The notes under the pieces were generated by a model that did no database searches, was not told where the DNA came from, and worked only from the letters and a program-made list of their open reading frames with translations. Both the position numbers and the translations under genes were made by a program. A DNA stretch of 64,000 nt from a virus. The stretch is from the IMG/VR virus record IMGVR_UViG_3300050821_010639, positions 64,001 to 128,000 of that record; one strand, given 5' to 3'. Of this stretch, positions 1 to 64,000 are shown piece by piece (within the stretch, counting starts at the first letter, position 1; each line of letters starts with the position of its first letter).

Positions 1-388
1 GCCCTCATGCGGCCGGCCACGGGCACCTCCTGGTGGTTGAAGTAAGTGGGCTGCCTGCCCGGCAGGCTCCCTCGCGCCGTCCGGAAGACATGTCAGCTTC
101 CAGCCGGCGGTCCAGGGCGGGGGCTCGCACCCCGCTGGGGAAACCTTGCGCCGAGGCACATACGCCGGGGGAGCTAGGCTCGACCGGCTCAGCGCACCCG
201 GGGCGAAGCCCGGGTCCCGCGGCTCTATCAAGGTGGCGGCGGGGGACGTTCACCGGGGCGGGGAGGGGTGGCCCCCCGCTGGTGTCAGGCAGCCGGCCCT
301 GTGCCCGGGAAAAACAACGGAGAATCCGTGTAGATGAATCCCCGGGCAAAGACAAGCTTTTAGTACGTGCGAGCCGATTCGGTTTCAT

Positions 389-679
389 TCAGGGCTCCTC
401 GTCGTCCATGCGCCTGGACCACGAGTCCGGGTGCCCGGCAGGCAGCGCCTCGGCCGACGGCACCAGGACGAAGCCCGAGCGGAGCTTGAGCGCGAGGTCG
501 GCGATCTCGGCCAGCAGGTCCGCTCGGGACTCTGACCTGGGGGTACCCGCCTGTGCAAGCCGCAACTCGATGCCCTCCCTGATGAAGTCGGACACGGTAG
601 CGCCCTCGGCCTCAGCGGCTTTCCGCACCTGGTCGAGCACCTCCGGGTCCAGCCGCAGCAGGAAGTCGCCCTTGCTCAC
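389..679 (-). CDS. Ribbon-helix-helix (Arc/CopG-like) DNA-binding protein
   Basis: FLLRLDPEVLDQVRKAAEAEGATVSDFIREGI fits the RHH pattern; GTG start at 679 chosen within ORF 389..712. Confidence 0.75.
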   Translation of the reverse strand: MSKGDFLLRLDPEVLDQVRKAAEAEGATVSDFIREGIELRLAQAGTPRSESRADLLAEIADLALKLRSGFVLVPSAEALPAGHPDSWSRRMDDEEP

Positions 680-686
680 ACCCAGA

Positions 687-784
687 AGATAGCACCCTCT
701 GATAGCTATCACAAGGTGCTATCAGATAGCTTTTCAGCCCCCTAGGTGATATCAGCTAGCACCACGAGATATCACCTAGGGGGC
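687..784. promoter_or_regulatory. Cluster of GATAGC/GCTATC/GATATC repeats and a 17-bp inverted repeat; likely operators of the RHH protein
   Basis: TGATAGCTATCA 700-711, GCTATCAGATAGC 718-730, perfect IR GCCCCCTAGGTGATATC 737-753 / 768-784, directly upstream of the RHH gene. Confidence 0.55.
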
Positions 785-787
785 CGA

Positions 788-1222
788 TTACCACTCAGCG
801 TCACCAGGAGACCACTCCATGGCGTCACCGTACGGGGCCACGTCGTACGGGCCCGGCCAATCAGTGCCACCGGACGAGGGTGATTCAGAATCAGTATGCG
901 AACTTGTTATGAAACTGGCCGGCGACGGCAGGCTCACCGTGCCGTAGGCCTCGCGGACGTAGCGGCGTGCCGCCTCCTCGATGGTCACCCCGCGGTCCGG
1001 CTGCTGCCGTGCTTCAAGCCCGGAGTCCGTGTACCCGACGTGCCGCCGTCGGCCGCGCGGGTCCACCAGCATGATGTCCGACGGCCGGAACTCGATGGCG
1101 GAGGCGGTGCCCTCGCCGGGCACCCCTGGGCCGGTCCAGTCATGGCAGGCACCGCAGTAGCCCTGGCGCTCGTCCTCAGGGCTGTGCGACGTCCGCTGGC
1201 ACCGCGGGCAGGTAAAGGCCAC
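788..1222 (-). CDS. Hypothetical protein with N-terminal zinc ribbon
   Basis: CPRC...CGAC motif. Confidence 0.55.
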   Translation of the reverse strand: MAFTCPRCQRTSHSPEDERQGYCGACHDWTGPGVPGEGTASAIEFRPSDIMLVDPRGRRRHVGYTDSGLEARQQPDRGVTIEEAARRYVREAYGTVSLPSPASFITSSHTDSESPSSGGTDWPGPYDVAPYGDAMEWSPGDAEW

Positions 1223-1466
1223 AGCCCAAGCCTAAGACAGCCAGACCCCCTCGCGGCGGGCGCGAGGGGGTCCTTACGCGGCCGGGGGCGTTCGCACCTG
1301 GAGGTGTGGCCGGCCACGCGCCTGAGGGACTTGCGGCGGGACGGGCCGGGGGAGCGTCCGCTTTAATGAACGAGCAGGCCCGTCCCGCCGCGGGCGCCAG
1401 CCACTGCGACATGCCCTGCGCCCGCGAGTGCGAGGCTAGCAGCCTGGCCGCGGGCCGCGCAGGACT

Positions 1467-2606
1467 TCAGCCGAGGCCGGAAATGATGAACATCGCGGAC
1501 GGCTGCGCGACCGTCAGCCCGATGCGGTAGTTCTGCACAAGGCCCCGCTCGTACCGCAGCGGCACCCGGAAGGGCGAGGGGGCCTCAAGGAAGCCCGGCA
1601 CCACGCCGGCGGAGTAGAAGTCCGGCTCATCGGCGCGGCAGCGGTCGCACAGCAGGTCTTCCTCCGTCGCCCGGCGCACGCACCGGGCAGCGCCCGTGCC
1701 GCAGCGGCAGCGCAGGGACTCGTGCTCAGCCAGCTGGCCGCCGTAGGCGGCGGCAACTGGCAGGTCGTGGGTGTAGCAGCACACGGGTATATCTTGCCAC
1801 GAGACAAGCGGAACGGGACTCCGACGGGTTTTTTCACGCAGAGTCACGGAAAGCTTTATGCCGGCGGTGAGCGATGGTAAGAATGATCTTGAAAGTTCTA
1901 CGGAGAGTGACTTTTCCCGCTCGCGCAGGACCGCCCCGATGAGGAACCGCCCTACGTACCGGGTGTAGGCCGGCGGCACCGCGAGGCTCAGCTCGTTGCC
2001 GCTCATCCAGTCGATGCCCATCGCCTCCGGGCCGAGGTAGGTTCCCACGTCGCCGGTGATGGACACGTGCCAGCCCTCGTCCCACAGCTTGCGGCGCTGC
2101 TTGGTGGCGGTCCTCGCGCTGTGGTCGCGGTGCGGCAGCTGGGTGACCTCGCCGGGCCCGAAGTGCGCGCTGGCCTCGAACCAGCGCAGCCGGTAGGTGC
2201 GCAGCGGCGGGTCCTGCATGCAGCCGCACAGCCGTACGTCGGCGCGCATCGGGGCGCCGGGCACGTTCTCGATGACGTACGGCTTCCCGGTGGCCTCCAG
2301 GCGGGTGCGCAGGTCACCCAGCAGGTGGCCGGTGCCGTCGAGCCCCGCCACCGACTTCAGCGGCGTGTGGTCGTGGCAGGGCATCGAGCACGCGTAGGCG
2401 TCGTACCCGTCCAGGTCCAGCGTCGTCGCGTCCGCCCGGATGAACCGGGACGGCCAGGGGAACCGGGGCTGGGGCGCGATGTCCACGCCGGTCACCTCCA
2501 CGACGGGCCCGCCGCGTGCCGCCGAGTCCTGCCCGGCCAGGTGGTAGCCCCACGACGTGCCGCCCGCCGAGCAGCCCAGGTCCAGCAGGCGGATTATGTC
2601 TCCCAT
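1467..2606 (-). CDS. Phage-type C5 cytosine DNA methyltransferase with C-terminal extension
   Basis: Motif I-like LLDLGCSAGG, catalytic PC (SMPC), ENV motif, motif X-like AVPPAYTRYVG; MTase domain ends near 1920. Confidence 0.75.
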   Translation of the reverse strand: MGDIIRLLDLGCSAGGTSWGYHLAGQDSAARGGPVVEVTGVDIAPQPRFPWPSRFIRADATTLDLDGYDAYACSMPCHDHTPLKSVAGLDGTGHLLGDLRTRLEATGKPYVIENVPGAPMRADVRLCGCMQDPPLRTYRLRWFEASAHFGPGEVTQLPHRDHSARTATKQRRKLWDEGWHVSITGDVGTYLGPEAMGIDWMSGNELSLAVPPAYTRYVGRFLIGAVLREREKSLSVELSRSFLPSLTAGIKLSVTLREKTRRSPVPLVSWQDIPVCCYTHDLPVAAAYGGQLAEHESLRCRCGTGAARCVRRATEEDLLCDRCRADEPDFYSAGVVPGFLEAPSPFRVPLRYERGLVQNYRIGLTVAQPSAMFIISGLG

Positions 2607-2860
2607 GGCAGGTACTACGGCACGCTGACCGCGGGAAACGCGGTTCCGGGGCTATGTATTTTTCCCCTCGCGGGGCGCGGACGGGACCCGGGGACATTTG
2701 TTTTTCCGGGCGCGGGGCGTTAAGAGACTAAGCCGGCGCGGAGGCGAGCCTCCAACCTTCACCGATGGGACCCGGACGACGGAACCCCGCCGGCGCGCGC
2801 CGCGGCAGCATGTCGAACGGGGAAGGGGGCGCGGCGACCTGGCCGCGCCCCCGCGCGAGG

Positions 2861-3043
2861 CTAAGCGCGCGCCTCGCGCACTACCGCGCGCCGCACGCTT
2901 GCCATGCCCATGCCGTCTGTGTCCACGTACATCAGGTCAGCAGCGGCGTAGATGGCGCTGTGCGGCGCGCCCTTCACTATGACGTCTGCGGCTTGCGCGC
3001 TAGGCGCCTCCACCAGGCTGGTGATCAAGTCGTCTCCGGTCAC
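2861..3043 (-). CDS. Small hypothetical protein
   Basis: GTG start downstream of the palindromic promoter at 3090. Confidence 0.5.
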   Translation of the reverse strand: MTGDDLITSLVEAPSAQAADVIVKGAPHSAIYAAADLMYVDTDGMGMASVRRAVVREARA

Positions 3044-3247
3044 TGTGCTGCCTCTCGCTCGGTTGCCATACCCCCAACCTACCGCATGGCTTGACTCAAG
3101 ACAAGAGATCTGGCGCATTGGCCGTATGAGCGCACTGACCGCACAAGACATCGCCGACGGGCGCTGGCAGGTACCGCGCAGAACGGGCCAGGAAAGCCCT
3201 AGGGCCCGCACAGAGCGTCTGTGCGGGCCCTAGGCATGCGAGAGGAG

Positions 3248-3466
3248 CTAGCGCCCCCTGGTACGGCTCCTGGCCACGTACGCGCGCCCGTCACGCGCCT
3301 CGCGCGAGTTGGCCACAGCGCGCAGCGTGCGCGCCTCACTGGCGGGAATAGACAGCAGCGCGCTGCGGTCGGCGAGGCGCCGTACCTCTGGCGTGGGGAC
3401 GTCGCGCACGTCAGCGATGACGCGGCATGCCCGCGCGAGGCGCGCGCGGAACGTTCGGTCTTTCAT
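3248..3466 (-). CDS. Small basic hypothetical protein
   Basis: Leader CAGGTGAGGCACCATG; follows promoter copies at 3494/3517. Confidence 0.55.
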   Translation of the reverse strand: MKDRTFRARLARACRVIADVRDVPTPEVRRLADRSALLSIPASEARTLRAVANSREARDGRAYVARSRTRGR

Positions 3467-3582
3467 GGTGCCTCACCTGTATGAGTCGGGTTGCTTGACA
3501 CGAGTCTAGCGCATGGCTTGACCGCAGACAAGGCAAAAGCGCCCCCTGGCCGTACGTGGCCAGGGGGCGCTGTGGAGGGTCG

Positions 3583-3918
3583 CTAGCCGGCCAGCGCGGC
3601 GGCTACGGCCTTGCGGAAACGGTACGGAGTGAGCATGCGGTCCGCGTAGGCGCGCGCCGCGTCCTGCAGCGCCGGCGAGGCGCCCAGCAGTGCCCGCGCG
3701 TCGTCCGCCGCCGCGTGGTAGCCGTCGGAGTGCCCCGTGCGCTCAAGCTCGTCAGCCACGTGGGCTACCTCGATGGCGCGCGGCGGAAGCTTCTCCTGAG
3801 CGCACCATTCGTCGGCGTACAAGCCGAAGTCCCGGTCATGGGTGAGGCACACGCGGATAGCCGCGTCCCCCTCGACTTGCTCGTAAACGCATGACTGCTG
3901 TGCTGTGTCGGTTGCCAT
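3583..3918 (-). CDS. Hypothetical protein, probably leaderless
   Basis: ATG about 7 nt after the -10 (TACATT) of the 3939 promoter; terminator hairpin at about 3538-3571. Confidence 0.6.
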   Translation of the reverse strand: MATDTAQQSCVYEQVEGDAAIRVCLTHDRDFGLYADEWCAQEKLPPRAIEVAHVADELERTGHSDGYHAAADDARALLGASPALQDAARAYADRMLTPYRFRKAVAAALAG

Positions 3919-4004
3919 GCCCCCAATGTAGTGCACGGCTTGACTGGAGTCAAGACGCCGGCGCACCCCGGGAAGGCATCTCCCGGGGTGCGCTGGTGAG
4001 GGGC

Positions 4005-4421
4005 TTAGAACACGGCCAGCGCGTTCAGCACAGCCTCGTCAAGGCCGCGCTGGGTAGGCGCCCCGGTAGCGGCGGCGCGCACGGAGGGGAAACGGGCCAG
4101 CATCGCGCACGCCATCTCGCGGGCGCCGCCGTACTCGCCCGCGTCCCCGCCTACCCGGCTGATGGCCGTGCGCACGGCTGTTACGACGTCAGCCGCGCCA
4201 CTGGCGGGCTCGTCACCCGGCACCGCGTAAACGGCCAGGTCGATGTCCCGTTCGGCGATCGAGCCCAGAGGGTTGACCACGCCGCGCGCGATTTCGGTCG
4301 CGTGCCGCGGGCCCGTGATGCCCTGCACCGCACTGTCTAGGTAGAACGTCGGGACGGACACGCTCCCGTGCCAGTCTCCGTTGTGCGTGAGGATTTGCCC
4401 GGTTACCGCGTACATCGTCAT
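4005..4421 (-). CDS. Hypothetical protein
   Basis: GGGGCAGGCACC-ATG leader, promoter 4473, terminator hairpin at about 3963-3991. Confidence 0.65.
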   Translation of the reverse strand: MTMYAVTGQILTHNGDWHGSVSVPTFYLDSAVQGITGPRHATEIARGVVNPLGSIAERDIDLAVYAVPGDEPASGAADVVTAVRTAISRVGGDAGEYGGAREMACAMLARFPSVRAAATGAPTQRGLDEAVLNALAVF

Positions 4422-4499
4422 GGTGCCTGCCCCTGCTAGTCGGTTGCGCTTGCTCACGAGGATAGGTGAGAGCTTGACACGAGTCAAGCCATGCACGTG

Positions 4500-4593
4500 A
4501 GGCGCTGTAAGGCCCGTAGCGGCACGCTGGCGAGTTGGGTAGTCAGGGGCACGCGGCGAGGCGCTTAGGGGGCGCTACGGGCCTTACAGCGCC
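4500..4593. repeat. Long inverted repeat (22-bp arms)
   Basis: AGGCGCTGTAAGGCCCGTAGCG ... CGCTACGGGCCTTACAGCGCCT. Confidence 0.7.
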
Positions 4594-4744
4594 TCGCGCG
4601 GGCACTTGCGCCGGCTCTCCCAGTACGGAACTTGTCGGCACCCGGTATTACCCGCTTCCCGCATCACGCCTACGTGCGCGGACAGCGCAGCGCCCCCGGT
4701 AGGGCTTTGACCCCCGGGGGCGCTGTGGCAGCAGGCGCTAGCGC

Positions 4745-5002
4745 TTACGCGCGCCCCGCCCGTGGCCGGCCGTACCTCTCCGCCCACGCCTTTGCGCTGG
4801 CCAGCGTGCGGTAGTAAGGCGAGTGCTGGTCATACGGGTATCCGGCCACGGTCGCGCGCCACGTGTTCCCGTCTCCCGGGAAGTTGGTCACGGTGGCGCT
4901 GTGGTACTCACTCGCGCCGCGCCATTCCGTGTAGCGCTTCCCCTCAAAGTCGAAGGGCTTGCGCGCCCATGTCATTGCGTACGGGTCGGCTGCCTCGCTC
5001 AC
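4745..5002 (-). CDS. Hypothetical protein
   Basis: Globular-looking ORF directly downstream of 5005..5265. Confidence 0.6.
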   Translation of the reverse strand: MSEAADPYAMTWARKPFDFEGKRYTEWRGASEYHSATVTNFPGDGNTWRATVAGYPYDQHSPYYRTLASAKAWAERYGRPRAGRA

Positions 5003-5004
5003 GG

Positions 5005-5265
5005 CTAGCGCCCGTTCCTGGCCAGCGCGGCACGGTGCTGGACTGCCGCGCGCAAGCGGCTACGCGGTGAGCGGGTGCGGTGCGCGATGATGGTTCGCAC
5101 CATGCGCAGCTGGGTTAGCGCCTCGCCGGTAACCGGCCCGGGGACCTGCGCGCGGTAAGCCGGCTCGCACGCGCGCAGCTCTGCCGTTGTCATGGCGGAT
5201 GCCGCGCGGTAAGCCTCGCGCCTCGCGTGCGCTATGGCCCGGTCAATTAGCGGTGCCCTGGTCAT
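5005..5265 (-). CDS. Hypothetical protein
   Basis: Leader box at 5270, promoter at 5333. Confidence 0.6.
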   Translation of the reverse strand: MTRAPLIDRAIAHARREAYRAASAMTTAELRACEPAYRAQVPGPVTGEALTQLRMVRTIIAHRTRSPRSRLRAAVQHRAALARNGR

Positions 5266-5431
5266 GATGTGCCTGCCCTTGCTCTGGCCGCGCCGTGGCG
5301 GCGCGCGCTCTGCTTACGAGGATAGGTGAGCGCTTGTCTTGAGTCAAGACGGGATCTTAGGCGGGCACGACAAATCCCCGCCGTTCATCTTCCATCGATG
5401 AACGGCGGGGACTGTCACACCTGAGGCCAGG

Positions 5432-5779
5432 CTACCCGTGTACGGGGCAGCTCGTGCCCGCGCACGCCTCACGTGAGCACGCGCCGGGCATCTCCGCGCG
5501 GTACGCGGCGAGGCCGGCCGGCATGGTTTCCGGGTAGTGCTGCCAGCGCCAACGGCACTCCCCGCACGCGCCGCACGCGCCGCACGCGCCGCGCCACAAG
5601 TCGCAGTAAGTGAAGTTCCGGCAGAACGCGCACCAGCCGTAAGCCGGCGCGCGGTCGGGCTGGCCGGCGCCCCCGCTTGACTGGTACGCCTCGTTGTCCG
5701 CGTGACCGTGGTCAACGGCGTAGTCCCCGTAGGTGTCCGCCGGCGCGCTGCTGTCAAAGCCTGCACTGAAACTCGGCAT
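5432..5779 (-). CDS. Cys-rich hypothetical protein
   Basis: CAFC, CGACGACGEC motifs; leader box 5784, promoter 5831. Confidence 0.6.
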   Translation of the reverse strand: MPSFSAGFDSSAPADTYGDYAVDHGHADNEAYQSSGGAGQPDRAPAYGWCAFCRNFTYCDLWRGACGACGACGECRWRWQHYPETMPAGLAAYRAEMPGACSREACAGTSCPVHG

Positions 5780-5841
5780 GATGTGCCTGCCCTAGGTCGG
5801 TGGGTGTCTGCTTGCCACGATAGGTGAGAGCTTGACTTGAG

Positions 5842-6138
5842 TCAAGCGTTAGCGCTGCACTCACAGCCTGCGCTAGGCAGGGGCGGGATGGGGCCGACAT
5901 CACCGGGCCGGCGTATGGCGAACATCTCGACCATGGGCGAGGCGCTGTAGGGCACGTAGCGGAACACGCGCGCGAACGTGCCGGCCGGCTCGCACGTGGT
6001 CGAGATGTCACGCGCCGCGCGCTCTAGCCGGTCCGTGAGCGTGCCGTAACCCTCCCGCCCGCTAACCCACTGGCCCCATTTCCACTGGCCGTTTGGGCGG
6101 TAGACCTCTACCCGGTAGTTGCGCCCCATGTCGTTCAT
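5842..6138 (-). CDS. Hypothetical protein
   Basis: Both leader boxes and promoter 6188. Confidence 0.65.
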   Translation of the reverse strand: MNDMGRNYRVEVYRPNGQWKWGQWVSGREGYGTLTDRLERAARDISTTCEPAGTFARVFRYVPYSASPMVEMFAIRRPGDVGPIPPLPSAGCECSANA

Positions 6139-6256
6139 GACTGCCTGCCCTTGCTAGTCGGTTGCCTGCCACTACGATAGGTGAGAGCTTGACTTGAGTC
6201 AAGACACAAGCTAGCCCCGGTAGGCGACCCCTACCGGGGCTAGCTGTCGACCCGGC

Positions 6257-6478
6257 CTAGCGCCTCGCGCGGGACCTGGCCGCGCCTCGCCGCGTGCGGT
6301 CAGCGCTGCTGTCGCGCGAGGCGCGCGCCACCTTGAAGCCTCGCGAGGCGCTGTAGGTGACCCGTACGCCCATCCTGACTACAGCGCCCGCGGTCCGCGC
6401 GTCAGCGAGGATTGACCGCGCTGTGTCGGGCGAGTAGCGGTAGCTGGCCAGCGTCGCGATTGCGTCGATGTCTTGCAT
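6257..6478 (-). CDS. Hypothetical protein
   Basis: Leader box 6483; terminator hairpin at about 6209-6245. Confidence 0.55.
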   Translation of the reverse strand: MQDIDAIATLASYRYSPDTARSILADARTAGAVVRMGVRVTYSASRGFKVARASRDSSADRTRRGAARSRARR

Positions 6479-6515
6479 GACGTGCCTGCCCTAGTTCGGT
6501 GCGGATGGGTGGGGG

Positions 6516-6785
6516 TTAGCGGGTGCGGTTCGCGCGGCGCGAGGCCTGCGAGGCGCGGCGGCCGGCCTTGCGGGCGCACTGCTGCTGACGCGTGCGGGGG
6601 GCACGCTCCGGGCGCCACATGGTGTTGTCCGCGCGCGTCATGGCGGCCGGAGCGTAGCGCCCGTAGGCCGCGCGCAGCGCCTGCCAGGTAACGCCGTAGC
6701 GCGCGGCGCTCTCCGCCCACGTACGGCCCGCCTCGCGGTCGCTGGTGATGGCCGCGTGCATGTCCGGGGTGACTTCGATGCTCAC
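6516..6785 (-). CDS. Small helix-turn-helix protein
   Basis: RTWAESAARYGVTWQALRAAY is HTH-like; GTG start after leader box 6790. Confidence 0.5.
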   Translation of the reverse strand: MSIEVTPDMHAAITSDREAGRTWAESAARYGVTWQALRAAYGRYAPAAMTRADNTMWRPERAPRTRQQQCARKAGRRASQASRRANRTR

Positions 6786-6934
6786 TGGTTGCCTGCCCTT
6801 GCTAGTCGGTTGGCGTCTTGCCCTGCCCACCAGTATGCATGAACGCTTGACTTGAGTCAAGAGGATTCGGGAGACGGGAACACGACAGCGCCCCCGGGAA
6901 GCACCTTCCCGGGGGCGCTGCCAGCGCGGGGCGC

Positions 6935-8002
6935 CTAGGCGAGAGCGGCGGTAAGCCTCTCGCCCATGACCGACGCGAGAGCGTCAAGCGCCTGCGCGTC
7001 TTCCTTGGCCGTGACTCCGGTCACCATGTTGAGGTAGGTGCGCTCCATCCGGCCGCCGTCGGCACCTGAGACGTTGCGCTTCCACGTGTTGTGGGTGTTG
7101 CTCAGCTGAATGACGCCGAACGCGGTACCCGCCCACGGGCGCACCTTGGCATCGTGCCGCCACATCGCCTCGTACGTCTCGCGCAGCTTGACCGCGTTCG
7201 TGTACCTGGCCCCGCCAGTGCTCGACTTGGGGTCAGCGGCGGGAACCGGGGCCACCAGGGCCAGCCACGCGGCGAAGTCCGCCTCAGTGACGTCCACCGA
7301 CTGGAGAGCGGCGGCGGCCTGCGCGAACTCGTCTCCGGCCTGGTAGACCAGTCCCAGCGCGTCGCGCACCTCGGTCAGCTTGCCGATGCTGTTACGCGAG
7401 TGCTTGACCTTGAACTTGGTGCGCGCGGAGGAAAGCGCCGCAGCGAGCGTGTTATCACATACCGCTGCGGTCACCCCCGTGGCGTAGGTGCTGGAGAGCG
7501 TCCCGTCTACCGACGTCGCGGCCAGGATGTAGGGGGTGAACTCGAAACCGCCCACCTCAAGACCCGATCCGGTCAGCTGCGCTTGCATGAACGCGACGCC
7601 GCGGTTGCGCAGCAACCCGACGGACTTGGTGCCCAGTTCGCCGCGCGAGGTGTCGAGAATGGCGGCGATCTGGTCGGCCGTCCACTCCTTGTACCCGTGC
7701 ACCTGGTAACCCTGCTTGAAGACGCCGAGCACCGCGCCGTTGTCCGGGGTGACGATGACCTTGCGGGAAGGGTCCTTGATGACCTGGCGGTTACCGTCCG
7801 CGTCGGTGTACTGCGCGAACATCTCGGCTTCCGCGAACTCGACCGACAGCAGCCGCTCAACCTCCTCGGTCGGAACGGGCCCGTCGAAGTGCGAACCGTC
7901 GGTCATGTACTCGCCGCTTGCCGCCCACCAGGCCGGCCCGTCCGACCCCACGTAACCTACGCGGATGTTGGAGCGGAGCCATTCCATCGTTTCCTTGCTC
8001 AT
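6935..8002 (-). CDS. DUF932-family phage/plasmid protein
   Basis: PYILAATSVDGTLSS...VCDNTLAAAL...KVKHSRNS signature and WAGTAFGVIQ C-terminus; terminator at about 6886-6920. Confidence 0.75.
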   Translation of the reverse strand: MSKETMEWLRSNIRVGYVGSDGPAWWAASGEYMTDGSHFDGPVPTEEVERLLSVEFAEAEMFAQYTDADGNRQVIKDPSRKVIVTPDNGAVLGVFKQGYQVHGYKEWTADQIAAILDTSRGELGTKSVGLLRNRGVAFMQAQLTGSGLEVGGFEFTPYILAATSVDGTLSSTYATGVTAAVCDNTLAAALSSARTKFKVKHSRNSIGKLTEVRDALGLVYQAGDEFAQAAAALQSVDVTEADFAAWLALVAPVPAADPKSSTGGARYTNAVKLRETYEAMWRHDAKVRPWAGTAFGVIQLSNTHNTWKRNVSGADGGRMERTYLNMVTGVTAKEDAQALDALASVMGERLTAALA

Positions 8003-8110
8003 TGCGTGCCTGCCCTTTCACTGCCGGGGGCGTGTCCCCCTTGCTTGACTTCAGTTAACCAGACGTCGCCTGTACGTGTCAAGTCCCTCCCGACACGTAC
8101 CGCTCAGCTT

Positions 8111-9319
8111 CTACGCGGGCACCCGGACCTTGGCCGCGGGCACGATGGCATAGCCGCGCGTGGCCCCGTCCGAGCGCTTGAGCGCCGCTACCTCGTTCGG
8201 CATGCCCTTGGCGCGCTCCCAGTTAAGGACCGTGCCAGCGTCCCGCACAGCGGCGCTGCGCGCCTCGCTGCGCCTGGCGTAGGCCGCGCCCACCCATGTG
8301 CGCGTGTCCCTGGCCTCGCCCGGCTCACGCGTTACGCGCATCACGCGGAACGGGCCCCCCGCGCTGTCCTCCGCCTGCGCGGTCACGAGGCGCGCGCGCA
8401 CCGACCCGGCGGCCGGCCCGCCCGGCGCAGTCGCCTGCTGCGCGGCGCTCACCCGCTCGGCGCGCGCGTTCTCGGCGTTCACGAACACCGCGTGAGCCGA
8501 CGCGCCGGCCCCGGTAATGGTGTACTGCTGCGGTTCACCCTTGGCTATGTTGCCCTTGACCATCTTGATGACGCGCAACTCGGGGTCATCCTTGGTGCGC
8601 TCCACCATGAACGCGAGGCGCAGCGCGTCGACAACCGCCGGCGATCCGGAGACCTTCCCGTCCTTGGTCAGGTGGTGGATGACACCCAGCGCCACGTCCG
8701 CTTGCCGCGCGAACTGCTTAAGCGACCGCATCACCATGCGCGCGGACCGCACCGAGGTGATGTGGTCGTTTTCGCCTAGCAGGTCGGCCAGCGGGTCGAT
8801 GACCACCAGGGCGACCGCGGGCCCGCCAACTCGGTTGAGCTTGCCCACCTCCGTCAGCAGGCGCCCCATGTCCCCGGGCACCTCGAAGGGGGAACCGTCT
8901 TTCCACTCGGACAGGTCGTGCACCAAGCGGATAGCGCCGCTCTCTTCCGACAGCGAGGGGTCGAGGCCGAATTCCGCGACCGCGACCGCTATAGCCGCGC
9001 GCAGGCGCGGTGCCAGGTCCTCGAACGGGTCGTCTTCGGTGCCGGCGATGTAGACCACGCGCCCGGGGTCGCGCCGTACGGCCTGGTCCTCGTTGGGAAA
9101 CGGCAAGCCGAGCGCGACCCGCGCGATGACCGCACAGAACAGCATGCCCTTGCCTGCCCCGCCAACAGCCGCGAACAGCGCGGGGTTGCCAATGGGGATG
9201 TAGTCCGGCCACAGCCAGCGGCGCGGTATGTACGGGATATTGGAGTAGTCGACCGCAGCCAGGTCGTCAGCGTCGACCGGCCCGACGTCGCCCGCGGGCG
9301 CGTCGAAGATAAACGACAT
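8111..9319 (-). CDS. AAA_25 / RecA-fold (RepA-like) ATPase/helicase
   Basis: RWLWPDYIP, Walker A AVGGAGKG, Walker B LVVIDP, HHLTK motif. Confidence 0.8.
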   Translation of the reverse strand: MSFIFDAPAGDVGPVDADDLAAVDYSNIPYIPRRWLWPDYIPIGNPALFAAVGGAGKGMLFCAVIARVALGLPFPNEDQAVRRDPGRVVYIAGTEDDPFEDLAPRLRAAIAVAVAEFGLDPSLSEESGAIRLVHDLSEWKDGSPFEVPGDMGRLLTEVGKLNRVGGPAVALVVIDPLADLLGENDHITSVRSARMVMRSLKQFARQADVALGVIHHLTKDGKVSGSPAVVDALRLAFMVERTKDDPELRVIKMVKGNIAKGEPQQYTITGAGASAHAVFVNAENARAERVSAAQQATAPGGPAAGSVRARLVTAQAEDSAGGPFRVMRVTREPGEARDTRTWVGAAYARRSEARSAAVRDAGTVLNWERAKGMPNEVAALKRSDGATRGYAIVPAAKVRVPA

Positions 9320-9411
9320 GTGTGCCTCACCTGTATGAGCTGGGATGATGGTGCGAGGCTACACCCATGGCTTGACTTGAGTCAAGTGGATGCAGCCTCG
9401 CTGAAATGCTG

Positions 9412-9657
9412 TTACCTTGCCCGTGCCCTGGCCTCGCGCGCGGTCACCAGGCGAGTGCCCCGCCGCGTGCGGACCTCGTAGGTAGCGCTCTGCCAGTTGT
9501 ACGTCCCGTAGTAGCGCTTCGTCAGGAACGAGGGGAACACCTCGCGGTACCCAGCGCCGGCCGGCATCAGCTGACTTGCCCCAGCGAGGATTCGCTCCCC
9601 GTAGGCGTCCGCTATTTCCTGGGCTGTCATCCGGCCGCTGCCGTCGTAAGTCGTCAT
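9412..9657 (-). CDS. Hypothetical protein
   Basis: Lies between near-duplicate promoter units at 9371 and 9715. Confidence 0.55.
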   Translation of the reverse strand: MTTYDGSGRMTAQEIADAYGERILAGASQLMPAGAGYREVFPSFLTKRYYGTYNWQSATYEVRTRRGTRLVTAREARARAR

Positions 9658-9749
9658 CTGCGAGCCTGCCTCACCTGTACTCGTGGGGTTGATACCGCTA
9701 GGCTACATCCATGGCTTGACTTGAGTCAAGTGGATGTAGCCTAGCGAGG

Positions 9750-10295
9750 TTAGATGCTCCGCAGCTCCGCAGTTGCGTCGGTCAGCAGGTCACCGCACTC
9801 GCGGCAGTACCAGCCCGGCGGCCGGAGCCACGCTGGCCGGCCGCAGTGGTAGGGCATGACCAGGCCAAGGGGCGGGCGGTCAGGGTCGTACGCCCACATC
9901 TCGCGCGCCGGCGTGTGCGTGTGGTAGTACCCGCCGGTGTCAAGGCGGACCTTGAGCGCTACGTACTCGCGGATAGTCCGCTCATACAGCCAGGTGGTCT
10001 CGCAGCGCTTCGCCGACGTCGCCTCGTTGCACAGGTCTCCCAGCCTGGCCAGGTAGGCATACGGGTTAGACATGCCCAGCCAGTTAGCGGCAGGGTCGAA
10101 GAGCGGGGCCAGGTCGACCGCGGGCCCGTAGGTCGTCCCGTCGGCGGCCACCTCGGTAAAGATGTCCTTGGACGCTGGCCCCGCCTCGTGCCCCTCGGCG
10201 TGCATCATCGGGGTACCGCACTCGGTGCACGGGGAAACGGGACGCGTGGCCAGGTGGGCGACCGCTTCGGCGTGCAGCCCGGCTAGCGTGCTCAT
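9750..10295 (-). CDS. Hypothetical zinc-binding protein
   Basis: CTEC, HCG...CREC; overlaps the upstream gene stop. Confidence 0.55.
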   Translation of the reverse strand: MSTLAGLHAEAVAHLATRPVSPCTECGTPMMHAEGHEAGPASKDIFTEVAADGTTYGPAVDLAPLFDPAANWLGMSNPYAYLARLGDLCNEATSAKRCETTWLYERTIREYVALKVRLDTGGYYHTHTPAREMWAYDPDRPPLGLVMPYHCGRPAWLRPPGWYCRECGDLLTDATAELRSI

Positions 10296-10666
10296 GATGA
10301 CAGCTCAGCGTGGTACGCGCTCGCCTGCGGTCCGCGCAGCCCGTGAGCGTCGGCGAACGCCTCGGCCGCCTTGCGGTCGGGCGCGTAGACAGCGGCGGTA
10401 GTGAACATGAAGCACCGCAAGCCGCTAGCCTGGCCGTACCCGCGGAGTAGTCCCAGCGGGTTAAAGCGGGCCAGGGCGGTACCCGGCTCTTGGAAGTCCG
10501 GCCGGTCGTAGTGCGGGATACCGCACAGCTCCCTGTCGTGGCGTATGCCGTTCGCGTGCATCTCGCGCGATACCTCGCGCCTCCGGCCTTCCCAGTCCTC
10601 GCCGTCGCGCGAGGGGTCCGCGGGGTGAACATAGTAAACGGGGGCTGGCCAGTCTCGGATGCTCAT
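10292..10666 (-). CDS. Hypothetical protein
   Basis: ATGA overlap with 10663..10989. Confidence 0.55.
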   Translation of the reverse strand: MSIRDWPAPVYYVHPADPSRDGEDWEGRRREVSREMHANGIRHDRELCGIPHYDRPDFQEPGTALARFNPLGLLRGYGQASGLRCFMFTTAAVYAPDRKAAEAFADAHGLRGPQASAYHAELSS

Positions 10667-10989
10667 GGCCTGGCCTCGAACACGGTCTCGCCCTGCACTG
10701 TCACGTGCAGAGGCACGCAGTCGCCCGCCGACCCGTACATCGCAAACGTGCCCGTCTCGGCCGTCTCCAGGTCCACCGAGACGACTAGCGCCCCGTTCCG
10801 CACGTAGGCGAAGACAAGCGCGCCGGCTACCTGCATGCACGGCTTCTCGTCCTCCTTCATAGCCGGAAGGAACGAAACGCGCTCGTTCATTACCTGCTCA
10901 CGGTTGCAGCGCTGCCATGCCTCGTAGTCAGCGAGGGTGCCGCTGTTCTCGTGCCGCCACGCGGCGTAGGTGAGGGTGGTGTCGTTCAT
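10663..10989 (-). CDS. Hypothetical protein (paralog of 20818..21057)
   Basis: Leader box 10994; KPCMQVAGALVFAYVRNGALVVSVDL resembles RPCLDVEGSKVCAELNEDGVLVVKVHL. Confidence 0.6.
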   Translation of the reverse strand: MNDTTLTYAAWRHENSGTLADYEAWQRCNREQVMNERVSFLPAMKEDEKPCMQVAGALVFAYVRNGALVVSVDLETAETGTFAMYGSAGDCVPLHVTVQGETVFEARP

Positions 10990-11264
10990 TGGGTGCCTGC
11001 CCTTGCTTGGTTGACTGCTGGTAAGTACAGCTTAGGGCATGTCTTGACTTGAGTCAAGTAGCGATTCTTCAATGATGCGCTGCCCTTCGGTCATCTCACC
11101 CGCGGGTGAGGGGGCATGGCGCTTATCCGGGCCGGGGCTGGCGTCGCAATACCACGGGCGCGGGTCATCGCGCTTGCGCGCCCTCCAGGTGCCCGCGCTG
11201 TTGCGCCGAACAGGCTTACCGCAGTAGAGGCAGTCAGCCGTGAGGCTGCTAACCGGCCGGGTCA

Positions 11265-11678
11265 TTACTCAGCCCTCGGGTACGGTGCAAGTCCCCACTG
11301 ATGCGCGTAGAACTGGCCGTCTCGCACGTCATACCAGCCGCTACCGCTTAGCAGGATGCGTGCGGAAACAGCCGAGGTGTCGGCCCACTGGCTACGGCAG
11401 GTCTCGCAAAGCCTCCAGTAATTGGGGTTGTCGCGCAGCGTCTCAGGAGGTAGCTGAGTCAGCTTGTCGATCATGTCGCGCGGGAGCGCTAGCGTGTCGT
11501 CATGGTGCCACAGGTCACCGGACACCCACGTCCACACCCGGCCGAACCTGTCGGTAAACGCGGGGTGCTCGGTCTCTTCGATGGCGCGCAGCTCAGCCCG
11601 TAGCGCGTGCCACTCGGCGAGCATCCCGCGGACCACGCGCACGCCCCCGGCTGCCTGCTCTTGCTCGCTCATGTCCAC
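11265..11678 (-). CDS. Hypothetical protein
   Basis: Operon with neighbours; FTDRFGRVWTW motif. Confidence 0.55.
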   Translation of the reverse strand: MDMSEQEQAAGGVRVVRGMLAEWHALRAELRAIEETEHPAFTDRFGRVWTWVSGDLWHHDDTLALPRDMIDKLTQLPPETLRDNPNYWRLCETCRSQWADTSAVSARILLSGSGWYDVRDGQFYAHQWGLAPYPRAE

Positions 11679-12001
11679 AGCTCAGCTCCCACACATACAG
11701 GCTTGAGCGTCAGGAACAACGCGGTTGCGGGCTGTCCGGCCCCCACGCCGTACAGGCGGATAGTGCCGTCATCGTCCACTTGTACCTGCGAGGCATTCGG
11801 CCACGCGAACGTCGGCCACTCCGCCGACACGACGTCACCAGACGGCAGGACGTAGCCAAGGTAAACAGACGAGCCGGTCACCTTGGCTACCTTGCGTCGG
11901 GTGGTGCCGTAAGCGGGATGGTCGGGACGCGTGATGTAGTGGTTCGTCACGTCATATACCTGGCCCGGCTGCACCAGGCGCTTAACTGCCGTGAGCGTCA
12001 T
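11669..12001 (-). CDS. Hypothetical protein
   Basis: Promoter 12050 and variant leader AAGGGCAAGGG. Confidence 0.6.
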   Translation of the reverse strand: MTLTAVKRLVQPGQVYDVTNHYITRPDHPAYGTTRRKVAKVTGSSVYLGYVLPSGDVVSAEWPTFAWPNASQVQVDDDGTIRLYGVGAGQPATALFLTLKPVCVGAELWT

Positions 12002-12116
12002 TTTTCCCTTGCCCTTCGTTCGGTTGCCTGGTCTCAACATAGTGCATGGCTTGACTTGAGTCAAGACAACGGCCGGCCCCGCCCCGGCGATTACCACGGG
12101 GCGGGGCCGGCCGTGC

Positions 12117-12716
12117 CTAGGAGCTGAGCACCCAGGTAGCAGCCGGGCCCTCGAAGCTCGGCTGCCAGGCCACCGATGCCAGCGCGGTGCCCGGGGGCAC
12201 CTCGAACGACACCCAGCCGCTTACCGTCTGGCCAGGGCCCGCCTCGAACTCGCCGTAACTGAAGTTGGGCCCGTCGGCGACGGTCATGGCCGACGGGGAG
12301 AATTCCGTGGTGTCGCTCCCGGTCGCCGCGGCGTCACTGTTGGCGTCGTCGCTCACCTGGCCGGTTACGCCCGTGATGGTGAACCGCGCCGCGGCCATGT
12401 GGTCGGCCGGGTCGGTCAGCGTCTCGTACTGAGTCAGGCTGGCACGCTGGTCGACCTTGACCAGCGTGACGGTGTAGACGACCGCGTTCCCCTTGTCATC
12501 GGTCGTGGTGACCGTGTAGCTCGTGCCGAGCGGGCCGGTGTTGTCCGGCGTCGCCGGGGCGCTGCTCGCAGGGGCAGCGAGGGTGCTTGCGCTCTGGCTG
12601 CTTGCACGGGTGACGGGCGGAGCCGGGGTCTTGCTGACCGCCGGCCCGCACGCTGCGACAGCGAGAACGGAGGCGCCGGCCAGCAGCGCGCTCGTTACTG
12701 TCTTGGAAAGCCTCAT
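12117..12716 (-). CDS. Lipoprotein, DUF4352-like Ig-fold
   Basis: Signal peptide with lipobox VAAC, Pro/Ala linker, GPGQTVSGWVSFEVP motif. Confidence 0.7.
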   Translation of the reverse strand: MRLSKTVTSALLAGASVLAVAACGPAVSKTPAPPVTRASSQSASTLAAPASSAPATPDNTGPLGTSYTVTTTDDKGNAVVYTVTLVKVDQRASLTQYETLTDPADHMAAARFTITGVTGQVSDDANSDAAATGSDTTEFSPSAMTVADGPNFSYGEFEAGPGQTVSGWVSFEVPPGTALASVAWQPSFEGPAATWVLSS

Positions 12717-12761
12717 GATGGTGTGCCTGCCCTTCAGTTAACGGTGCCTGGTGGTGCGGGG

Positions 12762-13307
12762 TTACTCGCTCAGCGCGCCGGTGCGCGGGTCAGCCGTGAC
12801 CACGGTCAGGCTGTCGTGCCCAACCCGGGCGTAGCTGTCCCCGGCGCCGCCGAGCCGGGCCACGTTGACCCGCAGGCCCTTGTCAGTGAGGACCACGGCC
12901 AGGTCGCCGTCAGCGATCCCGCCCAGCGGCCGGCCCTTGATCGACACCCGTACCAGGGTCCCGCACGCCAGGTGAGCGGGCGTGCCCTTCGCGGCCATGG
13001 CGACGGCCTCGGGAAACTCGGCCGGCAGCACCCTGCGCACCTCGATGGGCATGAGCCCGTCTTCGGTCCTGACGGTAGCGAGGACGTGCGCGCCGTGCTT
13101 CTCGAATTCGGTCACGGGCCCGGTGTGCACGCGACCGATCTTGTCCGTGAACGTCACGCTGTCGCCTACGTGGAAGACGTGGAGCCCGTGACGCGGAAAC
13201 TTGATTCGTGCCTCGGTGACGGGCGCTTCGCCCTCACCGAGCAGCGCCCGGTACTTCGCGCTTGCCTCGGCCGGGGTGTCCCCGTCCCGCCTCGTGCTGT
13301 CTGACAT
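12762..13307 (-). CDS. Hypothetical protein (SH3/KOW-like beta domains)
   Basis: Leader box 13310, promoter 13364. Confidence 0.55.
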   Translation of the reverse strand: MSDSTRRDGDTPAEASAKYRALLGEGEAPVTEARIKFPRHGLHVFHVGDSVTFTDKIGRVHTGPVTEFEKHGAHVLATVRTEDGLMPIEVRRVLPAEFPEAVAMAAKGTPAHLACGTLVRVSIKGRPLGGIADGDLAVVLTDKGLRVNVARLGGAGDSYARVGHDSLTVVTADPRTGALSE

Positions 13308-13442
13308 GGTGCCTGCCCTCTACTCGTTCGGATCGTGCTTACGATGGCCAGCATAGTGCGCACCTTGACTTGAGTCAAGACAGCAGTCAGCCCGGTAGCT
13401 GTCGTAGCTACCGGGCTGACTCAGGCTGTTGACGTGCCTGCC

Positions 13443-13514
13443 CTACTTGCCGTGCCTCGGCTCGTAGCCGGGCTTGCCCTCCGGCTTCTCCTCGCCCTCG
13501 TGGTTTCCGCGCAT
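13443..13514 (-). CDS. 23-aa microprotein MRGNHEGEEKPEGKPGYEPRHGK
   Basis: Strong SD GGAGGTGA just upstream of ATG; too short for the ORF track. Confidence 0.5.
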   Translation of the reverse strand: MRGNHEGEEKPEGKPGYEPRHGK

Positions 13515-13566
13515 GTGCTCACCTCCCCCCGCTGAGTCGTACCCGTGAGCGCTGCGCCCGGCAGCG

Positions 13567-13935
13567 CTAGCCCAGTGCGACAGCTGCCGCGTCGCTAGCC
13601 ACGTCTAGCGCCTCGCTGTAGTCGATAGACTTGACCGCCTGCGCGACCTCTTCGTCGGTGAGCTTGCGCCCGGCGATGCGCTGCAAGTGCCCGCGGGTGA
13701 TACTCCACGCCTCGCGGTCATCCTCCAGCTCAGCCAGCTCATCGCGGGTAAGCCCGCAGACCCGCCAGGCCTCCACCTCTAGGCGGATGTCCGCGTACTC
13801 GTCGGGGTGCGGCGCGCGCACGCAGCCGGACAGCACGCGCTCTAGCTCCTCGTCAGTCGGCTCGTCCTCGCTGCCGTTGACGAACTGCATGGCGTACTTC
13901 ACGCGGCGCGCAGTCAGCGCGGTTGCCCTGGTCAT
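13567..13935 (-). CDS. Hypothetical protein
   Basis: Leader box 13940. Confidence 0.6.
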   Translation of the reverse strand: MTRATALTARRVKYAMQFVNGSEDEPTDEELERVLSGCVRAPHPDEYADIRLEVEAWRVCGLTRDELAELEDDREAWSITRGHLQRIAGRKLTDEEVAQAVKSIDYSEALDVASDAAAVALG

Positions 13936-13949
13936 ATAGTGCCTGCCCT

Positions 13950-14327
13950 TCAGTTGGTTTCGTCGCCAGTAGGCGCGTAGGGGTCGTACTGCCATTCGCG
14001 CGGCTGCTCGCTGTCGGCCACCCGCAGCTTCAGCGCCTGTCCTGCGCAGGACAGGCGCGCCCGCTCGATGTAGGCAGGCAGGCTCGGGTCGACGTTCGCC
14101 CACAGCTCGGCACTGTCTGCGTCCACCAGCTCAGCCGGCTTCACGTAGGGGGCCGCCTCGCGCATTGACCGCGCGTCCGCCTGCCAGGTCCACCACTGCA
14201 CGGCGTACCCCCAGGTCTCCACGCGGTACCAGGCATCGCCCCCGGCCGCGACCACCAGGACCCGCGTCCCGCCCTCGTACGACACGTACGGGCTGGAGAC
14301 GACAGCTCCGTCAGGAAGCGTGCTCAT
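13950..14327 (-). CDS. Hypothetical protein
   Basis: ATGA coupling with the upstream gene. Confidence 0.55.
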   Translation of the reverse strand: MSTLPDGAVVSSPYVSYEGGTRVLVVAAGGDAWYRVETWGYAVQWWTWQADARSMREAAPYVKPAELVDADSAELWANVDPSLPAYIERARLSCAGQALKLRVADSEQPREWQYDPYAPTGDETN

Positions 14328-14548
14328 TGGCGCACCTGACGCGACGCCTCGGTAACAACAGCCTGAGCCGCTTCACAGATTTCCCGTAGCTTGTCCTGCG
14401 AGTAACTACCGGGGCACTCCCGCATGTCCAGGGTGATTGCCTTCAGTGCTGCCAGGGCCGCCGCGGGCTGGTACGCCGGGACGAACCACTCGCCGTCGGC
14501 GCCCAGTACCCGGATCTGTACTTGCAGCTGCTCACCTAGCTTGCTCAT
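14324..14548 (-). CDS. Hypothetical protein
   Basis: Both leader boxes, promoter 14599. Confidence 0.6.
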   Translation of the reverse strand: MSKLGEQLQVQIRVLGADGEWFVPAYQPAAALAALKAITLDMRECPGSYSQDKLREICEAAQAVVTEASRQVRQ

Positions 14549-14658
14549 GACGTGCCTGCCCTTCGTTCGGTTGCCTGGTGCCAACAGTACCCTACGTACT
14601 TGACTCAAGTCAAGACATGAGTAAGGCGGTCAGCCGTTTCCAGCTGACCGCCTTGTCC

Positions 14659-14838
14659 CTACCGAACTCGCTTGCCCCGCAGGTCTGCCGCGTACGCGCG
14701 GCGGGTGCGCCGGCTGTAGCCGGTCTTGATGAGACCCCGCCGGCCGTGGTTCCAGCGGTGCGCCGTGTGCAGCCGGCTGAACGCGTCAACCTCGTCGGCT
14801 CCGCGGGTGGGGCGGGGGTGCATCTTCTCAACGTCCAT
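14659..14838 (-). CDS. 59-aa basic hypothetical protein (MDVEKMHPRP...)
   Basis: Leader box 14842, promoter 14888, terminator hairpin at about 14626-14651; below ORF-track cutoff. Confidence 0.55.
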   Translation of the reverse strand: MDVEKMHPRPTRGADEVDAFSRLHTAHRWNHGRRGLIKTGYSRRTRRAYAADLRGKRVR

Positions 14839-15109
14839 GGGTGCCTGCCCTTCGCTGTGGTGTTGTGCTTACCAGCATAGGTCAGGGCTTGACTTGAGTC
14901 AAGACAGCAGAGCACCCCGGCTGTCCTGGCTAAGGCTGCCGGGGTGCTCTGTAACATCTAGTAGTTTGCCGTCAATCCATAAGCACCACCTCTGTCCGCA
15001 GGGTCGTACCTGAGTTGGCACGAGTCAAGAGGGACCGCCTTCGACGCACACAGCCCGGCCATGTCTAGCTGAGCGAGTGCGCGCCGCGCTGCCGGGTCAT
15101 CAGCAGTGC

Positions 15110-15733
15110 TCATGGTGCCGGCACCTCACTGGCAAGAATGAACGCGTAGCCGCCGGCGATGGCTGCGAAGCGGACACGGAGCACGCGCATCAAAGCCTCG
15201 AACCCGTGCGCCACGTCGGTGGCCTTGTGCCCGTGGTAGGGGTTGACGCTGCCGAACCAGGACGGGTCCAGCCGCGCGCACTCGTTCACGCCGTGCCAGC
15301 TCAGCACGTAGACGTCACTCGCCGACTGGCCCAGGCCGTTGCGGGCGGCGCCGTCAAACTCCACGGTCAGCTTCAGCCCGTGCGGCCCGGCCAGGTAGAC
15401 CGCAGTCCGCCTGGTACCGGGCTGCTCGGACTTGTGCTCAGCGGTCAGCCCGTGCTCACGGGCCAGGTCAACTACCTGCCGGGCCATCTCGGCGCGCTCG
15501 GCCTTGCGCCGCGAGGTCAGCGCAGCCGCGCGCGCCCGCAGGGCCGTGTCACCGCAGGCCCAGCAGCCTCGCGGGCTGCGGGCGTGCACGGTCTCAGCAT
15601 GGCCGCACACCTCGCACGACCGCAGGTGCGGGTGGAGGGCCGTCAGCGAGCGGTGCGCGCCCGAGACGCAGGGGACCGCGCGGCGGCTGGCCGCCGCGCG
15701 GTCCGGGAGAGGGGAGTCAGGCACTGTAGCCAC
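15110..15733 (-). CDS. Hypothetical protein with zinc finger
   Basis: CEVCGH...CWAC; VNPYHGHKAT motif. Confidence 0.55.
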   Translation of the reverse strand: MATVPDSPLPDRAAASRRAVPCVSGAHRSLTALHPHLRSCEVCGHAETVHARSPRGCWACGDTALRARAAALTSRRKAERAEMARQVVDLAREHGLTAEHKSEQPGTRRTAVYLAGPHGLKLTVEFDGAARNGLGQSASDVYVLSWHGVNECARLDPSWFGSVNPYHGHKATDVAHGFEALMRVLRVRFAAIAGGYAFILASEVPAP

Positions 15734-16391
15734 GCCCGGCCACCAGGGCGAGCGTGCACGGCTCGGCGGGCTCGGTCACCGCGGGGACGTACTCCTGTAC
15801 CTGGCCCTCCACCTTGTCGGTGTAGTGCGCCGGCGCGATGACGTGAGTGACCTCAGCCTGTACCAGGGCTGAAACGCGACCGCTCGCGTGGCGGCGGAAC
15901 AGCATGCGCACGTCACCAAAATGGTGGTCGTCGGCAAGCGGGGCGCCCGACGTGTACGACAGCCAGTCCAGCTCATCGGCCATCAGGCCCGCGTGCGTGC
16001 CGTCAGCCAGCTGGTACATCGCCCACAGCCCGGCCTCGTCTCGCGTGTAGACGGGCATCCCGGCCACGCGCACGGGGATACCGGGCTGGTAGCTTTCCCT
16101 GGCCATGTCGGCCATGAAGTTCTCCATCGACGGCGGCTGAGCCGGGATGCCGGCCTCCTGGCCTGTCGCGGGGCGGACGCTGCCGTTCACCTCGTAGGCG
16201 CCCGGCTCAGCCGGGTTCAGGTTGAACTTGCCCAGTAGCGGGGCGACGCGCGACGCGCGAGTCACCCAGTAACGGTTGGTCGCCCACATCTCGCCGGCGT
16301 ACTCGCCCACGAACAATCCGGCGGGGCCGTACTTGGTGCTGTACCCGCGCATGACGCGCTTCTTGATTTCGGTGAAGCTGTTGGGGTCCAT
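15717..16391 (-). CDS. Hypothetical protein
   Basis: Both leader boxes, promoter 16442. Confidence 0.65.
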   Translation of the reverse strand: MDPNSFTEIKKRVMRGYSTKYGPAGLFVGEYAGEMWATNRYWVTRASRVAPLLGKFNLNPAEPGAYEVNGSVRPATGQEAGIPAQPPSMENFMADMARESYQPGIPVRVAGMPVYTRDEAGLWAMYQLADGTHAGLMADELDWLSYTSGAPLADDHHFGDVRMLFRRHASGRVSALVQAEVTHVIAPAHYTDKVEGQVQEYVPAVTEPAEPCTLALVAGRGYSA

Positions 16392-16843
16392 CGTGTGCCT
16401 GCCCTTCGGTTGCCTGCTTACAGGTCCAGCTTAAGGCATCACTTGACTCAAGTCAAGTAGCCCTACGCTTGCCTGCCAGCTCTGCGCGCAACGAGTGATC
16501 ATGAGTGCAGCTCCGGGCAGTCGCCGACGTGCGGCCGGTAGCCGGCCCCATAGCTCTAGCGAGTCCTGCTCAGGAACCGGGTCAACGCAGATCGAGCGGA
16601 ATGAGTTCTCGGTAAAGATCAGCTTCTCCGCCCGCAGCAGCACCCACACCGGCCAGTGCGACCCGTAGCGCAGGTCGGTGTGCCTGTCGTGCTCGCGGTC
16701 ATCGAGCGAGAGCGGGCAGTACGCGAACCAGGACCAGGCGCCCGCCACGGTGCAGTGCGCCCGGTAGGTGCGCCGCAGCTCGGTACAGGGAGGCAGGTCC
16801 GCACCTGCCTCCCTCAGCCGCTTGAGCAGGCGCTCGATCTTGG

Positions 16844-17098
16844 TCACAGCGACGCGGGAGCTGCCGCGTGCGGCAGCTCGGTCAGGAACTCGGCCGGGTA
16901 GTGAGCGCCGCAGCCGCAGAAGACCCCGCCGCAGCCGCAGCGGTCCGGGCCGCCCTCGGGGCGCGCGCCGTGCGGCGCGTGCTCGGTGCAGAACGCCTCT
17001 TCGGCTTGCGCGTGCTCAGGGCGGCCGGCGTCGTATCCGCGCCAAACGACCCCTACCCACTTGCGCTCTACGGTCAGCCCGTCAGCGGTACGGCTCAT
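16844..17098 (-). CDS. Small Cys-rich protein
   Basis: Leader GCAGGCAACCGAGA, promoter 17141. Confidence 0.55.
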   Translation of the reverse strand: MSRTADGLTVERKWVGVVWRGYDAGRPEHAQAEEAFCTEHAPHGARPEGGPDRCGCGGVFCGCGAHYPAEFLTELPHAAAPASL

Positions 17099-17778
17099 GA
17101 TGTGCCCCTCTCGGTTGCCTGCTCCGAGTCTAGGGCATGGCTTGACTCAAGTCAAGAAGTCTGGTGATGTCCCCTGGTGTGCACGTCCACCGCGATGTCG
17201 CCCAGCACGTTGCCGGCGTGCCCGAGCAGCTGCAAGAGCACCGCCGCGAACACCGACACGCAGGGCCGGCAGACCCGCGGCATCCTCGGCTGGCCGTCAG
17301 GCGTCATCACCGGGACGTGCAGCGCGGGCGAGTCCTGGTCGCCGCACAGCGCGCACGCCAGCCCGGGAACCATCATGACCTCGGTCTTGCGGTCGGTCAC
17401 GGCCAGCCCTTCCACTCAGTGGCGATGCTGAGCCTGGCGGCGCCCCTCAGCAGGATGGCCGAGCGCTCCCGGCTGCGCGCGGGCAGGTCCACGTAAGCGA
17501 ACAGCCGAGCGCGGGCCGCCGCCACCAGGCGGACCAGGCCGAGCACGTGCGCCGCGTCCCGGCTGTCCTGCTCGGACATCACCCAGTCGCCCGCGCTGGT
17601 GCCTGACGCCTCGCGCAACAGGCGGGCGAACAGCACCCGGTCGTTGTCGCCCTGGCCGTCGCGCAGCTCTCTCAGCAGGCCCTCGCCGTCGGTACCGTCG
17701 TTCATTTTTCTTAACCCCCCACAGGTCAGGGCGGGTGCCGGCCGGCACCCGCCCTTTACTTCCTACGCCGTGCGGTGG

Positions 17779-18513
17779 TCACCGCGCAGCTTGTTCCGCC
17801 TCAGCCGGCACCACCTGCCAGTAACCATCGGCGTAACCGACCAGGAAAACAGGGCTTCCGGTGACGCTAGCTGACTGAAACCGCTCCGGCCCCAGGCGCG
17901 GGTACTCCTGCGCCCGGCTCACGACCGCCACCACGTGGCCGCGCTGCCGGCGAGTCTGCTCAGCCAGGTACGCTACGGCCTCGCTCCTCGTGAGCCTGCC
18001 CTCGGCACGGCGCTTCTCGTCCGGACCGCGGTACCGCTGCCGGTCAGCTGCTGTCAGGGCCTCCTGCTGCGCAGCCAGGGCGTCATCGAGCGCGCCCTTG
18101 AACGCGGTCACGTCGGTCACGGCGACCTTGCGGATAGGGTCGGCGGGACCGGTCCCGCCGACCAGCAGGACGACGCACTGAGAGCCGTCCGTGGCCACAA
18201 CCAGCTCCGGGGTGAGCTGACGGCCGAACGTGCCCTTTCCCGGCTCAGCCAGCGCGACCTCGGTCACCAGCGACGCCGGCGTGCGCCCGTAGGCACCCGC
18301 GCCAAGGAACTGGTACCCGATGAAGATCCGGTCCGGGTAGTTGTCCAGGTTCAGGAACCAGCCGTCCTGATGCGGCTCAGCGTCGGTGATGACGCCGGTG
18401 TGCTCCGCGTGCAGCGTGCGCGGCCCGCAAGTCGCCTTGATGTAGCGGCGGACCGTCACCCGGTCCCCCGGCCGGGGCTCGTAGGCCCCGGCCTCGCTCT
18501 GCTGAATGCTCAC
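17779..18513 (-). CDS. Hypothetical protein
   Basis: GTGA coupling with 18510..18755. Confidence 0.55.
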   Translation of the reverse strand: MSIQQSEAGAYEPRPGDRVTVRRYIKATCGPRTLHAEHTGVITDAEPHQDGWFLNLDNYPDRIFIGYQFLGAGAYGRTPASLVTEVALAEPGKGTFGRQLTPELVVATDGSQCVVLLVGGTGPADPIRKVAVTDVTAFKGALDDALAAQQEALTAADRQRYRGPDEKRRAEGRLTRSEAVAYLAEQTRRQRGHVVAVVSRAQEYPRLGPERFQSASVTGSPVFLVGYADGYWQVVPAEAEQAAR

Positions 18514-18755
18514 TGGACACCGCCGCGCAGCTCGTTCGCCTTGGCCCGGCACAGGTCCGCCAGCTGGTCAAGCTCAGCGGCGTTCAGGTAGATGTGCTGG
18601 GAGGTGGTGACGCACTCGGGGTTGAGCGTCAGCCGCACCTGGCCGCCGATCTCGGCCCGGCGGACCGCGATGGTCGACTCGTCTTCGGTCACGATGTCGG
18701 CTGACCTGGAGAGGTCTCCGCCCCACGCGTCCCGCATTCCGGGTTCTACTAGCAT
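18510..18755 (-). CDS. Hypothetical protein
   Basis: Both leader boxes, promoter 18806. Confidence 0.6.
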   Translation of the reverse strand: MLVEPGMRDAWGGDLSRSADIVTEDESTIAVRRAEIGGQVRLTLNPECVTTSQHIYLNAAELDQLADLCRAKANELRGGVQ

Positions 18756-18874
18756 CGGGTGCCTGCCCTTCGCTCGGTTGCTGATAGCTCCACTGTAGTG
18801 CATGGCTTGACTTGAGTCAAGAACGTAACGCAGCCCCGAACGGGTGACACGCCCGGGGGCCTCGCGCACTCTCG

Positions 18875-19417
18875 CTAGCCGCGGCGCGGCCGGTAGAAGT
18901 AGTGCGGCACGATGTTCAGCGCGTAGGTGCCGACGAACCTCGGCATGCTGCCGGCCAGCTCCCCGCAGTGCCAGTCAGCGTGCACGGCCAGGCGCTCCCA
19001 CACCTCGCCCCCGGTCCGCAGGCCGACCGGCGCGTCAGGGGGTGCCGGCGCGTCCCACCGTGCGAGGTCGAACGCGTCGAGCGTGTCCAGTGCCTTCATC
19101 ACCGCCAGGCGGAATTGCAGCAGCAGGTACGGCCTCGGGTAAACGTCGCTGCTCACTGCCTTGCTGACGGGGCCGGCCTCGGCCGCGTCCGTGTCGTTGA
19201 ACACCTGGTGGAAATCGCGGCTGAACAGCAGCTGGCCATTGAACCACGAGCTGAACAGGTCAGCGACGCAGGCCAGATGCCCGGTCGTCCAGGCTGCTGA
19301 GAACCCGGTAGCGTTCGCCGCGAAAAACTCCTCCTCGCTAAGCGGCTCCAGCGCGAGCACCAGCCTGTTGCCGGCGCTGTCCATCTGCCGCTCGATGAGC
19401 TGCCTGAGATCCGTCAT
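18875..19417 (-). CDS. DinB/YfiT-like four-helix metal-binding protein
   Basis: SAAWTTGHLA and LAVHADWHCGEL His motifs. Confidence 0.7.
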   Translation of the reverse strand: MTDLRQLIERQMDSAGNRLVLALEPLSEEEFFAANATGFSAAWTTGHLACVADLFSSWFNGQLLFSRDFHQVFNDTDAAEAGPVSKAVSSDVYPRPYLLLQFRLAVMKALDTLDAFDLARWDAPAPPDAPVGLRTGGEVWERLAVHADWHCGELAGSMPRFVGTYALNIVPHYFYRPRRG

Positions 19418-19570
19418 GTGCCTACCTCTCGTTCGTGCCTGCATGACGGAGCCCCCGCGGGTCGCGCTTCGTCCGCGGGGGCTCCTGCCCGCCTTCTCTT
19501 CCTTGGCTCATCGGCCGACCCCTTGGCGGTTTCAGGGGCACCGCCCTAGGAACGGTGCGGAAGCTTGTTG

Positions 19571-20050
19571 TCAGTCGGCGAGGCACACCGGCATCTGGGC
19601 GGGCTGGTTGCCCGGGATGGTCAGCGTGTAGCGGCGGGTGTCGCGGTCGTACCTCGCCGACACAGGGCCGTTGGTCGTCTCCGCAGTCGCCGACAGCGGC
19701 CAGGTGCCGAGCGCCGCGTGCAGCAGCGAGTCAACCAGGCTGGAGGCGATGTAGGCGGAGGTGAGGATGGTGACCGCCTTGTCCCGCGTGACGCTCTCGT
19801 AGGTGACCGGACCCGGGGGAACCTCGCGGTTCCAGCCGCCGATGCGCAGCAGCGCGGCCTCGATGTGCTTGCAGAGGGTCACCGCGATGCCACCGTCGGC
19901 CTCGACCAGCCGGCCACGCCGGTTGATGAAGTCCGCGCAGTCGCAGGACGGAAGGGTGACCGCGTGGGCCGCCGCGCCGTTGCTCTGGCTGCGAACCAGC
20001 GCGGTCGTGGGGTGGACGGTCATGTCGTACATGGCCTTGGCCTGAGCCAT
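19571..20050 (-). CDS. SWIM zinc-finger protein
   Basis: SCDCADF...LCKH; leader box 20054, promoter 20098. Confidence 0.7.
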   Translation of the reverse strand: MAQAKAMYDMTVHPTTALVRSQSNGAAAHAVTLPSCDCADFINRRGRLVEADGGIAVTLCKHIEAALLRIGGWNREVPPGPVTYESVTRDKAVTILTSAYIASSLVDSLLHAALGTWPLSATAETTNGPVSARYDRDTRRYTLTIPGNQPAQMPVCLAD

Positions 20051-20159
20051 TCGTGCCTGCCCTTCATCGGAGCTTGTGGTTCAAGGGTACCCGATAGCTT
20101 GACTTGAGTCAAGACATAAACGAGGCGCGCACCCGGGGAAGGTGCGCGCCTCGCGGGGC

Positions 20160-20348
20160 CTACTCAGCCGCAAGCAGCTCCGGCCGGAAGGCAGCGCGGA
20201 CCTTGGCGTCCAGCGCCTCCCACAGCTCAGGGGTGAGCATGAGGTCGGTCAGCCCCAGGTCCAGGCGCACCGCGCCCGAGCGGTCGCCCACGACGCCGAT
20301 CCGGCGCCCGTAGGTGTCGAAAACCTCTCCGCCCTTGGTGTCGTTCAT
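20160..20348 (-). CDS. Small hypothetical protein
   Basis: Leader box 20350, promoter 20402, terminator 20121-20153. Confidence 0.6.
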   Translation of the reverse strand: MNDTKGGEVFDTYGRRIGVVGDRSGAVRLDLGLTDLMLTPELWEALDAKVRAAFRPELLAAE

Positions 20349-20418
20349 GTGCCTGCCCTTCAGCCGGGGATTCTTGCCTACCCCTCAACTGTACTGCTCA
20401 GCTTGACTTGAGTCAAGT

Positions 20419-20661
20419 CTATCGGCTGGATCTTCCCTTGGTCCTCGTCGCCCTGGCCGCGCCACGCTCAGCCCGGCTGGTCACGACCGACACCACGCGC
20501 CGGGCCAGGTCCGCCGCGGGCTCCGCGCGGCTCACGTCCACGCGCACGCCCTTCGACCAGGCCACAGCCTCAAGGTCCGAGCGCCGCAGGCCAGCCAGGC
20601 GCTCAGTCGCCCGGTCCTTGCCCACAAGGCGGATAGCGGCTAGTACCTCGTCGTCTGTCAT
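20419..20661 (-). CDS. Small hypothetical protein
   Basis: Variant leader box, promoter 20714. Confidence 0.5.
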   Translation of the reverse strand: MTDDEVLAAIRLVGKDRATERLAGLRRSDLEAVAWSKGVRVDVSRAEPAADLARRVVSVVTSRAERGAARATRTKGRSSR

Positions 20662-20817
20662 GGCGTGCCTGACCTTTGCTTGACTGCTGTTAAGCATCAG
20701 GCTAGGCCAGGCTCTTGACTCGTGTCAAGACATGACGAGAGGCCTTGCGGACGGGGGCACCGCAAGGCCTCTCGGGGAATTACGCGGGCGCCTGGGGCGG
20801 GCGCCGCGCCTCCAGTA

Positions 20818-21057
20818 TCACACAGGTCTGCGGTGACGGCCAGCCGGCTGCCAGTCCACCTCGCTGCCGGCCACCAGGGCCTCCCCGACGTAGACCGCGG
20901 CCGGCGTGTCCCCGGCCAGGTGAACCTTCACCACGAGCACGCCGTCCTCATTCAGCTCCGCGCAGACCTTGGAGCCCTCGACGTCCAGGCAGGGGCGCGG
21001 TTCGCCAGCCTCGCTCACGGCCTGCACCGCATCGGCTGACTCGGTAGCGGCGTTCAT
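20818..21057 (-). CDS. Hypothetical protein (paralog of 10663..10989)
   Basis: SD GGGGAG; degenerate promoter 21105. Confidence 0.55.
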   Translation of the reverse strand: MNAATESADAVQAVSEAGEPRPCLDVEGSKVCAELNEDGVLVVKVHLAGDTPAAVYVGEALVAGSEVDWQPAGRHRRPV

Positions 21058-22996
21058 GGCGCTCTCCCCTCTCGGGTTACCCCGGGGTAACCCTAACCGG
21101 TCCGCTTGACTTACGTAAAGCGAAACGGGCCAACATGATGGCGGAAAGTGGGGGAAACTGGGCACTTGCTGGTCCAGGCGTCATCGTCCCAGGTGAGCCG
21201 CGGGCACGAGCAGTCCTCTCCCGGGCGCATCGGGCAATAGCACCCGGTCCCCGGGTGCTCCTTCCAGCCGGGACGCCGGTCTGCCCTCGGCACCAGCGAC
21301 CGCAGCCGCTCGCCGTCGACCACCAGGCGCGCACCGCAGTAGCGGCAGGGCAGCAGCTCCGGGTCCGGCTCGCCCGCCATCGCCTCGCACGGGCTGAGTC
21401 CCGCGCTGTGCACCCAGTAGCCCCAGATCCCCTGCCAGAACATGTCACGGTGGTGAGCCAGGCAGCAGGCCAGCGTCCCGGCCCAGGGCCCGCGCGGGGT
21501 GTACGCCCGCGCGGCCTCAGCCTCGGCCTGGGATACCCGGTCGTACCCGGTCACCGGCGCGGCCACCAGAGCAGAACCAGCCCGATGACCGAGAGCGCCA
21601 GAGTAGCCGTGCCGGCGACCGCAGCCGGCTTGTACGGCGCCCACAGACCAGTCGTCAGCGCCAGCAGCCAGATGACGACCCCGAGCCAGTTGGTCCGGCT
21701 CACGGGTAACCGCACCTCCGGCCAGGTCGCGTAGCTCCGGCCGCGCACCGAGCCGTCCGGCCTGGTAGCCGCCGCGTTGGCGAACAGGTGCCCGTGCTCG
21801 CGCCACCAGGAGGTAAGCGCCGCGTACTCGGACGCGTCCCAGGCCAGCATCGCGGCGCGCGCGGCCAGGGCGTCCGCTGACGGCCCGCGCAGGCGGCCTA
21901 GCGCCTCCTTGCGCCTGCGCTGGTACTCCGCCTGCTGCGCCCGGCGGTAGCGCTCACGGACGACGGAGCGACGCTGAGGGTGGCAGTAGTCCGGCAACGG
22001 CGTGCCGACGGCCCGGACCAGTACCCGGCTCGCGTACCACTCCCTCGGCTTCCGCACCCAGGCAAATTTAGCGCTCAGGGCAGTACAGGGCTGCCCCTTG
22101 ACCGCCTTGCACTCCGGGCAGTCTTCCGTCTGCCCCTGCTCGGTGGTGATGGGGCCGCCGACGTCGTGCGCGTCAGAGTAGATCACCGGGCTCACCGCGT
22201 CTCCAGCCAGGTCGCCGGCCACCAGGACGCGCAGCCGTCGTCCAGCTCCACGAACACGCTCGCGCCGTCAAGGCTGATGAACCAGGGCACCAGGCCCGGC
22301 TGCGGTACCCACCGGGCGTAGCTCTCCGGCTCGCCAGCGGCCACGGCCCCGCGCTGGCCGCGCCGCCAGTAAACCCGCCGACCGAGCCATACCGGCGTGC
22401 CGGGCTGGAACCGCTGCTCAAGGGCCGGCAGCAGGTCACGGGTAAACGGGCCCTCCTCCCAGCCGCCCAGCTCAGCGACCGCCGCGGAGAGGTCCGCAGC
22501 CTCGGCCTGGTCGAAGCCGGACGACGCCACCTCGCGCCTCTGGTAGACCGTCACCACGGCCAGCGTGCCGGTCATGACTTGCCCGGCGTGGCCTGAACCA
22601 CCTGGTCAACGGTCACCGTGACCGCCTTGCTCCCGCGCAGCAGCCGTAGCTTGTTCGGCTTGCGCGGCACCCGGGGGTCAGGACTCTGCTCCACCGAGAT
22701 GGTGCGGATGACCTGCCACCTCCTGAGCTGGTAGATCACCTCATCGTTGACCGCGATGCGGCCGGGCGCCCCGCTCACGCGTACTCCTCAGTGCACCGGC
22801 CGGCCCGGTGCTGGTACCCGGCCCAGAACTCGCCGTCAATGAGCGCGGCAGTAGCCCAGGCCGGGGAGCCGGCAGGGATCTCGCCGTTGCAGTCGGTGCA
22901 ACGGTGCGCCTTACGCGTCGCCTGCACCTGACGGCGACTCAGGGCGACGAACGTGATTTCCGGCTCGGGGCGACAACAGGTGTCGTAACAGTGCAT

Positions 22997-23437
22997 TTAG
23001 TCCTCCTCGCACGGGTAGCAGATGACGCACGTGCGCATGACGTCCCCGGGCCGGCAGCCCCCCTCGGGGTACCGTGCGCGGTGCAAGGCCGCGCCCTCCT
23101 CGCGCCAGTTCTCGCCAGGCTGCGCGAGGCCCGGACGGCAGCGTGCCCAGTCCGCTTGCACCTGCTCGGCGCTGCGGTCGAACAGGGTCAGCCCGAACTG
23201 CTCGATGTGGCGGAGCCAGCTCAGCCTGACGCGCTCGCGCCCGGCCGGGCTGTAGTCGTGGCCCAGGGGGCCGATGTCGCCGGCGCTGACCCCGCCGGCC
23301 AGGCAGACCGCAGCGCGGAGGTCCGCCATCGTGGTCTGCTGGTCGGCGTCCGCTACCGGGTCACCCGTCCGCGGCCGGGCTGCGAACATGAGCCGCAGGT
23401 TGGCGTGCATCTGGAGGCTGCCGGGTGCCGCGGTCAC
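22997..23437 (-). CDS. Hypothetical protein
   Basis: Coupled to 23434..23850. Confidence 0.5.
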   Translation of the reverse strand: MTAAPGSLQMHANLRLMFAARPRTGDPVADADQQTTMADLRAAVCLAGGVSAGDIGPLGHDYSPAGRERVRLSWLRHIEQFGLTLFDRSAEQVQADWARCRPGLAQPGENWREEGAALHRARYPEGGCRPGDVMRTCVICYPCEED

Positions 23438-23850
23438 TCGAAGCTCACTGTCTGCCCGGCCAGCGCCAGCGCCCGCTCGTAGCTGCCAGCGTCGAAGATG
23501 GCCTGACGGAACTCGCGAAGCTCGGCCAGCGGGACGGCCCGAGCGCGCATCGCACCCAGCGTCACGGACAACAGGACTGCGGTGTCGCCGTCATGCAGCG
23601 ACGCGCGCTTCACCCGGACGTCCGGGTAGCGGACGGGCTCGCCAGGGCCGAACTCGGTGGCCAGCACGTCGGCGACCATCTGCTCGTGGTACTCGGCAAC
23701 GTCAACCGGCACGATAGCAGCGATGCGCTTGCCGCTGCTGGCCAGCCAGGTCTTGCGGTCCTGGGCACCGGCCAGGTCGGCCGCGTCCTGCACTTCTTCG
23801 GCCAGCTCCTCGTCGTTCCTGACGTCCAGCTCGATCGTCTTCTCGTCCAT
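23434..23850 (-). CDS. Protein with Phd/YefM-like N-terminus and a conserved phage C-terminal domain
   Basis: TWLASSGKRIAAIVPVD is Phd-like; both leader boxes, promoter 23896. Confidence 0.5.
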   Translation of the reverse strand: MDEKTIELDVRNDEELAEEVQDAADLAGAQDRKTWLASSGKRIAAIVPVDVAEYHEQMVADVLATEFGPGEPVRYPDVRVKRASLHDGDTAVLLSVTLGAMRARAVPLAELREFRQAIFDAGSYERALALAGQTVSFE

Positions 23851-23917
23851 GTGCCTGCCCTTCGGTTGGTTGCCTGGTTACAGGGTAGCCTAATGCTTGA
23901 CTTGAGTCAAGACACGC

Positions 23918-24465
23918 CAAAGCCCCGCGGGCAGGGCAGGCAACCGAGATCCGCGGGGCTTCAACGAGAGGGGGAGCCACCGTCTACACACGGCTCAGGA
24001 GAACCCTCGCTAAGCGACAGGCAGGCCAGCTGGCCTGCCTGTCACGCTCTTGAGTTGTACGCGGGTGCCGGGAGCGGACCAGCCCGTCGACTGGAACCTC
24101 CCGGCCCCCACTTCGCTCCGTGTGGGGTGCACCTAAAGCCGCAGGGAGCGCGTCCGCGACCTTCCACACTTGCTCCCGGGCCAGGGGTTTCACTGGTCCG
24201 TAGCGGTGTTGCAGGCCGCCAATGTCCGTACGCTGCCCCGAGGGGCCCGTACTAGCTTGGGCTTAGGTCAAGCTCACGCGTTCGCCAGGTACTCGACCTG
24301 GCCCGGGAAGTCTCTGTTGAGTTATATCCGGCTTACCCTGCCCTTGTGAGTGAGGCCCTGGGCGGGAGGGGCTGCGACTCGCGCTGTAGCCGGTGCTGCT
24401 ACCTTTCTGGGCGCTCCTGGCCGGTCCTCCTCTTGCCTGCTCGCTGACCTTCCGGCCTCGCTCAC
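23918..24465 (-). ncRNA. Putative large (~550 nt) structured non-coding RNA with an anti-leader terminal loop
   Basis: Own promoter TTGACA-18-TATCCT (24501-24472); helices 24454-65/24346-57, 24297-308/24174-85, 24312-20/23961-70, 24067-74/24098-105, 28-bp palindrome 24016-43, terminal hairpin 23920-61 followed by UUU. Confidence 0.7.
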
Positions 24466-25057
24466 ATTCAAAGGATAAGGGATCGACTTGACTCGTGTCA
24501 AGTGATCTCCGGTATTTCCTCTCCGCCAGGCTGACCAGGGCCGGAGCCGGGCCGGTAACGCGCTCCTGGGGCCCGCGCTCGCGCTGCCACGCCACGGCCA
24601 GGCCCAGCCGGGCCCGCCAAGCGAGCGCGGACACCGCGTTGGGGCTCATGCCGGAGGTTCGCGCCAGCTCGGCCGGCGTGCGCCCCTCCACCTCGGTCTG
24701 CCACAGCACCGCGCGCCAGCGGGGCGGCAGCGAGTCGAACGCGCGACGGGTCATCCGCTGCTCCTCGGCCGCGGTCGCCAGGTCCCCGGCGCCCGGCACG
24801 CGCACCATGCGAGGATCGAGCGGCACGGGGTCGATGCGCCTGCGCTCGGCCAGCCAGTCGCGTGCCAGGTTGCGCACCGCGGCCAGCAGGTAGGGCCGGA
24901 ACGCGCCGTCGGGGCCGTGGCCGGCCCGCTGCCTGGCCAGCACCCGGGTGAACGCCTCCGCCACGATGTCATCGGCCGCGTGCGCGGGCACCAGGGCCAG
25001 GGCCACGCGGCGCGCGGCGCTCCGGTGCTCGGCGTACAGGTCGGCGAACTCGGGCAT
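24263..25057 (-). CDS. ECF-type RNA polymerase sigma factor
   Basis: Region 2 (ADDIVAEAFTRVL, FRPYLLAAVRNLARD) and region 4 (LPPRWRAVLW...TPAELARTSGMSPNAVSALAWRAR); the tail beyond about 24500 runs into the ncRNA. Confidence 0.85.
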   Translation of the reverse strand: MPEFADLYAEHRSAARRVALALVPAHAADDIVAEAFTRVLARQRAGHGPDGAFRPYLLAAVRNLARDWLAERRRIDPVPLDPRMVRVPGAGDLATAAEEQRMTRRAFDSLPPRWRAVLWQTEVEGRTPAELARTSGMSPNAVSALAWRARLGLAVAWQRERGPQERVTGPAPALVSLAERKYRRSLDTSQVDPLSFECERGRKVSEQARGGPARSAQKGSSTGYSASRSPSRPGPHSQGQGKPDITQQRLPGPGRVPGERVSLT

Positions 25058-26130
25058 GGCGGCATGCTAATGGCCCCCGGCGCGATGCCGGGGGCCATTT
25101 CGCTTAGCGCGCTACTACTGGCCCGAGAGACCGTTGAGTACGTCCTCGAAAGGCCGCGGCTGCGCTCGGGCCAGCGGTAGCTCCAGGGCCTCGCGCAGCT
25201 CGCAGACCAGCATCTCCGCCACCCGGCGGCGCGAGCGCAACTCGGGAAAAGGGATCTCGTCCAGGTGAGCCTCAGCGATGGTAAGCACCCGGGCGAACGC
25301 CTCGCGCTCGGGCTCGCTCAGGTCCAGCAGGACCAGCGGGTTCGGGGGGTTGTAGCCGATGCGCTTGATCATTTCTGCCCTGCTTTCCCGCGGCGGCCCG
25401 GCCGCACGTAGTCCTTGTAGCGATATTGGGCTGCTATGGCCGTCAGCGGCGGCTCACCGCGGCACCCGGGGATGTTCTCCTCACTCCACGCCGCCGTGTT
25501 CAGGTTGAGGTCGTAGACGACACCGGGCTTATCCGCGTGCATGGGAAGCTTTGCCTCCACCAGCAGCGGGGTGCTCTCCAGGTAGAGGCCGGTACAGGCG
25601 CTGCACAGCCGGTCGCCGCTGCACGCCGTCAGGCCGTCGAACCTGACGGCGTTGTGCTCGTACGGGACGCCCGGCTTACCGCACCACGAGCACGCCGGCT
25701 GGCGCGCGTGCTCGGCGTCGGCGTACGCCTGGATGCCTGCGGTGAGGTCGCTCACGTCAGGCATCCTTGCGCAGGTTAGGGAAGTCGTACTTGCCGAAGT
25801 CCGAGCCGTCCGCCGGCCAGCCGCGCGGTGCCACGCCGAACCCGCCGTCGAAGTCAGCCTCCCCGCTCGCACGGGGGCGGTCTTCGAGAATGCTCTGCGC
25901 GACAGCGGCCTTAGCGCCGGACTGCCCGTAGAAGTAGCCGCTCCAGAAGTGCGCGAACGCCTTGTCCGGGCCATCTAGCCCGCTGTCGCGAATGCCCTCC
26001 ACCATCTGTGCAACCGAGCGCTGGTCGGACGGGTCGAACTTGACGATCTCGCGCTCGGTGCCTTCCTCAAACAGGATGACCCATCGGCCGATCTGCTGGA
26101 TAAGGAACCGCCCGCTCGGAAGTCGCGCCA

Positions 26131-26772
26131 TCATGCCACCGGCCCCGGGTAGAAGCCCTTGAGCATCTTGTGCGTGTCCGGAATGCGGTCGCGAAACGCC
26201 GGCGGGATGGCACCGCCGAACCACATGTTGGTCGACACCAGCACCGGGCCGCCGTCCAGTGGCTGAAACTCGAACCGGTACCCGCCGAACCCGCGCATGC
26301 CCTTCGCGGCCTCGTCGCCGACGCTGAACCAGCAGTGGTTCTCGATGACCACGCCCTCCCGGCCCTTCGCCAGCTCGGCGATGTGCTTCTCCCAGCGGGC
26401 ATCGTCGTTGTCGGTCCACGGCCCGCTCACCCTGACCGAGATGCACTGCGACGCCGGCAGGCCCGGCTGAGCGTAAGCCTGCACGTGCCAGACACTCGCC
26501 GACCCGTTCGGGTGCCAGCGGTGCACGATGGCCGAGCACCCCCGGCCATCGGCGCGGAACAGGCCCAGGGTCACCGACCCGGCCACCGTGCCGTCCATCG
26601 GCACGAGCTTGTCGCACTCGGCCTGTACCGCCTCCTCCAGCGCGCGGGCCTGCGCGACGGCCAGGACCCCGGCCGACAGCCCGGTACCGCCGCCGTGCGA
26701 GCGCGGCTCGGCGTCTTTCGCGGCCTGCACGGCCTTCCACAGGTCACTGCCCTCGTCACAGCGAACGATCAT
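26131..26772 (-). CDS. Hypothetical protein
   Basis: Coupled ORF in the minus-strand operon. Confidence 0.55.
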   Translation of the reverse strand: MIVRCDEGSDLWKAVQAAKDAEPRSHGGGTGLSAGVLAVAQARALEEAVQAECDKLVPMDGTVAGSVTLGLFRADGRGCSAIVHRWHPNGSASVWHVQAYAQPGLPASQCISVRVSGPWTDNDDARWEKHIAELAKGREGVVIENHCWFSVGDEAAKGMRGFGGYRFEFQPLDGGPVLVSTNMWFGGAIPPAFRDRIPDTHKMLKGFYPGPVA

Positions 26773-27107
26773 GACCTGGCCAGCCTGTTCAGCCGGTCGA
26801 TCTCGGCCGCCAGCAGAGCACCCGCCTCGCGCGGGCCCTCCTCGTCAGACCCGATGTCCGCGGTGCCCTGCTGGCGGCCGACCTTGACCCGGGCGAGCAG
26901 GAGGCTCGCCATGCTGGCCAGGTCGGCCGTAGCCGTGAACCCGTCATCGTGCTCAGGGGTATAGTTCAGCTGCTCGATCTGCCGACGGCGCTCGCGGATG
27001 ACCTCCGCCACTCCGTCCACCGCGCCAGCCTGGTGGAGGTAGGCGATGTCACCCCAGATGGCTTTCAGCGCCTCCACCTGCAAGATATAGTCCGGTACCT
27101 GGCTCAT
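26769..27107 (-). CDS. Conserved phage hypothetical protein
   Basis: ERRRQIEQ..YTPEHDD ... AGALLAAEIDRL pattern common in phages. Confidence 0.6.
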   Translation of the reverse strand: MSQVPDYILQVEALKAIWGDIAYLHQAGAVDGVAEVIRERRRQIEQLNYTPEHDDGFTATADLASMASLLLARVKVGRQQGTADIGSDEEGPREAGALLAAEIDRLNRLARS

Positions 27108-27334
27108 GACCTGCTCCTCTTCCGGGTAACCCGAGTCGGCTTGTTCTCCTCGTACCTGCGGATCTGAGACCTGAAGTTGCGGTACCCCCGGCCGCCCTCG
27201 CCGCTGCCCGAGGTCGTGGTGACCAGCGTGCTGCCGTACCAGACTTCGATATGGCCCTGGCCGTCCCTCTGCTCAGGCACCGTGTAACCGCGCTTCCTGA
27301 GCCGTCGGAGGTAGCCGTCGGTGGCGCTGGCCAT
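27104..27334 (-). CDS. HicA-like toxin / mRNA interferase
   Basis: LRKRGYTV...GH.EV... R...NFRSQIRR pattern of actinophage HicA-like proteins. Confidence 0.55.
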   Translation of the reverse strand: MASATDGYLRRLRKRGYTVPEQRDGQGHIEVWYGSTLVTTTSGSGEGGRGYRNFRSQIRRYEENKPTRVTRKRSRS

Positions 27335-27544
27335 TACGGGCCTGCCAGGGCGGCACGCAGCTTGCCCAGCTGCGCCAGCGCCTCGTCAACGTCGGCCAGC
27401 GCGTCCGCCCGTGCGGAAAGCTCCCGGGTGGCGAGCATCCGGTAGGCGGCCTGCGCGTGCGCGTACACCCCTGACCAGGCTGTCATCGCGTCGCGGGCCT
27501 CGTCTCCGGACAGCGGGCCGTCCGGGCCGACGGTCCGGGGCCGG

Positions 27545-28153
27545 CTAACCACCGTGCTTCGCCTGGTTGTGCTCCCGGGCCCGATTGATAACGACGTCCA
27601 GACTCGGGTGGTAACCGATCTCGAAGTAAGCCCGGAGGTTCGCTGCTGCGCACTTGTGGCAGTGCAGTGCGGTCGTGCCCCGGTCAGGAATGACGGTGAA
27701 CTGGCCGCTGAACTCCGACAGCGGCAGCCCTGCGGGCTCGCGGATGTCATCGACGCCGTGCCAGTACATCCGCTCCGCCACCCGCCAAAGCAGGTCATAC
27801 AGGTTGTCACCACTGATGGTGACGTTCTCAGCCGTCGTGAGCGGCCGGTCCTCGTCGTCGTACTCGGTGTCACGGATGCGCGGGTCCACCTCGTTGTCGA
27901 CCAGCCAGCGCTTCAGCCGCGCCATGGTCGACTCGCCTTGCGGGTAGTCGCGGTCATCAGCCGCGCGGGCCTGCTCGCGCTCGCTCGGCCGGGTGTCCTG
28001 GTCAAGCAGGAACGGCACGCCGCGCGTCATGTAGTGGCGGAAAAACTGGTCCCAGCCGTCGTGCGCAGTGTCGCTCCACACCTCCCGGCCGTCGACCTCA
28101 ACGGCGATGCCGTCGGTCCCCTCGTCCCAGGTGATGAACTTGATCGTCTTCAA
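27545..28153 (-). CDS. Hypothetical protein
   Basis: 202-aa ORF of normal composition. Confidence 0.55.
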   Translation of the reverse strand: MKTIKFITWDEGTDGIAVEVDGREVWSDTAHDGWDQFFRHYMTRGVPFLLDQDTRPSEREQARAADDRDYPQGESTMARLKRWLVDNEVDPRIRDTEYDDEDRPLTTAENVTISGDNLYDLLWRVAERMYWHGVDDIREPAGLPLSEFSGQFTVIPDRGTTALHCHKCAAANLRAYFEIGYHPSLDVVINRAREHNQAKHGG

Positions 28154-28959
28154 CGTGCCCGCCCCTCGTCGCCTGTGCCTGCTTGCGGGTCAGCTAGCCC
28201 CGCAGCCGCGGGGCTGCGCCCCCAGGCCTCCCGGGCCGCGTCGTTCCCGTAAATGACGTGAAACACCTGGTCCTTGCGCCGTCGCCGTTCGGTCTTGTCG
28301 GGAGCGGCACTGATGTACGCCGCTGCCTTGCGGTACGCGGCGTCACTCGCCTCGCTCATGAGCCCGCCCTTCTAGTTGCGCGCGCAGTCCGGCCAGCCGG
28401 ACGCGCCTACCCCTGTTACGTGCTGGCCCGCCGGGCAGAACACGGTGGGCGGGGTGAAGATCGCGGGCACGGCGTCGTGGTGCCTCAGGTGCCCGGCCAC
28501 GGTAGCGGCGATCATGAAAAAGGCGACCCCCGCGACCACGGTCACCAGGGCAATCACCACAGCCGACCTCATGACTCGCCTTCAATCACCAGGTCGTTGT
28601 CGGTCTGGTCGGCGCCGAAGCGCGGGATGCCCGGCTCAGCGCCGGACCCGATGATGACGCCGTTGGCCGCGCGCCGCTCGCCAGGCCGCAGTTCGATGTT
28701 CAGGGTCTTGTCTCCCGGTGCCTGTGTCACGGCCACAGCTTACGCAGTGTCTTGACTAGAGTCAAGTAATCAGACATTTTCGGCGGGCCGCCGACCGTCC
28801 GCAGCCAGAGGAAGACGCCAGCCGCGCCGTTCGCGAACCCGAAGGCCACAATGCCGAACGGGAGCCACCAGCCCTCCAGGCCGGTCCAGAGCATGAGCCA
28901 GAAGCCGACGCTCATGCTGAAAAAGCACATGATGACCCAGGGGTGGCGCTGCACGGGGT

Positions 28960-29433
28960 TCATCCGAGAGTCCCCTCACCGCTAGCGAAGATGCCGTCCG
29001 CGGCCTCGCGCACGGTGGACAGCGTGAAGTCGTGCGCCGGGAGCACGCCGGTCAGGAACCGCGCTGCCACGTCAAGCGGGTCAGGCTCCGCCGGCGGGTC
29101 CGGCAGCTCGGGCGCGTCCAGCTCGGGCCACCACTCGGCCACGCTGCTGCCGTCCTCCCACCAGGTGACCTCTTCCGAGCGCTGCACCTCCACGGAGGCG
29201 CCGAGCCACGTCAGCATCAGAGCCCGGCTGTACGCGCCCGACGCTGACAGGTACAGGTGGTTGCGCGGCCAGCGGAACCCCCGCTTGCGCAGCGCGTTGC
29301 GCCGCTTGCGGTCCTTGACCGCGGCGAGCACCTGGGGCCAGGCCTCCGGTACCCACCCGGGCTCACCTGACCCGGGCGGGTAGAGGACGTTCAGCCGGTA
29401 GACGTGGACAGGGCGCTCAGGCATCGTCCGCAC
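28960..29433 (-). CDS. Hypothetical protein
   Basis: Coupled ORF. Confidence 0.5.
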   Translation of the reverse strand: MRTMPERPVHVYRLNVLYPPGSGEPGWVPEAWPQVLAAVKDRKRRNALRKRGFRWPRNHLYLSASGAYSRALMLTWLGASVEVQRSEEVTWWEDGSSVAEWWPELDAPELPDPPAEPDPLDVAARFLTGVLPAHDFTLSTVREAADGIFASGEGTLG

Positions 29434-29655
29434 CCGCCAGCAGCTCAGGCTCCAGCGACCAGAACAGGACGGTGACCGGCTCGCCGGGGGCGATGCCCAG
29501 GTGCTGCTGGACTACGGCCAGGGCCGACTTGAAGGCTGAGGCGCGCGTCTTCGCCCGGCCAGCCTGCTCAGCGGTCATGGTGCCCTCAACCGTCTGCGCA
29601 GTGAGTGTGCCGAAGCCCAGCTTGTTCCACTGCACGGTCATGACCCAGAACCAGT

Positions 29656-30348
29656 TCACCGGTCCGCGCCCCCGTCGGTGATGGCGCGGGTGATCGCGTC
29701 CGGCTCAAGGCCGGCCCGCTCGGCCATCCGGGTAACCATGGCCTCAAGGTCGTTGCGGGACTGCTCCACCACGGTCTCGGCGTGCTCGTCCAGCTTCCTG
29801 GTCGCGAACTCCACGTTGGGCACGGCGTTGGCGATGGCGGCCCGCAAGTCGGACAGCCGGGCCTTCCGCTCTGCGGCCGGAGCCGGGGGCTTGGCGTTCA
29901 GCGCAGCCTCGTAAGCAGCCTCAGCAGTCTGGATCTTGGCAAACGCGTCGTGCGCTGCAGCCCGCACCTCGTCGTGGGTGAGCGAGAACCGGGGAGCGGG
30001 GCGGAGGCCAGGCCGGTCGCCCGGCTCCTGCGTGCCGGTCGCGGTCCACTCGATCGTGCAGGGAACGCCGTCGCCCTGGCCGGTACTGGCCACGAACGAG
30101 GCGAACTGCGCCATCGACAGGCTGATTTCGCAGACCATCCGCTCCTGGTACACGCGGTCAGTGTGCAGGTCGCGCTTGCGGGTAGCCTCGTGGACCGTGA
30201 CCCGCATGTACTCCGGGTGCCGGACATCGGACTGGAACAGCACCGCACCCGGGGTAGAGCTGATCCGGTGAAGGCTGACCAGCCCGAACGCCGGGTGGGT
30301 TTCGTCCCCGTTCTCGCCGGTCGTGGAGTCCTCGTACTGCTTAGGCAT
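29656..30348 (-). CDS. Conserved phage hypothetical protein
   Basis: ETHPAFG...LFQSD.RH...SMAQFASFVAS..G.GVPCT pattern. Confidence 0.65.
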   Translation of the reverse strand: MPKQYEDSTTGENGDETHPAFGLVSLHRISSTPGAVLFQSDVRHPEYMRVTVHEATRKRDLHTDRVYQERMVCEISLSMAQFASFVASTGQGDGVPCTIEWTATGTQEPGDRPGLRPAPRFSLTHDEVRAAAHDAFAKIQTAEAAYEAALNAKPPAPAAERKARLSDLRAAIANAVPNVEFATRKLDEHAETVVEQSRNDLEAMVTRMAERAGLEPDAITRAITDGGADR

Positions 30349-30859
30349 TTCCCTCTCCTCTCTTAGTCAGCGGGTACTCGCGGCGGTAGCCGAGCAGCGC
30401 CTCCAGCGGGTAGCGCGCGCCGCGTGCCTTGCGCGCCGCGGTCAGCGCCTCCTGTGCCGCGGCCACCCGGCGCTGAGCGTCAGCGAGGTCCGCCGCCGCC
30501 TCGTCGCGCGCATGCTCAGCAGCCACCAGGCCGGTCACGTCCGCCTCTTCCTCGATCCTGGCCACCAGGGCCAGGCCCTCGTCCGTCAGCCCGTAGTACG
30601 AGCGGGTGTGCAGCGTCCGCTTGCTGGCCAGGCGGCGCTTGTGGAGCCCGCGCGCGGTCCTGTCCAGGTCGGCGATGCCGCGCAGGTTGCCGACCTCGCC
30701 GCCCAGCATCAGGCCGTCGGACACCAGGTCGGTGATGGTGAACATCGTGTGGTGCCCGCTCGGGCACGCGGCGGTCGGCTCGCGCCGGCGCGCGGTCGCG
30801 TCGCGCAGCCCCACGAGAACGACGATGGCGCTCTCGCTCAGGGTCTCGATCTCTGCCAT
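30341..30859 (-). CDS. Winged-helix-like protein with coiled coil
   Basis: RGLHKRRLA...YGLTDEG wing motif; leader box 30864, promoter 30912. Confidence 0.5.
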   Translation of the reverse strand: MAEIETLSESAIVVLVGLRDATARRREPTAACPSGHHTMFTITDLVSDGLMLGGEVGNLRGIADLDRTARGLHKRRLASKRTLHTRSYYGLTDEGLALVARIEEEADVTGLVAAEHARDEAAADLADAQRRVAAAQEALTAARKARGARYPLEALLGYRREYPLTKRGEGNA

Positions 30860-31985
30860 CGGGTGCCTGCCCTCTGCTCGGAAGTGCTTACGACACCAGG
30901 CTACCGGATGACTTGACTTGAGTCAAGAGAGTGAGGATATTCCGCTCACGGGCGGCACATGCCCGCGTAGTCGCAGGGCTCGCCCTCGAAGCAGCCGCCA
31001 GGACCCGGGCACCTGCCCTCGTTGGCCGAGTAGCCCGGCGGGGTGACCGGCACCCACGGGTCTAGCCTGGCGTCGGCGCGGGCGCACCCGCCGCGCTCGA
31101 TGTACTGCCGCCAGCCCTCCTCGCTGCCGTGGCAGAGCATGCTCGCGGTGACCTTGACCATTTCGAGCACGGCCAGGGCAAAGGTGTCAGCTGCCTGCTC
31201 CCTCGGCAAGCCGATGTGCCCGATGCCCTCGACCCGGACGTACAGGACGGGAGTGAACTCAGCCATCGTCAGCAGTGCGGGCAGTCGTTGGCGTCACCGG
31301 AAACCGGAAGGCTGGCTACCGGGCGCTCGCGCTGCTGCCAGGCCGGGTAGCCCTCCAGGGGCTCGCCCGCCTCGAACCGCTCGGCGTAGAGCTTGGCTGA
31401 CTCGGCGAGCGCCGCCAGCTCGGGCTTCCCGCCAGGGCGGCCGGGGCCGCGGCCGAGCGGAAAGGCGATGGCGCTCTCCGCTGCCTCGCGAGCGATCACA
31501 GCCGTCAGGTTCACGGCAGCGGCACTGATCGAGAAGCGGCACAGCCGGACCTCCCGCTCTCCGGTGAGGACCAGGTAACCATGCCTGCTCCCGTAGGCGA
31601 ACGCGCAAGTCTCGCCGTGTATCCACTCCATCAGGTCCCCCCCAGTCCGAGCATTTCCGGCCGATGCCCCAGGGCAAGCCACGTCAGTCCTCCCTGGCGT
31701 ACTCGGCCACCCGGCCAGCAGGTGACCCGAGCCAGGGCTGCGCCTGGGGCGGGGCCGGGCGCTCCCGGCCGCCGGTGAGCCAGCCGTGCCATAGCAGGGT
31801 GCCGTCGTCCTCGAAAACCACGGCGTAGTCGTCCGTGGAGATGTCGCTCCGGTCGGTGTCGGTGTAGTCGGTGATGACGCCGGCGGTGTCCCCGCCGGCG
31901 TCCAGGGCTGCGCGGATGGCCGGCTCCTGGTACTCCTCGTCAGCGTCGATCCGCCCTTCGCCGACCTTGAAAACCTTGATCTTCA

Positions 31986-32765
31986 CTACTCGGGCTCCCT
32001 TCCGAAGAACGCGGCGAGGCTGGCCCTGGCCGTCTCTACCGAGCGCAGGTCCAGGTGCGAGCGGAGGTTGGCGGCGGCACCAGCCAGCCCGGAAAGGGCC
32101 ACCGGGTCAGTCGAGCCAGTGGCCCACGCTACGACCACGGTGAGGTCGTGCACAGGGTCGTAGACCTTGCGCGGCGTCTCGGTGTAGCGGTCCACGAGCG
32201 TGACCCAGGACGCGATGTCGCCGACGTTGAACTGCTGGCCGGGGATGTCCGTCCGGCGCGCGCTCTCGCGGAACTCCGTTATCACGTCCTCGGAAATTCC
32301 TGCCGCGCGCATGCCCTGCTCGGCGCGGGCCCGGAGCGTGACGGTGTTGGCGTCAGTACCGCAGGCCGCGCCGCCAACGTCCGCAGCGTGCACCAGCAGG
32401 CCGACTTCGACCTCAGGGAAACGCGGCGCGTCCACCACGCCGGCGCGCTGCATGACCGACCACGCGCGCCCGGGGGTCAGCTTCCGCTTCAGCAGGATGA
32501 TGACGTGCGCCACGAACACGGGCGCGTAGTTCACGCCATCGGGCAGCTGGTCGCCGAACCGCTCGAAGAACGGCTCAGTCTGGTCAAGGAACATGTCGTG
32601 GTCAACGGTCAGTTCGAGCACGTCGGCCACGTCCGCGCCGTTCAGCCGCGGGTAGCTCCGCGCGACCCTGCCCAGGAACAGCACCCGCTCGGCCTCGGTC
32701 AGCGAGTGCGCGACCGCCAGGAGCGCCGCCTCGCGCTCCGCGTCCTGCATCTGGTCTGGTGTCAT
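31986..32765 (-). CDS. Hypothetical protein sharing a domain with 23434..23850
   Basis: PRFPEVEV...GMRAAGISEDVITEFRE vs VRYPDVRV...AMRARAVPLAELREFRQ; promoter 32812. Confidence 0.55.
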   Translation of the reverse strand: MTPDQMQDAEREAALLAVAHSLTEAERVLFLGRVARSYPRLNGADVADVLELTVDHDMFLDQTEPFFERFGDQLPDGVNYAPVFVAHVIILLKRKLTPGRAWSVMQRAGVVDAPRFPEVEVGLLVHAADVGGAACGTDANTVTLRARAEQGMRAAGISEDVITEFRESARRTDIPGQQFNVGDIASWVTLVDRYTETPRKVYDPVHDLTVVVAWATGSTDPVALSGLAGAAANLRSHLDLRSVETARASLAAFFGREPE

Positions 32766-32955
32766 GCGCCCGCCCTTCTCTCGGTGCCTGTGGTCCCATC
32801 GTAGGCCATGGCTTGACTCTGGTCAAGCAAAGAGCGGCCCCCGCACCAGGGGTGGTGGGCGGGGGCCGCTCGCTCAGGGGTGCCGGGTCAGGAGTACCTG
32901 CCCTTCGGTTGATTTCCTGGCTACAGGTTAGGTTACGGCTTGACTTGAGTCAAGA

Positions 32956-33954
32956 CTAGAAGGGCGGTATGTCGCTCTCGGGGCCCGGGGACGACTCAGG
33001 CACGGTACCCGCCGTACGCCGCTTGGGGCGGAGCTGGTGGATGTCAGGGCCGCGCTCGGGGCAGCCGCACGCGCGGTCCTTGCACTCCGGGCAGTCGCCA
33101 ACCCAGCACGAGAGGCACGTGGGCTTCTGCCCGCCGCGCCCCGGGCCCGCCGACGGCTTCGGCGCGGCGGGCGCGCGCTGCGCACGGGCCTTGGCCTTCT
33201 GGTAGCCGGACTTAGGGCGGCGGCCGAGCGGGGACGGCCGCCCGGCGAGCTGGCGGCCATCCCCGCCGAACCGCTTGCGCGAGACAGGCCAGAACAGCGC
33301 GCAGCCGTGGCCGGTGAACTCGTCTTCGAGAATGTGCAGCGCCATGCCTGCCGCCACCAGCCACCACAGGTCGGGGCGGGCGTAGACGACGGCCAGGGCG
33401 GCGATGCCGCACCCGGTGAGCGCCCGGCGCAGGCTCCCGTGATGGCGGTTCCGGCCGTGCCCGCCGTGAGTGAGGAAGCCAGTCGCCTTCAGCCCGGCCA
33501 CCACGCAGACCGCGATGAACAGGGCGAGGCCGCCCAGCGCCCAGCGGTTCGGCCACCAGTCGGCGCAGCTGGCCGTGACCAGGGCCATGAGCCCGATGCC
33601 GAACAGGGAGTGGAACCCCTGCCGGTGCCCGCCGAACAGCACCGCGACCAGGTGACTGGCACCGTGGCTCAGCGCGCCCGCCGAGTAGGCGAACGTCGCC
33701 TTGGGGTGGTCCGCGTCGGGCAGCAGGGCGAAGCCGGCGACCAGGGCGCCGTACAGCAGGTCGTGGCCGATGTTCCCGGCGACGGCGATGCCGTGCGCGT
33801 GCGGGGTGCTGGTCAGCAGGCCGAGGCCGGCCCCCAGCAGCAGCCCCGTAGCTGCGTGGGTGGTGCCCTCCATGTCGCCCTCGTGCTCCCCAGAGCGGTC
33901 TTTCGCCCTGACTGTGTAAGCGGTCCGGTAGCCCGGTGCTGTCGCGGTTGCCAT
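32956..33954 (-). CDS. Membrane-bound metal-dependent hydrolase (YdjM/DUF457-like)
   Basis: TH...G, LPDADH, GHRQGFHS, HILED motifs plus TM helices; alternative start 33873. Confidence 0.75.
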   Translation of the reverse strand: MATATAPGYRTAYTVRAKDRSGEHEGDMEGTTHAATGLLLGAGLGLLTSTPHAHGIAVAGNIGHDLLYGALVAGFALLPDADHPKATFAYSAGALSHGASHLVAVLFGGHRQGFHSLFGIGLMALVTASCADWWPNRWALGGLALFIAVCVVAGLKATGFLTHGGHGRNRHHGSLRRALTGCGIAALAVVYARPDLWWLVAAGMALHILEDEFTGHGCALFWPVSRKRFGGDGRQLAGRPSPLGRRPKSGYQKAKARAQRAPAAPKPSAGPGRGGQKPTCLSCWVGDCPECKDRACGCPERGPDIHQLRPKRRTAGTVPESSPGPESDIPPF

Positions 33955-35670
33955 AGCCCAAGTCTAACCTATGTCTTGTCTTGAGTAAAGAGAAAATATC
34001 TACCGGGGACGGTGGCGCGAGCCGCGCTGCGGGCGCTCGAAGTCCTGCCAGCGGGCCGCGTAGCCCTCGCGGCGGGCGGGCGCCACCGGGGCAGGCGGCA
34101 GCACCACCCGCGCCGGCCCGGCCTGTCCCCGTGCGTAAGCCCGGTAAGCGGCCCGGCCCGCGGGGCTGAGCCGCCAGCGGACGTAACGAAGGGTCTTCAT
34201 CAGTGCCTCCCCTGTGTCGTGGTGAGTAGTGCAGGTAGAACCTGAACAGCAGCCCGGTATGCAGGGCCAGGGCGACGGCCCCGGTCCCGTAGCCGAGCGC
34301 GGTCACCCAGTGCCGGCCCGCCAGGCCGAAAACGCAAGTGGCCGCCAGCGCCGCCGCTGCCATGGAGAGCAGGACGACGCCGGCGGCACGCAGCGCCTGC
34401 GCCCGGTCAGCCGGGCTGGGCACTGCCCAGCAGCTCGCGCAGGACTTCGGTGAAGGCGATGGCGCGGAACCTCTCGCGCTCCGCGCGGCAGCCCGCGTCC
34501 ACGGCCCCGAGCGGGAGCGCCTTGGTGACCAGGGCCTCCGCGCCCTTGACCGCGGTCGTCATGTCTTCGCTAGTAGGCGGCACGGTTCAGAACCTCCGGC
34601 TGATCCGGGTGCCGAACGGCCCCGGGATGGACGCCCACACGGACAGGCCGTGACGGCGGCGCTTGCGGTAGTGGTGGCCGTGGTACAGCGCGTAAAGCAC
34701 CACCACGATGACGACGATGGCAGCTGCCACGCCTAGCTCCTTACCCGGGCGCGGCTGCGCCCGCCGGTAGCCGCCCGGTCGCGCCGCACCCGGGCCAGGG
34801 TGGCGAGCCGCAAGGCCCGGTTCCTGGCCTGGCACAGCGCCGGGTCGGTGTTCCACGCGTCGATGCCGACGCGGTGGGTGGTGTCGTAAATCCAGTCCTG
34901 GACGGTGCCCAGCCAGCGCTCCGCGCTCTCGGCGCGGTCAGCCTCGCTCATGACAGGAGCCGCCTTTCGAAGTCGGCCATGTCCGTGTCGTGGATCATGG
35001 ACTCGTCGCGCGGCAGCGGCTCGCCGTCAGGGCCGAGCCGCCAGTGGTGCACGGTCACGTCAAGCCGCCGGCCGGCCGGGTCGCGGCCGGCACGCGGCGC
35101 CGGGTCCTCCCGGCCGTCCTCGCGGCCCAGCTGGCCGGCGCACTCGCCGCAAACCGGCCACCGGCCGAGCAGCAGCCGGTCAGCCGGCCGGCCGCAGGCC
35201 TCGATGCACGGCTCGCGCGGCTGCTGGGCCGGCCGGGCCGCGCGGTAACGGACAGCCGGCTGAGCGGCCGGCTCGCGGTAACGGACGGGCCTGGCCAGCC
35301 GGCCGCCGGACAGTCGCGCGGCCCCGGCCGCCAGCAGGCACAGGCCGGCCAGCGACACCAGGGCGAGCACGCCGATGACGACGATCTCGTGCAGCCCGCT
35401 GCGGTGCGGGTACAGGACCGCGCCCAGCACCAGGGCGACGGCCAGGATGGCCCGCTTCACCGCGCGGCCCTCGTCCTGGCGTGCTCGCGCCGGCGTGCCA
35501 GCCGCCGGTCCAGGTCGGTGAGCCCGACCTCGATGACGGTGGCCTGGTGACGCTCCAGCAGCTCAGCCAGGCTGGCGCGGTTGCGCTCCTCCAGCTTCAG
35601 GTCGGCCGCGGCAGGCGGCCCCAGCTTCTCCGGCATTACATCAGCTCCTCCTCAGTTGCTTAACCCGAGT

Positions 35671-36027
35671 CTAGCCAGTGGCTTGACTGCGGTCAAGAGA
35701 CCGGGAGAGCCTGCCCGCCGGCTTGTCGAATGAGGCCACCCGCTTGCGCAGCGTCTCGGTCGTGCCGAGCGTGTTGTGCTCTGGCTGGTAGAAGTCGATC
35801 AGGGTCAGCTGCCGGATGCACGCCTGCGGTTCGTGGACTGCCGGGATGAGGTACACCTGCCGCGGGTCGTACTGCTCGCGGTAGGTGTAGCTGTGGTCGC
35901 GCAGCCTGCTCAGCAGGTGGTCGGAGAGCCCGACGTAGAAAACGTGGCCGTCGGCGCGGTCGCTCAGCGCGTAGACCCACCACCCGGACAGGTCAGGGAG
36001 CATCTTCGCGCCGTAGACCTCAAGCAT
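35671..36027 (-). CDS. GIY-YIG nuclease domain protein
   Basis: WVYAL...FYVGLS..L.SRLRDH; start uncertain. Confidence 0.65.
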   Translation of the reverse strand: MLEVYGAKMLPDLSGWWVYALSDRADGHVFYVGLSDHLLSRLRDHSYTYREQYDPRQVYLIPAVHEPQACIRQLTLIDFYQPEHNTLGTTETLRKRVASFDKPAGRLSRSLDRSQATG

Positions 36028-37829
36028 CGACGGCGCGGGGGCGGGGGCGGCCAGGGCAGGGGCACGGCGGAACAGCGGCACGGCAAACCTCCGGTTAGGG
36101 CACATCTCACTGACCTGGGAGAAGTTAACTTCCCTCACGAGCCGGCAACCAGCGGCACGGCGGCACGGGGAGTCCGAGCCTCCGTTTAGCACAACTCGCT
36201 GACCTGCGCAATCACTGTCAGCGGCCCGGGTGCGATACCGGCAATCACCCTGACACGGCGCCGGACGGGCTGACAGGCAGCACAGCCGAATATTCTTCGG
36301 CGCGGCCGGTGAGGGAACGTAAGAATATTCGGCGGGCGCGGGGGCAAAACGGGCGGATACCGAAAAATTTCCCGCTAGCGGCGGGTTCCGCCGCGTCGCC
36401 GCAGGCTGTCGAGGTACACCAGGAACACCGCGCAGGCGATGCAGACCACCCCGGCGAGCGCGTAGGCCCCGGTACTGGCGTCCAGCGAGGCTGCCACGAC
36501 AGCGCCCAGGCCAGCCAGGAGCGCCCACGTGCGCGCGGTTCGGGTCGTCACGGCGGCAATCACTCCCGGGTGCCCGGCGGCCCGGCAGCGGGCCGCTCAG
36601 GGCCAGGATATCCTGCGGGAGATGAGCGGGAACGGCGAAGGAAGTGCGGCCCGGAGCGCCACGCTGCGGCCCTGGGGCGCTCCTCGCGGGCGCGTGAGGC
36701 CCGGCGGGCCCGTTTCGGGCTGCTACGGGGCTCCTGGGGGCCCTGGCGGGCCTCTCAGGGCCAGCCTGGGGGCTACAGAGCGTGTTCGTCAGCGTCAGGT
36801 TCGGTTTTTCCCGTTTGGCCTTCGGCTTTTCCGGAACAGTGGTCCGGTTAGCGGGCCCGCACGGCTCACGGGCCCCTCGCGCGAAAGCTCCTGACACGCT
36901 CACCGGGGCCTCCGCCCAGTCGTCGGCCTCCGGCCGTTTACCACGCTGTACGCGCTCACCGCGTCACCTCGTGCCCGAGGAACACGGCCCGCTCCCCCGC
37001 CGGCCTGGACGAGCACGACCGGCCGCCGCCCCCGTCCACGTAGCCGTCCGGGCGCCAGAACACCGGCGCCCCGCAGTGAGCGCACGCCTCGCTGTCCTCC
37101 AGGGCGACGACCGCGCCCGCCGCGGCGTGAGCCTCCTGCACCGGGTACGTGGCGATGACCCGCCCCAGCACCTTCCCCGTCGCCTGGCGCACCGCGTCCC
37201 GCGTCATCCGGACGGCCATCTCCGCCTGCACGTCCTCCAGCAGGCGGCCCTCGAACCGGGACCCGGGGCCGCTGCCCTCGGCCTCGTAGTTGCGCTCGAT
37301 GCGAGCGAGGGCGTCGGCTACCTCCCTGACCAGCGGGTCTGAGGGGCGGGGCTTGTTCGGGGAGTTCTGCGCCGTACTCACCCCGGCAGCCCCCTCAGCG
37401 CTACGCCCTTCGCCTTCAGCTCGTCGAGGATGTCCTGCTCGGTGCGCCCGTAGTGAACGACGATGACCATCTCCGGCAGCCCGAGCGCCCGCAGGTCTTC
37501 CTTCCTGACCCTGACGGGCTCGCCCGCTGCCAGCCGGGTCACGTTCTCCCCGGACAGGCCCAGGAACAGCAGGTCCGTCCCGAATGCCGTCTTGCCGGCT
37601 GCCTTGATCACGTCTCCTCCTCAGGCCCGACCCGCCACCGGCACTCCGGGTGACGGCACGTCATCTGGACAAGCCCCTGGTCAGCCAGGGACTGCATCAG
37701 GTCGGCCACCCTGGACGGGGTGTTCACGTAGACCTGCACCTCCGGGTCGGCCTGGATCGCGCGCAGGGTGACGATCCCGTCGACCGCCGCCCTGCGCGCC
37801 GCTGCCAGCACGATGTCCGCTACCCGCAC

Positions 37830-39845
37830 TTACCGCTCCTCGCTGTCCGCTGCCCTGGCCGGGGGCGGGGTGACCCGCCACAGCCTGCGGTTGCCGCCCC
37901 CCACCTGACTGGTACGGCCGAACGGGACCATGCCGTCGAGCGCGGTGTAGATCCAGCCGCGCGAGCGGTTGACCGTGGCCTTGAACTCCTTGCGGGACAT
38001 GATCTCGTGCGCGCCGACCACCTCGGTGCCCTCGGCGTACATCTTCAGCAGCAGGCTCCACAGCGCCTCCTCCGCCCGCACCGCCTGGTGGTCCTGCGGG
38101 TGGGCGGCCGGGACCGGCTGGCCCCAGGGGCCGGCCACCACCGTGGAGTCCTTGCGGGGGCGGCCGGGGCCGCGCCGCTGCTCGGCCCCGGGAACCTGGC
38201 CGCCGTAGCCGGACACCTCGCTGGCCGGGCGGCCGGGCTCGGCCTCGAACGCCTCGCCGGTCACGTCGTCCCACGGCCGGGAGGCGGCCGGCCAGTCCGC
38301 CATGTACGCGGCGACGGCCTGGCCGGCCGCCGGGGACCGGCCCCAGTCGAGGAACCGGACCGGCATGGCCGCCTCGCGCTCGGACATCCCCTCGAAGTCG
38401 GCCACCGCCGTGCCCTTCTGGCTGTCGCGCCACAGGGTGGGGCGGACCCCGGCCTTCATCTGCCGGTCCGACAGCGCCGTCTTGACGTCGTTGGCGTCGT
38501 CCAGCCCGAAGGTGATCGGGTGGAAGTTACCGCGGACCTCGGTCGGGAAGGACTTGTAGCCGCCGCTCTGGTTGGAGACGTTCCAGCTCATGCCGGAGGA
38601 CCGGCCCGCCCGGACGTTGGTGAACCAGGTCTTCATGTCGAACGGCTGGCGGGTGCTGCCCCTGGACGCCTCGGCGAGGGCGTCAAGGATCTCGCCCAGC
38701 TCCTCCAGCGCGATGTCCAGGTAAGTCAGGCCGCAGCCCAGCGTCCACTCGGTCATGTGGTTCTTGCTCAGGTAGTCCAGCCGGGCCACCCGCACCCGCT
38801 CCAGCGCGGTGAACAGCCTCAGCGCGCTGGCCGGGTCGATGGCAGCCGCGTGCAGGCCCGCCCGGACCGGGCCGAGGAACTGCCACAGCTTGGTGACGTC
38901 CACCGCGACCATCGCGTAGCCCTCGCGGGTGACGCCCTCGGCCAGCCGGTTCCACAGCCAGCTCATGGTCTTGCCGCTGCCGGTCATGCCGGCCGCCCGG
39001 GTGTGGGAGACGGGCAGCATGCTCAGCAGCCACGGCTCGCCGTCCTGGCGCACGGCCAGGCGGAACGGGACGGACATGTCCGCGCCGGGCGCGCTCGGGC
39101 CGGTCCACGGCCACGGCTGCGCGAGCACGGCCGGGTCCGAGACGGTGTAGTCGGCGAAGCCGCCGTGCCCGGCGTTCTGGGTCAGGCCCAGCGCGCCGGG
39201 CGGGAAGCCCATCGCCCCCTCCAGGTTGGCGGCGCGGGCGGCGGCGTCGGCCGGGGTGACCTCGCCGCCGTCCAGCGCCACCGTGCCTGACAGGACCCGG
39301 CCCCGCCGCCCGCGCGGCTTCGGCGCGGCCGGGACGCCGCGCGGGCGGCGGGCGGCCGGCAGGACGCGCGCGGTACCCAGGCCGGCCTTCTCCGTGGCCG
39401 CGCCGAAGCCCACCGACATGTCGTGGTGCGCGGCGTGGTGCAGCCAGGCGTCCCAGCCGATCGAGCCGGCGATGCCGCCGAACGCCCACACCAGGACCAG
39501 CGGCACCCAGTACCCGGCCAGCAGGAACGCGCCGGCCATCGCGGCGCCCGCGCCGATGGTGACCGGGCCGATGGACCGGCCGGCCACCGACATCCGGTGA
39601 CGGCGCAGGTGCCAGTCGAACGCCGCCGTGCCGATGCCGCTCAGCAGCACCAGCGCGGCGGTCAGCCCGATCCACTCGCCGTGGTCGATGACCTTGCCGA
39701 GCGCGATGTAGAGCGCGTTGCCCATGATGGTGACCGCGAGGAAGATGGCCCACGGCACGCCCATGCGGACCAGCACGCTCAGCGTCTCGCTGCGGGCGTG
39801 CCTGGCCTGCTGCTTCATGGTCGGCGTGGTGTCGTTCGACGGCAT
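37830..39845 (-). CDS. TraB/TraSA-like FtsK-SpoIIIE family DNA translocase
   Basis: N-terminal TM helices, Walker A GMTGSGKT, LEE Walker B-like, RAGRSSG and SNQ motifs, C-terminal winged helix. Confidence 0.75.
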   Translation of the reverse strand: MPSNDTTPTMKQQARHARSETLSVLVRMGVPWAIFLAVTIMGNALYIALGKVIDHGEWIGLTAALVLLSGIGTAAFDWHLRRHRMSVAGRSIGPVTIGAGAAMAGAFLLAGYWVPLVLVWAFGGIAGSIGWDAWLHHAAHHDMSVGFGAATEKAGLGTARVLPAARRPRGVPAAPKPRGRRGRVLSGTVALDGGEVTPADAAARAANLEGAMGFPPGALGLTQNAGHGGFADYTVSDPAVLAQPWPWTGPSAPGADMSVPFRLAVRQDGEPWLLSMLPVSHTRAAGMTGSGKTMSWLWNRLAEGVTREGYAMVAVDVTKLWQFLGPVRAGLHAAAIDPASALRLFTALERVRVARLDYLSKNHMTEWTLGCGLTYLDIALEELGEILDALAEASRGSTRQPFDMKTWFTNVRAGRSSGMSWNVSNQSGGYKSFPTEVRGNFHPITFGLDDANDVKTALSDRQMKAGVRPTLWRDSQKGTAVADFEGMSEREAAMPVRFLDWGRSPAAGQAVAAYMADWPAASRPWDDVTGEAFEAEPGRPASEVSGYGGQVPGAEQRRGPGRPRKDSTVVAGPWGQPVPAAHPQDHQAVRAEEALWSLLLKMYAEGTEVVGAHEIMSRKEFKATVNRSRGWIYTALDGMVPFGRTSQVGGGNRRLWRVTPPPARAADSEER

Positions 39846-39846
39846 G

Positions 39847-40788
39847 TCAGGCCACCTCCTCCAGGTTCCCGTCCGCCAGCGCCTTCAGCAGCTGGTCGGC
39901 CTTGTGCTTGCTGACCTGGTAGGTACGCCAGATCTCGTTGCGGCTCATGGACGCAAGGACGCGCCGCAGCTCGTCCCTGCCCTCCGGCAGCGGCAGCCGG
40001 TCGTCGCCCACCGCCTTGACCCCGCGCGGCTTGGCAGCCGGGCGCTGGGACAGGCCCATGGACGGGCCGACCACCGGGATGGCGAACCGGGGCAGCTGCG
40101 CTGGCTCAGGAGCAGCCGCGGGGCTCACCAGGCCCCACGGCGCTCCCTCCGGGCGCGGGCTGAGGGTCAGCGCCCGGGACAGGTCACGGCATGCCGTGAC
40201 CTCTGGCTCCGGCCCGGGTGCGGCGGGCTCAGGTGCCTGCGGGAGAAGCTCGGCGGCGATGCGCGCCATCGCCAGCGGGGCAGCGGCCAGGACAGAGGCG
40301 ACCGACGGCTTAGCGTCGCCCTGGACACGGCGGCGGTACCGCAGCCACATCTCGAACAGGAAGGTCGAGCAGGCGAACGCCTGCGCCGGGACCGTGGACC
40401 ACAGCGCCGCGCCCAGGTTGTGCCCCTGCACCGCGGCCACGATGACCTGGTGGCCCTGCATGACCGCGGGGTGGGCGGCCCAGCCGCTCGCCCAGTTGGC
40501 GAGCAGCGACTCGACCAGGCCCGGCAGGAAGCCGACCAGGCCCCACCACCGGCCCTTGCCCTTGACCTCCATCAGGATGACCGACCCGATGGCGATCTGG
40601 CCGTCCACGGTCAGCGGCATCAGGTGCGCGGTCTTCCAGCTCTGGTTCTCGGTGATGGTCAGCGCGCTGATGTGGGTGTAGGAAATGAAGCCGGTGGAGG
40701 CAGCCACGACGGCCAGCGACAGGCCGACGACCAGCGCGGAGGCCCGCTCGCGCGCCGCCTTAATCACACCGCCGAGGAACTCGAACAT
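39847..40788 (-). CDS. DUF2637-like (Spd-type) membrane protein
   Basis: FISYTHI...AHLMPLTVDG TM signature, Pro-rich linker, C-terminal HTH. Confidence 0.65.
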   Translation of the reverse strand: MFEFLGGVIKAARERASALVVGLSLAVVAASTGFISYTHISALTITENQSWKTAHLMPLTVDGQIAIGSVILMEVKGKGRWWGLVGFLPGLVESLLANWASGWAAHPAVMQGHQVIVAAVQGHNLGAALWSTVPAQAFACSTFLFEMWLRYRRRVQGDAKPSVASVLAAAPLAMARIAAELLPQAPEPAAPGPEPEVTACRDLSRALTLSPRPEGAPWGLVSPAAAPEPAQLPRFAIPVVGPSMGLSQRPAAKPRGVKAVGDDRLPLPEGRDELRRVLASMSRNEIWRTYQVSKHKADQLLKALADGNLEEVA

Positions 40789-41069
40789 CACGCCACCGCC
40801 ATTTCGCCAGTCAGGCCGCGCTCGGCGAACCACTGGCGGCCGATGACGGCGACGTCCGCGGCCTTGCCGGGCCGGGTGCCGTTGAGCACGTCGTCCAGCC
40901 ACGACTGGTAGGTCTGCCACAGCCCCGGGGTCATCACGGCGGGCAGGAAGCCCAGCCGGTACCAGTTCTTCAGCGTGTCCTCGGACACGTTCAGCACCTG
41001 CGACGCGCGGTCAAAGCGGACAAGCCGGTCCTTCCGGCTGACCCGCGTCGCCTGCCCGTTCGTGTCCAC
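40788..41069 (-). CDS. Xis/MerR-like HTH DNA-binding protein
   Basis: ASQVLNVSEDTLKNWYRLGFLPAV.TPG. Confidence 0.7.
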   Translation of the reverse strand: MDTNGQATRVSRKDRLVRFDRASQVLNVSEDTLKNWYRLGFLPAVMTPGLWQTYQSWLDDVLNGTRPGKAADVAVIGRQWFAERGLTGEMAVA

Positions 41070-41221
41070 TCCCCTGTACTCCTTCAGCCTCTGCCGGAAT
41101 CACCGCGATTCCGCTCACTGTACGGTGAACGGTACAGGTTCGCAAGATGTTCCCCTGACCCCGGATTTCGCCGAAGTAAAATCGGGGCGTACGTGAACTA
41201 TCCGAATAACAGGAGGCTGCG

Positions 41222-41959
41222 GTGCCCCAGGTCCAGCGAAGTGAGCCGATGTGGCGGCAGGTCGCCAGCCACTACAAGGGAATGATCTTGCGCGGTGAGC
41301 TGCGCGAGGGCGACCAGCTCCCGTCGGTCCGCCAGATCCGCGACGAATGGGGCGTGTCCCAGGGGGTCGCCCAGCGGGCGGTAGAGCACCTGCACCTGGC
41401 CGAGCGCCTGGTGGCCACCGGGCCGTCCGGCACCGTGGTGGCCGCCCCCCGGGCCGCGTTCGGACCGCAGCAGCGCATGCGGCTGACCGCCGCGCCGGCC
41501 TCGGAGGTGGTCACCGTCACCTCGGCGGGCCTGGTGCCGGCGCCGGCCTACGTGGTACCGCTGCTGGGCCTGGCCGAGGGAGACCCGGTGATCCGGCGCG
41601 AGGAGGTCACCCGGCGGGCCGACGGCAGCCCGCACAGGCTGAGCGTCACCTGGTGCGCCCCGCAGTACAGCCTGCCCGTGCCGGAGCTGACGGCGGAAGA
41701 GCCGCTGCCTGACCCGCGGGGAGCCGGCCCGCTCATCGCGCAGCGGCTGGAGGTCGAGGCCGGCAACCTGCACGGGGGCGTCGCGTTCGAGGCCCGGCTG
41801 GCGAAAGACGACGGGCGCGAGCTGCCGGCGCTGGGCCTGGCGGCCGGCGCGTTCGTGCTGGCCGGGGTGAGCGGCTGGCGGTACGGGGACGACACGCTGG
41901 AGTACACCGAGTTCGTCCTGCCGGCCGGGCAGGTGGTGGAGGCCGACATCGAGCCGTAG
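41222..41959 (+). CDS. GntR (HutC/UTRA) regulator, KorSA/TraR-like
   Basis: GDQLPSVRQIRDEWGVS HTH plus UTRA-like C-terminus; divergent from the transfer genes. Confidence 0.85.
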   Translation: MPQVQRSEPMWRQVASHYKGMILRGELREGDQLPSVRQIRDEWGVSQGVAQRAVEHLHLAERLVATGPSGTVVAAPRAAFGPQQRMRLTAAPASEVVTVTSAGLVPAPAYVVPLLGLAEGDPVIRREEVTRRADGSPHRLSVTWCAPQYSLPVPELTAEEPLPDPRGAGPLIAQRLEVEAGNLHGGVAFEARLAKDDGRELPALGLAAGAFVLAGVSGWRYGDDTLEYTEFVLPAGQVVEADIEP

Positions 41960-42025
41960 CGTGTAGCCTGCGTGACAAGGAGCTATTGCCACTCGCTTCA
42001 GTTGTGCAAGACCTGGAGCAGCGGA

Positions 42026-42065
42026 GAGCCCCGCCCCTCGCGAGGGGCGGGGCTCTTTTATTTTT
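42026..42065 (+). terminator. Rho-independent terminator
   Basis: AGAGCCCCGCCCCTC/GAGGGGCGGGGCTCT stem followed by T tract. Confidence 0.8.
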
Positions 42066-42340
42066 CCCGGGCCGGGGGTACAACCGTAGCGGGACACGTC
42101 ACCCTCCAGGGGCCCCGCGTCAAGGCAGAGGCGCGGGGCCTTTGTCCTGCCCCCGGCCGATGTACCGGGCATGAAGACGAACGCGGAACTCATCGCCGGA
42201 CTGCAAGCGCTGGACGGGGACCTGCCGGCGCGGGTGCTGGCGGCCGGGCCGGACGGGAGCGTCAGCTCGTACGACATCACGGGCGTCGCCGCCGGGCCGG
42301 CCGACTTCGGGCAGCAGGCCAGCATCAGCATCGGCTTAGG

Positions 42341-42886
42341 TCAGACACCGCCGAACCGCCCGAAGTCCGGTACCGCCGGCGCGTCCAGCCGGGTGAACAG
42401 GTGCGCCACCTCGGCGATGCTGCGGTGCCGGGACGGCGGCGCCACCACCTGCACCCCGAAGTCACCCGGGTACAGCAGCCAGTGCAGGTCACGCAGCGCG
42501 TACCAGTCCGGCAGTTTCCCGGGGTCCCGGTAGTACGACAGCGAGACGTGCGCCCACAGGCCGCCGCCGTCTTCCCGGTGCAGGGAGTGGATCATCTTCA
42601 GGTTCAGGCTGCCGTGCCCCCAGCCGCCCAGGCCGGCGGTGCCCTCGAACGCCCGGCGCCAGCCCGCGGCCTTCAGCCGGCGCTCCTGCCCCGGCGCGTC
42701 CGCCCGGAGGCGGGCCTGCAAGTCCCCGTCCGCCACCGACCGCTCGTAGTAATCCCGGGCCGCGCGCTCCTCGTCAGGGCCCAGCCCTGTGAGCGCGGCC
42801 ATGCCGGCGTTCTCCTGCTCCAGGTGCGCGCGCAGCGCGGCGCTGTTGTCCCTGACCCCGGCCTTGCGGCCTGATGAGCGTCCCAT
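42341..42886 (-). CDS. Hypothetical protein
   Basis: WAHVSLS...LPDWYALRDL pattern seen in phage proteins. Confidence 0.55.
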   Translation of the reverse strand: MGRSSGRKAGVRDNSAALRAHLEQENAGMAALTGLGPDEERAARDYYERSVADGDLQARLRADAPGQERRLKAAGWRRAFEGTAGLGGWGHGSLNLKMIHSLHREDGGGLWAHVSLSYYRDPGKLPDWYALRDLHWLLYPGDFGVQVVAPPSRHRSIAEVAHLFTRLDAPAVPDFGRFGGV

Positions 42887-43407
42887 GGTCTTTTAATACG
42901 CCCGGCGGCCCGGCTCTCTCGCGCTGGATTGTCATGCCGGGGCATGGCTCGCCCCCTACCCCACGATTCGAACAAAATCGAGAGGTGGCGGCCCGTGCCC
43001 CGGCTATGCGTCGCCGTCCGCATGGGGAGAGATGCCCCAAGTCTTCTCCACCAGCCAGGTGCCTTGCAGGTAAGCGGCTCACCCACTCGCAAGGGGCAGC
43101 GGTGCGCCTGCGGCATATCCTGACTAGCCTCGTGCCAGAGCTTAGTCATCTGCTAAACTCCGGTCAAGACAACAGATAGGCACGGAGGTGCACCAGATGG
43201 CCGAGCTTGACCCGGCACTGACCGTTGCCTGCCCGCTTTGCAAGGCGGAGCGCGGCCAGCCTTGCCTCTCCCGCAACGCGGTGAGCGTTCACCAGGCCCG
43301 GCGCAGCGCCCTCCAGGGCCTGACCTCCCGGGCCAACGCGATTCTCCGCAAGGCCGACGGCCCGTCTAAGACCCCGGCCGCGAAGCGCAAGCGCGGGAAG
43401 CGCCGCA

Positions 43408-44064
43408 CTAACCGCCGATCGTAATTTCAGTGCGAAAAACCCATGCGACTCCCGGCTCTTTCACGCCGTAGCCGGCAGGGTGCGACCGCCGGTTAACCAT
43501 GACCGGCTGCTCGCCGGCGTAGGCGCCGCGCAGCGCGTGGTGCGGCTCCGGCGTGAGCGGCCCGGTCGCCCAGCACCACTCGTGCCAGGCGAAGCAGGCC
43601 TCGGACTCAGCGAACGTGGCCTGCCCCCCGATGACGCCCGGCCGCGGCACGTGCGGGTAGCCGGCGTCCATCGGCCGGTACCAGGTCTGCCCCGGTTCCT
43701 CGCCACTGACCGGGCCGAGGTGAACGTGCTCGCGGTCGAACGCGGTGGCGTCCCCGCCCACCCCGAACGCGGCCCGGCCCGCCTCCAGCGCGTGCCCGCC
43801 CAGCCCGGTGAGCAGCAGCGCGAGGTTAAGGGTGCCCCCGACCGTCACCCCGTTGCCCTCGTCGTAGACGGTGCCGCCCTCCGGCTCGCGAAACAGCAAG
43901 CGCATCAGGCTGCCGTGCAGCACGGTCCGCGGAGCCAGGGCGAGCCGCTGCGACCACGGGACCTCGCGGCGCTCGCGCGCGTACCGGACCTGGTCGGGGC
44001 TGTACTTCTCGATCGTGCACACAGGGTGCCAGGTGATGCCGTCACGGGCGAGGGGCGAGGCCAT
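43408..44064 (-). CDS. Diverged paralog of minor tail protein 51132..51815
   Basis: Shared GVG..ATA...HL...WY...ATF....FAW.E...N...G.K...W pattern. Confidence 0.6.
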   Translation of the reverse strand: MASPLARDGITWHPVCTIEKYSPDQVRYARERREVPWSQRLALAPRTVLHGSLMRLLFREPEGGTVYDEGNGVTVGGTLNLALLLTGLGGHALEAGRAAFGVGGDATAFDREHVHLGPVSGEEPGQTWYRPMDAGYPHVPRPGVIGGQATFAESEACFAWHEWCWATGPLTPEPHHALRGAYAGEQPVMVNRRSHPAGYGVKEPGVAWVFRTEITIGG

Positions 44065-44194
44065 GCCGGGGCAATCGTCGCCGCGGCCCTGCTCAGCGCG
44101 GCTGCTTGCATTCAGGCAAGTAACTACATCTTCCGGACGCCCGGTGTTAGTCTCCGGCTTATGCCTGGACGCATCCGGGCAGGGGAGGACAGAC

Positions 44195-44815
44195 ATGGAC
44201 AGGACCAGCCTGCTCGGCAGCCGTAGGATCTCCGGCGACCAGGCGCGCCGGGTGAATTTCCCGTCTCAGGTGCTGGGGGGCTACCGGCCAGGCGACGTGG
44301 AGGCGTTCCGTACCCGGGTCACGGCGGAGCTGGACACGCTGGGCCGGGCACTGGAAGACAGCCAGGCGCAGACACTGGAGCTTGAGCGCGAGGTGGTACG
44401 GCTCAGCGAGGAACTGGCCCAGGTCCGCTCCCACCGGCCGGCCGCGGTGAGCGGCGAGCACGCGATCGACATCCTGAGCGTCGCCCAGGGCCACGCGGAC
44501 CAGCTGGTGGCCGGGGCCAAGCAGGAGGCCGACCGGCTGGTGAGCACCGCCGGGCACGAGGCCCGGCAGATGACCGAGCACGCCCGCCAGCAGGCCGCGG
44601 GCATCATCCGCCAGGCCACTAACGAGGGCGGCGCCGAGAAGGCGCGCATCATCGACTCGGCCACCGCCGAGTCCCGCCGCCAGGCCAGCTTCTACGCCGG
44701 GCTGGCAAGGGCGATGGGCGATGGGCTCGGCGGCCAGGTGGAGACCCTGCTCAAGAACCTGTCGGAGTGGGAGAGCCAGGCCCGGCAGGGCGCCCGGGAG
44801 CCGGCTCCCGCCTAG
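44195..44815 (+). CDS. DivIVA/Wag31-like coiled-coil protein
   Basis: F..VLGGYRPGDVEAFRTRV DivIVA domain, then ILSVAQGHADQLVA.AKQEADR coiled coil. Confidence 0.75.
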   Translation: MDRTSLLGSRRISGDQARRVNFPSQVLGGYRPGDVEAFRTRVTAELDTLGRALEDSQAQTLELEREVVRLSEELAQVRSHRPAAVSGEHAIDILSVAQGHADQLVAGAKQEADRLVSTAGHEARQMTEHARQQAAGIIRQATNEGGAEKARIIDSATAESRRQASFYAGLARAMGDGLGGQVETLLKNLSEWESQARQGAREPAPA

Positions 44816-45044
44816 GCCGGGAGCCGGCTGCTTCCTCGGCCTGGCTCTCCTGCAGCTCCCGTGCCACCCGCGCGGCCTGCTCCCCCTGCAAGGCGGCCAG
44901 CAGCGCCGCCTCGCGCTCCTGGCTTTCCTGCAGCGCCGCCTCGGCGAGGGCTGACCTGGCCACCTCCTCGGTCAGCCGGGCCTTGAGGATGTTGATGACC
45001 CGGATCGGGCTGACCGCGAGTTCTGGCTGCGATGTCGTCATCAG

Positions 45045-45707
45045 CTAGGGGTACACCACCGGGGGAACGACCGTCACGGGGTGCGTCACTTTCTCGTGCA
45101 CGTAGCCGGCCACGACCGCGTACCCGGCCGGGTTGAGGTGCGGGACGCTGGTGACGGGGTTGACGGTCTGCCCGTTGGCGGCGAGCTGCTGGCTGAGCGC
45201 GGTCGGCGTGCCCAGCACGGCCTCCAGGTCGACGGTGCCGTCCTGCCCGTGACCCTGCCTGATCCAGTTGTTCACGTTCTCGCGCTGCGTCTCCCGAATG
45301 GCCGCCAGCCCGGCGATCGGCGGCAGCGTGGCAAGGAATACCAGGTCGCCGGCGGCGTGCGCCGCGGCGATCATCCGCGTGTACCCGGCGACGATCTGGG
45401 ACCCGCCTACGGCCTGCTCGACGTCGTTGACGCCCAGCCACACGACCAGCACGGAGCCGGGCGGCACCGCCGGCACAAGCTGCTCGAACCGCACGGTGCC
45501 GTTGAGCACGTCGTTGACGGACCCGGACGTCACCATGTCGCCGTTGATGCCCTGGTTGGTGACGTCCCAGCCGGACAGCGCCGCCAGCTGGGAGGGGTAG
45601 CTGTCTCCCTCGTAGCCGTTCCCGGCCGGGCCGCTCATGCCGGCACTGGTGCTTGATCCTGAGCCTGCGCCCCAGGTCAGGGAGTCTCCGAAGGACACGA
45701 TGTTCAC
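45045..45707 (-). CDS. SGNH/GDSL hydrolase
   Basis: FGDSLT, NQGING, GVND, HLNPAGY blocks. Confidence 0.85.
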   Translation of the reverse strand: MNIVSFGDSLTWGAGSGSSTSAGMSGPAGNGYEGDSYPSQLAALSGWDVTNQGINGDMVTSGSVNDVLNGTVRFEQLVPAVPPGSVLVVWLGVNDVEQAVGGSQIVAGYTRMIAAAHAAGDLVFLATLPPIAGLAAIRETQRENVNNWIRQGHGQDGTVDLEAVLGTPTALSQQLAANGQTVNPVTSVPHLNPAGYAVVAGYVHEKVTHPVTVVPPVVYP

Positions 45708-48700
45708 GGGCCGAGCCTCTCTATGGTTGCCGCTATGCCGGACACGGAGAAGGTGCCGGTCCCTACCGCGCGCAGGTCCAGTGTCACGGGGCTAGTCGTG
45801 TCGATCGAGATCGTGGTGCCGGCGGCACCGCCGGTCATGGCCATCAGGACGCCCGGGTTCGCGTTGCCGGCCACGTTGGGCGGCGACCCGGTGCCCACCT
45901 CGCCGATCAGCACCCTGTTCTTGACGTAGCAGGTACCGCCTGCGCCTGTTGAGGCGAAGCTGATGTCCGTCTCAGCCTCCCAGTAGAACGTGGCCGGGAG
46001 GCTGCCAGCCGCCGCCTCGGCCTCGTTCACGCCGTTGGTGAACGCCTCCCAGGCAACAGACCCGGAGGTGTACGCGCCGACGCCCCACACTTTCAGCCGG
46101 TACACGGTACCTGGTGACGGGTCGTTCGCCGGGATGGTGAACACGCCGCTGACCGTGGTAGCGGAAGTCGTGTGCGCGGTGCCCGCGGGCGGGACCGGGC
46201 TGATGGACGTAATCAGCTGCCCGTTCCACCCGGCCGCCCCGTTGCGGTAGGCGGCGGTGCCGTTGCCGTCCGCGTAGAAGATCGAGTTGACCGAGTTCGG
46301 GGTGGTCGCCTGGGTAACCATCTCCAGCCCGCCGCCGCCGCCGGAGCCGGAGCCCAGTGTCAGGTTGCCCGCGCTGCTGGCCGCCAGCGTGGTGAACTTG
46401 CTGGAGCTGTTGAACAGGCCGATGCCGGCCGGGTACGCGTTGCCGCTCCCGTCCGAGCCGGGCACCGCCGACACGCTCAGCACCAGGTTGCCGGAGGCCG
46501 GCACGGCGCTGTAGACCAGGAACTCGCCGCTGGACCCGTCGGCGATAATGGTCGCCCCGGTGACGGTCGTTCCGTCGATGATGCCCGCGACGATGATGCC
46601 GGCCGCCAGCTTCGCCGCGGTGATGGTGCCCGCCGCGATCTGGCTGGCGGTGATGGTGGAGGCGGCGATCTGCGCGGCGGTAATGGTGGAGGCGGCGATC
46701 TGGCCAGCCGTGATGGTGCTCGCCGCGATCTGGCTGGCGGTAATAGTGCTGGCCGCGATCTGCGCGGCGGTGATGGTGTTCGCCGCGATCTGGTTGGCGG
46801 CGACCGAGCCCGCCGCGATGAGCTGGCCCGGCACCTGGCCGGCGGCGACCGCGCCGAGCACGTAGACGGTGACGCCGGAGGCGGTCGGGCCGATGACCTG
46901 GTAGGCGCTGGTTACGCCGGGCGGGCAGGCCTGCACGGTGGTCAGCGGTACCCAGGTAGTCGGCGGGACTGAGATGGTGGCCGTGCCGGACGTCCAGTTG
47001 AACCCGATGGCCACGTTCACCGCGGAGCCGCCCGGGTTGTAGGCCCAGGCCGTCATCACGTACGGCTGGCCAGGGGTCACCGGGAAGGGCGCGGTCGACC
47101 CGCTGATGAGGCAGTTCGCTGAGGTGGAGACGACCCGGGCGGCGAACTGCGCGGCCCCCGGGGCCCCGGCGGGCGGGGTGGCGGCGGACAGCGAGCCGTT
47201 GGTGACGAACCAGCCGGTCAGGTCCCCGCCGTTGAAGAACGGGTTCGGGTTGAGCGCGTTGCCCGCGCTGTTGCCGATGAGGCTGGCCGGGAGCTGGCCG
47301 GTAAGCAGCGAGGTCGGCACCGAGGCGGCTACGGCGGATGCCTGGGCGGAGGGGGTGGACGCGATCCCGGCGGTGCTGACCGCCACCAGCTTGACGAAGT
47401 ACGTGGTTCCCGCGGTCAGCCCGGAGACGGTCAGCGTCCCGCCGGCGGTCAACGTGCCCACCTGTGTCGCCGGGCTGGGCGTGAAGCCCGAGGTGCCGCT
47501 GACGTGCACCTGCGTGTACTGGAAGTTGGACAGCGGCAGCGCAGCGGCCAGCAGGCCGTCCCAGGACACGACCAGGCCCTGCACGATGCCCGCCGCCGCC
47601 GGGGTGTCCGGAGCCGCCGGAGGGGCCCCTCCGGCGTCTACAGAGGTAACTGTGCCGTCGCCCTGCAGCCCGGTCGTGGTCGAGCCGCCCGGTGCGCTCA
47701 CCACCACGGTGGTGTCCCCGACCACGACCGAGCCGCCCGGCGTCTGGATGGTGACCGGGATCATGTTCCCGGTCACCGGGTCGGTGGTGCCGGCGTGCTG
47801 GTACTGGCCGGTGGCCGGGTTGTAGACCAGCGGCGCGCTGGACATGGTGGACCCGGCGCTGTTGCCGGCGACGTCGGCCAGGCCCTGCAACGTGGCGGCC
47901 GGGGTGAAGTAGGTGGGCACCTGGCCGGTGCCGTACTTGGACGGGGCTACCGGGCTGGTGCCGAGCGCGTTGACGAACTGCCCGCCCAGCTTGTTGGCCA
48001 GGTAGGTGAGCTGCTCGGCCAGCCACTGGATGTAGCTCAGGAAGGTCAGCTCGTGCGTCTCGGCGCCGGTGTTGTCGACCTGCACCGCGATGCCCACCAC
48101 GCGCACCGCGTCGGTAGCGGAGAAGTCCGGGCGCTCCAGGCCCACCCAGTCCCCGACGTCGAAGTTGTCGAAGATCGTCTTGCCCGGGACGTTGGGCACC
48201 AGGCTGAACGTCCAGCTGACGACCTCGGTCTCGTTCTGCGCGAGCGCGGAGGCACTCGCGTACGCCATCGACACCGGGTCCACCTGGACCGCGGCCTGGA
48301 ACCAGGTCTCGCGCTGCCCCCACTGGCTGATGAAGGCGGGGCTGGAGGCGGAGATCTCGTGCCCGTCGGCGTTCTCCCCGCCCAGCAGGGTGGTGATCTG
48401 GTTGCGGGCCCGCACCCGCTGCTTGCTGGCGACGTCGTTGCCCTCGCGCAGGATGAGGTAGCCCGAGCGGTCCACGCCGAGGGCTACCTGCCCGGTCGCC
48501 GGCTGGCCCACCCGGAGCTGGAACCCGGGGTCCATCACGTAGTCCGCGTTGACCACCGAGGTGGCCGACTGGAGCAGGGAGTACATGTCGGTGCCGTTGA
48601 CCGCCTGCACGTTCTGCGTGTCCGTCCAGGCCCGGCCGTAGGTGTCGGCCGCCGGGGTGACGTTGGAGGTGACGAACGGGATGGTGCCGCGGGCCTGCGC

Positions 48701-51097
48701 CTGGCTGAACTGGTCCAGCCACACCCCCATCATGGGCACGCCCAGGTAGAGGGACCCCTGGTAACTGGGGGTGGTGACGTTGGAGTTCAGGTTGGTGATG
48801 AGCAGCGACTGGGTGTTGTCGACCGAGTAGGCGGCGGTCACGAAGAACGTCACGTTGGTGGCGTCCCAGGCGTGGACCATCGTCCACTGCTGGGTCCACG
48901 CCTGCCCGTCGGGGCTGGTCCACCAGTAGAACGTGCCCGAGCCGCCGCCCGAGCCGGCCTGCTCGGTAATCATCCAGTACGCGTGCGCGCTGGAGTCGTA
49001 GGCGGGCAGCACCTTGGTGGACACGTGGCCGCCCGGTGAGCCCATCTGCACGTAGAACGCGCTGGCGCTCAGCCCGAACATCGCGTAGGCGCTGCTGTCG
49101 AAGTTGGACTGGAAGTAGAACTGGGTCAGCTCGGAGCCGTTGAGCCCGGTGCCGTAGGTGGCCGGGGTGGAGGAGTCGGTGGTGGTGGAGGAGACCCCGA
49201 TCGGCGTGATCTGCACCGAGATGAGCGTGTCGGTGGCGTCGTACGGGCTGGAGCCGAGGAACGTGGTCGACGGGCTGGCCTCCAGGGTCAGCGAGCCCGA
49301 CGGGAACAGCGCGCCCAGGTTGTAGCCGACCCCGCCCGGGTACGCGAACAGGTTGGCGATCGGCGTGATGAAGACGTGGCCGGACGGGGTGAGGGTCGTC
49401 CAGATGTTGGTGTCGACCACGCCGTTGCCGTTGACGTCGACCTCGTCGAAGCTGTCGAGCAGGCCGTCCAGCTTGAGCACGATGTCGGGGAAGCCCTGCG
49501 GCGCCACCATCGCCCACTTGAGGGTGGCGATGGTGCCCGGCCCGGTGACGGTGACCTGGCGCTGCTCGCTCGGGTCTACCAGCTGCTCGGTGACGGTCTC
49601 GCCCAGGAACTCGAACCGCGGCACGCCGTCCTTGCGGAACTGCCACAGGCACTCCTCGTCCAGCAGGGTCTCCGCCGGCAGCCCGCCGGGCAGCGTCACC
49701 TCCTGCCACCACGGGTCGTCCTGGGACAGCACCACGGTGCCGGACCCGATGTCGTCCAGCTGACGGGCGAACTGAAAGTTCAGCAGCATCGACTGAGGGA
49801 TGACCGCCAGCAGGGTCACGTAGTCGAGCCCCGAGTAGACGTAGACCTCCCAGCTGTTGCCGACCGCCGACGGGGTGACGGAGGCCGCGCCGGACGGGCC
49901 GCCCTGGTAGCCGGGCGGGTTCACCTGGCTGCCGACCGGCGCGGGCAGGATGCCGCCGAGGCTGGGCGCTCCCCCGGCTGCCCGGACGAGCGAGTCGGCC
50001 GCCGCCGCGGTGTCGTGCAGGGCGGCGGTAACGCTGGGAACCACGCGGGCGTCGGCCGCCGCCGCGGTGTCGTGCAGGGGAACGGCGGCACTGACCGCCA
50101 GAGCGTCGGCCGCGGCGGCGGTGTCAGAGACAGCGAGGGCCGCGCTGACCGCCAGCTTGTCGGCCGCCGCTGCGGTGTCCCCCGGCTGCGGCGTGAGGTT
50201 GGCGGCAGCATCGGCCGCCGCTGCGGTGTCGGAGAGGGAGACGGCAACGCTGACCGCCAGGGAGTCCGACGCGGCAGCGGTGTCGCCCAGGGAGACCGGG
50301 CTGCCGGAGGCCAGGGCGTCGGCTGCCGCCGCGGTGTCGCCCAGGGGCACGGCAACGCTGACCGCCAGCTTGTCAGACGCGGCGGCGGTGTCACCCAGGG
50401 GAACGACGGCACTGACTGACAGGGCGTCAGACGCGGCGGCGGTGTCCGCCACCGTCTTAGGCGTGGTGACGCTGGCCTCGAAGATCATGATGCCAAGGCC
50501 GGCCGTACCGTCAGTGGAGTCGCCGATGTTCGGCGTCTGCGTGGCGTTGACGCAGCTGAAGTTCATCGCGACGGGGTTGCCGCCCGCGTCAATGAAGTAC
50601 GTGTACCCGCTGGTAGAACCCGCTGTGCCGGTGCCGTTGTCGAAGACGTGGCTCCAGTACGTCCGGCCCGCGGCGGTCGGCGTGACAGGGGCCATGCTGC
50701 CGCCGGACCCCACGTCAATGGCGCCCGTGGCGTCCAGGGTGATGGAACTGAACCCGACGCTGGTGGTCATCTCTGTCCACGCGACACGCAGCTGAGGCGT
50801 GCCGGCGGCCAGCGTGATGGTGACCGTGGCCGAGCTGGCGCTGGTCACCTGGCCGATGAAGATCGTCTGGACCAGGGTCGTGCCGACCAGGCCCGTCGTG
50901 CCCGTGACGGTGTGCGCGACCAGTACGGTCCACGTCGCGTTGGAGGAGGAGGCCGCGGTCGCGAAGTCGGCAGTCGTCTCGCTGATGACCGACAGCAGGA
51001 CGAAGTTGCCGATCGCGTGCGGGGCCAGGGTGAACGTCTTGGCGGTTGAGCTGTAAGAGCCCGAGAACGGCGAGGTGCCCGCGCCCGCGATGGTCAT
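45704..51097 (-). CDS. Large minor tail / tail fibre (host-recognition) protein
   Basis: Siphovirus tail domain, FN3-like (GLTAGTTYFVKLVAV), CBM-like (NPFFNGG), DTAAAAD and ITASQIAAST repeats. Confidence 0.8.
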   Translation of the reverse strand: MTIAGAGTSPFSGSYSSTAKTFTLAPHAIGNFVLLSVISETTADFATAASSSNATWTVLVAHTVTGTTGLVGTTLVQTIFIGQVTSASSATVTITLAAGTPQLRVAWTEMTTSVGFSSITLDATGAIDVGSGGSMAPVTPTAAGRTYWSHVFDNGTGTAGSTSGYTYFIDAGGNPVAMNFSCVNATQTPNIGDSTDGTAGLGIMIFEASVTTPKTVADTAAASDALSVSAVVPLGDTAAASDKLAVSVAVPLGDTAAAADALASGSPVSLGDTAAASDSLAVSVAVSLSDTAAAADAAANLTPQPGDTAAAADKLAVSAALAVSDTAAAADALAVSAAVPLHDTAAAADARVVPSVTAALHDTAAAADSLVRAAGGAPSLGGILPAPVGSQVNPPGYQGGPSGAASVTPSAVGNSWEVYVYSGLDYVTLLAVIPQSMLLNFQFARQLDDIGSGTVVLSQDDPWWQEVTLPGGLPAETLLDEECLWQFRKDGVPRFEFLGETVTEQLVDPSEQRQVTVTGPGTIATLKWAMVAPQGFPDIVLKLDGLLDSFDEVDVNGNGVVDTNIWTTLTPSGHVFITPIANLFAYPGGVGYNLGALFPSGSLTLEASPSTTFLGSSPYDATDTLISVQITPIGVSSTTTDSSTPATYGTGLNGSELTQFYFQSNFDSSAYAMFGLSASAFYVQMGSPGGHVSTKVLPAYDSSAHAYWMITEQAGSGGGSGTFYWWTSPDGQAWTQQWTMVHAWDATNVTFFVTAAYSVDNTQSLLITNLNSNVTTPSYQGSLYLGVPMMGVWLDQFSQAQARGTIPFVTSNVTPAADTYGRAWTDTQNVQAVNGTDMYSLLQSATSVVNADYVMDPGFQLRVGQPATGQVALGVDRSGYLILREGNDVASKQRVRARNQITTLLGGENADGHEISASSPAFISQWGQRETWFQAAVQVDPVSMAYASASALAQNETEVVSWTFSLVPNVPGKTIFDNFDVGDWVGLERPDFSATDAVRVVGIAVQVDNTGAETHELTFLSYIQWLAEQLTYLANKLGGQFVNALGTSPVAPSKYGTGQVPTYFTPAATLQGLADVAGNSAGSTMSSAPLVYNPATGQYQHAGTTDPVTGNMIPVTIQTPGGSVVVGDTTVVVSAPGGSTTTGLQGDGTVTSVDAGGAPPAAPDTPAAAGIVQGLVVSWDGLLAAALPLSNFQYTQVHVSGTSGFTPSPATQVGTLTAGGTLTVSGLTAGTTYFVKLVAVSTAGIASTPSAQASAVAASVPTSLLTGQLPASLIGNSAGNALNPNPFFNGGDLTGWFVTNGSLSAATPPAGAPGAAQFAARVVSTSANCLISGSTAPFPVTPGQPYVMTAWAYNPGGSAVNVAIGFNWTSGTATISVPPTTWVPLTTVQACPPGVTSAYQVIGPTASGVTVYVLGAVAAGQVPGQLIAAGSVAANQIAANTITAAQIAASTITASQIAASTITAGQIAASTITAAQIAASTITASQIAAGTITAAKLAAGIIVAGIIDGTTVTGATIIADGSSGEFLVYSAVPASGNLVLSVSAVPGSDGSGNAYPAGIGLFNSSSKFTTLAASSAGNLTLGSGSGGGGGLEMVTQATTPNSVNSIFYADGNGTAAYRNGAAGWNGQLITSISPVPPAGTAHTTSATTVSGVFTIPANDPSPGTVYRLKVWGVGAYTSGSVAWEAFTNGVNEAEAAAGSLPATFYWEAETDISFASTGAGGTCYVKNRVLIGEVGTGSPPNVAGNANPGVLMAMTGGAAGTTISIDTTSPVTLDLRAVGTGTFSVSGIAATIERLGP
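46590..46820 (-). repeat. 30-nt coding tandem repeats (ITAxQIAAST)
   Basis: About 7 decapeptide units. Confidence 0.8.
49990..50450 (-). repeat. Coding repeats DTAAAxDxLxVS
   Basis: About 9 units. Confidence 0.8.
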
Positions 51098-51131
51098 GCC
51101 CGGCCTCCTCCGTCAACGGGCGGAGGGCCCA

Positions 51132-51815
51132 TCAGGTCGGCGAGGCCGCGAAACCGAACGTCAGGGTCTCCGTCGCGGTCCAGGTCTGGCCGCTGGCCTT
51201 GGTGCCCTGGGAGCTGATGCCGTGGTTGAGGAACACGCCGGAGACCGTGTTCGAGTCGGCCGCCCCGTTGTCGGTGCCGAACTCGGCCCACGCGAAGTTG
51301 CCGGCTGAGGTGCCGAACGTCGCGGCGAACGTCAGGGTAGGCGGGGAGGAGCCGGTGGAGATGGACGGCGCGGAGGAGACCAGCTTGTACCAGGCGGTGG
51401 TCGAGTTGCCGTCCCCGCCCAGGTGCGCGTCGGCGTAGGCGGCGGCGGTGGCGACGGTGCCGGCCCCGATCCGCCCGGCGGCGGCGCCGAACTTGGTGGC
51501 GATCGACGTGCCGGCGATCGAGCCGAGGATGGCGACCCAGCCCGCCTGGGTGACCAGGTTGCAGTCGTCGTCCTGGGTCTCGGAGTACGGCTTCACGCCG
51601 TAGTAGGCGAACGTCTCCGGGCTGATGGTAACGTCCTCGCCCCGCGTCAGCAGGAACAGCGCGTCCCGGTCGGCCTTGCGCAGCGTCCACGCCGTCTGCT
51701 CGGCGTCCCACCGCGTGACCCTGAACGAGGTGCTCACCCGAACGTGCTCGCCCAGCGGGACCCCGGCTGCGACGACCAGCCGCTCCCCTGCCGCCGCGAA
51801 GTCTCCGTGCGTCAT
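51132..51815 (-). CDS. Minor tail protein
   Basis: Position in the tail operon; NLVT..G..ATF...NFAWAEFG pattern. Confidence 0.6.
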   Translation of the reverse strand: MTHGDFAAAGERLVVAAGVPLGEHVRVSTSFRVTRWDAEQTAWTLRKADRDALFLLTRGEDVTISPETFAYYGVKPYSETQDDDCNLVTQAGWVAILGSIAGTSIATKFGAAAGRIGAGTVATAAAYADAHLGGDGNSTTAWYKLVSSAPSISTGSSPPTLTFAATFGTSAGNFAWAEFGTDNGAADSNTVSGVFLNHGISSQGTKASGQTWTATETLTFGFAASPT

Positions 51816-52157
51816 GCGGGCCTCCCTGGGGCCTCTGGCCGCGGGCGCGGCGGCGGGGTCGCCGGGTACGGGACCAGGCCACGACCCTGCACCTGCAGCT
51901 CCAGGCCCTCGCTCACCAGGCACTCGTCGTAATCGGTCACGGTCACGGGCTCGCTCATTCGTCCAGCCCCAGGACGGTGAGGAGATCGGCGAGCGTGTCA
52001 TCGCCGCCCGCCGCGCGGATCTTCAGCCGCAGCAGGGCACGGCGCTGCTTTTCAACGCGAGCCTGCTCTTCAGCGGCACCGCTCACCGGCAGCGGCCCGT
52101 CGTACTCGCGGTCGGCGTACCGCTGGTTCGCCAGGTCGATGATCCGCTCGGTAGTCA

Positions 52158-53078
52158 TCAGCCGATCCCGTACAGTGCGAAGTTGCTGCCGGCCAGGAAG
52201 TTGGACCCGGCCGGGGCGGTCAGCGTGACCGCGGTGACGGCGGCCTGCGCCGCCGGGTTCCAGAAGCCCCAGCGCAGCCGCCCGTCGACCATGGAGGACG
52301 TGCCGTTGCCGGCGCCGGACATGGAGTAGACCGACTTGTTGAACGCGCCGGCCGCGTAGTTGGGCACCCAGGCGAAGCCGCCGCCGGCGTTGACCGGGGC
52401 GCCGCCCTGGCTGGCGTTCACCCGGAACGCGGGGATGCCGCTGACCGCGAACGCGGTGGAGGCGGCCGGGCCGACCAGTGAGCCGGAGGTGTTGGTGGCC
52501 GAGACGGTCAGCTGCGAGTAGTGCGCGCCGGCGTCGCCGTTGAAGTTGAGCGTGATGTCGTCGGCCAGCGCGGTCGTCTCGGTCAGCCGGGCCTGGCACA
52601 CGATGAGCAGGTGCTCGTAGGTGGCCGGGATGCCGGACCAGGTGATGACGTTGGACGCTGAGGTGGCCAGCGTCGTCTCGTTGATGACGGCCGCGGCGTT
52701 GCCGCTCCAGGCGCTGGCGGGCAGGCCGTGCACCCCCGAGCCGGAGCCCATCGCGTAGTGCAGGGCCGCCGTGGTCAGGTCCCCGGCGCTCCAGGTGTGG
52801 GCGATGGGGGTACCTGCCACGTGCGCCTTGGCCAGGGTGCCGTCGTAGGCGCGGGTCACAGTCCACGGGGTCGCTACCGTGCCGGCGCCCGCCGTCACGC
52901 TGACCAGCTCGAAGTTGGCGGAGGCCGGCTCCAGGCACAGGGTGAACGGGAAGCTGACGGGGTAGCCGACCGGGGCGCCCGAGCCCGCCACCACCGAGGT
53001 GCCCGAGGTGTTCAGGTTCCCGCCGCCTGGCACCGCGAGGGTGTCCGGTACCGCCAGGTTGCTAAGTAATAGCGCCAT
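52158..53078 (-). CDS. Minor tail protein
   Basis: E.V.VT...TVTRAYDGT.AKAH..G motif; tail operon. Confidence 0.7.
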   Translation of the reverse strand: MALLLSNLAVPDTLAVPGGGNLNTSGTSVVAGSGAPVGYPVSFPFTLCLEPASANFELVSVTAGAGTVATPWTVTRAYDGTLAKAHVAGTPIAHTWSAGDLTTAALHYAMGSGSGVHGLPASAWSGNAAAVINETTLATSASNVITWSGIPATYEHLLIVCQARLTETTALADDITLNFNGDAGAHYSQLTVSATNTSGSLVGPAASTAFAVSGIPAFRVNASQGGAPVNAGGGFAWVPNYAAGAFNKSVYSMSGAGNGTSSMVDGRLRWGFWNPAAQAAVTAVTLTAPAGSNFLAGSNFALYGIG

Positions 53079-53143
53079 TGGGTCACGACGGTGGCTTCCC
53101 CCCTTGGTCCTCTCGGGGACTCTTCGGGGGTGCTATCGGCGGG

Positions 53144-54007
53144 TCAGACGTACGCGTCCCCCCAGGCGAAGAGCGCGGTACCCGCAGTGACTGAGATCGA
53201 GTTGGCCCCCGGCAGCAAAGTCATCCACATCCGGCTGCCGATGTGGCCCAGGCCGCCGACCACGTTGTTGCCCACGGCGTCGAGCGCGGTGTAGCGCAGC
53301 ACGTCCACCGTGACCGGCCAGGACTGGACGCCCGCGCCCGTGTGAGAGAAGGCCACGCCGGCGGTGTTGTTGGTGACCGTACAGGCCTGGGAGACCGCGA
53401 CGGTAAAAGAGTTGATCGCGGAGGCGAACCCCTCGCCCACCACGCCCTCGCCGAGCGCGGTAATCGTGCCGCCGCCCGTGCCCACCACCTGCGACCGCTG
53501 AGCGGAGTAAAAGTAAGGGTCGCTGAGCAGCAGGTCCACGCTGAAAGCCGCGTTGGTCCGGCTGTTCATCGTCGGGTCCATGCTGCCGGCGATCTCGGCC
53601 ATCGCCGTGGAGGTGACCATGGTCGGCGAGCCGCCCTGGGTCAGCCACCAGTTGCGCTGCAGCTGGCCTTGCACGCTGCCCTGCGCCCCGCGGGTGAAGA
53701 ACAGCTGGCGGAGCATCTGGAAGTTGTCGTTGAACGCGCGGCGCGGGTCGCCCGCCGGGTACGGCTGGCTCGCCGACATCTGGCTGTCGGTCCACATGGT
53801 CAGCGTGATGGTGCGCTCGTCCAGGTACTTGCCCCGGAACAGCTGGCCGGAGCGGTAGGGCACCTCGTAGTCCTGGCCCCGGTTGGTGGGGACGCCGAAG
53901 CGGGAGCCGCCGAAAGTGGCCACGTTGTAGTAGCTGGACTGAAGCGGAATACCGTTCCAGTACCACATTTCCGCTGGCAGGTAAGCAGCTACCGGGGCAG
54001 CGACCAT
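53144..54007 (-). CDS. Distal tail (Dit-like) protein
   Basis: Directly after TMP; ERTITL, DPYFYS, LLPGANSI motifs. Confidence 0.7.
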   Translation of the reverse strand: MVAAPVAAYLPAEMWYWNGIPLQSSYYNVATFGGSRFGVPTNRGQDYEVPYRSGQLFRGKYLDERTITLTMWTDSQMSASQPYPAGDPRRAFNDNFQMLRQLFFTRGAQGSVQGQLQRNWWLTQGGSPTMVTSTAMAEIAGSMDPTMNSRTNAAFSVDLLLSDPYFYSAQRSQVVGTGGGTITALGEGVVGEGFASAINSFTVAVSQACTVTNNTAGVAFSHTGAGVQSWPVTVDVLRYTALDAVGNNVVGGLGHIGSRMWMTLLPGANSISVTAGTALFAWGDAYV

Positions 54008-57000
54008 AAGATCATGCCTCGCCCTCCGAGGAACGCAAGCCTGTTGGACGTCCGGGTAATCGAGTCCTCGGTAGCGGCAGGCCGCGGGTTGTTGATGGTC
54101 AGGGCGTCCACGTGCAGCCCCACCCGGGTGCTGGCCGCCCCGTCCGCCATGGTGCGCGGCATCTCCCTGGAGGCCGACGCCGACAGCTGGCGCGAGAGGG
54201 TAGCCGACATGCCGGGCACGAACAGGCTGGGCACCAGGCCGCCGGCCGCCATGCCGCCGCTGAACATCCCGGCCACGCCGGCCAGCCCCGGGACCTCGCC
54301 GCCGCCCGCCAGGCCGAAGCCCATGTTCCCGACCGCGGGCGCGGCCGGGCCGCCGACGATGAGCTTGTTCAGGTCGATGAGCGTGCCGCCGCCGGTCCCG
54401 CCCGGCCCGGAGGGGGCCCCTGGCGTGCCGGCCCCCCCTGTCCCGCCCCCGCTGCCACCGGAACCCGGAGCCGGGGTGAGCGTGGTGCCCCAGATGCCGT
54501 GCCACGCGTTGTAGGCGTCCACCACGTCTGCCTGGAACTTAGCCAGGTTCGACTGGATCGGGCTGTAGAGGGCCGGCTCCCTGGACTGGGCCAGCGTGGC
54601 CACGTCCATCGCCGCCTGCCAGCGGCGCACCGAGCTGTTGGCGGTCGACCACATCGCCGGGGTCAGCTCCTGCGGGTTCGTCTTCAGGTCGGTGAACAGC
54701 GGCGCGATGTAGCTGCCCGCCACCGACACCCGGTTCTCGATCGCCGCCCTCGTCGCCAGCCAGGACTTCCAGTCGGCGGCCGACACCCCGGCCGGCTGCC
54801 GGGTCCAGGCGTTCAGTGACTTCCACGGCTGCAGCGCGCCCTCCCAGTCCGGGTACAGCCGGGCCGCCTCGGCCTGGTAGGCGGCCACGTCGCCGGACGG
54901 GGCGGCTGACAGGCTCTGCCCGGGGGCCGGGGCGAGCATGTTCTGCACGGCGGTCCACGCGTCGGTCAGCCGGCCGGTGGCCGGGGTGCTCCAGTGCGTG
55001 CCGAGCGTGGTCGACGCCATCGCCGCCGCGTTGAGCGCGGCGTTCGCCGGGGTGTTCTTCCACGCCGACGCGGAAGAGCCCAGTACGCCCTTGGCGTAGG
55101 CCGGCTCCACCAGCCGGGCCGCCGTGACAGGGTCCTGGGCCTGCGCCTGGGTGAGGCCCTTGTGCTTGGCCAGGCTGAGGAGCCACGCGCCGTACTCGCC
55201 GTAGGAGGGGGCCGACCCGGCCGCGTTCTGCGCGGTCAGCAGGTACGAGCCGAGCGCCATCGCCTCGCGCGTGTCGGCGTTGGGGGTGGTCGCCAGGATG
55301 GCGGTCATCACCGGGCCGCCGCCCGCGTACCAGTGGTAGGCCTCCTCGTGCGCGAGCGCGCCTGCCGGGGTGCCGTAGCGCTGGGCCACGTAGTTGAGGA
55401 ACGCGGTCACCTGGCCCGCAGCGGTACCCGCGTTCCCCCCGTACTGGGCGTACTCGCTAGGCCCGTCAATGAACTGGGCAATGCCGTAGGCGTCCGACGT
55501 GGGGTTCTGCGCGTTGAGGTTCCAGCCGGCCTCGTCCATCTCGACCGCGTTCAGGTCGTCCCACAGCGCCCCGGTCCAGCCGCGCGCGGCTGCCATCGCC
55601 TTGGCCAGGGCCTGCACCTGCCCCGCCGACCCGCCGACCGCGTTCGCTGCCGTGGCCCCCGCGGTCTTCGCGACCGACGCGGTGGCCGCCGCGGTCTGGG
55701 CGGTCATCCAGGTGGCGACGCCGTTGTGGATGTCCTGCAGCCAGGCGGCGCCCATGTCGCCCGGCGTGCCGAGCGCCTCCAGCGCCTTCTCGGCAGGCAC
55801 CCCGGCGGCCGACCACATCGCGTTGAAGACGGCCTGCTCACCGAACGAGGCCACGTCCTTGGCCGCGCCGGCGATGCCGTCCCAGGCAGCCGACGCCGCG
55901 CCCTTCACCCCGGTGACCGCGTCACCTAGCCAGTTGGTGATGTTCCCGATGACGCCGCCACTGGCGTACCGGCCGTGCCCGGTGCCCCGCTGGGAGGCCG
56001 CGTTGCCGCGCGAGCCCGAGCCCAGCCAGGTGTCCGCCTGGTTGAGCTGGTCCATCACGTCCGGGCCGTAGGCGGCCTGCAGCGCCATCCGGGCGGGCTT
56101 GCGGACCATGAACTCGCCGCCCACGGCGACGATGTGCGTGCCGTCCTCGTCGCCGGTGCCGGGCACCGAGCCGGACACCGCGTGCACCGGGCCGCCGCCG
56201 GCCAGCTTGGAGATGGTGCCGATGTGCACGCCGACGATCGACGTCACCGAGTTGATCCACCCGATGACCGTGTTCAGCCCGTCGATGACGTGGTCAATCC
56301 CGCCCTTGAGGGAGTTCCACATGGCGTTCGGCAGGGTGGAGGTGAAGAAGTTCTCGATCGGGGTCAGCACGTCCCGGCTGAACGCCGACCAGGTGTTGGA
56401 CCAGGCCCTGGTGGCCGCCGCCGTGAAGCTGTCCCACCACTTGGGCACGTCGCCGGTGAAGAAGTTCTGCAGCGGGGCGAGCACCGTCTTGCTGAATCCG
56501 GACCAGACCGCGCTCCACGCCTTGGTGGCGTCCGTGGCCAGGCTGTTCCACCAGCTAGGGATGCTGCCGGTGAAGAACTTCTGCAGCGGGGCGAGCACCG
56601 TGGTGTCGAACGACTTGACGTTGGCGTTCCACAGGTTCACCCACCAGCGGCTGACGGAGTTGAACCAGCCGGGCACCGTGCCGGTGAAGAACTTGCCCAG
56701 CGGCTGCGCCACGTTGGCGTTGAACTGGGCGGCGGCAGGCCCGAACCAGATGTGCCACAGCTGGACCGCCAGCGCGGCGATGGCCTGGAACGTGGTACCG
56801 AAAAACGCCTTCAGGGCATTGAAAACCTGGATGCCCCACGACTGGATGTCAATCCAGGCCTGGTGCCAGTGGCCGGTCACCACGTCGAGCGCCACGGAGA
56901 TGATCGCGACCACCGTGTCCCAGGTGATCTTGGCTATCGCGACCACGGTGGCCCACGCGCCCTTGAACGCGAAAGACAGGATGTCAGCAGCGGACTTCGC

Positions 57001-60000
57001 AGCCTTTTCGACAAATCCGAAAAAGACTTCGGCTCCGAACTGAATCGTGGACCAGACAGCGGAGCCGGAGACCTTCAGCCACTGCCAGGCCTGCGCCCCG
57101 GATTCCCGCAGGCCCTTCCAGACGTAGCCCCAGGCCGAGGACCCGGCCGAGGACAGGAAGCCCCACGTCGCGGAGCCGGAGACCTTCAGCCACTGCCAGG
57201 CCTGTGCCCCGGCCTCCTGGAGCCCCTTCCACACGTCCCGGGTAAAGCTGTTGTCGGCTGCGGCCTGCATGACGTGCCAGAAGCCGGTGCCGGTGTCCTT
57301 GATGAAATCGAACGCCTTGACCGCAGCCCCGCTGATTTCGCCCCAGACGGTATCCCAGGTCGCCATGAGCGCCTGGCCGTGGGTGGCCCACCAGGGGTCG
57401 AAGTTGGAGGCGACCCAGCTGGTCACGTCACCGAACCCGCGTACCACCGGCGCCGCCACGTCGCGCCAGGTGTTGTTCCAGGCCGTGCCGAAAGCGTGCG
57501 GAACCGACTGGGTGAACCAGTCGAACATGCCGTCCCAGGCTGCCTCGAAGGTCCTCGCTACCGGGCCCCACACAGCGCCGAACCCGTGCGGCACCGACTG
57601 GGTGAACCAGTTGACCGCCCCGTCCCACGCGGACTCCACGGCGTGGACGGAGACCTTCGCCGCCTCCGGCAGGTCGTGCACGAAGAACTGGCCGATCGCG
57701 TGGTTCATGATCTCCAGGCCGCGCTGTACCTGGGGAATCCACGCGAGGAACGTCAGCTCGTAGAACGTGCCGTCTTTGAAGGACTTGAGCAGCGTGTCGA
57801 CCTCGCCCGGCTTGACCAGGTTCGCCGTAGAGCTGGCCGTTGCCGCCAGCTGGCCGCGCAGCTTGCTCAGGCTCGCGTTGTCAAGGTCGGAGACATCGCC
57901 CTTGGTGGCCTTGAGCTTGTCCTGCAGGGCCTTAAGCTCCAGGTCCTTGATCTCCGTCTCGACCTGGAGCTTCTTCTTCCCGGTCAGGCCCGGCAGCTCG
58001 GCCTTGAGCTTGTCCGCCTTCTGGAGTGCCTGGACCGCGTCCAGCTCGTAAGTGGTCTTGACGCTCTTCGGGAGCGCGGTGACCTGGACCCACAGCGCGT
58101 TCGCCTGCTTGGCGCTCAGCCCCATCGCCTCGCCGAAGCCCACGAAGTTGGCCTTGGCGCTCGCGCTGCTGCCGGAGACCGCGAGCAGCTCAGCGGCCAC
58201 GTTGTGCGCCGCCGCCGCGGTAGCGGCGCTGGACGGGCCGGACTTGGCCAGCGCGTCGGCGAACGTGTTGAAGACCGCCTGCCCGCCGTGGGCATTGAAG
58301 ATGGCGGCGGCCATCGCCGGGTTGAGCAGGCTCTGCAGGGTGTTAGTCAGCCGGGCCGCGTCCTGGCTCAGGTTGGAGGCCCCGATGGCAGCGTCGCTGC
58401 TGGCCTTGTACAGGGCCTGCAGCGGGTCGACGGCGTTGCCCACCCACTGCTGCAGAACCTTGATGTTGTCGGTGGCCGGGCCGCCCGCCTCCTGGGCAAG
58501 GGCGGAGATCTGGGCCGCGGCCTCCTTGCTGCCGCCGGCCATGGGGATGAGGGTGGCGACCGCGTTCTTGACGAACGCCGTGAAGTTGCCGCCGCCGGCC
58601 AGCGCCTGGGTGTTACGGAACGCGTCGAACAGCTGCTCGACGTTGTTGTAGTTGGACTGGAAGTCGTTCTGCAGGGTGATGCTGGGCCCGCTCAGCCCGG
58701 TCATCGCCGCGCCCGCCTTGGCGGCGTCGGAGTTGAACCCGGCGATGCTCTGCGCCAGGGTGAGGACGGCGGACGGGCCGCCGGCCACCGTCTTGGTGAA
58801 GGTGTCGTAGGCGGTGTTCAGCTTGCCCATCGAGGCGACTTGCGCGGAGTTCTCCAGGTTCAGCGCGTTCAGGTCGGAGCCGATGGCCCCCAGCTGCTGG
58901 CCCATCGCCTGGTACCCGGCGATGAGCCCCTTCACCTGCTGCTCAGCGGTCGCCCAGACGCTGGCCTGGTTGCTGAACAACTGGTTGGTGGTGACCCCGG
59001 CCGCGTTCAGCAGGCTCAGCGCGCCGACGAAGTTCGTCCCGTAGGCCTTGGAGACGTCGCCGACGTGGGTCAGCTCCTCCTGGAGCTTGCCGGACAGGTC
59101 CGACTGAGACGCGGCCAGCTCAGAGGCGTTGCCGACGCCGGTCTGCTGGGCCTTGTTGAGGGTGGTGGTGACCTCGGCCAGGTTGGACACGGTGGTGGAG
59201 ACCACCGTGAGCAGCGACGCCTTCTGAACGGCAGCGCCCATGGCATCGGTGAACTGCTTGGTCTGGTCGGCCCGGGTGCCCAGGTAGACGCCGACGGCGA
59301 TGAGCGCGGCGCCCAGCAGGCCGAGGTCCACGTAGACGTTGGACAGCACCGGGGCAAGGCCGCCGAGCATGGCCAGCAGCCCGCCCCCGCCGCCGACCGC
59401 CTCGGCAGCGCCCTCAGCGCCGGCACCCAGTTCTTCAGCCCCGGTCGCCGCGCCGCCCAGCTTCTCGGCCATCCCGGCCAGCTGGGTGTCGCTCGCGCCG
59501 GCGGCGATGCCCAGGGCGACCGACTTCTTGCCCGCGTCGTCCAGGCCCTCGCTGAACCTCTCCAGCCGGGCCGCCGAGGTGGTGCCGGCCCCGGCCACGA
59601 AGTCTTCGACGCTCTGCCCGGTGGCCTTGATGGAGACGGCGAGCTGGGCCAGCTCCTCCTCGCTGGCCTTGGCCCCGAGCGCGTCGGAAACCGCCCCGAC
59701 CTCGGCGCTGCTCCTGGTGATGTTGACCAGCTGGGTGTTGGTCGCGCCCAGCGCGCGGGCCACCGCCTCCGCCCCGGCGTTGAGGGCGGGGAACTTGCCG
59801 AGGAGCCCGGCCAGCCCGATGACCACCTTGCCCACCACGTCGGCGGCGAGCCCGCCCCACAGCACGATGGCGTGCAGCCCGAGGCCGGCGGCCAGCAGCG
59901 GGGTGGGGGTGACCTTAACGATGTCGGCAGCGATCTTGAGGATGAAGTCACCGATGACGGCCAGGTCCTCGGCCACGTGCGTGAGGGCCGTGGCCTGGAT

Positions 60001-62781
60001 GAACTTGGCGACGATGACGCCCAGGGAGTCGAACCCCTGGCCGATGAGCGCGAGGTCCCTGGCGCCGACCGCCAGGAAATTCTGCAGCCCGCCTCCGCCG
60101 CCTTGCAGGGCGACGACGACCTTGGCGGCGAACCTGTCCAGGTAACTGCCGGTCTGGTTGATGAGCTGGCCGAGGACGCCGGTCTTGTTGCCCGCCGCGG
60201 TCAGGTAGTCACCGAGCAGCTCGTAGACCTGCGGGCGGACCGCGTTCTCCAGCTTCTGGAAGTTGCTGGTCAGCGGCGGGATCGTGGTGTTAAGGGCATT
60301 GCCGACCGTGCTCAGGCTCTGCCACTGCTGGAAGATCTCCTTGAACGACTGGTAGCCGGCCGCGCCGAACGCGATGAGCCCGGCCCCTGCCGTGACCAGG
60401 GCGGGCACCCACAGGGCCAGCACCTCGACAACGCTGTCCAGCAGGATGTGCCAGAGGGCTACCTGGCCGATCATGTGCGTGTCGCCCAGCAGGCCCGACC
60501 ACAACTGGACCTGCGTCCGCAGCAGGCCGATGCGCCAGCCCATGTTGACGGCGGCGTCGCTGTCGGCCTTCATCGCGGCGGCGGCCTTGGCCGCCGGGTC
60601 GGCCAGCCCGCCGAGCCCGGCCTTGACGTCGTACAGGGCGCGGCCGGCATCGGTCGCGGACTGGTCCGCGTCGCGCATCGCCTGGGCGATCTGCTCCCAC
60701 GCGCGCGACTCGTCCGGGTCGGGCACGTCACCGCCGGGGTCGCCCGGAGGCGGCCCCCCGCCACCGCCGCCGCCGGAGGCGCCGCCCATGCCGGCGGTGA
60801 CGCGGTTCTCCGCCGCGCGTGCCTCTTCCAGCTCGCGGACCCAGCTGGCCAGCTCCGCCTTGGCCGCGTCGTCACCGAAGCTGGCGTAGAACTCGTACTT
60901 GCGCTGGACCGCCTCGATGAGCGCGCTCATCCACCGGGACAGCCCGCTCTCGGCGCCGGTGTCCTCGAAGTCGGCGCGGGTGCCCACCTCGCGCTCAATG
61001 TCCTGGATGTCGCGGCTGTAGTCGCGGACCTCCTCCGACGCGCCGCTGGAGTCAACCACCAGGATGGTGTCCACCTCGTGCGGGATGTCGCGCAGGCCCT
61101 CGTCCAGCCCCTCGGCTGCCATCCGGGCCTGCTCGACCTCCTCGAAGTCGACCCCGAGCCGGGCCTGCGCGTGCTCGTTCAGGTGCGCCAGCTCGCTGGC
61201 CAGCAGCTGGGCCTCGGTAACCCCCTGCACGAGGCTGCCGTCCTCGATCTCCGGGCGGGCCGGGTGGTCGTCCAGCCACTCCATCTCAACGGCGATCTTG
61301 TCCAGCACCTGCTCGGCTGCCGTGCCGCCCTGGACAGCTACCTTCTCAGTGGCCGTGCCGCCCTGCATGTACTTGCTCAGGCCGGACCACAGCTCCTCTT
61401 CCTCCGCCGGGCGGGCGACGACCTGCATGGGCGCGGGCACCGGGTAGCCGCGCGGGGCGTCGGAGATGACCCCCTCGCGCAGCGCCCCCGCGACGTCCTG
61501 CAGCCCGTAGAGGTCGGCGAGGTTCTGGTTGCGCTGCCCGGGAGTGACAGGAGCTGCCCGCTTGCCCCGGCCGCCGCGCTGCGGGACGAACCGGGCGCCG
61601 GCCTCCGACAGCAGCTGCTCGGCCGCGGCGAGCCGCCCCAGGCCCTGCTCCAGCGCGCGGGCGTCAACCGCGGCGAGCGCGAGCGAGTCCTGGAACTTGG
61701 CGATGGCGTCGGCGGAGACCGCGGTCTTGTCATTCAGCAGCGCCATCGAGCCCGCGAGCGCGCCGGTGCCGTCGGACGCGGCGGACAGCGCCTCTCCCGA
61801 CAGGGGGCCTGGTCCTGACCCGGTGACGGCCAGCGGGGCGCGCAGCGCCTCCGGGCGGGCTCCGGCGACCGCCTGGGACAGCGCGCGGTTGACCGCCGCG
61901 TAGTCGATGTCCGGCCGCACGGAGACCGGCACCGTGGCGTGCTGCGGCGTGAGCGGGACACCGCCGAGGCGCGAGGCCACCGACACGATGTCCACCCGCT
62001 CGGAGCCCGGCAGCCCGAGTAGCGCCGCCCGGTAGGCGGCGAGCTGCGACATCGCCTGGCCGTCATCGAGCACCGCCTTGGTGACCACCGTGTCCGGCAG
62101 CCCGACCAGCGCCGCGCTGTAGGCGTTGAGCGCGCCCAGCCCCTCGCCGAGGCTGCCCGCCGTGGCGTGCGTGCCCTGCAGCGCGTTGGCGTGCGCGAGC
62201 AGCAGCTGGGTCTCGGCGCTGATGGCCGCGCTGCGGTCGCGGATAGCCGCCGACAGCGAGGCGGTCTGCATGGTCTCGCGCTGCAGGAAGCCCAGGTACT
62301 GGTCAGCGGTCTGGTAGCCGGCGAAGTGCGCCCGGTTCTCCAGCAGGGCGAGGTTGTACATCTGCTGGCGGTAGGACATGGCCTGCTGGACCGAGGAGAA
62401 GCCGAGCCAGTGCTGCCGGTTGAGCAGGGTGGTGTAGTTCAGCTCCTGACTCAGGTCACTCAGGTGCTGGGTCATGTCGTTCCGGCCGCCGTACAGCAGC
62501 TGGGTGTTAGTCGACTTGGCCGACTGGGCCAGCTGGGACAGGGCCGTCGTCTGCTGCTGGATGGCCTGGACGTCCCTGGCCCGCGCGGCAGCCGCCTGGG
62601 TAGAGCCCGTCACCTCGGCCGCGGTCTCCGCCTTGACCGCGTCCGACATGCCCTGCAGCGCGGCCTTGGCCTCGGCCGCATCCCGCATCAGGCTGCCGAA
62701 GTCACCTGAATGTTAAACCGATCGCTTTGTAAATTACGTACCAAAGCGATCTAACCAATATTCTGGTCCCTCATAAGCCAC
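53989..62781 (-). CDS. Tape measure protein with C-terminal lytic transglycosylase domain; 5' end may need recoding
   Basis: 2899-aa Ala/Gly-rich ORF from 62688 with Trp-periodic repeats; EAGWNLNAQNPTSDAYGIAQF SLT motif; upstream extension to GTG 62781 inferred. Confidence 0.9.
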
Positions 62782-63505
62782 AGCTGCGGCTCAGAGGCTC
62801 AGAATAAGGCGTCATGAGCACCACCCCCTTCCGCATGAAGGGGCGCGAGCCCAGGTAATCAGGGAACCGCCAGGCCTGCCCGGTCTTTTCAGCCAGCCCG
62901 ACCATCTGGTTGCAGGCATGGCACAACAGCCCGCGAATGCACTTCTTGCAGCAGTGCGTCTGCCCGGACTTCTTGGGCGGGCAGCAATTGTGGTCGTGGT
63001 CTACACAGAGGTACACGACACCCTTGCGAGTCTCCGGGCCGCCGTGAAGGGCGCACACGCCACCCTGCTGTGCTAGCAGCCAGGCGTACTCCTCCTGCGT
63101 GATGCCCATGCGCTTGAGCGCCCAGGCCCGGTACTCGCCGTTCCGCCGGCCTTTACGCGGCTCGCTCCAGCACTCGGTGCACCGCGACATACGCCCGCCT
63201 GGCTGTGTCGGCTTGCTCAGGTGGTACTGCTCCCAGGGCTTGTACTTGCCGCAGCTAGAGCACTCGCGCCCGTCAGGATCAATGCGGAACCCAGTGCCTC
63301 GATGACGCTCGGGGACATACGCGGGAGTTGGTCGTGCATAAGTCCCTGGCTTGCGCCGGGGAATGCCGAACTTGTCCAGCCGGTACCAGACGGCGGCCTG
63401 AGAGCAGCCGATCTCAGCAGCGATGTCCGGTGTAGACCTGGCCTGACTGACGTACTGCTCGTGAAGCCAAGCCTTGTCGGCGAGCAGTGAGAGATTACGT
63501 TCCAT
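62771..63505 (-). CDS. Endonuclease VII-type HNH nuclease with N-terminal HTH
   Basis: CAL...VDHDH...IRGLLCHACN; lower GC than the flanks. Confidence 0.8.
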   Translation of the reverse strand: MERNLSLLADKAWLHEQYVSQARSTPDIAAEIGCSQAAVWYRLDKFGIPRRKPGTYARPTPAYVPERHRGTGFRIDPDGRECSSCGKYKPWEQYHLSKPTQPGGRMSRCTECWSEPRKGRRNGEYRAWALKRMGITQEEYAWLLAQQGGVCALHGGPETRKGVVYLCVDHDHNCCPPKKSGQTHCCKKCIRGLLCHACNQMVGLAEKTGQAWRFPDYLGSRPFMRKGVVLMTPYSEPLSRSCGL

Positions 63506-63538
63506 GCTCTCTACTACGTGCAAAGCTCTAGCCATCTC

Positions 63539-64000
63539 TCACCCTCCCCTCCCCGGCATCGGCGGCGGACCTCCCATAAGGCTTAGGAAGGCTTCATAGC
63601 TTCCGGCCCCGTTGTCCGCCTCCACCCCGGCGTCAGGGTTGGCGGCTACCTTGCCGAAGCGCGGGTCGTCCTCCACCCGGTCAGCGACCTTGGGGCCGCG
63701 GATGCGGTCAAGCTCCTGCTCCTCGGGGCTCTTGCCGCCGAAGATGTCGATGGACTGTGCCATCTCAACCAGCGGGTTCCTGCCGCCGGTCTTCGACGTG
63801 TCCACCATCGCCTGCGCCCCGATGAACTGGCACACCATCTTCACCTGCCACTCAGCCAGCCTCAGCCGGGCCTTGTTCTCCCGGCCGCGCCGCGACTCCG
63901 CCGCCTCCAGGCACTGCCGGACCCGGCACAGCGGGAGGCCTAGGACGTACTCGTCGGTCCACCCGTACTCGTGGCTGAGGACGTCGAACGCCGCCGCGAA
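63539..64000 (-). CDS. Tail assembly chaperone (partial, runs off the window)
   Basis: Open frame from the window edge FAAAFDVLSHEYGWTDEYVLGLP...; upstream of TMP. Confidence 0.6.
   Translation of the reverse strand, partial: FAAAFDVLSHEYGWTDEYVLGLPLCRVRQCLEAAESRRGRENKARLRLAEWQVKMVCQFIGAQAMVDTSKTGGRNPLVEMAQSIDIFGGKSPEEQELDRIRGPKVADRVEDDPRFGKVAANPDAGVEADNGAGSYEAFLSLMGGPPPMPGRGG

Follow-up and report, generated by a model that had tools for sequence, protein, structure and literature searches.

The conserved inverted repeats of phiC31 and the stoperators of L5, the latter asymmetric, are multi-copy operators of phage master repressors. The SPBRE repeats of SPbeta are bound by the MrpR repressor (PMC10516654). 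More than 30 palindromes of 17 bp (TGTTCGG-N3-CCGAACA), with invariant 7-bp arms, have been described in the non-temperate Cluster O mycobacteriophages, as predicted binding sites of a dimeric protein (PMC4351075), and Microbacterium Cluster EG phages carry 18-bp repeats of the form GATCAACC-NN-GGTTGATC (PMC7302621). Further systems include the T4-type PeSL (promoter-early stem-loop) cassettes (Arbiol et al. 2010, PMC2839356; Comeau et al. 2014, PMC4122927) and the start-associated sequences SAS and ESAS of Cluster K mycobacteriophages and Cluster EF Microbacterium phages (PMC3203893, PMC7302621). The array of palindromes found in the 152-kb, high-GC genome of an uncultured soil actinophage, rated 100% complete, follows in its design a type described before in other phages.

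The window, a 64-kb stretch of this genome with nearly all genes on the minus strand, contains 25 exact copies of CTTGAC-N4-GTCAAG (3939-35697), against 0.00 expected from 100 shuffles, and six one-mismatch copies (starting at 3090, 3494, 3517, 5333, 20679 and 21105), together spanning 3.1-35.7 kb. With up to two mismatches allowed, 43 are found versus 1.5 expected, and a few two-mismatch copies (33975, 43153) retain the promoter register. These figures bear out the preliminary description, which had counted about 25 intact and 10 degenerate palindromes, placed nearly all of them between genes and seen none in the tail module. Most are intergenic by our own ORF calls, about four (35682, 28751, 24487 and 16442) overlapping the last codons of the upstream ORF, and the structural and tail arm (36-64 kb of the window) holds neither exact nor one-mismatch copies. 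The whole-genome motif count is 30, with palindromes upstream of a 35-tRNA array, a 746-aa gene and the replication-arm operons; between 100 and 152 kb the sole palindrome is a one-mismatch copy lacking a -10 element. Five related uncultured phage records (124-151 kb) carry 13-27 palindromes each. About 33 modules serve about 70 ORFs. The self-contained cassettes first proposed are borne out only in part: a module may comprise from 1 to ~10 ORFs, and under half of the modules end in a hairpin terminator.

Read on the minus strand, the palindrome supplies TTGACT as a -35 element, followed after a 17-18 bp spacer by TAnnnT and then by a G-rich discriminator (Table 1). The hexamer lies 17 or 18 bp past TTGAC in 24 of the 25 exact copies in the window, the exception being CATACT at 6846, and across six genomes it is in register at 129 of 136 exact palindromes on the sense strand versus 3 of 136 on the antisense strand, in agreement with the earlier proposal of a correctly spaced minus-strand -35. 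Sixteen of these promoters were also called by an independent sigma-70 scan, and we infer that they are host sigma-A-type early/middle promoters. A perfect GC hairpin (12-19 bp, -22 to -46 kcal/mol) stands 3-7 nt upstream of 11-12 of the 25 exact palindromes; all nine previously listed sites beside a GC terminator hairpin were recovered (3939, 6188, 6846 with a weaker hairpin, 12050, 13364, 14888, 20098, 20714 and 32812), to which 14599, 18806 and 23896 can be added. Many units have a leader of ~30-45 nt with the boxes CAACCGA and AGGGCAGGCAC, the latter lying at the start codon and, in more than 20 genes, taking the ribosome-binding position. The 159-aa ORF starting at 20050 (minus strand) is conserved in 5/5 relatives, the YdjM-like gene at 33954 may be leaderless because its ATG lies only 6 nt past the -10, and the G001 orthologue of the 'empty cassette' contains an ORF of ~75 codons.

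Table 1. Promoter modules, candidate regulators and associated features in the window.
Feature	Position	Strand	-10 (spacer)	Upstream hairpin (kcal/mol)	Leader box	Start	Remarks
RHH (CopG/Arc-type) protein	389..712	-					GCTATC/GATAGC repeats upstream
One-mismatch module	3076..3105	-	TAGGTT (17 bp)				CTTGTCTTGAGTCAAG
Two overlapping one-mismatch palindromes	3494..3532	-	TAGACT	-34.9		3466 (first ORF)	-10 belongs to 3517-3532; 3494-3509 without -10
Exact module	3925..3954	-	TACATT	-34.1
Exact module	4459..4488	-	TATCCT		GGGCAGGCA	4421
One-mismatch module	5319..5348	-	TATCCT		present	5265	Mismatch in right arm
Exact module	5817..5846	-	TATCGT		present	5779
Exact module	6174..6203	-	TATCGT	-36.6	present	6138
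Exact module	6832..6861	-	CATACT		present	6785 (GTG)	Sole exact copy without TAnnnT
Exact module	9356..9386	-	TAGCCT (18 bp)				Heads AAA_25 (8111-9319) and DUF932 (6935-8002) genes
Exact module	9700..9730	-	TAGCCT (18 bp)				Near-duplicate of 9371 module
Exact module	11029..11058	-	TAAGCT		present	10989
Exact module	12036..12065	-	TATGTT	-46.0
Exact module	13350..13379	-	TATGCT	-34.3	present	13307
Exact module	14584..14614	-	TACTGT (18 bp)	-30.1	present	14548
Exact module	14874..14903	-	TATGCT	-34.3			One ORF, 59 aa (14659-14838)
Exact module	16428..16457	-	TAAGCT		present	16391
Exact module	17127..17156	-	TAGACT
Exact module	18792..18821	-	TACAGT	-22.4	present	18755
Exact module	20084..20113	-	TACCCT	-31.9	present	20050
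Exact module	20388..20417	-	TACAGT				One ORF, 62 aa (20160-20348)
Tandem palindromes	20679..20729	-	TAGCCT (18 bp)	-32.3			Exact copy 20714-20729 has the -10 and hairpin; 20679-20694 has one mismatch, no -10
One-mismatch module	21090..21120	-	TAGGGT (18 bp)				Left arm CTTTAC
Exact module	23882..23911	-	TACCCT		present	23850
Candidate ncRNA	23917..24465	-					Predicted transcription from 24487 promoter; 3' terminator hairpin
Exact module	24472..24502	-	TATCCT (18 bp)				-35 TTGACA; then ~560 nt without credible ORF
Phage sigma factor (Sigma70_r2 + r4_2)	24510..25057	-					Array's most conserved gene; open frame continues to 24263
Exact module	28737..28766	-	TAAGCT				Heads ~10-ORF run ending before sigma-factor gene
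Exact module	30898..30927	-	TAGCCT		present	30859
Exact module	32798..32827	-	TACGAT	-36.5		32765
'Empty cassette'	32830..32954	-	TAACCT		present		Exact palindrome 32939-32954; leader box followed directly by terminator hairpin
Degenerate module	33961..33990	-	TAGACT			33954 (ATG)	Two mismatches
Exact module	35668..35697	-	TAGACT				First array module; overlaps last codons of GIY-YIG ORF
GntR + UTRA (TraR/KorA-like) regulator	41222..41959	+					Antisense to main transcription; in 6/6 genomes
Outlying degenerate module	43139..43168	-	TAAGCT				Right arm lost; divergent region beside zinc-finger gene
Zinc-finger gene	43197-43424	+					Beside degenerate 43139..43168 module

CTTGAC-N4-GTCAAG is a dyad and not a direct repeat, its centre differing between genomes (TCAA, TCTA, TCCA, CAGA, ACGA). 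Its non-promoter half, at -26 to -21, is kept nearly as strictly as the -35 arm (95.2% identity for the right arm and 97.7% for the left across 185 register-true sites). GTCAA is found at +9 in ~83% of all sense-strand TTGAC-N18/19-TAnnnT sites, the gap between the arms is 4 in 136/136 copies and never 0-3 or 5-8, and in 31 orthologous promoter pairs the arms are intact with only 49% identity at the variable positions, so that selection acts on both arms. The 56 register-true degenerate palindromes are mostly altered in one arm without any compensatory change, which argues for sequence-specific DNA recognition rather than a hairpin. Lying at about -28.5, inside the core promoter, the centre is strand-biased (T at position 7 in 80%, C at position 8 in 72%), a bias that a purely symmetric operator does not need and that may come from the promoter.

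Conservation of the non-promoter arm makes a dimeric regulator, acting on one large early regulon, the preferred interpretation. Taken as a whole, the reading of the array as host sigma-A promoters carrying a 16-bp operator for one putative dimeric regulator is given a probability of roughly 60%. The dyad, centred at -28.5, is best read as the operator for a putative dimeric protein, and its position would best suit a repressor rather than a CRP/FNR activator; protein binding to the dyad, the use of host sigma-A and negative regulation are all three what we infer from sequence features. The host primary sigma factor (sigma-A/HrdB type) would read the upstream half of the palindrome, with bases 2-7 as the -35, and transcription of the early small-gene arm, of the tRNA array and of the replication-arm operons would start from ~35 such promoters. 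Each unit would consist of a promoter, a leader, 1 to ~10 small ORFs and, in about half, a hairpin terminator, the strong hairpins adjoining the palindrome of the next unit. The second arm would fall in the spacer, where RNA polymerase requires no specific bases, and a dimeric protein on the dyad would occlude the -35, the whole regulon being shut off, or timed, together; the bound protein might also stop read-through from the upstream unit. It is plausible that one repressor would silence all early and middle promoters of this integrase-free phage. The 50-kb structural arm, which lacks palindromes, would probably be read by the phage's own sigma factors, and the repeated modules would secondarily serve now and then as seams for recombination, in the manner of the T4 PeSLs. 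The early or host-takeover regulon under a dimeric regulator envisaged in the preliminary description is strengthened by the conserved right arm, but the label is too narrow for palindromes that also head the tRNA array and replication operons.

Among the phage proteins no binder for the dyad was found. Two dimeric regulators of canonical type are conserved in the clade: the GntR/TraR-like regulator has a different conserved dyad, ACTGTAC-N8-GTACAG, upstream of its own gene, and the ribbon-helix-helix protein likewise has a different conserved repeat (GCTATC/GATAGC) in front of its gene. The zinc-finger gene is found only in the present genome among the six. The conserved array proteins gave no match to Pfam or PHROG. 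In front of the sigma-factor gene at 24510..25057 stands a hairpin instead of a palindromic promoter. The candidate ncRNA ends in a 3' hairpin, which is also the hairpin just upstream of the 23882..23911 module and whose loop, 20 nt long, shows complementarity to the conserved leader boxes.

Comparison with the relatives supports the array as a hotspot for gene gain and loss. Of the 36-kb array arm, only 2.7-16 kb can be aligned to them, whereas identity in the core is 73-80%, and ~45% of array ORFs are without a homologue in the five relatives. Homology blocks start within 5 nt of a palindrome start in 9/84 cases (1% expected, ~10x chance) and end inside the next module in 6/84 (3% expected), and a module is present at 72/165 synteny-breaking versus 5/25 kept junctions (odds ratio 3.1, p=0.03, pooled). 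The suggestion that the repeats act as recombination points thus fits the block starts but not most breakpoints, ~80-90% of which lie away from a module, and in the clearest indel the breaks fall at the leader box and ahead of the terminator. The likening of the array to an integron finds no support: the genome has no integrase, neither a tyrosine nor a serine recombinase being found in it; moreover, integron cassettes lack the individual promoters that every unit has here, and the dyad is not of the attC type. Near-duplicate modules occur locally (9371/9715; 4473/5333/5831/6188), whereas variable positions of modules are 36-37% identical within a genome versus 35-36% between genomes, and orthologous pairs, at 49%, resemble each other more than either, which indicates no concerted homogenisation.

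This turnover could suggest that the palindrome has no dedicated binder and is part of a mobile, recombination-homogenised PeSL-like cassette, serving mainly as a gene-shuffling seam: the arm aligns poorly and is rich in ORFs without homologues, block edges and broken junctions are enriched for modules, near-duplicates exist, and the T4 PeSLs provide a precedent (PMC2839356, PMC4122927). However, the arms are invariant despite the lack of homogenisation, homology would suffice for recombination with no need of dyad symmetry or a rigid 4-bp gap, and most breakpoints, including those of the clearest indel, are not at the palindrome, making this explanation unlikely. A phage-encoded sigma factor, rather than host sigma-A, might instead read the promoters, the extended conservation then reflecting its specificity, and the phage does encode sigma-70-family proteins, at least two of them, that the whole clade has kept. 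Yet both genes are themselves downstream of palindromic promoters, which must therefore first be read by something else; the motif is the actinobacterial primary-sigma consensus and is absent from the late arm, the expected place of action of a phage sigma, and monomeric binding would leave the dyad symmetry unexplained. We consider this very unlikely.

It is slightly less probable again that the dyad is a CRP/FNR-type (FixK-like) site at which a host or phage activator recruits RNA polymerase. The FNR box is TTGAT-N4-ATCAA, the FixK-like consensus TTGA-N6-TCAA, and activation by this family occurs from -41.5 or -61.5. The rigidly gapped TTGAC-N4-GTCAA differs from the FNR box by one base per half-site and fits the FixK-like consensus, so that the geometric match noted earlier stands, but the 6-N4-6 arrangement is also that of LexA-type boxes and of the sites of many other dimeric HTH proteins, the centre at about -28.5 is at neither activating position, and no CRP/FNR gene was found in the phage (HTH_Crp_2 search, E<=1). 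With a near-consensus -35 and an optimal 17-bp spacer, these promoters would make an activator unnecessary. Least probable is a nucleic-acid hairpin, either in read-through RNA (as a processing site or terminator helper) or as cruciform DNA. A 6-7-bp stem is possible and about half of the palindromes directly follow large terminator hairpins; the stem is nevertheless weak beside those 12-19-bp GC hairpins and would be absent from transcripts begun at its own promoter, and the invariance of the arms in 136 exact copies from six genomes, with mostly one-armed, uncompensated changes in the degenerate ones, is not that of a conserved stem.

With the promoter-plus-operator reading preferred, the array can be set against the known systems. 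As in phiC31, L5 and SPbeta, one phage protein would act at tens of near-identical intergenic sites, controlling many units or blocking read-through; in those temperate phages the immunity repressor is what binds, whereas the present genome is integrase-free and its dyad binder putative. Like SAS and ESAS, the AGGGCAGGCAC box is conserved well beyond the level of an ordinary Shine-Dalgarno sequence and has a second, weaker box upstream (CAACCGA), but it differs in sequence, is linked to the palindromic promoter and has, in the candidate ncRNA, a possible antisense partner. The T4 PeSLs share with the array a multicopy, strong host-sigma early promoter with a stem-loop terminator, clustered where small non-essential ORFs form a hypervariable region and enriched at homology-block edges; here, by contrast, a perfect 16-bp palindrome of rigid spacing contains the -35, the phage has a high-GC actinobacterium as its host, the hairpin is present in about half of the units and breakpoints are mostly off-module. 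The Cluster O and EG phages are likewise integrase-free actinophages with 10 to >30 short dyads of invariant 7-8-bp arms and a variable 2-3-bp centre, conserved within the cluster despite divergent flanks and predicted to be sites for dimeric proteins. Cluster O sites are mostly off promoters, without orientation bias and not at indels, whereas in the present phage 95% stand in a fixed -10 register on one strand, and the half-site is itself the -35 consensus.

The source record is 152,046 bp long, with a completeness of 100% according to CheckV and a G+C content of about 70%. Codon-position G+C and ORF calls place almost every gene on the minus strand, and the sequence is therefore read in that direction: the structural genes come first, with a Mu-type portal, the capsid and a tape measure of 2,899 aa, followed by an arm some 36 kb in length that carries about 70 small ORFs (from 36 kb down to about 0.4 kb in the window; hereafter the array), then by a replication and recombination arm encoding DnaB, an SNF2 helicase, RecA, a clamp and clamp loader and a TraG-like ATPase, and lastly by 35 tRNA genes. 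The sole plus-strand gene of the replication arm encodes a ribosomal protein L7/L12. The nearest cultured phage is Microbacterium phage Magritte (OR553905), with a portal of 53% aa identity and the same one-directional layout, so that the host is probably an actinobacterium. Five IMG/VR records of 124-151 kb with related sample numbers share a syntenic core at 73-80% nucleotide identity; a one-protein search with the phage sigma factor recovered just three of the five. These high-GC phages of 124-152 kb form a previously undescribed clade, and when 20 kb of the array were compared by megablast with 50,697 phage records, none matched.

The palindrome CTTGAC-N4-GTCAAG is present in 25 exact copies in the window vs 0.00 expected, in line with the abundance reported in the preliminary description, and in 43 copies vs 1.5 expected when up to two mismatches are allowed. 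Across the whole genome there are 30 exact copies, 25 of which lie in one 33-kb arm, while the five outside the window precede the tRNA array, a gene for a 746-aa protein and three replication-arm operons; the 50-kb structural arm has none, as had been noted for the tail module. The five relatives carry 13-27 exact copies each, likewise grouped in a single arm. Among the matches listed by two IMG/VR-wide scans, multi-copy clusters were restricted to the five related records, and among those listed for the 16-mer in 185,579 prokaryote genomes there were single scattered matches in unrelated taxa, with no host and no prophage. In Magritte, TTGAC-N4-GTCAA is absent, and the 88 kb of the non-structural arm contain no recurring palindrome and two sense-strand TTGAC/TAnnnT sites. 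Magritte has other repeats in this arm, GTTAGCGCGT (14 copies) and CCCCACGAAGG (9 copies), which may serve that phage as promoter and leader tags.

Coordinates of the features discussed (window positions unless prefixed; G000, full genome of the record; G001, one of the five related genomes; L285/L286, pieces of Magritte)
Feature	Position	Strand	Remark
RHH protein gene	389-712
GCTATC/GATAGC cluster	700-790	-	With long inverted repeat CCCCTAGGTGATATC ... GATATCACCTAGGGG, immediately 5' of the RHH gene
Exact and one-mismatch palindromes	3,090-35,697		None elsewhere in the window
Candidate ncRNA	23917-24465	-	About 560 nt
Palindromic promoter of candidate ncRNA	24487
Sigma-70-family protein	24510-25057	-	Open frame extends to 24263
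Sigma-70-family protein	G000:51335-52368	-
Empty cassette	32830-32954	-	No ORF
Orthologue of empty cassette	G001:117609-117954		GTG-started ORF, about 75 codons
Degenerate palindrome of YdjM-like gene	33954-33990	-	-10 TAGACT 6 nt ahead of ATG
GntR+UTRA gene	41222-41959	+	Region 41100-41959; antisense to main transcription
Ribosomal protein L7/L12 gene	G000:52642-53025	+	Outside the window; PF00542, E=2.6e-25
TraG/TrwB-like ATPase	G000:57734-59500		Preceded by a palindromic promoter
Magritte non-structural arm	L285/L286, 45-133 kb

On the coding strand the consensus reads C-TTGACT-C-N-AGTCAAG, in which two 7-bp arms flank a 2-bp centre; 8-9 bases, TAnnnT and a G-rich stretch follow. TTGACT is found in 80% of the exact copies and TTGACN in every one, and the spacer from TTGACT to the -10 is 17 bp in 120 cases and 18 bp in 47, which places TTGACT as a -35 hexamer. 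The earlier proposal that the palindrome supplies a -35 with a correctly spaced TAnnnT thus applies on the sense strand to 129 of the 136 exact copies in the six genomes, while use of the second arm as an antisense promoter was rejected, a -10 being found on that strand in just 3/136. An independent sigma-70 scan called 16 of the window copies vs 1.3 and 0.6 expected in the two window halves. With a -35 close to TTGACA and a TAnnnT on the gene strand within the range of 16-18-bp spacers, the modules are predicted to be promoters of the sigma-70/actinobacterial sigma-A type. If the -10 is placed at -12 to -7, the dyad occupies -36 to -21, with its midpoint near -28.5. At the YdjM-like gene, the -10 of a degenerate copy lies so close to the ATG that the mRNA may be leaderless.

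The right arm of the dyad falls in the promoter spacer, at -26 to -21, where RNA polymerase is not known to make base-specific contacts. The conservation of this non-promoter half, on which the idea of a bound dimer depends, is nevertheless evident: GTCAA is correctly placed in about 83% of the sense-strand TTGAC-N18/19-TAnnnT sites of the six genomes, the arms are separated by 4 bp in 136/136 copies and never by 0-3 or 5-8, and over 185 promoter-register sites identity is 97.7% for the left arm and 95.2% for the right. In 31 orthologous promoter pairs the arms are retained, with 49% identity at the variable flanking positions (36% in random pairs); the arm at -26 to -21 is under constraint. 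Concerted evolution of the modules was rejected on module comparison. The centre of the dyad varies by genome (TCAA, TCTA, TCCA or CAGA), so that what is conserved is an inverted rather than a direct repeat. Such a repeat could act as a hairpin, but the degenerate copies mostly have one arm altered with no compensatory change in the other, which favours sequence-specific recognition of double-stranded DNA. The TTGAC-N4-GTCAA dyad does have the geometry of a CRP/FNR-type site, as first suggested. Activation by CRP/FNR proceeds from a centre near -41.5 (class II) or from -61.5 and further upstream (class I) at promoters with a weak -35, whereas here a centre at about -28.5 is combined with a consensus -35 and a 17-bp spacer; no HTH_Crp_2 (PF13545) protein is encoded in the phage genome.

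About 70 ORFs are divided among about 33 modules, in units that range from lone genes of 59-62 aa to a run of about 10 genes, so the description of the units as self-contained cassettes is true of some of them and not of all. A perfect GC hairpin of 12-19 bp (-22 to -46 kcal/mol) lies 3-7 nt upstream of 11-12 of the 25 window copies; just three of these hairpins were called by a strict terminator scan because their T-tails are short. The leader of many units contains CAACCGA and then AGGGCAGGCAC, the latter 2-7 nt 5' of the start codon. There are 26 sense-strand and 3 antisense-strand copies of GGGCAGGCA; 22 copies lie 2-7 nt upstream of a start codon, a few of them at internal genes without a promoter. 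The leader box is the top 8-mer among leaders in all six genomes and, as a highly conserved 10-13-mer at the ribosome-binding site of many genes, corresponds to a start-associated sequence (SAS), resembling in behaviour the SAS of phage Clusters K and EF (PMC3203893, PMC7302621). In one "empty cassette", palindrome, -10 and leader box lead directly into the terminator; its G001 orthologue carries an ORF between the same leader and terminator.

The array is the plastic part of the genome. Between 2.7 and 16 kb of its 36 kb (about 8-45%) can be aligned with each relative, homologues in the five relatives are lacking for about 45% of its ORFs, and the shared genes are mostly colinear. Modules are found at 72/165 synteny-breaking junctions vs 5/25 conserved ones (odds ratio 3.1, p=0.03, for pooled and non-independent junctions). 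Nucleotide homology blocks start no more than 5 nt from the first palindrome base in 9/84 cases vs 1% expected and reach 0-35 nt into the next module before ending in 6/84 vs 3% expected, part of this enrichment being expected from alignment extension because the motif is conserved. As regards the suggestion that the repeats may serve as recombination points, block starts are enriched approximately 10-fold at the palindrome, but most breakpoints lie elsewhere; in the one clean indel aligned, the empty cassette against its orthologue, the break falls at the leader box and ahead of the terminator rather than at the palindrome. Integrons combine an IntI tyrosine recombinase with promoterless cassettes that end in attC and share a single Pc promoter. 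The integron-like interpretation fails on both counts, as tyrosine and serine recombinases (PF00589, PF00239) are absent from the whole, 100% complete genome, with no IntI, and each unit owns a promoter and bears at its 5' end a 16-bp perfect dyad unlike attC.

Given the primary-sigma consensus and the optimal spacing, the promoters should need no help, and would fire unaided once the DNA is inside the cell. A symmetric protein that occupies -36 to -21 would be a competitor of sigma region 4, and the simplest role for such a dyad-binding protein would be to repress, or to time, the early and middle units all together; where the hairpin is absent, the bound dyad could also be a roadblock to read-through. 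Two sigma-70-family proteins (r2 and r4) are encoded downstream of palindromic promoters and are kept across the clade. The gene for one of them, which lies inside the window, follows a hairpin, not a promoter, and its open frame extends through the neighbouring palindrome. These two proteins and the absence of the motif from the late arm make it likely that control passes from host sigma to phage sigma in a cascade; in 21 structural-arm intergenic regions inspected by eye, no shared late-promoter motif was convincing. The region 3' of the palindrome beside this sigma gene contains no credible ORF and ends in a terminator hairpin, the 20-nt loop of which carries TCGGTTGCCTGCCC, complementary to the leader boxes GGCAACCGA and AGGGCAGGCA. 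Two relatives (G001 and G004) have the same loop in the corresponding position, on stems of different sequence, and a third (G003) has CCT for CCC, matching the leader variant AGGCAGGCA enriched in that genome. This complementarity points to a candidate RNA that would act in antisense on the leaders of the cassettes. An Rfam search of the window gave no match.

Together, these features could describe an early regulon that is gated twice, by a palindromic operator for one dimeric protein and by a leader/RBS box for one RNA, a tentative reading to which a probability of about one in four is assigned. Occupation of the operator at -28.5 would shut off transcription, and the leader/RBS box would pair with the terminal loop of the RNA of about 560 nt, itself made from the palindromic promoter beside the phage sigma gene. 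If so, more than 20 unrelated, freely exchangeable cassettes would be silenced by one protein and one RNA, and any ORF placed in an empty slot would gain the full temporal programme.

Several candidates for the binder were considered. The RHH protein was rejected as its own upstream region has GCTATC/GATAGC repeats instead, which are probably the operators of that gene. The GntR+UTRA gene, present in 6/6 genomes, has the Streptomyces plasmid repressor TraR as its closest solved relative; it was set aside because of its own upstream element, ACTGTAC-N8-GTACAG, conserved in 6/6 genomes and resembling the GGTAC-containing TraR repeats of pSVH1 (PMC4447253). The occurrence of a TraG/TrwB-like ATPase together with this TraR/KorA-like regulator recalls a kil-kor pair. 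A zinc-finger gene beside a degenerate site was rejected since it is found in this genome and in none of the relatives. The conserved array ORFs had no Pfam match and the nine searched had no PHROG match; weak Lsr2 and AsnC-type HTH matches were seen in the structural arm. The binder is possibly a host protein.

Multi-copy operators of master repressors occur in the temperate phages phiC31 and L5. The temperate phage SPbeta likewise has multi-copy operators for its master repressor (PMC10516654). Immunity-repressor operators of this kind (phiC31 CIR, L5 stoperator, SPBRE) belong to a temperate phage with an identified repressor that binds the repeat, whereas integrase genes are absent here, and no candidate gene has the repeat as its own operator. 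Cluster O actinophages, also integrase-free, carry more than 30 repeated invariant dyads with no promoter link (PMC4351075), and repeated invariant dyads are present too in the integrase-free actinophages of Cluster EG (PMC7302621); the present phages extend these unexplained palindromes to a case with an explicit link to transcription initiation. They offer an example, in high-GC actinophages, of how a large lytic phage may standardise the expression of dozens of fast-evolving small genes with one consensus host-type promoter, a probable embedded operator and a leader, and a candidate portable promoter/RBS module, probably strong and switchable, for actinobacterial genetics. In architecture and behaviour the nearest known elements are the PeSLs of T4-type phages (PMC2839356, PMC4122927), with which the modules share a composite of host-type promoter and stem-loop, a high copy number and location in a hyperplastic small-ORF region, so that PeSL-like cassette architecture is not restricted to T4-type phages. 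The novelty lies in a half-site that doubles as the -35 consensus and keeps one register and one orientation in about 95% of copies, and in its combination with an SAS-like leader in this clade.

Follow-up and report, generated by a model that had tools for sequence, protein, structure and literature searches.

A modular phage RNA with a terminal loop antisense to the leaders of early genes

The locus and its homologues

The stretch of DNA that we analysed, called the window throughout, covers 64 kb (positions 64,001-128,000 of IMGVR_UViG_3300050821_010639), and all of our coordinates are counted within it. It belongs to the 152-kb genome of a soil actinophage; neither its DNA nor its sigma protein was matched among isolated phages, and it is a neighbouring protein, at ~36% identity, that places the phage among the actinophages. 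Following the minus strand in the direction of transcription, we meet an ECF-type sigma factor gene (24540-25057; Pfam Sigma70_r2 and r4_2, phrog_1740), a promoter (24472-24501), a modular non-coding RNA of ~550 nt (23915-24465, beginning where transcription is inferred to start and taking in the whole of a 3' hairpin, with 12 homologues) and then the promoter and typical leader, AGGCAACCAACCGAAGGGCAGGCAC, of the next 'cassette' (23851-23910; TTGACT at 23910-05, TACCCT at 23887-82), followed by an ATG at 23850. The RNA promoter consists of TTGACA (24501-24496), an 18-nt spacer and TATCCT (24477-24472), just as the initial annotation had it, and is the sole sigma-70-like site between 23700 and 24700, where shuffled sequences gave 0.0. 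It is a member of the phage's palindromic TTGACnnnAGTCAAG promoter family, and the same promoter stands ahead of the RNA in all full-length homologues.

The initial annotation had seen no credible open reading frame here, and our comparisons agree. Third-position GC runs at 0.90-1.00 in the upstream sigma ORF, collapses near 24530 and does not regain a coding signal until 23850, and no sense-strand ORF of at least 25 aa was common to the eight homologues compared. The sigma frame itself meets no stop until 24263, crossing the RNA promoter and ~200 nt of the RNA; in the homologue L010 the sigma gene ends before the RNA promoter. The RNA is also predicted to fold more stably than its shuffled versions (minimum free energy -273.9 versus -251.6 +/- 6.8 kcal/mol, z = -3.3). 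Given a promoter, the lack of both a coding signal and a conserved ORF, better folding than in shuffles and a set of syntenic homologues, the conclusion that 24465-23915 (-) is a genuine structured non-coding RNA gene with its own promoter is well supported, and the best explanation would be a stand-alone gene belonging to a previously undescribed RNA family.

Eleven of the homologues lie in related high-GC phage genomes of ~150 kb and in soil contigs, each downstream of the same ECF sigma gene, which is 63-86% identical among them while the RNA has been rearranged module by module. The twelfth (L084), on a low-GC phage contig, is the core alone ahead of a tRNA array, and Rfam detects only the tRNAs there. 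In G005 (locus L027), the most distant full-genome relative, the core sits within an RNA of ~1.3 kb. A pattern scan of genome contigs gave 0 matches, and a series of further candidates (L003/L004, L007, L008, L011-L013, L014-L038 except L027, L091 and L092) were set aside as chance pattern matches, since they either fell within coding sequence or lacked the second motif. With Rfam 15 at gathering score there was no match in the whole window, and at E up to 10 the interval 23800-24600 returned only chance matches of 12-25 bits. The RNA had not been recognised at first sight as RNase P, tmRNA, SRP or an intron, and the scan likewise found none of these, nor GOLLD, ROOL or Ms1; 6S, ribozymes and Y RNA/YrlA were also without a match to the RNA.

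Modules, a conserved core and the terminal hairpin

The initial annotation spoke of one large structured RNA. Structured and non-coding it is, but it is not monolithic: it appears as a chain of exchangeable modules, 346-927 nt long across the homologues, whose variable domains are joined by A-rich linkers. All of the modules that follow are on the minus strand. The 5' domain (24346-24465), common to L010, L082 and L087 only, is closed by GUGAGCGAGGCC/GGCCUCACUCAC pairing, so that the predicted pairing of the first 12 nt with 24346-57 is indeed there (24465-54/24357-46, with one C-A mismatch), and it holds a leader-like GCAGGCAAGAGGAGG. Linker 1 (24312-24325), AUAACUCAACAGAG, is a motif that recurs between modules of the homologues and also stands directly ahead of the first tRNA in the phage's tRNA array. 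Beyond the core lies a middle domain of variable hairpins (24059-24168), partly common to L006, L010 and L087 in blastn segments of 72-74% identity, and then linker 2 (24045-24058), ACAACUCAAGAGCG. The perfect 28-nt palindrome reported earlier is present as a hairpin at 24016-24043, with one leader-like arm (GGCAGGCC) and one anti-leader-like arm (GGCCUGCC); L010 and L088 have a hairpin of other sequence in the same position. The 3' domain (23967-24015), with its GAGGG/CCCUC closure, carries variable inserts in homologues. One helix did not survive comparison, the long-range pairing 24312-20/23961-70, which is unconserved: its 5' arm is part of the recurring linker, and L005 has no partner sequence. 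Since the module linkers elsewhere precede tRNAs, the RNA may be processed, and its modules are probably cut apart at these tRNA-type linkers.

The conserved core (24169-24311) scores 94 bits with the covariance model R1 and is present in one copy per genome, a search with the model finding no second copy in any of them. The 12-bp helix 24297-308/24174-85, picked out in the initial annotation, turns out to be P1 of this core (24307-297/24185-175), and within the core a variable P3 hairpin lies between two invariant strands, CUGGCGAACGCGUGAG at 24288-273 and CAACACCGCUACGGACCAG at 24211-193. Over ~115 model positions the core combines covarying helices with ~35 invariant bases. In its alignment 94% of cells are paired and nine pairs have changed on both sides, values that none of 500 shuffles equalled, and pairing falls to 20-49% when the partner columns are slid. 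The covariation that had been called for in homologues is thus found in P1 and in the stem of the 3' hairpin. We think it most likely that the invariant core would bind a conserved cellular protein or machine, with a Y-RNA-like Ro60/Rsr site as one lead. Shared by phages of 70% GC and 45% GC and linked to tRNA arrays, it is an undescribed RNA motif that merits study in its own right.

At the 3' end stands a terminator-like hairpin (23915-23966) of 16 pairs (arms 23966-51 and 23930-15) with a 12-bp G+C-rich core and a 20-nt loop, somewhat longer in the stem than the 11 bp first noted. Across homologues the stems are perfect and 11-17 bp long and the loops span 20-36 nt; the nine distinct homologue stems are 100% paired, with compensatory changes at all 11 of 11 positions, whereas arms swapped between sequences pair at 63%. 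Within the loop (23931-23950), AUCUCGGUUGCCUGCCCUGC, the core UGCCUGCC is invariant in 10 of 10 hairpin-bearing homologues and is mostly preceded by CGGU(U/A). With a core that never changes above a stem that covaries, the loop is constrained as sequence and not as structure. The tails behind the hairpin are U-rich in L006, L009, L010, L087 and L088, with only UUUGG in the window; since the U-tract is weak in the source phage and clearer in its relatives, a terminator role is something that we infer and no more. Our terminator scan takes loops of up to 8 nt, which leaves a hairpin with a 20-nt loop outside its range. The proposal that internal copies could form a pseudoknot masking the loop did not hold up, as such copies occur in some homologues only and the pseudoknot is unconserved.

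The leaders of the early genes and a parallel in Cluster K phages

The loop is the exact antisense of a short leader common to ~25 early genes, UGCCUGCC being the complement of the leaders' invariant GGCAGGCA, and it is the only exact plus-strand copy within the window. There are 28 TTGACnnnAGTCAAG promoters in the genome, 27 of them with an ORF start within 150 nt, and these host-type promoters are shared by the RNA and ~25-30 short 'cassette' mRNAs. The 5' UTRs of these mRNAs are 24-42 nt long. They open with box 1, AGGCAACCGA, and box 2, GAAGGGCAGGCAC, covers the Shine-Dalgarno (SD) position 1-7 nt ahead of the start codon, mostly ATG. When up to one mismatch is allowed, AGGGCAGGCA is present in 37 copies, where shuffles gave 8.5 +/- 3.2, and at ~22 sites, on the gene strand only, a start codon follows within 1-7 nt. 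Exact matches of at least 9 nt to the loop complement number 36 on the gene strand versus three on the other (the loop itself excluded), and in 29 of the 36 cases an ORF of at least 40 aa begins no more than 30 nt further on, which confirms the many matches beside start codons that the initial annotation had listed. Its longest matches are real as well, namely one of 14 nt in the 5' UTR (box 1) at 17109-17122 (-) and two of 13 nt, at 6158-70 and at 6787-6799 (-), the latter lying over the SD 1 nt ahead of the start codon (box 2); all came from an exact-match search. The loop complement had been said to contain both boxes, and in fact it matches box 1 or box 2, but not both together. A separate idea, that the boxes are themselves an ECF-sigma promoter with box 1 as -35 and box 2 as -10, was rejected because their spacing is ~6 nt and not 16-18.

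Antisense complementarity of the loop to leaders across a whole promoter-defined regulon, as first suspected, is also borne out by duplex energies calculated with UTRs that were defined by promoters alone, without use of the motif. In G000 the mean UTR-loop duplex is -21.1 versus -14.6 +/- 1.5 kcal/mol for 200 shuffled loops, and 16 of 24 UTRs contain a perfect loop match of at least 9 nt; G001-G004 give the same energy result. In L005 the adjacent leader departs from the loop complement only where G-U pairs would form, and in L087 the complement of the loop runs collinear with the neighbouring leader, CCGAGC followed by GGCAGGCACC; the substitutions in both are compatible with pairing at the RNA level. 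Co-variation of the loop with the leaders genome by genome did not appear, and a cross-genome matrix of duplex energies had no diagonal, because loop and leaders share the same fixed core.

Leaders of this kind have a precedent. Start-associated sequences (SAS) were described in 2011 by Pope et al., who left open whether their partner is RNA or protein (PMC3203893), and in papers of 2024 and 2025 (PMC11373665 among them) their role is still given as unknown and no RNA partner is named. The SAS and ESAS of Cluster K phages resemble the motif of our source phage in being asymmetric, 10-13 nt long and in one orientation a few nt before mostly-ATG starts; SAS, too, are confined to non-structural early genes, overlap the SD while extending past the pairing with 16S rRNA, and have a single inverted copy away from gene starts. 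As with ESAS, a SigA-like promoter with an inverted repeat often precedes the motif (PMC11373665). The motifs themselves differ, GGGCAGGCA in the source phage versus GGGATAGGAGCCC in Cluster K, and the source-phage motif GAAGGGCAGGCAC does not conform to the SAS consensus; a second box, at the 5' end of the mRNA, further sets the source phage apart from Cluster K, and the two groups of phages are unrelated at the sequence level. To judge from these comparisons, the leader system of the source phage is analogous to SAS/ESAS, not of the same family. Adephagia (Cluster K1) has 16 SAS on one strand and a single inverted copy (record position 58682-94), which is exactly the 10-nt loop of a ~20-bp hairpin in a gene-free gap of 430 bp. 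This region is conserved in 182 phage records, together with a promoter, and published RNA-seq places the start of late transcription in the gap (PMC11373665). The Cluster K parallel is only partial, because in Unicorn, which keeps the consensus SAS, the homologous loop matches SAS at 8 of 10 positions only, and because no inverted SAS is present at the right end of either Pixie (K3) or ZoeJ (K2).

Proposed function and its rivals

Our preferred reading, which we think could about equally well prove right or wrong, makes the RNA a trans-acting repressor of early mRNAs, with the loop pairing to their 5' UTRs and ribosome-binding sites. The loop would bind either box 2, through 10 nt that span the ribosome-binding site, or box 1, through as many as 14 nt; this pairing would stop translation initiation, tag the mRNAs for cleavage, or both, and as the stable RNA accumulated the leader-bearing gene set would be turned off together. 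As expected of a trans-acting sRNA that occludes ribosome-binding sites, the RNA has a conserved seed that is predicted to be single-stranded and is complementary to several mRNA initiation regions. Since the RNA and its proposed targets share a promoter type, the timing would have to arise from accumulation and not from a separate promoter class. The initial annotation had left the choice between a silencer and an orthogonal anti-SD; a trans-acting RNA antisense to the regulon's leaders fits, but nothing in our analyses favours the ribosome-recruiting variant, and silencing is the simpler reading. A point that counts against the preferred reading comes from G005, whose leaders carry GGAAGGCA: a search of its RNA for a matching loop found neither UGCCUGCC nor an anti-GGAAGGCA hairpin.

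Known regulators offer useful comparisons. RNAIII of Staphylococcus aureus, ~514 nt long and one of several sRNAs whose C-rich hairpin loops pair with SD regions, uses pyrimidine-rich loops, including that of its terminator hairpin, to pair with the ribosome-binding sites of several mRNAs and repress them, and it is like the phage RNA in being long, multi-hairpin and, as we propose here, reliant on loop-SD pairing. The two have no sequence or structural homology, and the phage-encoded RNA is modular; its putative targets share one engineered-looking leader, whereas the targets of RNAIII-type sRNAs have generic SD sequences. Phage T4 shuts off early mRNAs at their ribosome-binding sites with the proteins RegA and RegB, and there, as proposed for our phage, an early phage product silences the initiation regions of early genes as a group, although the recognisers are proteins where we propose an RNA loop. 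GOLLD and ROOL (PMC12286853) are large structured non-coding RNAs of phages and prophages, tied like this RNA to tRNA arrays, but theirs is a conserved ornate fold and not an exchangeable module chain with a loop antisense to phage mRNAs.

The first of the alternatives, unlikely but the best placed of them, is that pairing of the loop with box 1 protects the mRNA or delivers a bound factor (the ribosome, or a host Ro60/Rsr-PNPase complex on a Y-RNA-like core), so that translation would be enhanced or degradation directed without simple masking of the ribosome-binding site. The longest matches (11-14 nt) do fall in box 1, with which the UTRs begin at their extreme 5' end, and bacterial Y RNAs (YrlA, YrlB, Yrn1; PMC4201824) resemble the core in having a long stem made of distal 5' and 3' strands with GNCGAAN0-1G on the 5' strand, and resemble the RNA in occurring in tRNA-rich actinophage genomes. 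In the core, GGCGAACG at 24285-24278, invariant in 13 sequences and placed within P2, enclosed by the covarying P1, fits this proposed Rsr-binding motif (PMC4201824); because the motif is short (~6 fixed bases), the agreement is weak evidence. The core strand is also similar to the 5' strand of the YrlA consensus in Rfam, and a sub-threshold YrlA-like tRNA mimic (37.9 bits, E ~1e-6) exists elsewhere in the genome. On the other hand, a tRNA-like domain with mimics of the T-arm and D-arm is missing from the core, its pairing register at the motif differs from the YrlA model, and searches of it for YrlA, Y RNA or tRNA gave no match, for Rfam Y RNA and YrlA even at E up to 10. The TROVE/Ro60 domain (PF05731) is absent from the six phage genomes G000-G005, in which positive controls were found, although a host may supply an Rsr, and cleavage at the linkers would part the core from the loop.

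Improbable, in our view, is a cis insulator, in which the loop would pair, on read-through transcripts only, with the leader that follows 75-90 nt further on, blocking translation of the gene behind it or changing termination so that transcripts from that gene's own promoter alone were translated. Every hairpin has a promoter and leader within ~90 nt behind it, the collinear L087 complement and the G-U-compatible differences of L005 concern just such neighbours, and the weak U-tract in the window would permit read-through. Yet distant leaders match the loop as well or better (14 nt at 17109-22 and 13 nt at 6787-99, versus 9-10 for the neighbour), the loop core remains the same although the neighbouring gene varies (L082, L088, L089), and no SAS gene lies behind the Adephagia hairpin.

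We would also give little credence to a purely DNA-level role, with boxes 1 and 2 as operators downstream of promoters and the loop copy as an extra site between the terminator arms. The promoter family carries an operator-typical palindrome, Pope et al. argue that ESAS repeats are protein-binding DNA sites (PMC3203893), and the loop region is, like any site, double-stranded DNA. The ~30 leader copies, however, keep a single orientation to transcription and a fixed distance from the start codon, which points to a role at the RNA level; in each of two unrelated lineages of phages the sole inverted copy coincides precisely with a hairpin loop, and a loop of 20-36 nt is unusual in a plain terminator.

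Similarly doubtful is the idea that the RNA is a precursor of unrelated small RNAs, a tRNA-array-like operon in which the loop is a by-product without regulatory pairing, for example a captured inverted leader. Modules are freely exchanged between homologues, the linkers are identical to those ahead of tRNAs and YrlA-like elements, L084 has the core alone before its tRNA array and G005 has the core without the loop; but a by-product would decay, and here the loop core has remained invariant while all stems have changed, with Adephagia showing the same arrangement with a different motif. Finally, it is scarcely credible that the region codes for small proteins, whether one or several, or that the sigma factor truly extends into it with its C-terminal tail. 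The sigma frame is open to 24263, sense-strand ORFs of 26-69 aa are present, and in L006 an insertion behind the promoter comprises a 46-codon ORF with a genuine leader; but GC3 drops to background in the RNA region, the sigma tail is unconserved and the L010 sigma gene stops ahead of the promoter, the homologues have no ORF in common and third-position variation is absent from the invariant RNA stretches.

Returning to pairing in trans, we can take the repression of early mRNAs a step further, in a proposal that is distinctly tentative and that we hold with more doubt than the pairing itself: SAS leaders might be the docking sites of a phage antisense loop ('anti-SAS'), forming a regulon-wide translational switch in at least two independent lineages, and in the present phage a Y-RNA-like core might recruit a host RNA-decay or quality-control complex, making the RNA a guided silencer of the phage's own early mRNAs. 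Whatever becomes of that proposal, the locus supplies a concrete and testable candidate for the partner of the unexplained SAS of actinophages, and the same loop arrangement, with a different motif, is found in Adephagia, a well-studied and genetically tractable phage. If the reading is true, translation of a whole block of phage genes would be under the control of one small RNA element, and this would be useful for understanding the developmental timing of phages and for engineering orthogonal control of expression in actinobacteria.

The sigma-linked RNA gene and its homologues

The source record, from which bases 64001-128000 were taken, is a 152,046-bp IMG/VR virus rated complete by CheckV, recognisable as a tailed phage from its tail genes, a Dit-like protein and a primase/helicase-like protein, with a G+C content of about 70% and nearly all of its genes on the minus strand. 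Its host is very probably an actinobacterium, since the sole relatives of one protein near the RNA locus, about 36% identical, lie in phages of Mycobacterium, Microbacterium, Gordonia, Arthrobacter, Streptomyces and Rhodococcus. Isolated phages gave no match to the locus, either by DNA or by sigma protein.

The initial annotation had proposed a promoter-driven RNA of about 550 nt ending in a hairpin, and this is borne out (24465-23915, minus strand). Its promoter, TTGACA-18-TATCCT at 24501-24472 on the minus strand, is the sole sigma-70-like site within 23700-24700. The gene upstream encodes an ECF-type sigma factor (Pfam Sigma70_r2 and r4_2, phrog_1740), and its third-position G+C of 0.90-1.00 collapses near 24530, the frame still being open to 24263. 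The next coding signal appears first at ATG 23850; the intervening stretch of about 550 nt carries no coding signal and folds more stably than its shuffles (z = -3.3), and at the RNA's 3' end a 16-pair hairpin encloses a 20-nt loop. Because the open sigma frame runs through the promoter into the RNA, sigma translation may terminate inside the RNA gene. In the sigma ORF (24263-24540, minus strand) the conserved domains end without a stop codon, and the frame crosses the RNA promoter and then about 200 nt of the RNA, where codon bias equals background; in one homologue (L010) the sigma gene stops just ahead of the RNA promoter, and in another (L005) its tail is different.

Homologues were found by scanning for exact patterns taken from the loop and from two invariant core strings; they lie in five related virus genomes (G001-G005, 125-151 kb), six soil-metagenome contigs and one phage contig of low GC, L084. 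Wherever a high-GC genome has flanks available, the RNA is found downstream of the sigma gene, immediately so in most, with a further gene in between in G005 (L027). In L006 (11425-11575) the RNA promoter is followed first by a full leader with an ORF of 46 codons and only then by the first RNA domain, so that the structured RNA there forms the 3' part of an mRNA. The sigma genes are 63-86% identical, the RNA is alignable in blocks only, and its length ranges from 346 to 927 nt, reaching about 1.3 kb in G005; in this most distant relative it comprises at least five linker-separated domains (L027:763-2160), and no recognisable terminator or anti-leader loop was found there ahead of the next gene. 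Covariation among homologues is seen in the 3' hairpin stem, in the core's closing helix P1 and in its variable hairpin; one long-range helix suggested at the outset is not kept by relatives, nor is the proposed loop-masking pseudoknot conserved in them. We are highly confident that the locus is a real structured RNA gene, and on these sequence comparisons we regard a conserved non-coding transcription unit with covarying helices as established.

Leaders and the anti-leader loop

The 5' UTRs were delimited by promoters alone, the leader motif not being used. The palindromic promoter TTGACnnnAGTCAAG occurs 28 times in the genome, in 27 cases with an ORF start within 150 nt; the -35 hexamer makes up one half of a 14-bp palindrome (23897-23910 and 24488-24501, for example), and this arrangement suggests that all early promoters, the RNA's and the tRNA array's among them, are overlapped by a dimeric repressor operator. 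The UTRs so defined, 24-42 nt in length, are bipartite: box 1 (AGGCAACCGA) lies at the 5' end of the transcript or close to it, and box 2 (GAAGGGCAGGCAC) ends 1-7 nt ahead of a start codon that is mostly ATG. The earlier reading that the loop complement, GCAGGGCAGGCAACCGAGAU, holds both boxes stands in so far as it is box 2 fused to box 1 through their common AGGCA; the loop could thus pair with one box or the other, though not in register with both at once.

Its antisense match to many leaders is upheld: exact copies of the loop complement of at least 9 nt number 36 on the gene strand versus 3 on the opposite strand, with an ORF start (at least 40 aa) within 30 nt downstream in 29 of the matches, and the perfect matches of 14 nt (17109-17122) and 13 nt (6157-6169, 6787-6799) lie where they had been placed. 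Loop-UTR duplexes have a mean energy of -21.1 kcal/mol, versus -14.6 +/- 1.5 with shuffled loops, and the separation is similar in four relatives. As far as sequence can tell, the complementarity is specific to the promoter-defined UTR set. At 32828-32954 (minus strand) a family promoter and a two-box leader (AAUCAACCGAAGGGCAGGUAC) without a start codon are followed by a 13-bp terminator hairpin and then the next promoter; this 'empty cassette' may have degenerated, or may yield a short decoy RNA that titrates the loop.

Nine distinct homologues have nine different perfect 3' stems of 11-17 bp, and all 11 positions counted from the loop carry compensatory changes with 100% pairing, as against 63 +/- 6% when 3' arms are exchanged between sequences (observed value reached in 0 of 1000 trials). 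The loop, 20-36 nt long, contains an invariant UGCCUGCC, usually preceded by CGGU(U/A); that the stem varies so freely while the loop stays fixed points to selection acting on the loop's own sequence. What is fixed in the loop complements GGCAGGCA, the leader part that is fixed across these genomes, and because this common core does not change, the cross-genome comparison revealed none of the genome-specific loop-leader co-variation that had been looked for. In L005 the adjacent leader differs from the loop complement only where G-U pairs would form, and the loop complement and neighbouring leader of L087 are collinear; both findings fit RNA-RNA pairing. The main comparative weaknesses are this absent co-variation and G005, where a matching hairpin was found neither in nor near the RNA and leaders are mostly GGGAAGGCA (= CAGGGAAGGCAC).

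A modular body with a conserved core

A-rich linkers with the pattern A(C/U)AACU(C/G)AA(C/G)AG part the domains of the RNA. The motif recurs, in the studied phage and in its relatives, directly before the first tRNA of an array of 33-37 tRNAs and between tRNA-like elements near the genome end. Given these common linkers, the locus is probably built like a tRNA-array transcript and processed into modules. The studied phage's own array (genome about 3,300-8,470, in L090, outside the window) has 35 tRNA genes, some separated by non-tRNA structured spacers, and is preceded by a family promoter and a structured leader of about 290 nt. At the genome start, also outside the window, L090:760-858 (minus strand) gives a sub-threshold Rfam YrlA (Y-RNA-like) match (37.9 bits, E ~1e-6) with T-arm and D-arm mimics; it is one of these tRNA-like elements, within repeated modules parted by the same linker, ACAACUCAACAG.

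The core (24311-24169) is the one module common to all 13 sequences, and its covariance model finds a single copy in each genome. P1, its closing helix, covaries; the other elements are an invariant CUGGC/G-CCAG helix, a 4x4 internal loop, a short helix in which the middle pair covaries and a variable, covarying hairpin, and about 35 bases of the core never change. In a model-fitted alignment, itself biased towards structure, 94% of cells are paired and nine pairs have changed on both sides; under the same bias, 0 of 500 shuffles were as good and slid controls went down to 20-49%. In L084 (1243-1370, minus strand; soil metagenome contig Ga0137401_10064856, 45% G+C) the core occurs alone: a 17-bp A/U-rich helix closes it, a TTGACA promoter immediately precedes it and six tRNAs (Tyr, Leu, Phe, Leu, Leu, Gly) follow. 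Judged by this solitary copy, core function is independent of the anti-leader loop and, since a low-GC contig shares the invariant bases, the core is a free-standing motif of wide phage distribution.

The core has no match in Rfam. Its invariant 5' strand resembles that of the Rfam YrlA consensus and includes GGCGAACG, matching the GNCGAAN0-1G proposed as a Ro60/Rsr-binding motif (Chen et al., PMC4201824), but the core lacks a tRNA-like domain, and no TROVE/Ro60 protein is encoded in six of these phage genomes, the studied phage included. A Y-RNA-like Ro60/Rsr site is a lead only, and an activating, adaptor or guide role for the RNA, possibly via this core, strikes us as unlikely.

Proposed action and a parallel in Cluster K phages

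We propose that the loop would act in trans by pairing either with box 2, where the duplex would mask the SD region to within 1-7 nt of the start codon, or with box 1; initiation would be repressed or cleavage triggered, and as the RNA accumulates the cassette genes would be silenced together. We give such trans-repression an even chance. Regulators of this type, in which an RNA loop pairs with ribosome-binding sites, are already known, the nearest functional analogue being RNAIII of S. aureus. That the loop acts in cis, on read-through transcripts, seems improbable. Equally doubtful are a DNA-level operator that happens to fall in the loop and a set of unrelated small RNAs sharing an operon, the loop being a by-product. 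Protein coding is very improbable, no ORF common to the homologues having been found.

A partial parallel comes from the start-associated sequences (SAS) of Cluster K mycobacteriophages (Pope et al. 2011, PMC3203893; Adephagia study PMC11373665). Adephagia has 16 plus-strand SAS copies and one inverted copy, the latter within a 430-bp gene-free gap between genes 92 and 93. Folding puts this inverted copy exactly in the 10-nt loop, CCUCCUAUCC, of a hairpin of about 20 bp (L093:38630-38715; record 58,629-58,714), and published RNA-seq has late transcription beginning in the gap (PMC11373665). The region is kept in 182 mycobacteriophage records at identities down to 71%, with a conserved TTGnCG-17-TAGACT promoter upstream; in some records a hypothetical protein is annotated across it. 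Unicorn keeps the consensus SAS, its homologous loop matching at only 8 of 10 positions, and the right ends of Pixie and ZoeJ contain no inverted SAS. Functional tests are still called for in a survey of 188 Cluster K genomes from 2025, which refers to no antisense element.

That two unrelated lineages with different leader motifs each show the antisense of their own motif in a hairpin loop, within a promoter-driven, non-coding stretch, is hard to explain by chance and comes closest to loop-leader co-variation. The Adephagia timing, with the anti-SAS on the leader of the late transcript, fits early-gene shut-off. What is new here is an RNA family absent from Rfam, with a modular, tRNA-array-like build, a dedicated leader/anti-leader pair spanning a whole phage gene set, and a link to the unexplained SAS systems.

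Follow-up and report, generated by a model that had tools for sequence, protein, structure and literature searches.

The window studied here, a 64,000-nucleotide stretch of viral DNA (positions 64,001 to 128,000 of the IMG/VR virus record IMGVR_UViG_3300050821_010639), harbours on its minus strand a tape measure gene that is preceded by a gene for an EndoVII-type endonuclease and, further upstream, by tail-assembly-chaperone genes (chaperone phrog_34893). The tape measure protein comprises 2899 aa and was assigned to phrog_58 (tail length tape measure protein, 1e-9); it includes a transglycosylase domain (phrog_12661), and its middle part matches annotated tape measure proteins. The endonuclease is of the homing type, and its gene has a GC3 below 0.8, the cut-off for listing coding frames. 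Its stop codon TGA (62773-62771) overlaps codons 3-4 of the tape measure gene, so that the putative tape measure start GTG 62781, which has no Shine-Dalgarno sequence, lies within the end of the endonuclease ORF. The last sense codon of the endonuclease gene is TTA; a fusion of the endonuclease to the tape measure protein through the terminal GGC-TTA-TGA was considered and found no support.

Features at the start of the tape measure gene, with positions in the window
Feature	Position	Strand	Remarks
EndoVII-type (homing-type) endonuclease gene, 254 aa	62771..63535	-	Pfam PF02945 1.4e-12; phrog_2633 2e-23
Tape measure segment 1	62755..62781	-	GTG 62781-62779 and codons 2-9, the last being take-off codon TGG 62757-62755
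Gap 1, 14 nt	62741..62754	-	TTA 62754-62752 first, landing codon TGG 62743-62741 last
Tape measure segment 2	62717..62740	-	codons 10-17 (Y V I Y K A I G), the last being take-off codon GGT 62719-62717
Gap 2, 13 nt	62704..62716	-	TTA 62716-62714 first, landing codon GGT 62706-62704 last
Tape measure segment 3	53989..62703	-	codons 18-22 (D F G S L), Met23 and remainder of the 2899-codon ORF
Hairpin	62720..62751	-	5' arm 62751-62742, loop 12 nt, 3' arm 62729-62720

The layout of two gaps at the start of this gene, as described in an initial annotation, matches the letters of the minus strand to the base. Reading straight on soon leads to a stop, as had also been stated: into gap 1 a TAA follows at the seventh codon, into gap 2 a TGA at the fifth. 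Behind gap 2 the codons GAC TTC GGC AGC CTG (18-22) lead to ATG 62688-62686, the conserved Met23, which ORF callers pick as the start. Because an in-frame TAA is located at 62715-62713, there is no earlier ATG, GTG or TTG start in the frame of this ATG. The annotation had described ATG 62688 as having no clear Shine-Dalgarno sequence; an AGGTGA sits 13 nt upstream, which makes this claim weaker than stated. For the product of both hops the tryptic junction peptides AYEGPEYWYVIYK and AIGDFGSLMR are predicted.

Searching for homologues yielded 38 tape measure proteins, and 31 related tape measure loci formed the comparison set. Gaps are found in 20 of these 31 loci, at seven different codon positions, while 11 loci are ungapped. 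The ungapped relatives encode W-Y-V-I-Y-K-A-I-G-D-F continuously, just as the annotation had predicted, and their start codon lies at the same position as in the window. The view that hopping restores a plausible tape measure N-terminus is borne out by the ungapped locus L038, whose continuous N-terminus equals the 22-residue hop product apart from the GTG start; P0015/L009 differs from this product in one residue. Many homologues are indeed called from MRDAAEAK, an outcome which the annotation had regarded as contrary to its reading. These calls do not refute bypassing, because they stem either from gapped loci or from the ungapped L038, where the gene caller avoided an overlap. Assembly errors, the other worry, are excluded, because these gaps turn up again in metagenome assemblies made independently. 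A parsing script that permitted gaps only at an in-frame TTA resolved all 20 gapped loci to a 22-codon consensus-like peptide, with no other frame break in any locus. A second scan of IMG/VR using the alignment returned the same loci again. No close relative was found among isolated phages by megablast and tblastn of the region, which gave only distant tape measure and lysozyme matches; the nearest isolate by its portal protein is Microbacterium phage Magritte (50% identity). A scan of 185,579 prokaryote genomes revealed no prophage copy.

The gaps are not confined to the tape measure gene. Two further TTA-led gaps interrupt the portal gene of the same phage, where continuous homologues confirm them, and a gene for an HNH endonuclease is located directly upstream. 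The genome-wide scan for TTA-led gaps required at least 40 open codons on each side, and its hits, at genome positions 49718 and 50374, were merely ordinary junctions of overlapping genes; the portal gaps were missed because the scan is blind to gaps near gene starts, and they were checked by hand. Together the two genes provide 24 distinct gap alleles at ten positions, 18 from the tape measure gene and six from the portal gene. All 24 are opened by an in-frame TTA; the frame by itself would arise by chance with a probability of 3.5e-12, and composition predicts TTA at 0.4%. The landing codon equals the take-off codon in its first two bases in 19 of the 24 alleles (p = 1e-16). The other five, all from relatives and all in gaps of 4-7 nt, match poorly (AAG/TAG, GTT/GCC, TAC/AGC, ACC/GCC and ATG/CTG), so either looser re-pairing rules apply there or another mechanism does. 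The gap length ranges from 4 to 16 nt and is mostly 3n+1, and the TTA is followed by A or G in 20 of 24 alleles, which gives UAA or UAG at once in the +1 frame.

At the position of gap 1, which has 14 nt in the window, the homologous gaps measure 13 nt (L005), 16 nt (L020) and 11 nt (L034), and nine distinct alleles from relatives are known at the position of gap 2. Take-off and landing codons covary at the latter: in L020 and L034, which have Ala as residue 17, GGT...GGT/GGC is replaced by GCT...GCT, and the ungapped sister L035 has GCG at this residue. The codons interrupted by the gaps are under strong purifying selection, their pN/pS being 0.096 in the gapped loci and 0.07 in the six loci with two gaps versus about 0.3 for codons 24-53, at a pS of 0.5-0.7. 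Divided by segment, the six two-gap loci give 0.03 for codons 2-9 and 0.09 for segment 2. The comparison shows the anatomy of the gaps, their conservation, the covariation of their ends and the selection on the codons they interrupt. Loci with 71-91% identity over their gene bodies reach 95% in the gap region, and on the tape measure tree gapped and ungapped loci are intermingled, with the state switching between near-identical gene bodies.

The annotation had also pointed to a hairpin across both sites, and both arms are present. Its 5' arm is the interior of gap 1 directly after the TTA, which is complementary to codons 14-16; these form the 3' arm, which ends just before the second take-off codon. 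The structure has 10 bp (MFE -15.2 kcal/mol, z = -2.6) and is kept in all six loci with two gaps, where 44 of 44 cells pair, including two compensatory pairs, compared to 25-45% in slid controls. For gap 2 no hairpin comparable to that of gap 1 was seen. A role of the hairpin as intrinsic terminator was rejected, as it has no T-run and the scan gave nothing terminator-like.

TTA is the rarest sense codon of the phage (0.55 per 1000). A tRNA-Leu(UAA) gene is absent from the 35 tRNA genes of the phage's own genome as well as from the arrays of 33-37 tRNA genes in five relatives; a difference in this tRNA between gapped and ungapped relatives was looked for, and none of them carries it. In the window a TTA also stands exactly where homologues carry the tape measure stop codon. 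In the host, decoding of UUA may be poor enough to make it in effect an unassigned codon, skipped within genes and possibly serving as a stand-in for a stop at gene ends.

In three relatives (L007, L036 and L014) a short ORF led by a Shine-Dalgarno sequence precedes the tape measure gene, with a TTA next to the tape measure frame (GAG-TTA-C-GAG; GGC-TTA-4 nt-GGC). An additional TTA hop joining this ORF to the tape measure frame was set aside in favour of plain termination-reinitiation coupling, which is simpler because the homologous ORF ends in a TAA overlapping the ATG in L041 and in a TGA without TTA in L022.

From these data we consider it likely that GTG 62781 is the start of the tape measure gene and that its codons 1-22 are read across both gaps by programmed bypassing. 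The best reading is bypassing of the type proposed for the phiHau3 terminase, here in a new gene, and the core of the annotation, two tandem UUA-linked bypass sites which restore the conserved N-terminus, is strongly supported by the comparison with relatives. The ribosomal mechanism is proposed by analogy with phiHau3 and with hungry-codon bypassing. At codon 9 peptidyl-tRNA(Trp) would sit on UGG with UUA, for which the phage supplies no decoder, in the A site. The empty A site would allow the peptidyl-tRNA to release UGG; the ribosome would slide over 14 nt, the tRNA would re-pair with the second UGG, and decoding would resume at UAC. Eight codons later the ribosome, with peptidyl-tRNA(Gly) on GGU, would meet the next UUA, slide 13 nt to the landing GGU and resume at GAC. 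If UUA were decoded instead, termination would follow 5-7 codons later. At least one of the two hops is probably helped by the hairpin, which may form on the A-site side during the first hop or refold behind the ribosome during the second. Since GTG 62781 has no Shine-Dalgarno sequence, a point that weighs against this reading, initiation would have to rely on coupling to the endonuclease ORF. Moreover, with nascent chains of 9 and 17 residues, two serial hops might have a low efficiency and often end in drop-off, and the five poorly matched alleles of relatives fit less well.

The simplest alternative is translation from Met23 (ATG 62688), with the upstream pieces being untranslated relics of a former N-terminus wrecked by endonuclease-borne insertions. 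This start is the one chosen by ORF and gene callers, Met23 is near-universal among the loci, and the AGGTGA precedes it. However, the supposed relics are more constrained than the coding sequence downstream (pN/pS 0.07-0.10 versus about 0.3), decay would not produce an in-frame TTA at every break together with mostly matching end codons in 20 loci, take-off and landing codons covary, and L020, a locus with two gaps, has Lys instead of Met at position 23. We therefore regard this explanation as very unlikely, although an N-terminally shorter product initiated at Met23 may arise in addition, which is compatible with bypassing. Removal of the gaps from the mRNA by a splicing- or editing-like step before translation seems more improbable still. 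The hairpin could in principle mark a site of RNA processing, but we know of no mechanism that excises segments of 4-16 nt from bacterial or phage mRNA, and the in-frame TTA in 24 of 24 alleles and the matched landing codons make sense only to a translating ribosome. Just as improbable is ordinary programmed frameshifting (+1 or -1), which would add 4-5 residues per site. Although the -1 frame is open through gap 1 of the window and most gap lengths are 3n+1, the four lengths of gap 1 would need opposite directions and therefore no single frameshift direction serves all of them, and for 20 of 24 alleles a +1 shift would run at once into UAA or UAG. Slippery heptamers are missing, the junction residues are invariant in the ungapped homologues, and the portal allele in L086 is already in frame (15 nt) but contains a TAG. 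In phiHau3 a +1 shift could not at first be excluded; there, the junction peptide and a test with a +1-frame stop both favoured bypassing (PMC10732093).

Accepting bypassing as the preferred reading, the purpose of the gaps has to be considered separately. An EndoVII gene or its remnant is found upstream in 12 of 20 gapped but in none of 11 ungapped loci (Fisher p = 0.0014, uncorrected for relatedness). In the remaining 19 loci it is absent, its occurrence is scattered on the tape measure tree, and in L040 it is reversed. In addition, both gapped genes of the phage are located directly behind a homing-type endonuclease gene (EndoVII for the tape measure gene, HNH for the portal gene). The best-supported idea on purpose, which we put forward tentatively and slightly short of an even chance, is that the gaps belong to, or respond to, the upstream endonuclease cassette. 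They would disrupt the nuclease target at the gene's conserved 5' end, and would be tolerated as the tape measure gene could still be read by hopping and the protein is needed at few copies per virion. Against this, eight gapped loci have no endonuclease nearby, and the phiHau3 terminase gene has none adjoining. Going one step further, and with some more reserve, the TTA-led gaps could serve as the protective part of homing-endonuclease cassettes spreading through a clade of actinobacterial phages of about 150 kb, a second independent invention of the MobA/gene 60 kind. Such a pairing of nuclease and bypass may rest on a starved sense codon instead of a stop codon and a nascent-peptide signal, and in each genome two or more virion genes, portal and tape measure included, may be affected. 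The annotation had favoured another purpose, namely gating of tail production by the bldA tRNA and hence by host development. This is not supported: that the gaps track an adjoining homing-type endonuclease gene suggests a different reason for them. In this view the gaps would be a selected sensor tying tape measure synthesis to the host UUA tRNA (bldA) and to development, which we think rather unlikely. Such a model has been proposed for the phiHau3 terminase (PMC10732093), tRNA-Leu(UAA) is avoided throughout the clade despite 33-37 tRNA genes, and gaps persist in the eight loci without endonuclease. However, no link to Streptomyces was found in the prokaryote genome scan or in the tape measure and portal matches, close relatives do without any gap (11 of 31 loci), and gaps accompany endonuclease genes in two separate genes of the phage. 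The spread of positions over seven codons and the switching between near-identical gene bodies resemble a conflict with mobile nucleases more than a sensor. Should there be gating, it is a shortage of the UUA decoder, not a plentiful supply, that would lead to full-length protein.

Few known departures from standard decoding are as rare as programmed translational bypassing, for which the examples are T4 gene 60, the yeast mitochondrial byps and, as a candidate, the phiHau3 terminase. The latter case has remained largely unnoticed according to its own authors (PMC10732093). The gaps described here would turn three isolated terminase cases into a family with 24 natural alleles in two further genes. 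These alleles represent a ready-made mutational series, and therefore the rules of hungry-codon bypassing become directly testable. The link of short sense-codon hops to homing endonucleases also bears on the question why coding gaps arise at all. Furthermore, gene callers truncate such genes, calling the tape measure gene from Met23 and the portal gene from an internal start, and the true N-termini would go unrecognised by pipelines that annotate high-GC phages.

The precedent for UUA-linked bypassing in Streptomyces phages, to which the annotation had referred, is real and concerns the phiHau3 terminase (PMC10732093). Candidate bypassing linked to UUA has been described for the large terminase of phiHau3 and of the StrepC.1 and S. 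catenulae prophages (Smith et al. 2013; Antonov et al. 2023, PMC10732093), and in E. coli mass spectrometry detected a phiHau3 junction peptide from a version carrying UAA in place of UUA (PMC10732093). The phiHau3 sites read GGC-TTA-4 nt-GGT and TCT-TTA-4 nt-TCC, with gaps of 10 nt. Both systems share an in-frame UUA right after the take-off codon, a short frame-shifting gap, two gaps per gene, landing codons synonymous with the take-off codons, homologues that are continuous and uninterrupted, and a low-copy protein as product. They differ in the gene, which is the terminase there, while here the tape measure and portal genes are affected; in the position of the gaps, here within the first 20 codons; in the lineage, here a clade of uncultured phages of about 150 kb that have 33-37 tRNAs; and in gap length, 7-10 nt there versus 13-14 nt here and 4-16 nt in the relatives. 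A covarying hairpin joins gap 1 to the downstream coding sequence only in the present case, the 24 natural alleles compare to three in 100 terminase genes, and homing-type endonuclease genes are associated with the gaps here, whereas none adjoins the phiHau3 terminase gene.

In hungry-codon bypassing in E. coli (Gallant and Lindsley, as summarised in PMC10732093 and bioRxiv 10.1101/2022.08.31.505936) a starved A-site codon likewise lets the peptidyl-tRNA slide over a few to tens of nt to a matching codon. By these summaries it is a low-level laboratory error induced by starvation, whereas here bypassing would be the obligatory and conserved route to an essential virion protein. The mitochondrial byps of Magnusiomyces capitatus, as outlined in PMC10732093, resemble the present gaps in that essential genes contain many short inserts which are bypassed, take-off and landing codons match, and the inserts show signs of mobility. 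They are described there as eukaryotic mitochondrial inserts of 27-55 nt with unassigned codons other than UUA. In phage Corndog a homing-type nuclease gene occupies the same junction between chaperone and tape measure genes, and its authors raised ribosome bypassing as a possibility; unlike here, no TTA-led gaps were described, and the puzzle is a missing start codon for which ACG initiation is an alternative.

The closest parallel for the link to endonucleases is T4 gene 60, in which a 50-nt bypass is associated with a MobA homing endonuclease cassette (Bonocora et al. 2011, via bioRxiv 10.1101/2022.08.31.505936). According to the same account, the gap shields the phage that carries it against the nuclease, and in some relatives the gap has outlasted the nuclease, as in L005 and L039 here. 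Going by that account, common to both systems are matched take-off and landing codons, an A-site codon that is, or here would be, slow to decode, and a gap that follows closely on a free-standing homing endonuclease gene. In T4, so far as it is described there, a stop codon in the A site and a gap of 50 nt stand against the sense UUA and 13-14 nt here. T4 has a stem-loop that begins at the 5' edge of its gap; the hairpin of the present phage, a possible counterpart, starts right after the first TTA, with its 3' arm in the downstream coding sequence and a loop of 12 nt. A nascent-peptide signal as in gene 60 is unlikely, because the nascent chain counts just 9 and 17 residues at the two take-off sites, which hardly allows a signal spanning the tunnel. 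Finally, the nuclease here is of the EndoVII type and not MobA, and protection from cleavage is in this phage only a candidate function of the gaps.

Every base and coordinate that the initial annotation had assigned to the two gaps at the start of the tape measure gene was confirmed by re-reading the sequence. Each gap is a non-coding block led by TTA, which a bypassing ribosome would skip by moving its peptidyl-tRNA from the last codon before the gap (take-off codon) to the gap's closing triplet (landing codon). Straight reading leads to stops as had been claimed, TAA after 7 codons in gap 1 and TGA after 5 in gap 2. Five codons separate gap 2 from ATG 62688, the codon of a conserved methionine (Met23) at which ORF callers start the gene; on the upstream side TAA 62715-62713 blocks its frame. 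Other phages have annotated tape measure proteins that match the middle part of the tape measure ORF. The predicted tryptic junction peptides of a hopped product would be AYEGPEYWYVIYK across hop 1 and AIGDFGSLMR across hop 2.

Features of the gapped tape measure and portal genes and their neighbours (window positions unless marked genome; L045 is the portal region of the record)
Feature	Position	Strand	Remarks
Tail assembly chaperone gene	about 63940-64551	minus	upstream of tape measure; phrog_34893
Second ORF, other frame than chaperone	63539-63844	minus	downstream of chaperone gene
EndoVII (Endonuclease VII-type) gene, 254 aa	62771-63535	minus	between these two ORFs and tape measure ORF; PF02945 at 1.4e-12; phrog_2633
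Tape measure segment 1	from GTG 62781	minus	nine codons, last TGG
Tape measure gap 1, 14 nt	62754-62741	minus	opens TTA, closes TGG
Tape measure segment 2	between gaps 1 and 2	minus	eight codons ending GGT
Tape measure gap 2, 13 nt	62716-62704	minus	opens TTA, closes GGT
Tape measure ORF, 2899 codons	53989-62688	minus	tail length tape measure profiles, transglycosylase domain
HNH endonuclease ORF	genome 149882-150556 (L045:2083-2757)	minus	directly upstream of portal; phrog_8446 at 8.6e-15
Portal gene (Portal_Mu)	from ATG, genome 149875	minus	outside window
Portal gap 1, 7 nt	genome 149803-149797 (L045:1998-2004)	minus	ACC-TTAAGCC-ACG, landing GCC
Portal gap 2, 10 nt	genome 149706-149697 (L045:1898-1907)	minus	GGC-TTAACCT-GGT-GTC, landing GGT

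The N-terminal 400 residues as query retrieved 38 tape measure homologues of 1900-2950 aa; almost all are metagenomic, and contigs of about 150 kb carry many of them. About fifteen of them start with continuous M/V-AYEGPEYWYVIYKAIGDFGxL followed by MRDAAEAK, which is the very peptide that the initial annotation had derived for a hopping ribosome. At the DNA level 31 distinct loci were compared, reading in each the 130-240 nt preceding the conserved Met; 11 are ungapped and 20 gapped. The ungapped locus L038 has an N-terminus identical to the hop product of the window, and its gene call begins at Met23 only owing to an overlapping upstream ORF. With a parsing script that permitted a gap solely at an in-frame TTA, all 20 gapped loci yield a 22-codon peptide near the consensus, and this TTA-only script met no frame break of any other kind in the 31 loci. 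Gaps are found after codons 8, 9, 11, 13, 14, 17 or 20 and measure 4, 5, 7, 10, 11, 13, 14 or 16 nt; that they are an assembly artefact is poorly supported. Seven relatives (L014, L043, L022, L008, L007, L036, L041) have, 20-50 nt ahead of the tape measure start, a strong GGAGG-type site and after it a short ORF (about 10 codons), which ends on or just past the start codon (TAATG, GTGA, ATG...TGA) and in some cases terminates with TTA-TGA. This arrangement looks like termination-reinitiation coupling.

The portal gene of the same phage is also gapped, and its three segments are continuous in homologues. The spacing in 49 related loci assigns 7 nt and not 10 to portal gap 1, for which the related locus L049 has a perfect ACC/ACC match. 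Two other gaps are present in the portal gene of L061, and that of L086 has an in-frame gap of 15 nt with TAG inside. ORF callers would start the portal gene of the present phage at an internal codon.

In total 24 distinct gap sequences were counted, 18 from tape measure and six from portal genes. TTA opens all 24 and continues the reading frame of the codons before it; base composition predicts TTA at 0.4%, and the frame alone has a chance probability of 3.5e-12. The landing codon matches the first two bases of the take-off codon in 19 alleles (p = 1e-16), the five exceptions all being gaps of 4-7 nt. TTA is followed by A or G in 20/24 (p = 8e-4), creating UAA or UAG in the +1 frame, and Antonov et al. 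obtained twofold more recoding by adding a +1-frame stop (PMC10732093). Many gaps have C-A/T-G-G at their end, either inside the landing codon or immediately ahead of it. The purine after TTA or this C-A/T-G-G could be a bypass signal. As the strongest single item among these sequence comparisons we regard the covariation of take-off and landing at codon 17, which reads GGT...GGT or GGT...GGC in most loci and GCT...GCT in L020 and L034, both of which have Ala as residue 17; L035, the ungapped sister of L020, has GCG here.

That ribosomes hop over the tape measure gaps is in our opinion quite probable, because these frame-dependent rules can be sensed only by a translating ribosome and because there are precedents in phiHau3 and at hungry codons. 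Removal of the gaps from the RNA is poorly supported. So is frameshifting across the gaps, since homologous gap-1 lengths of 14 nt (window, L001, L039), 13 nt (L005), 16 nt (L020) and 11 nt (L034) fit no single shift direction; a hop to the matching codon fits them all. Also poorly supported is a start at Met23 only, the choice of the ORF callers, and this internal start is absent in L020, which has Lys-Lys-Gly in place of Met-Arg-Asp. Like the anatomy and the recurrence of the gaps, selection on the interrupted codons is directly observed. By Nei-Gojobori counts, for which sequence pairs are not independent though the effect is large, the 21 N-terminal codons of the 20 gapped loci have a pS of 0.72 and a pN of 0.07 (pN/pS 0.096), compared with a pN/pS of 0.17 for the N-terminal codons of ungapped loci and about 0.3 for codons 24-53. 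In the six loci with two gaps the ratio is 0.07, and 0.03 for codons 2-9; these loci have homologous gaps in common, therefore their divergence arose with the gaps already present. Alongside the hopped tape measure there may be an extra Met23-initiated isoform, which could be made by ribosomes that terminate at the TGA within GGT-GAC and then reinitiate.

The hairpin noticed in the initial annotation is present, with arms at 62751-62742 and 62729-62720. Base-pairing between the interior of gap 1 and codons 14-16/17 recurs in each of the six two-gap loci (MFE -15 to -20 kcal/mol, z -2.1 to -3.9). In the six-locus alignment 44/44 cells are paired, with two pairs changed on both sides, against 25-45% in slid controls; drawn from five distinct sequences, this covariation is moderate evidence. 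The 5' arm starts right after TTA and the 3' arm stops just before the second take-off codon, and we infer that the hairpin may aid hopping.

The whole record, of which the window represents bases 64001-128000, comprises 152,046 bp with 69.6% G+C and 35 tRNA genes. TTA is the rarest sense codon: a rough collection of 213 ORFs (45,339 codons) uses it 25 times, or 0.55 per 1000, and five of the 25 fall in the last five codons of an ORF. Nearly all homologues end the tape measure with ...GGRGM(I/V)-stop; the window has TTA (54007-54009, minus strand) at this stop position and its ORF is five codons longer, up to TAG 53989-53991. The positions of TTA at ORF ends hint at a nearly stop-like behaviour of UUA here. 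The tRNA array (genome 3336-8466, minus strand; also in loci L098-L102) is conserved across the clade with 33-37 genes and decodes other rare codons: Lys-UUU, Arg-UCU, Glu-UUC, Gln-UUG and in one case Ile-UAU. A tRNA-Leu(UAA) is absent among the 35 genes of the record and from the arrays of five relatives (33-37 genes each), whether the tape measure is gapped or not. The developmental gating of tail production put forward in the initial annotation is still hypothetical; the host is not known to be Streptomyces, and the evidence favours a conflict with a mobile nuclease as origin of the gaps.

The chaperone gene and the ORF behind it resemble the usual tail-chaperone pair, whose ORFs are linked by programmed frameshifting. 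EndoVII follows, with a GC3 below 0.8, the cut-off used for listing coding frames. Its last sense codon, directly before TGA, is TTA (62774-62776, minus strand), lying within tape measure codons 2-3 (GCT TAT), though in a different frame; if a ribosome stalled on it, the start codon of the tape measure would be covered. A site scan of 62500-63700 found no promoter-like or terminator-like sites. The HNH ORF terminates at the ribosome-binding site that precedes the gapped portal gene, thus both gapped genes lie directly behind a homing-type nuclease gene. When tblastn was run with the EndoVII protein on the upstream 1.5 kb of every tape measure locus (some flanks being short), the gene or a remnant was detected in 12/20 gapped and 0/11 ungapped loci (Fisher's p = 0.0014, not corrected for relatedness). 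The relatives' genes are 37-72% identical to that of the window, and the one in L040 is in reverse orientation. Gap state is scattered on the tape measure tree (residues 23-217), and near-identical gene bodies differ in it (window vs L003, L020 vs L035, L007 vs L014). Over its 93-nt gap region the window shares 95% identity with L001 and L039, compared with 71-91% for the gene bodies, and codons 1-17 of the two-gap loci have AT-ending codons unusual for the genome. These patterns in the sequences favour an origin of the gaps in a conflict with a mobile nuclease.

At the level of an association of genes and gaps, they agree with the description of T4 in a preprint citing Bonocora 2011 (bioRxiv 10.1101/2022.08.31.505936), where MobA travels together with the gene 60 bypass as a single mobile cassette and the gap shields from the nuclease. 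According to the same preprint, some T4 relatives lost MobA and kept the gap; this is paralleled by L005 and L039, which keep both gaps with an internally deleted EndoVII remnant some 45 codons long (the first six codons joined to the C-terminal tail; L039:1260-1500 and the upstream region of L005). In mycobacteriophage Corndog an HNH gene is likewise inserted between chaperone and tape measure, its tape measure expression being unexplained (PMC4351075). In a full-text search the single paper of direct relevance was that of Antonov et al. 2023 (PMC10732093), which mentions no tape measure or portal cases. It describes UUA-led gaps in only 3/100 terminase genes, two of 10 nt in phiHau3 and 7-nt gaps in two prophages. 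For the phiHau3 terminase, mass spectrometry in an E. coli system where UAA replaced UUA detected a junction peptide, and a full-length product was observed in Streptomyces; the authors regard their own evidence as supportive, not as proof (PMC10732093). We rate the tape measure gaps as a variant of a known, still barely documented recoding, of high value since their natural allele series makes the bypass mechanism testable. The phiHau3 record reads GGC-TTA-CTCC-GGT and TCT-TTA-ACGG-TCC, the same gap design as in the tape measure gaps described here.
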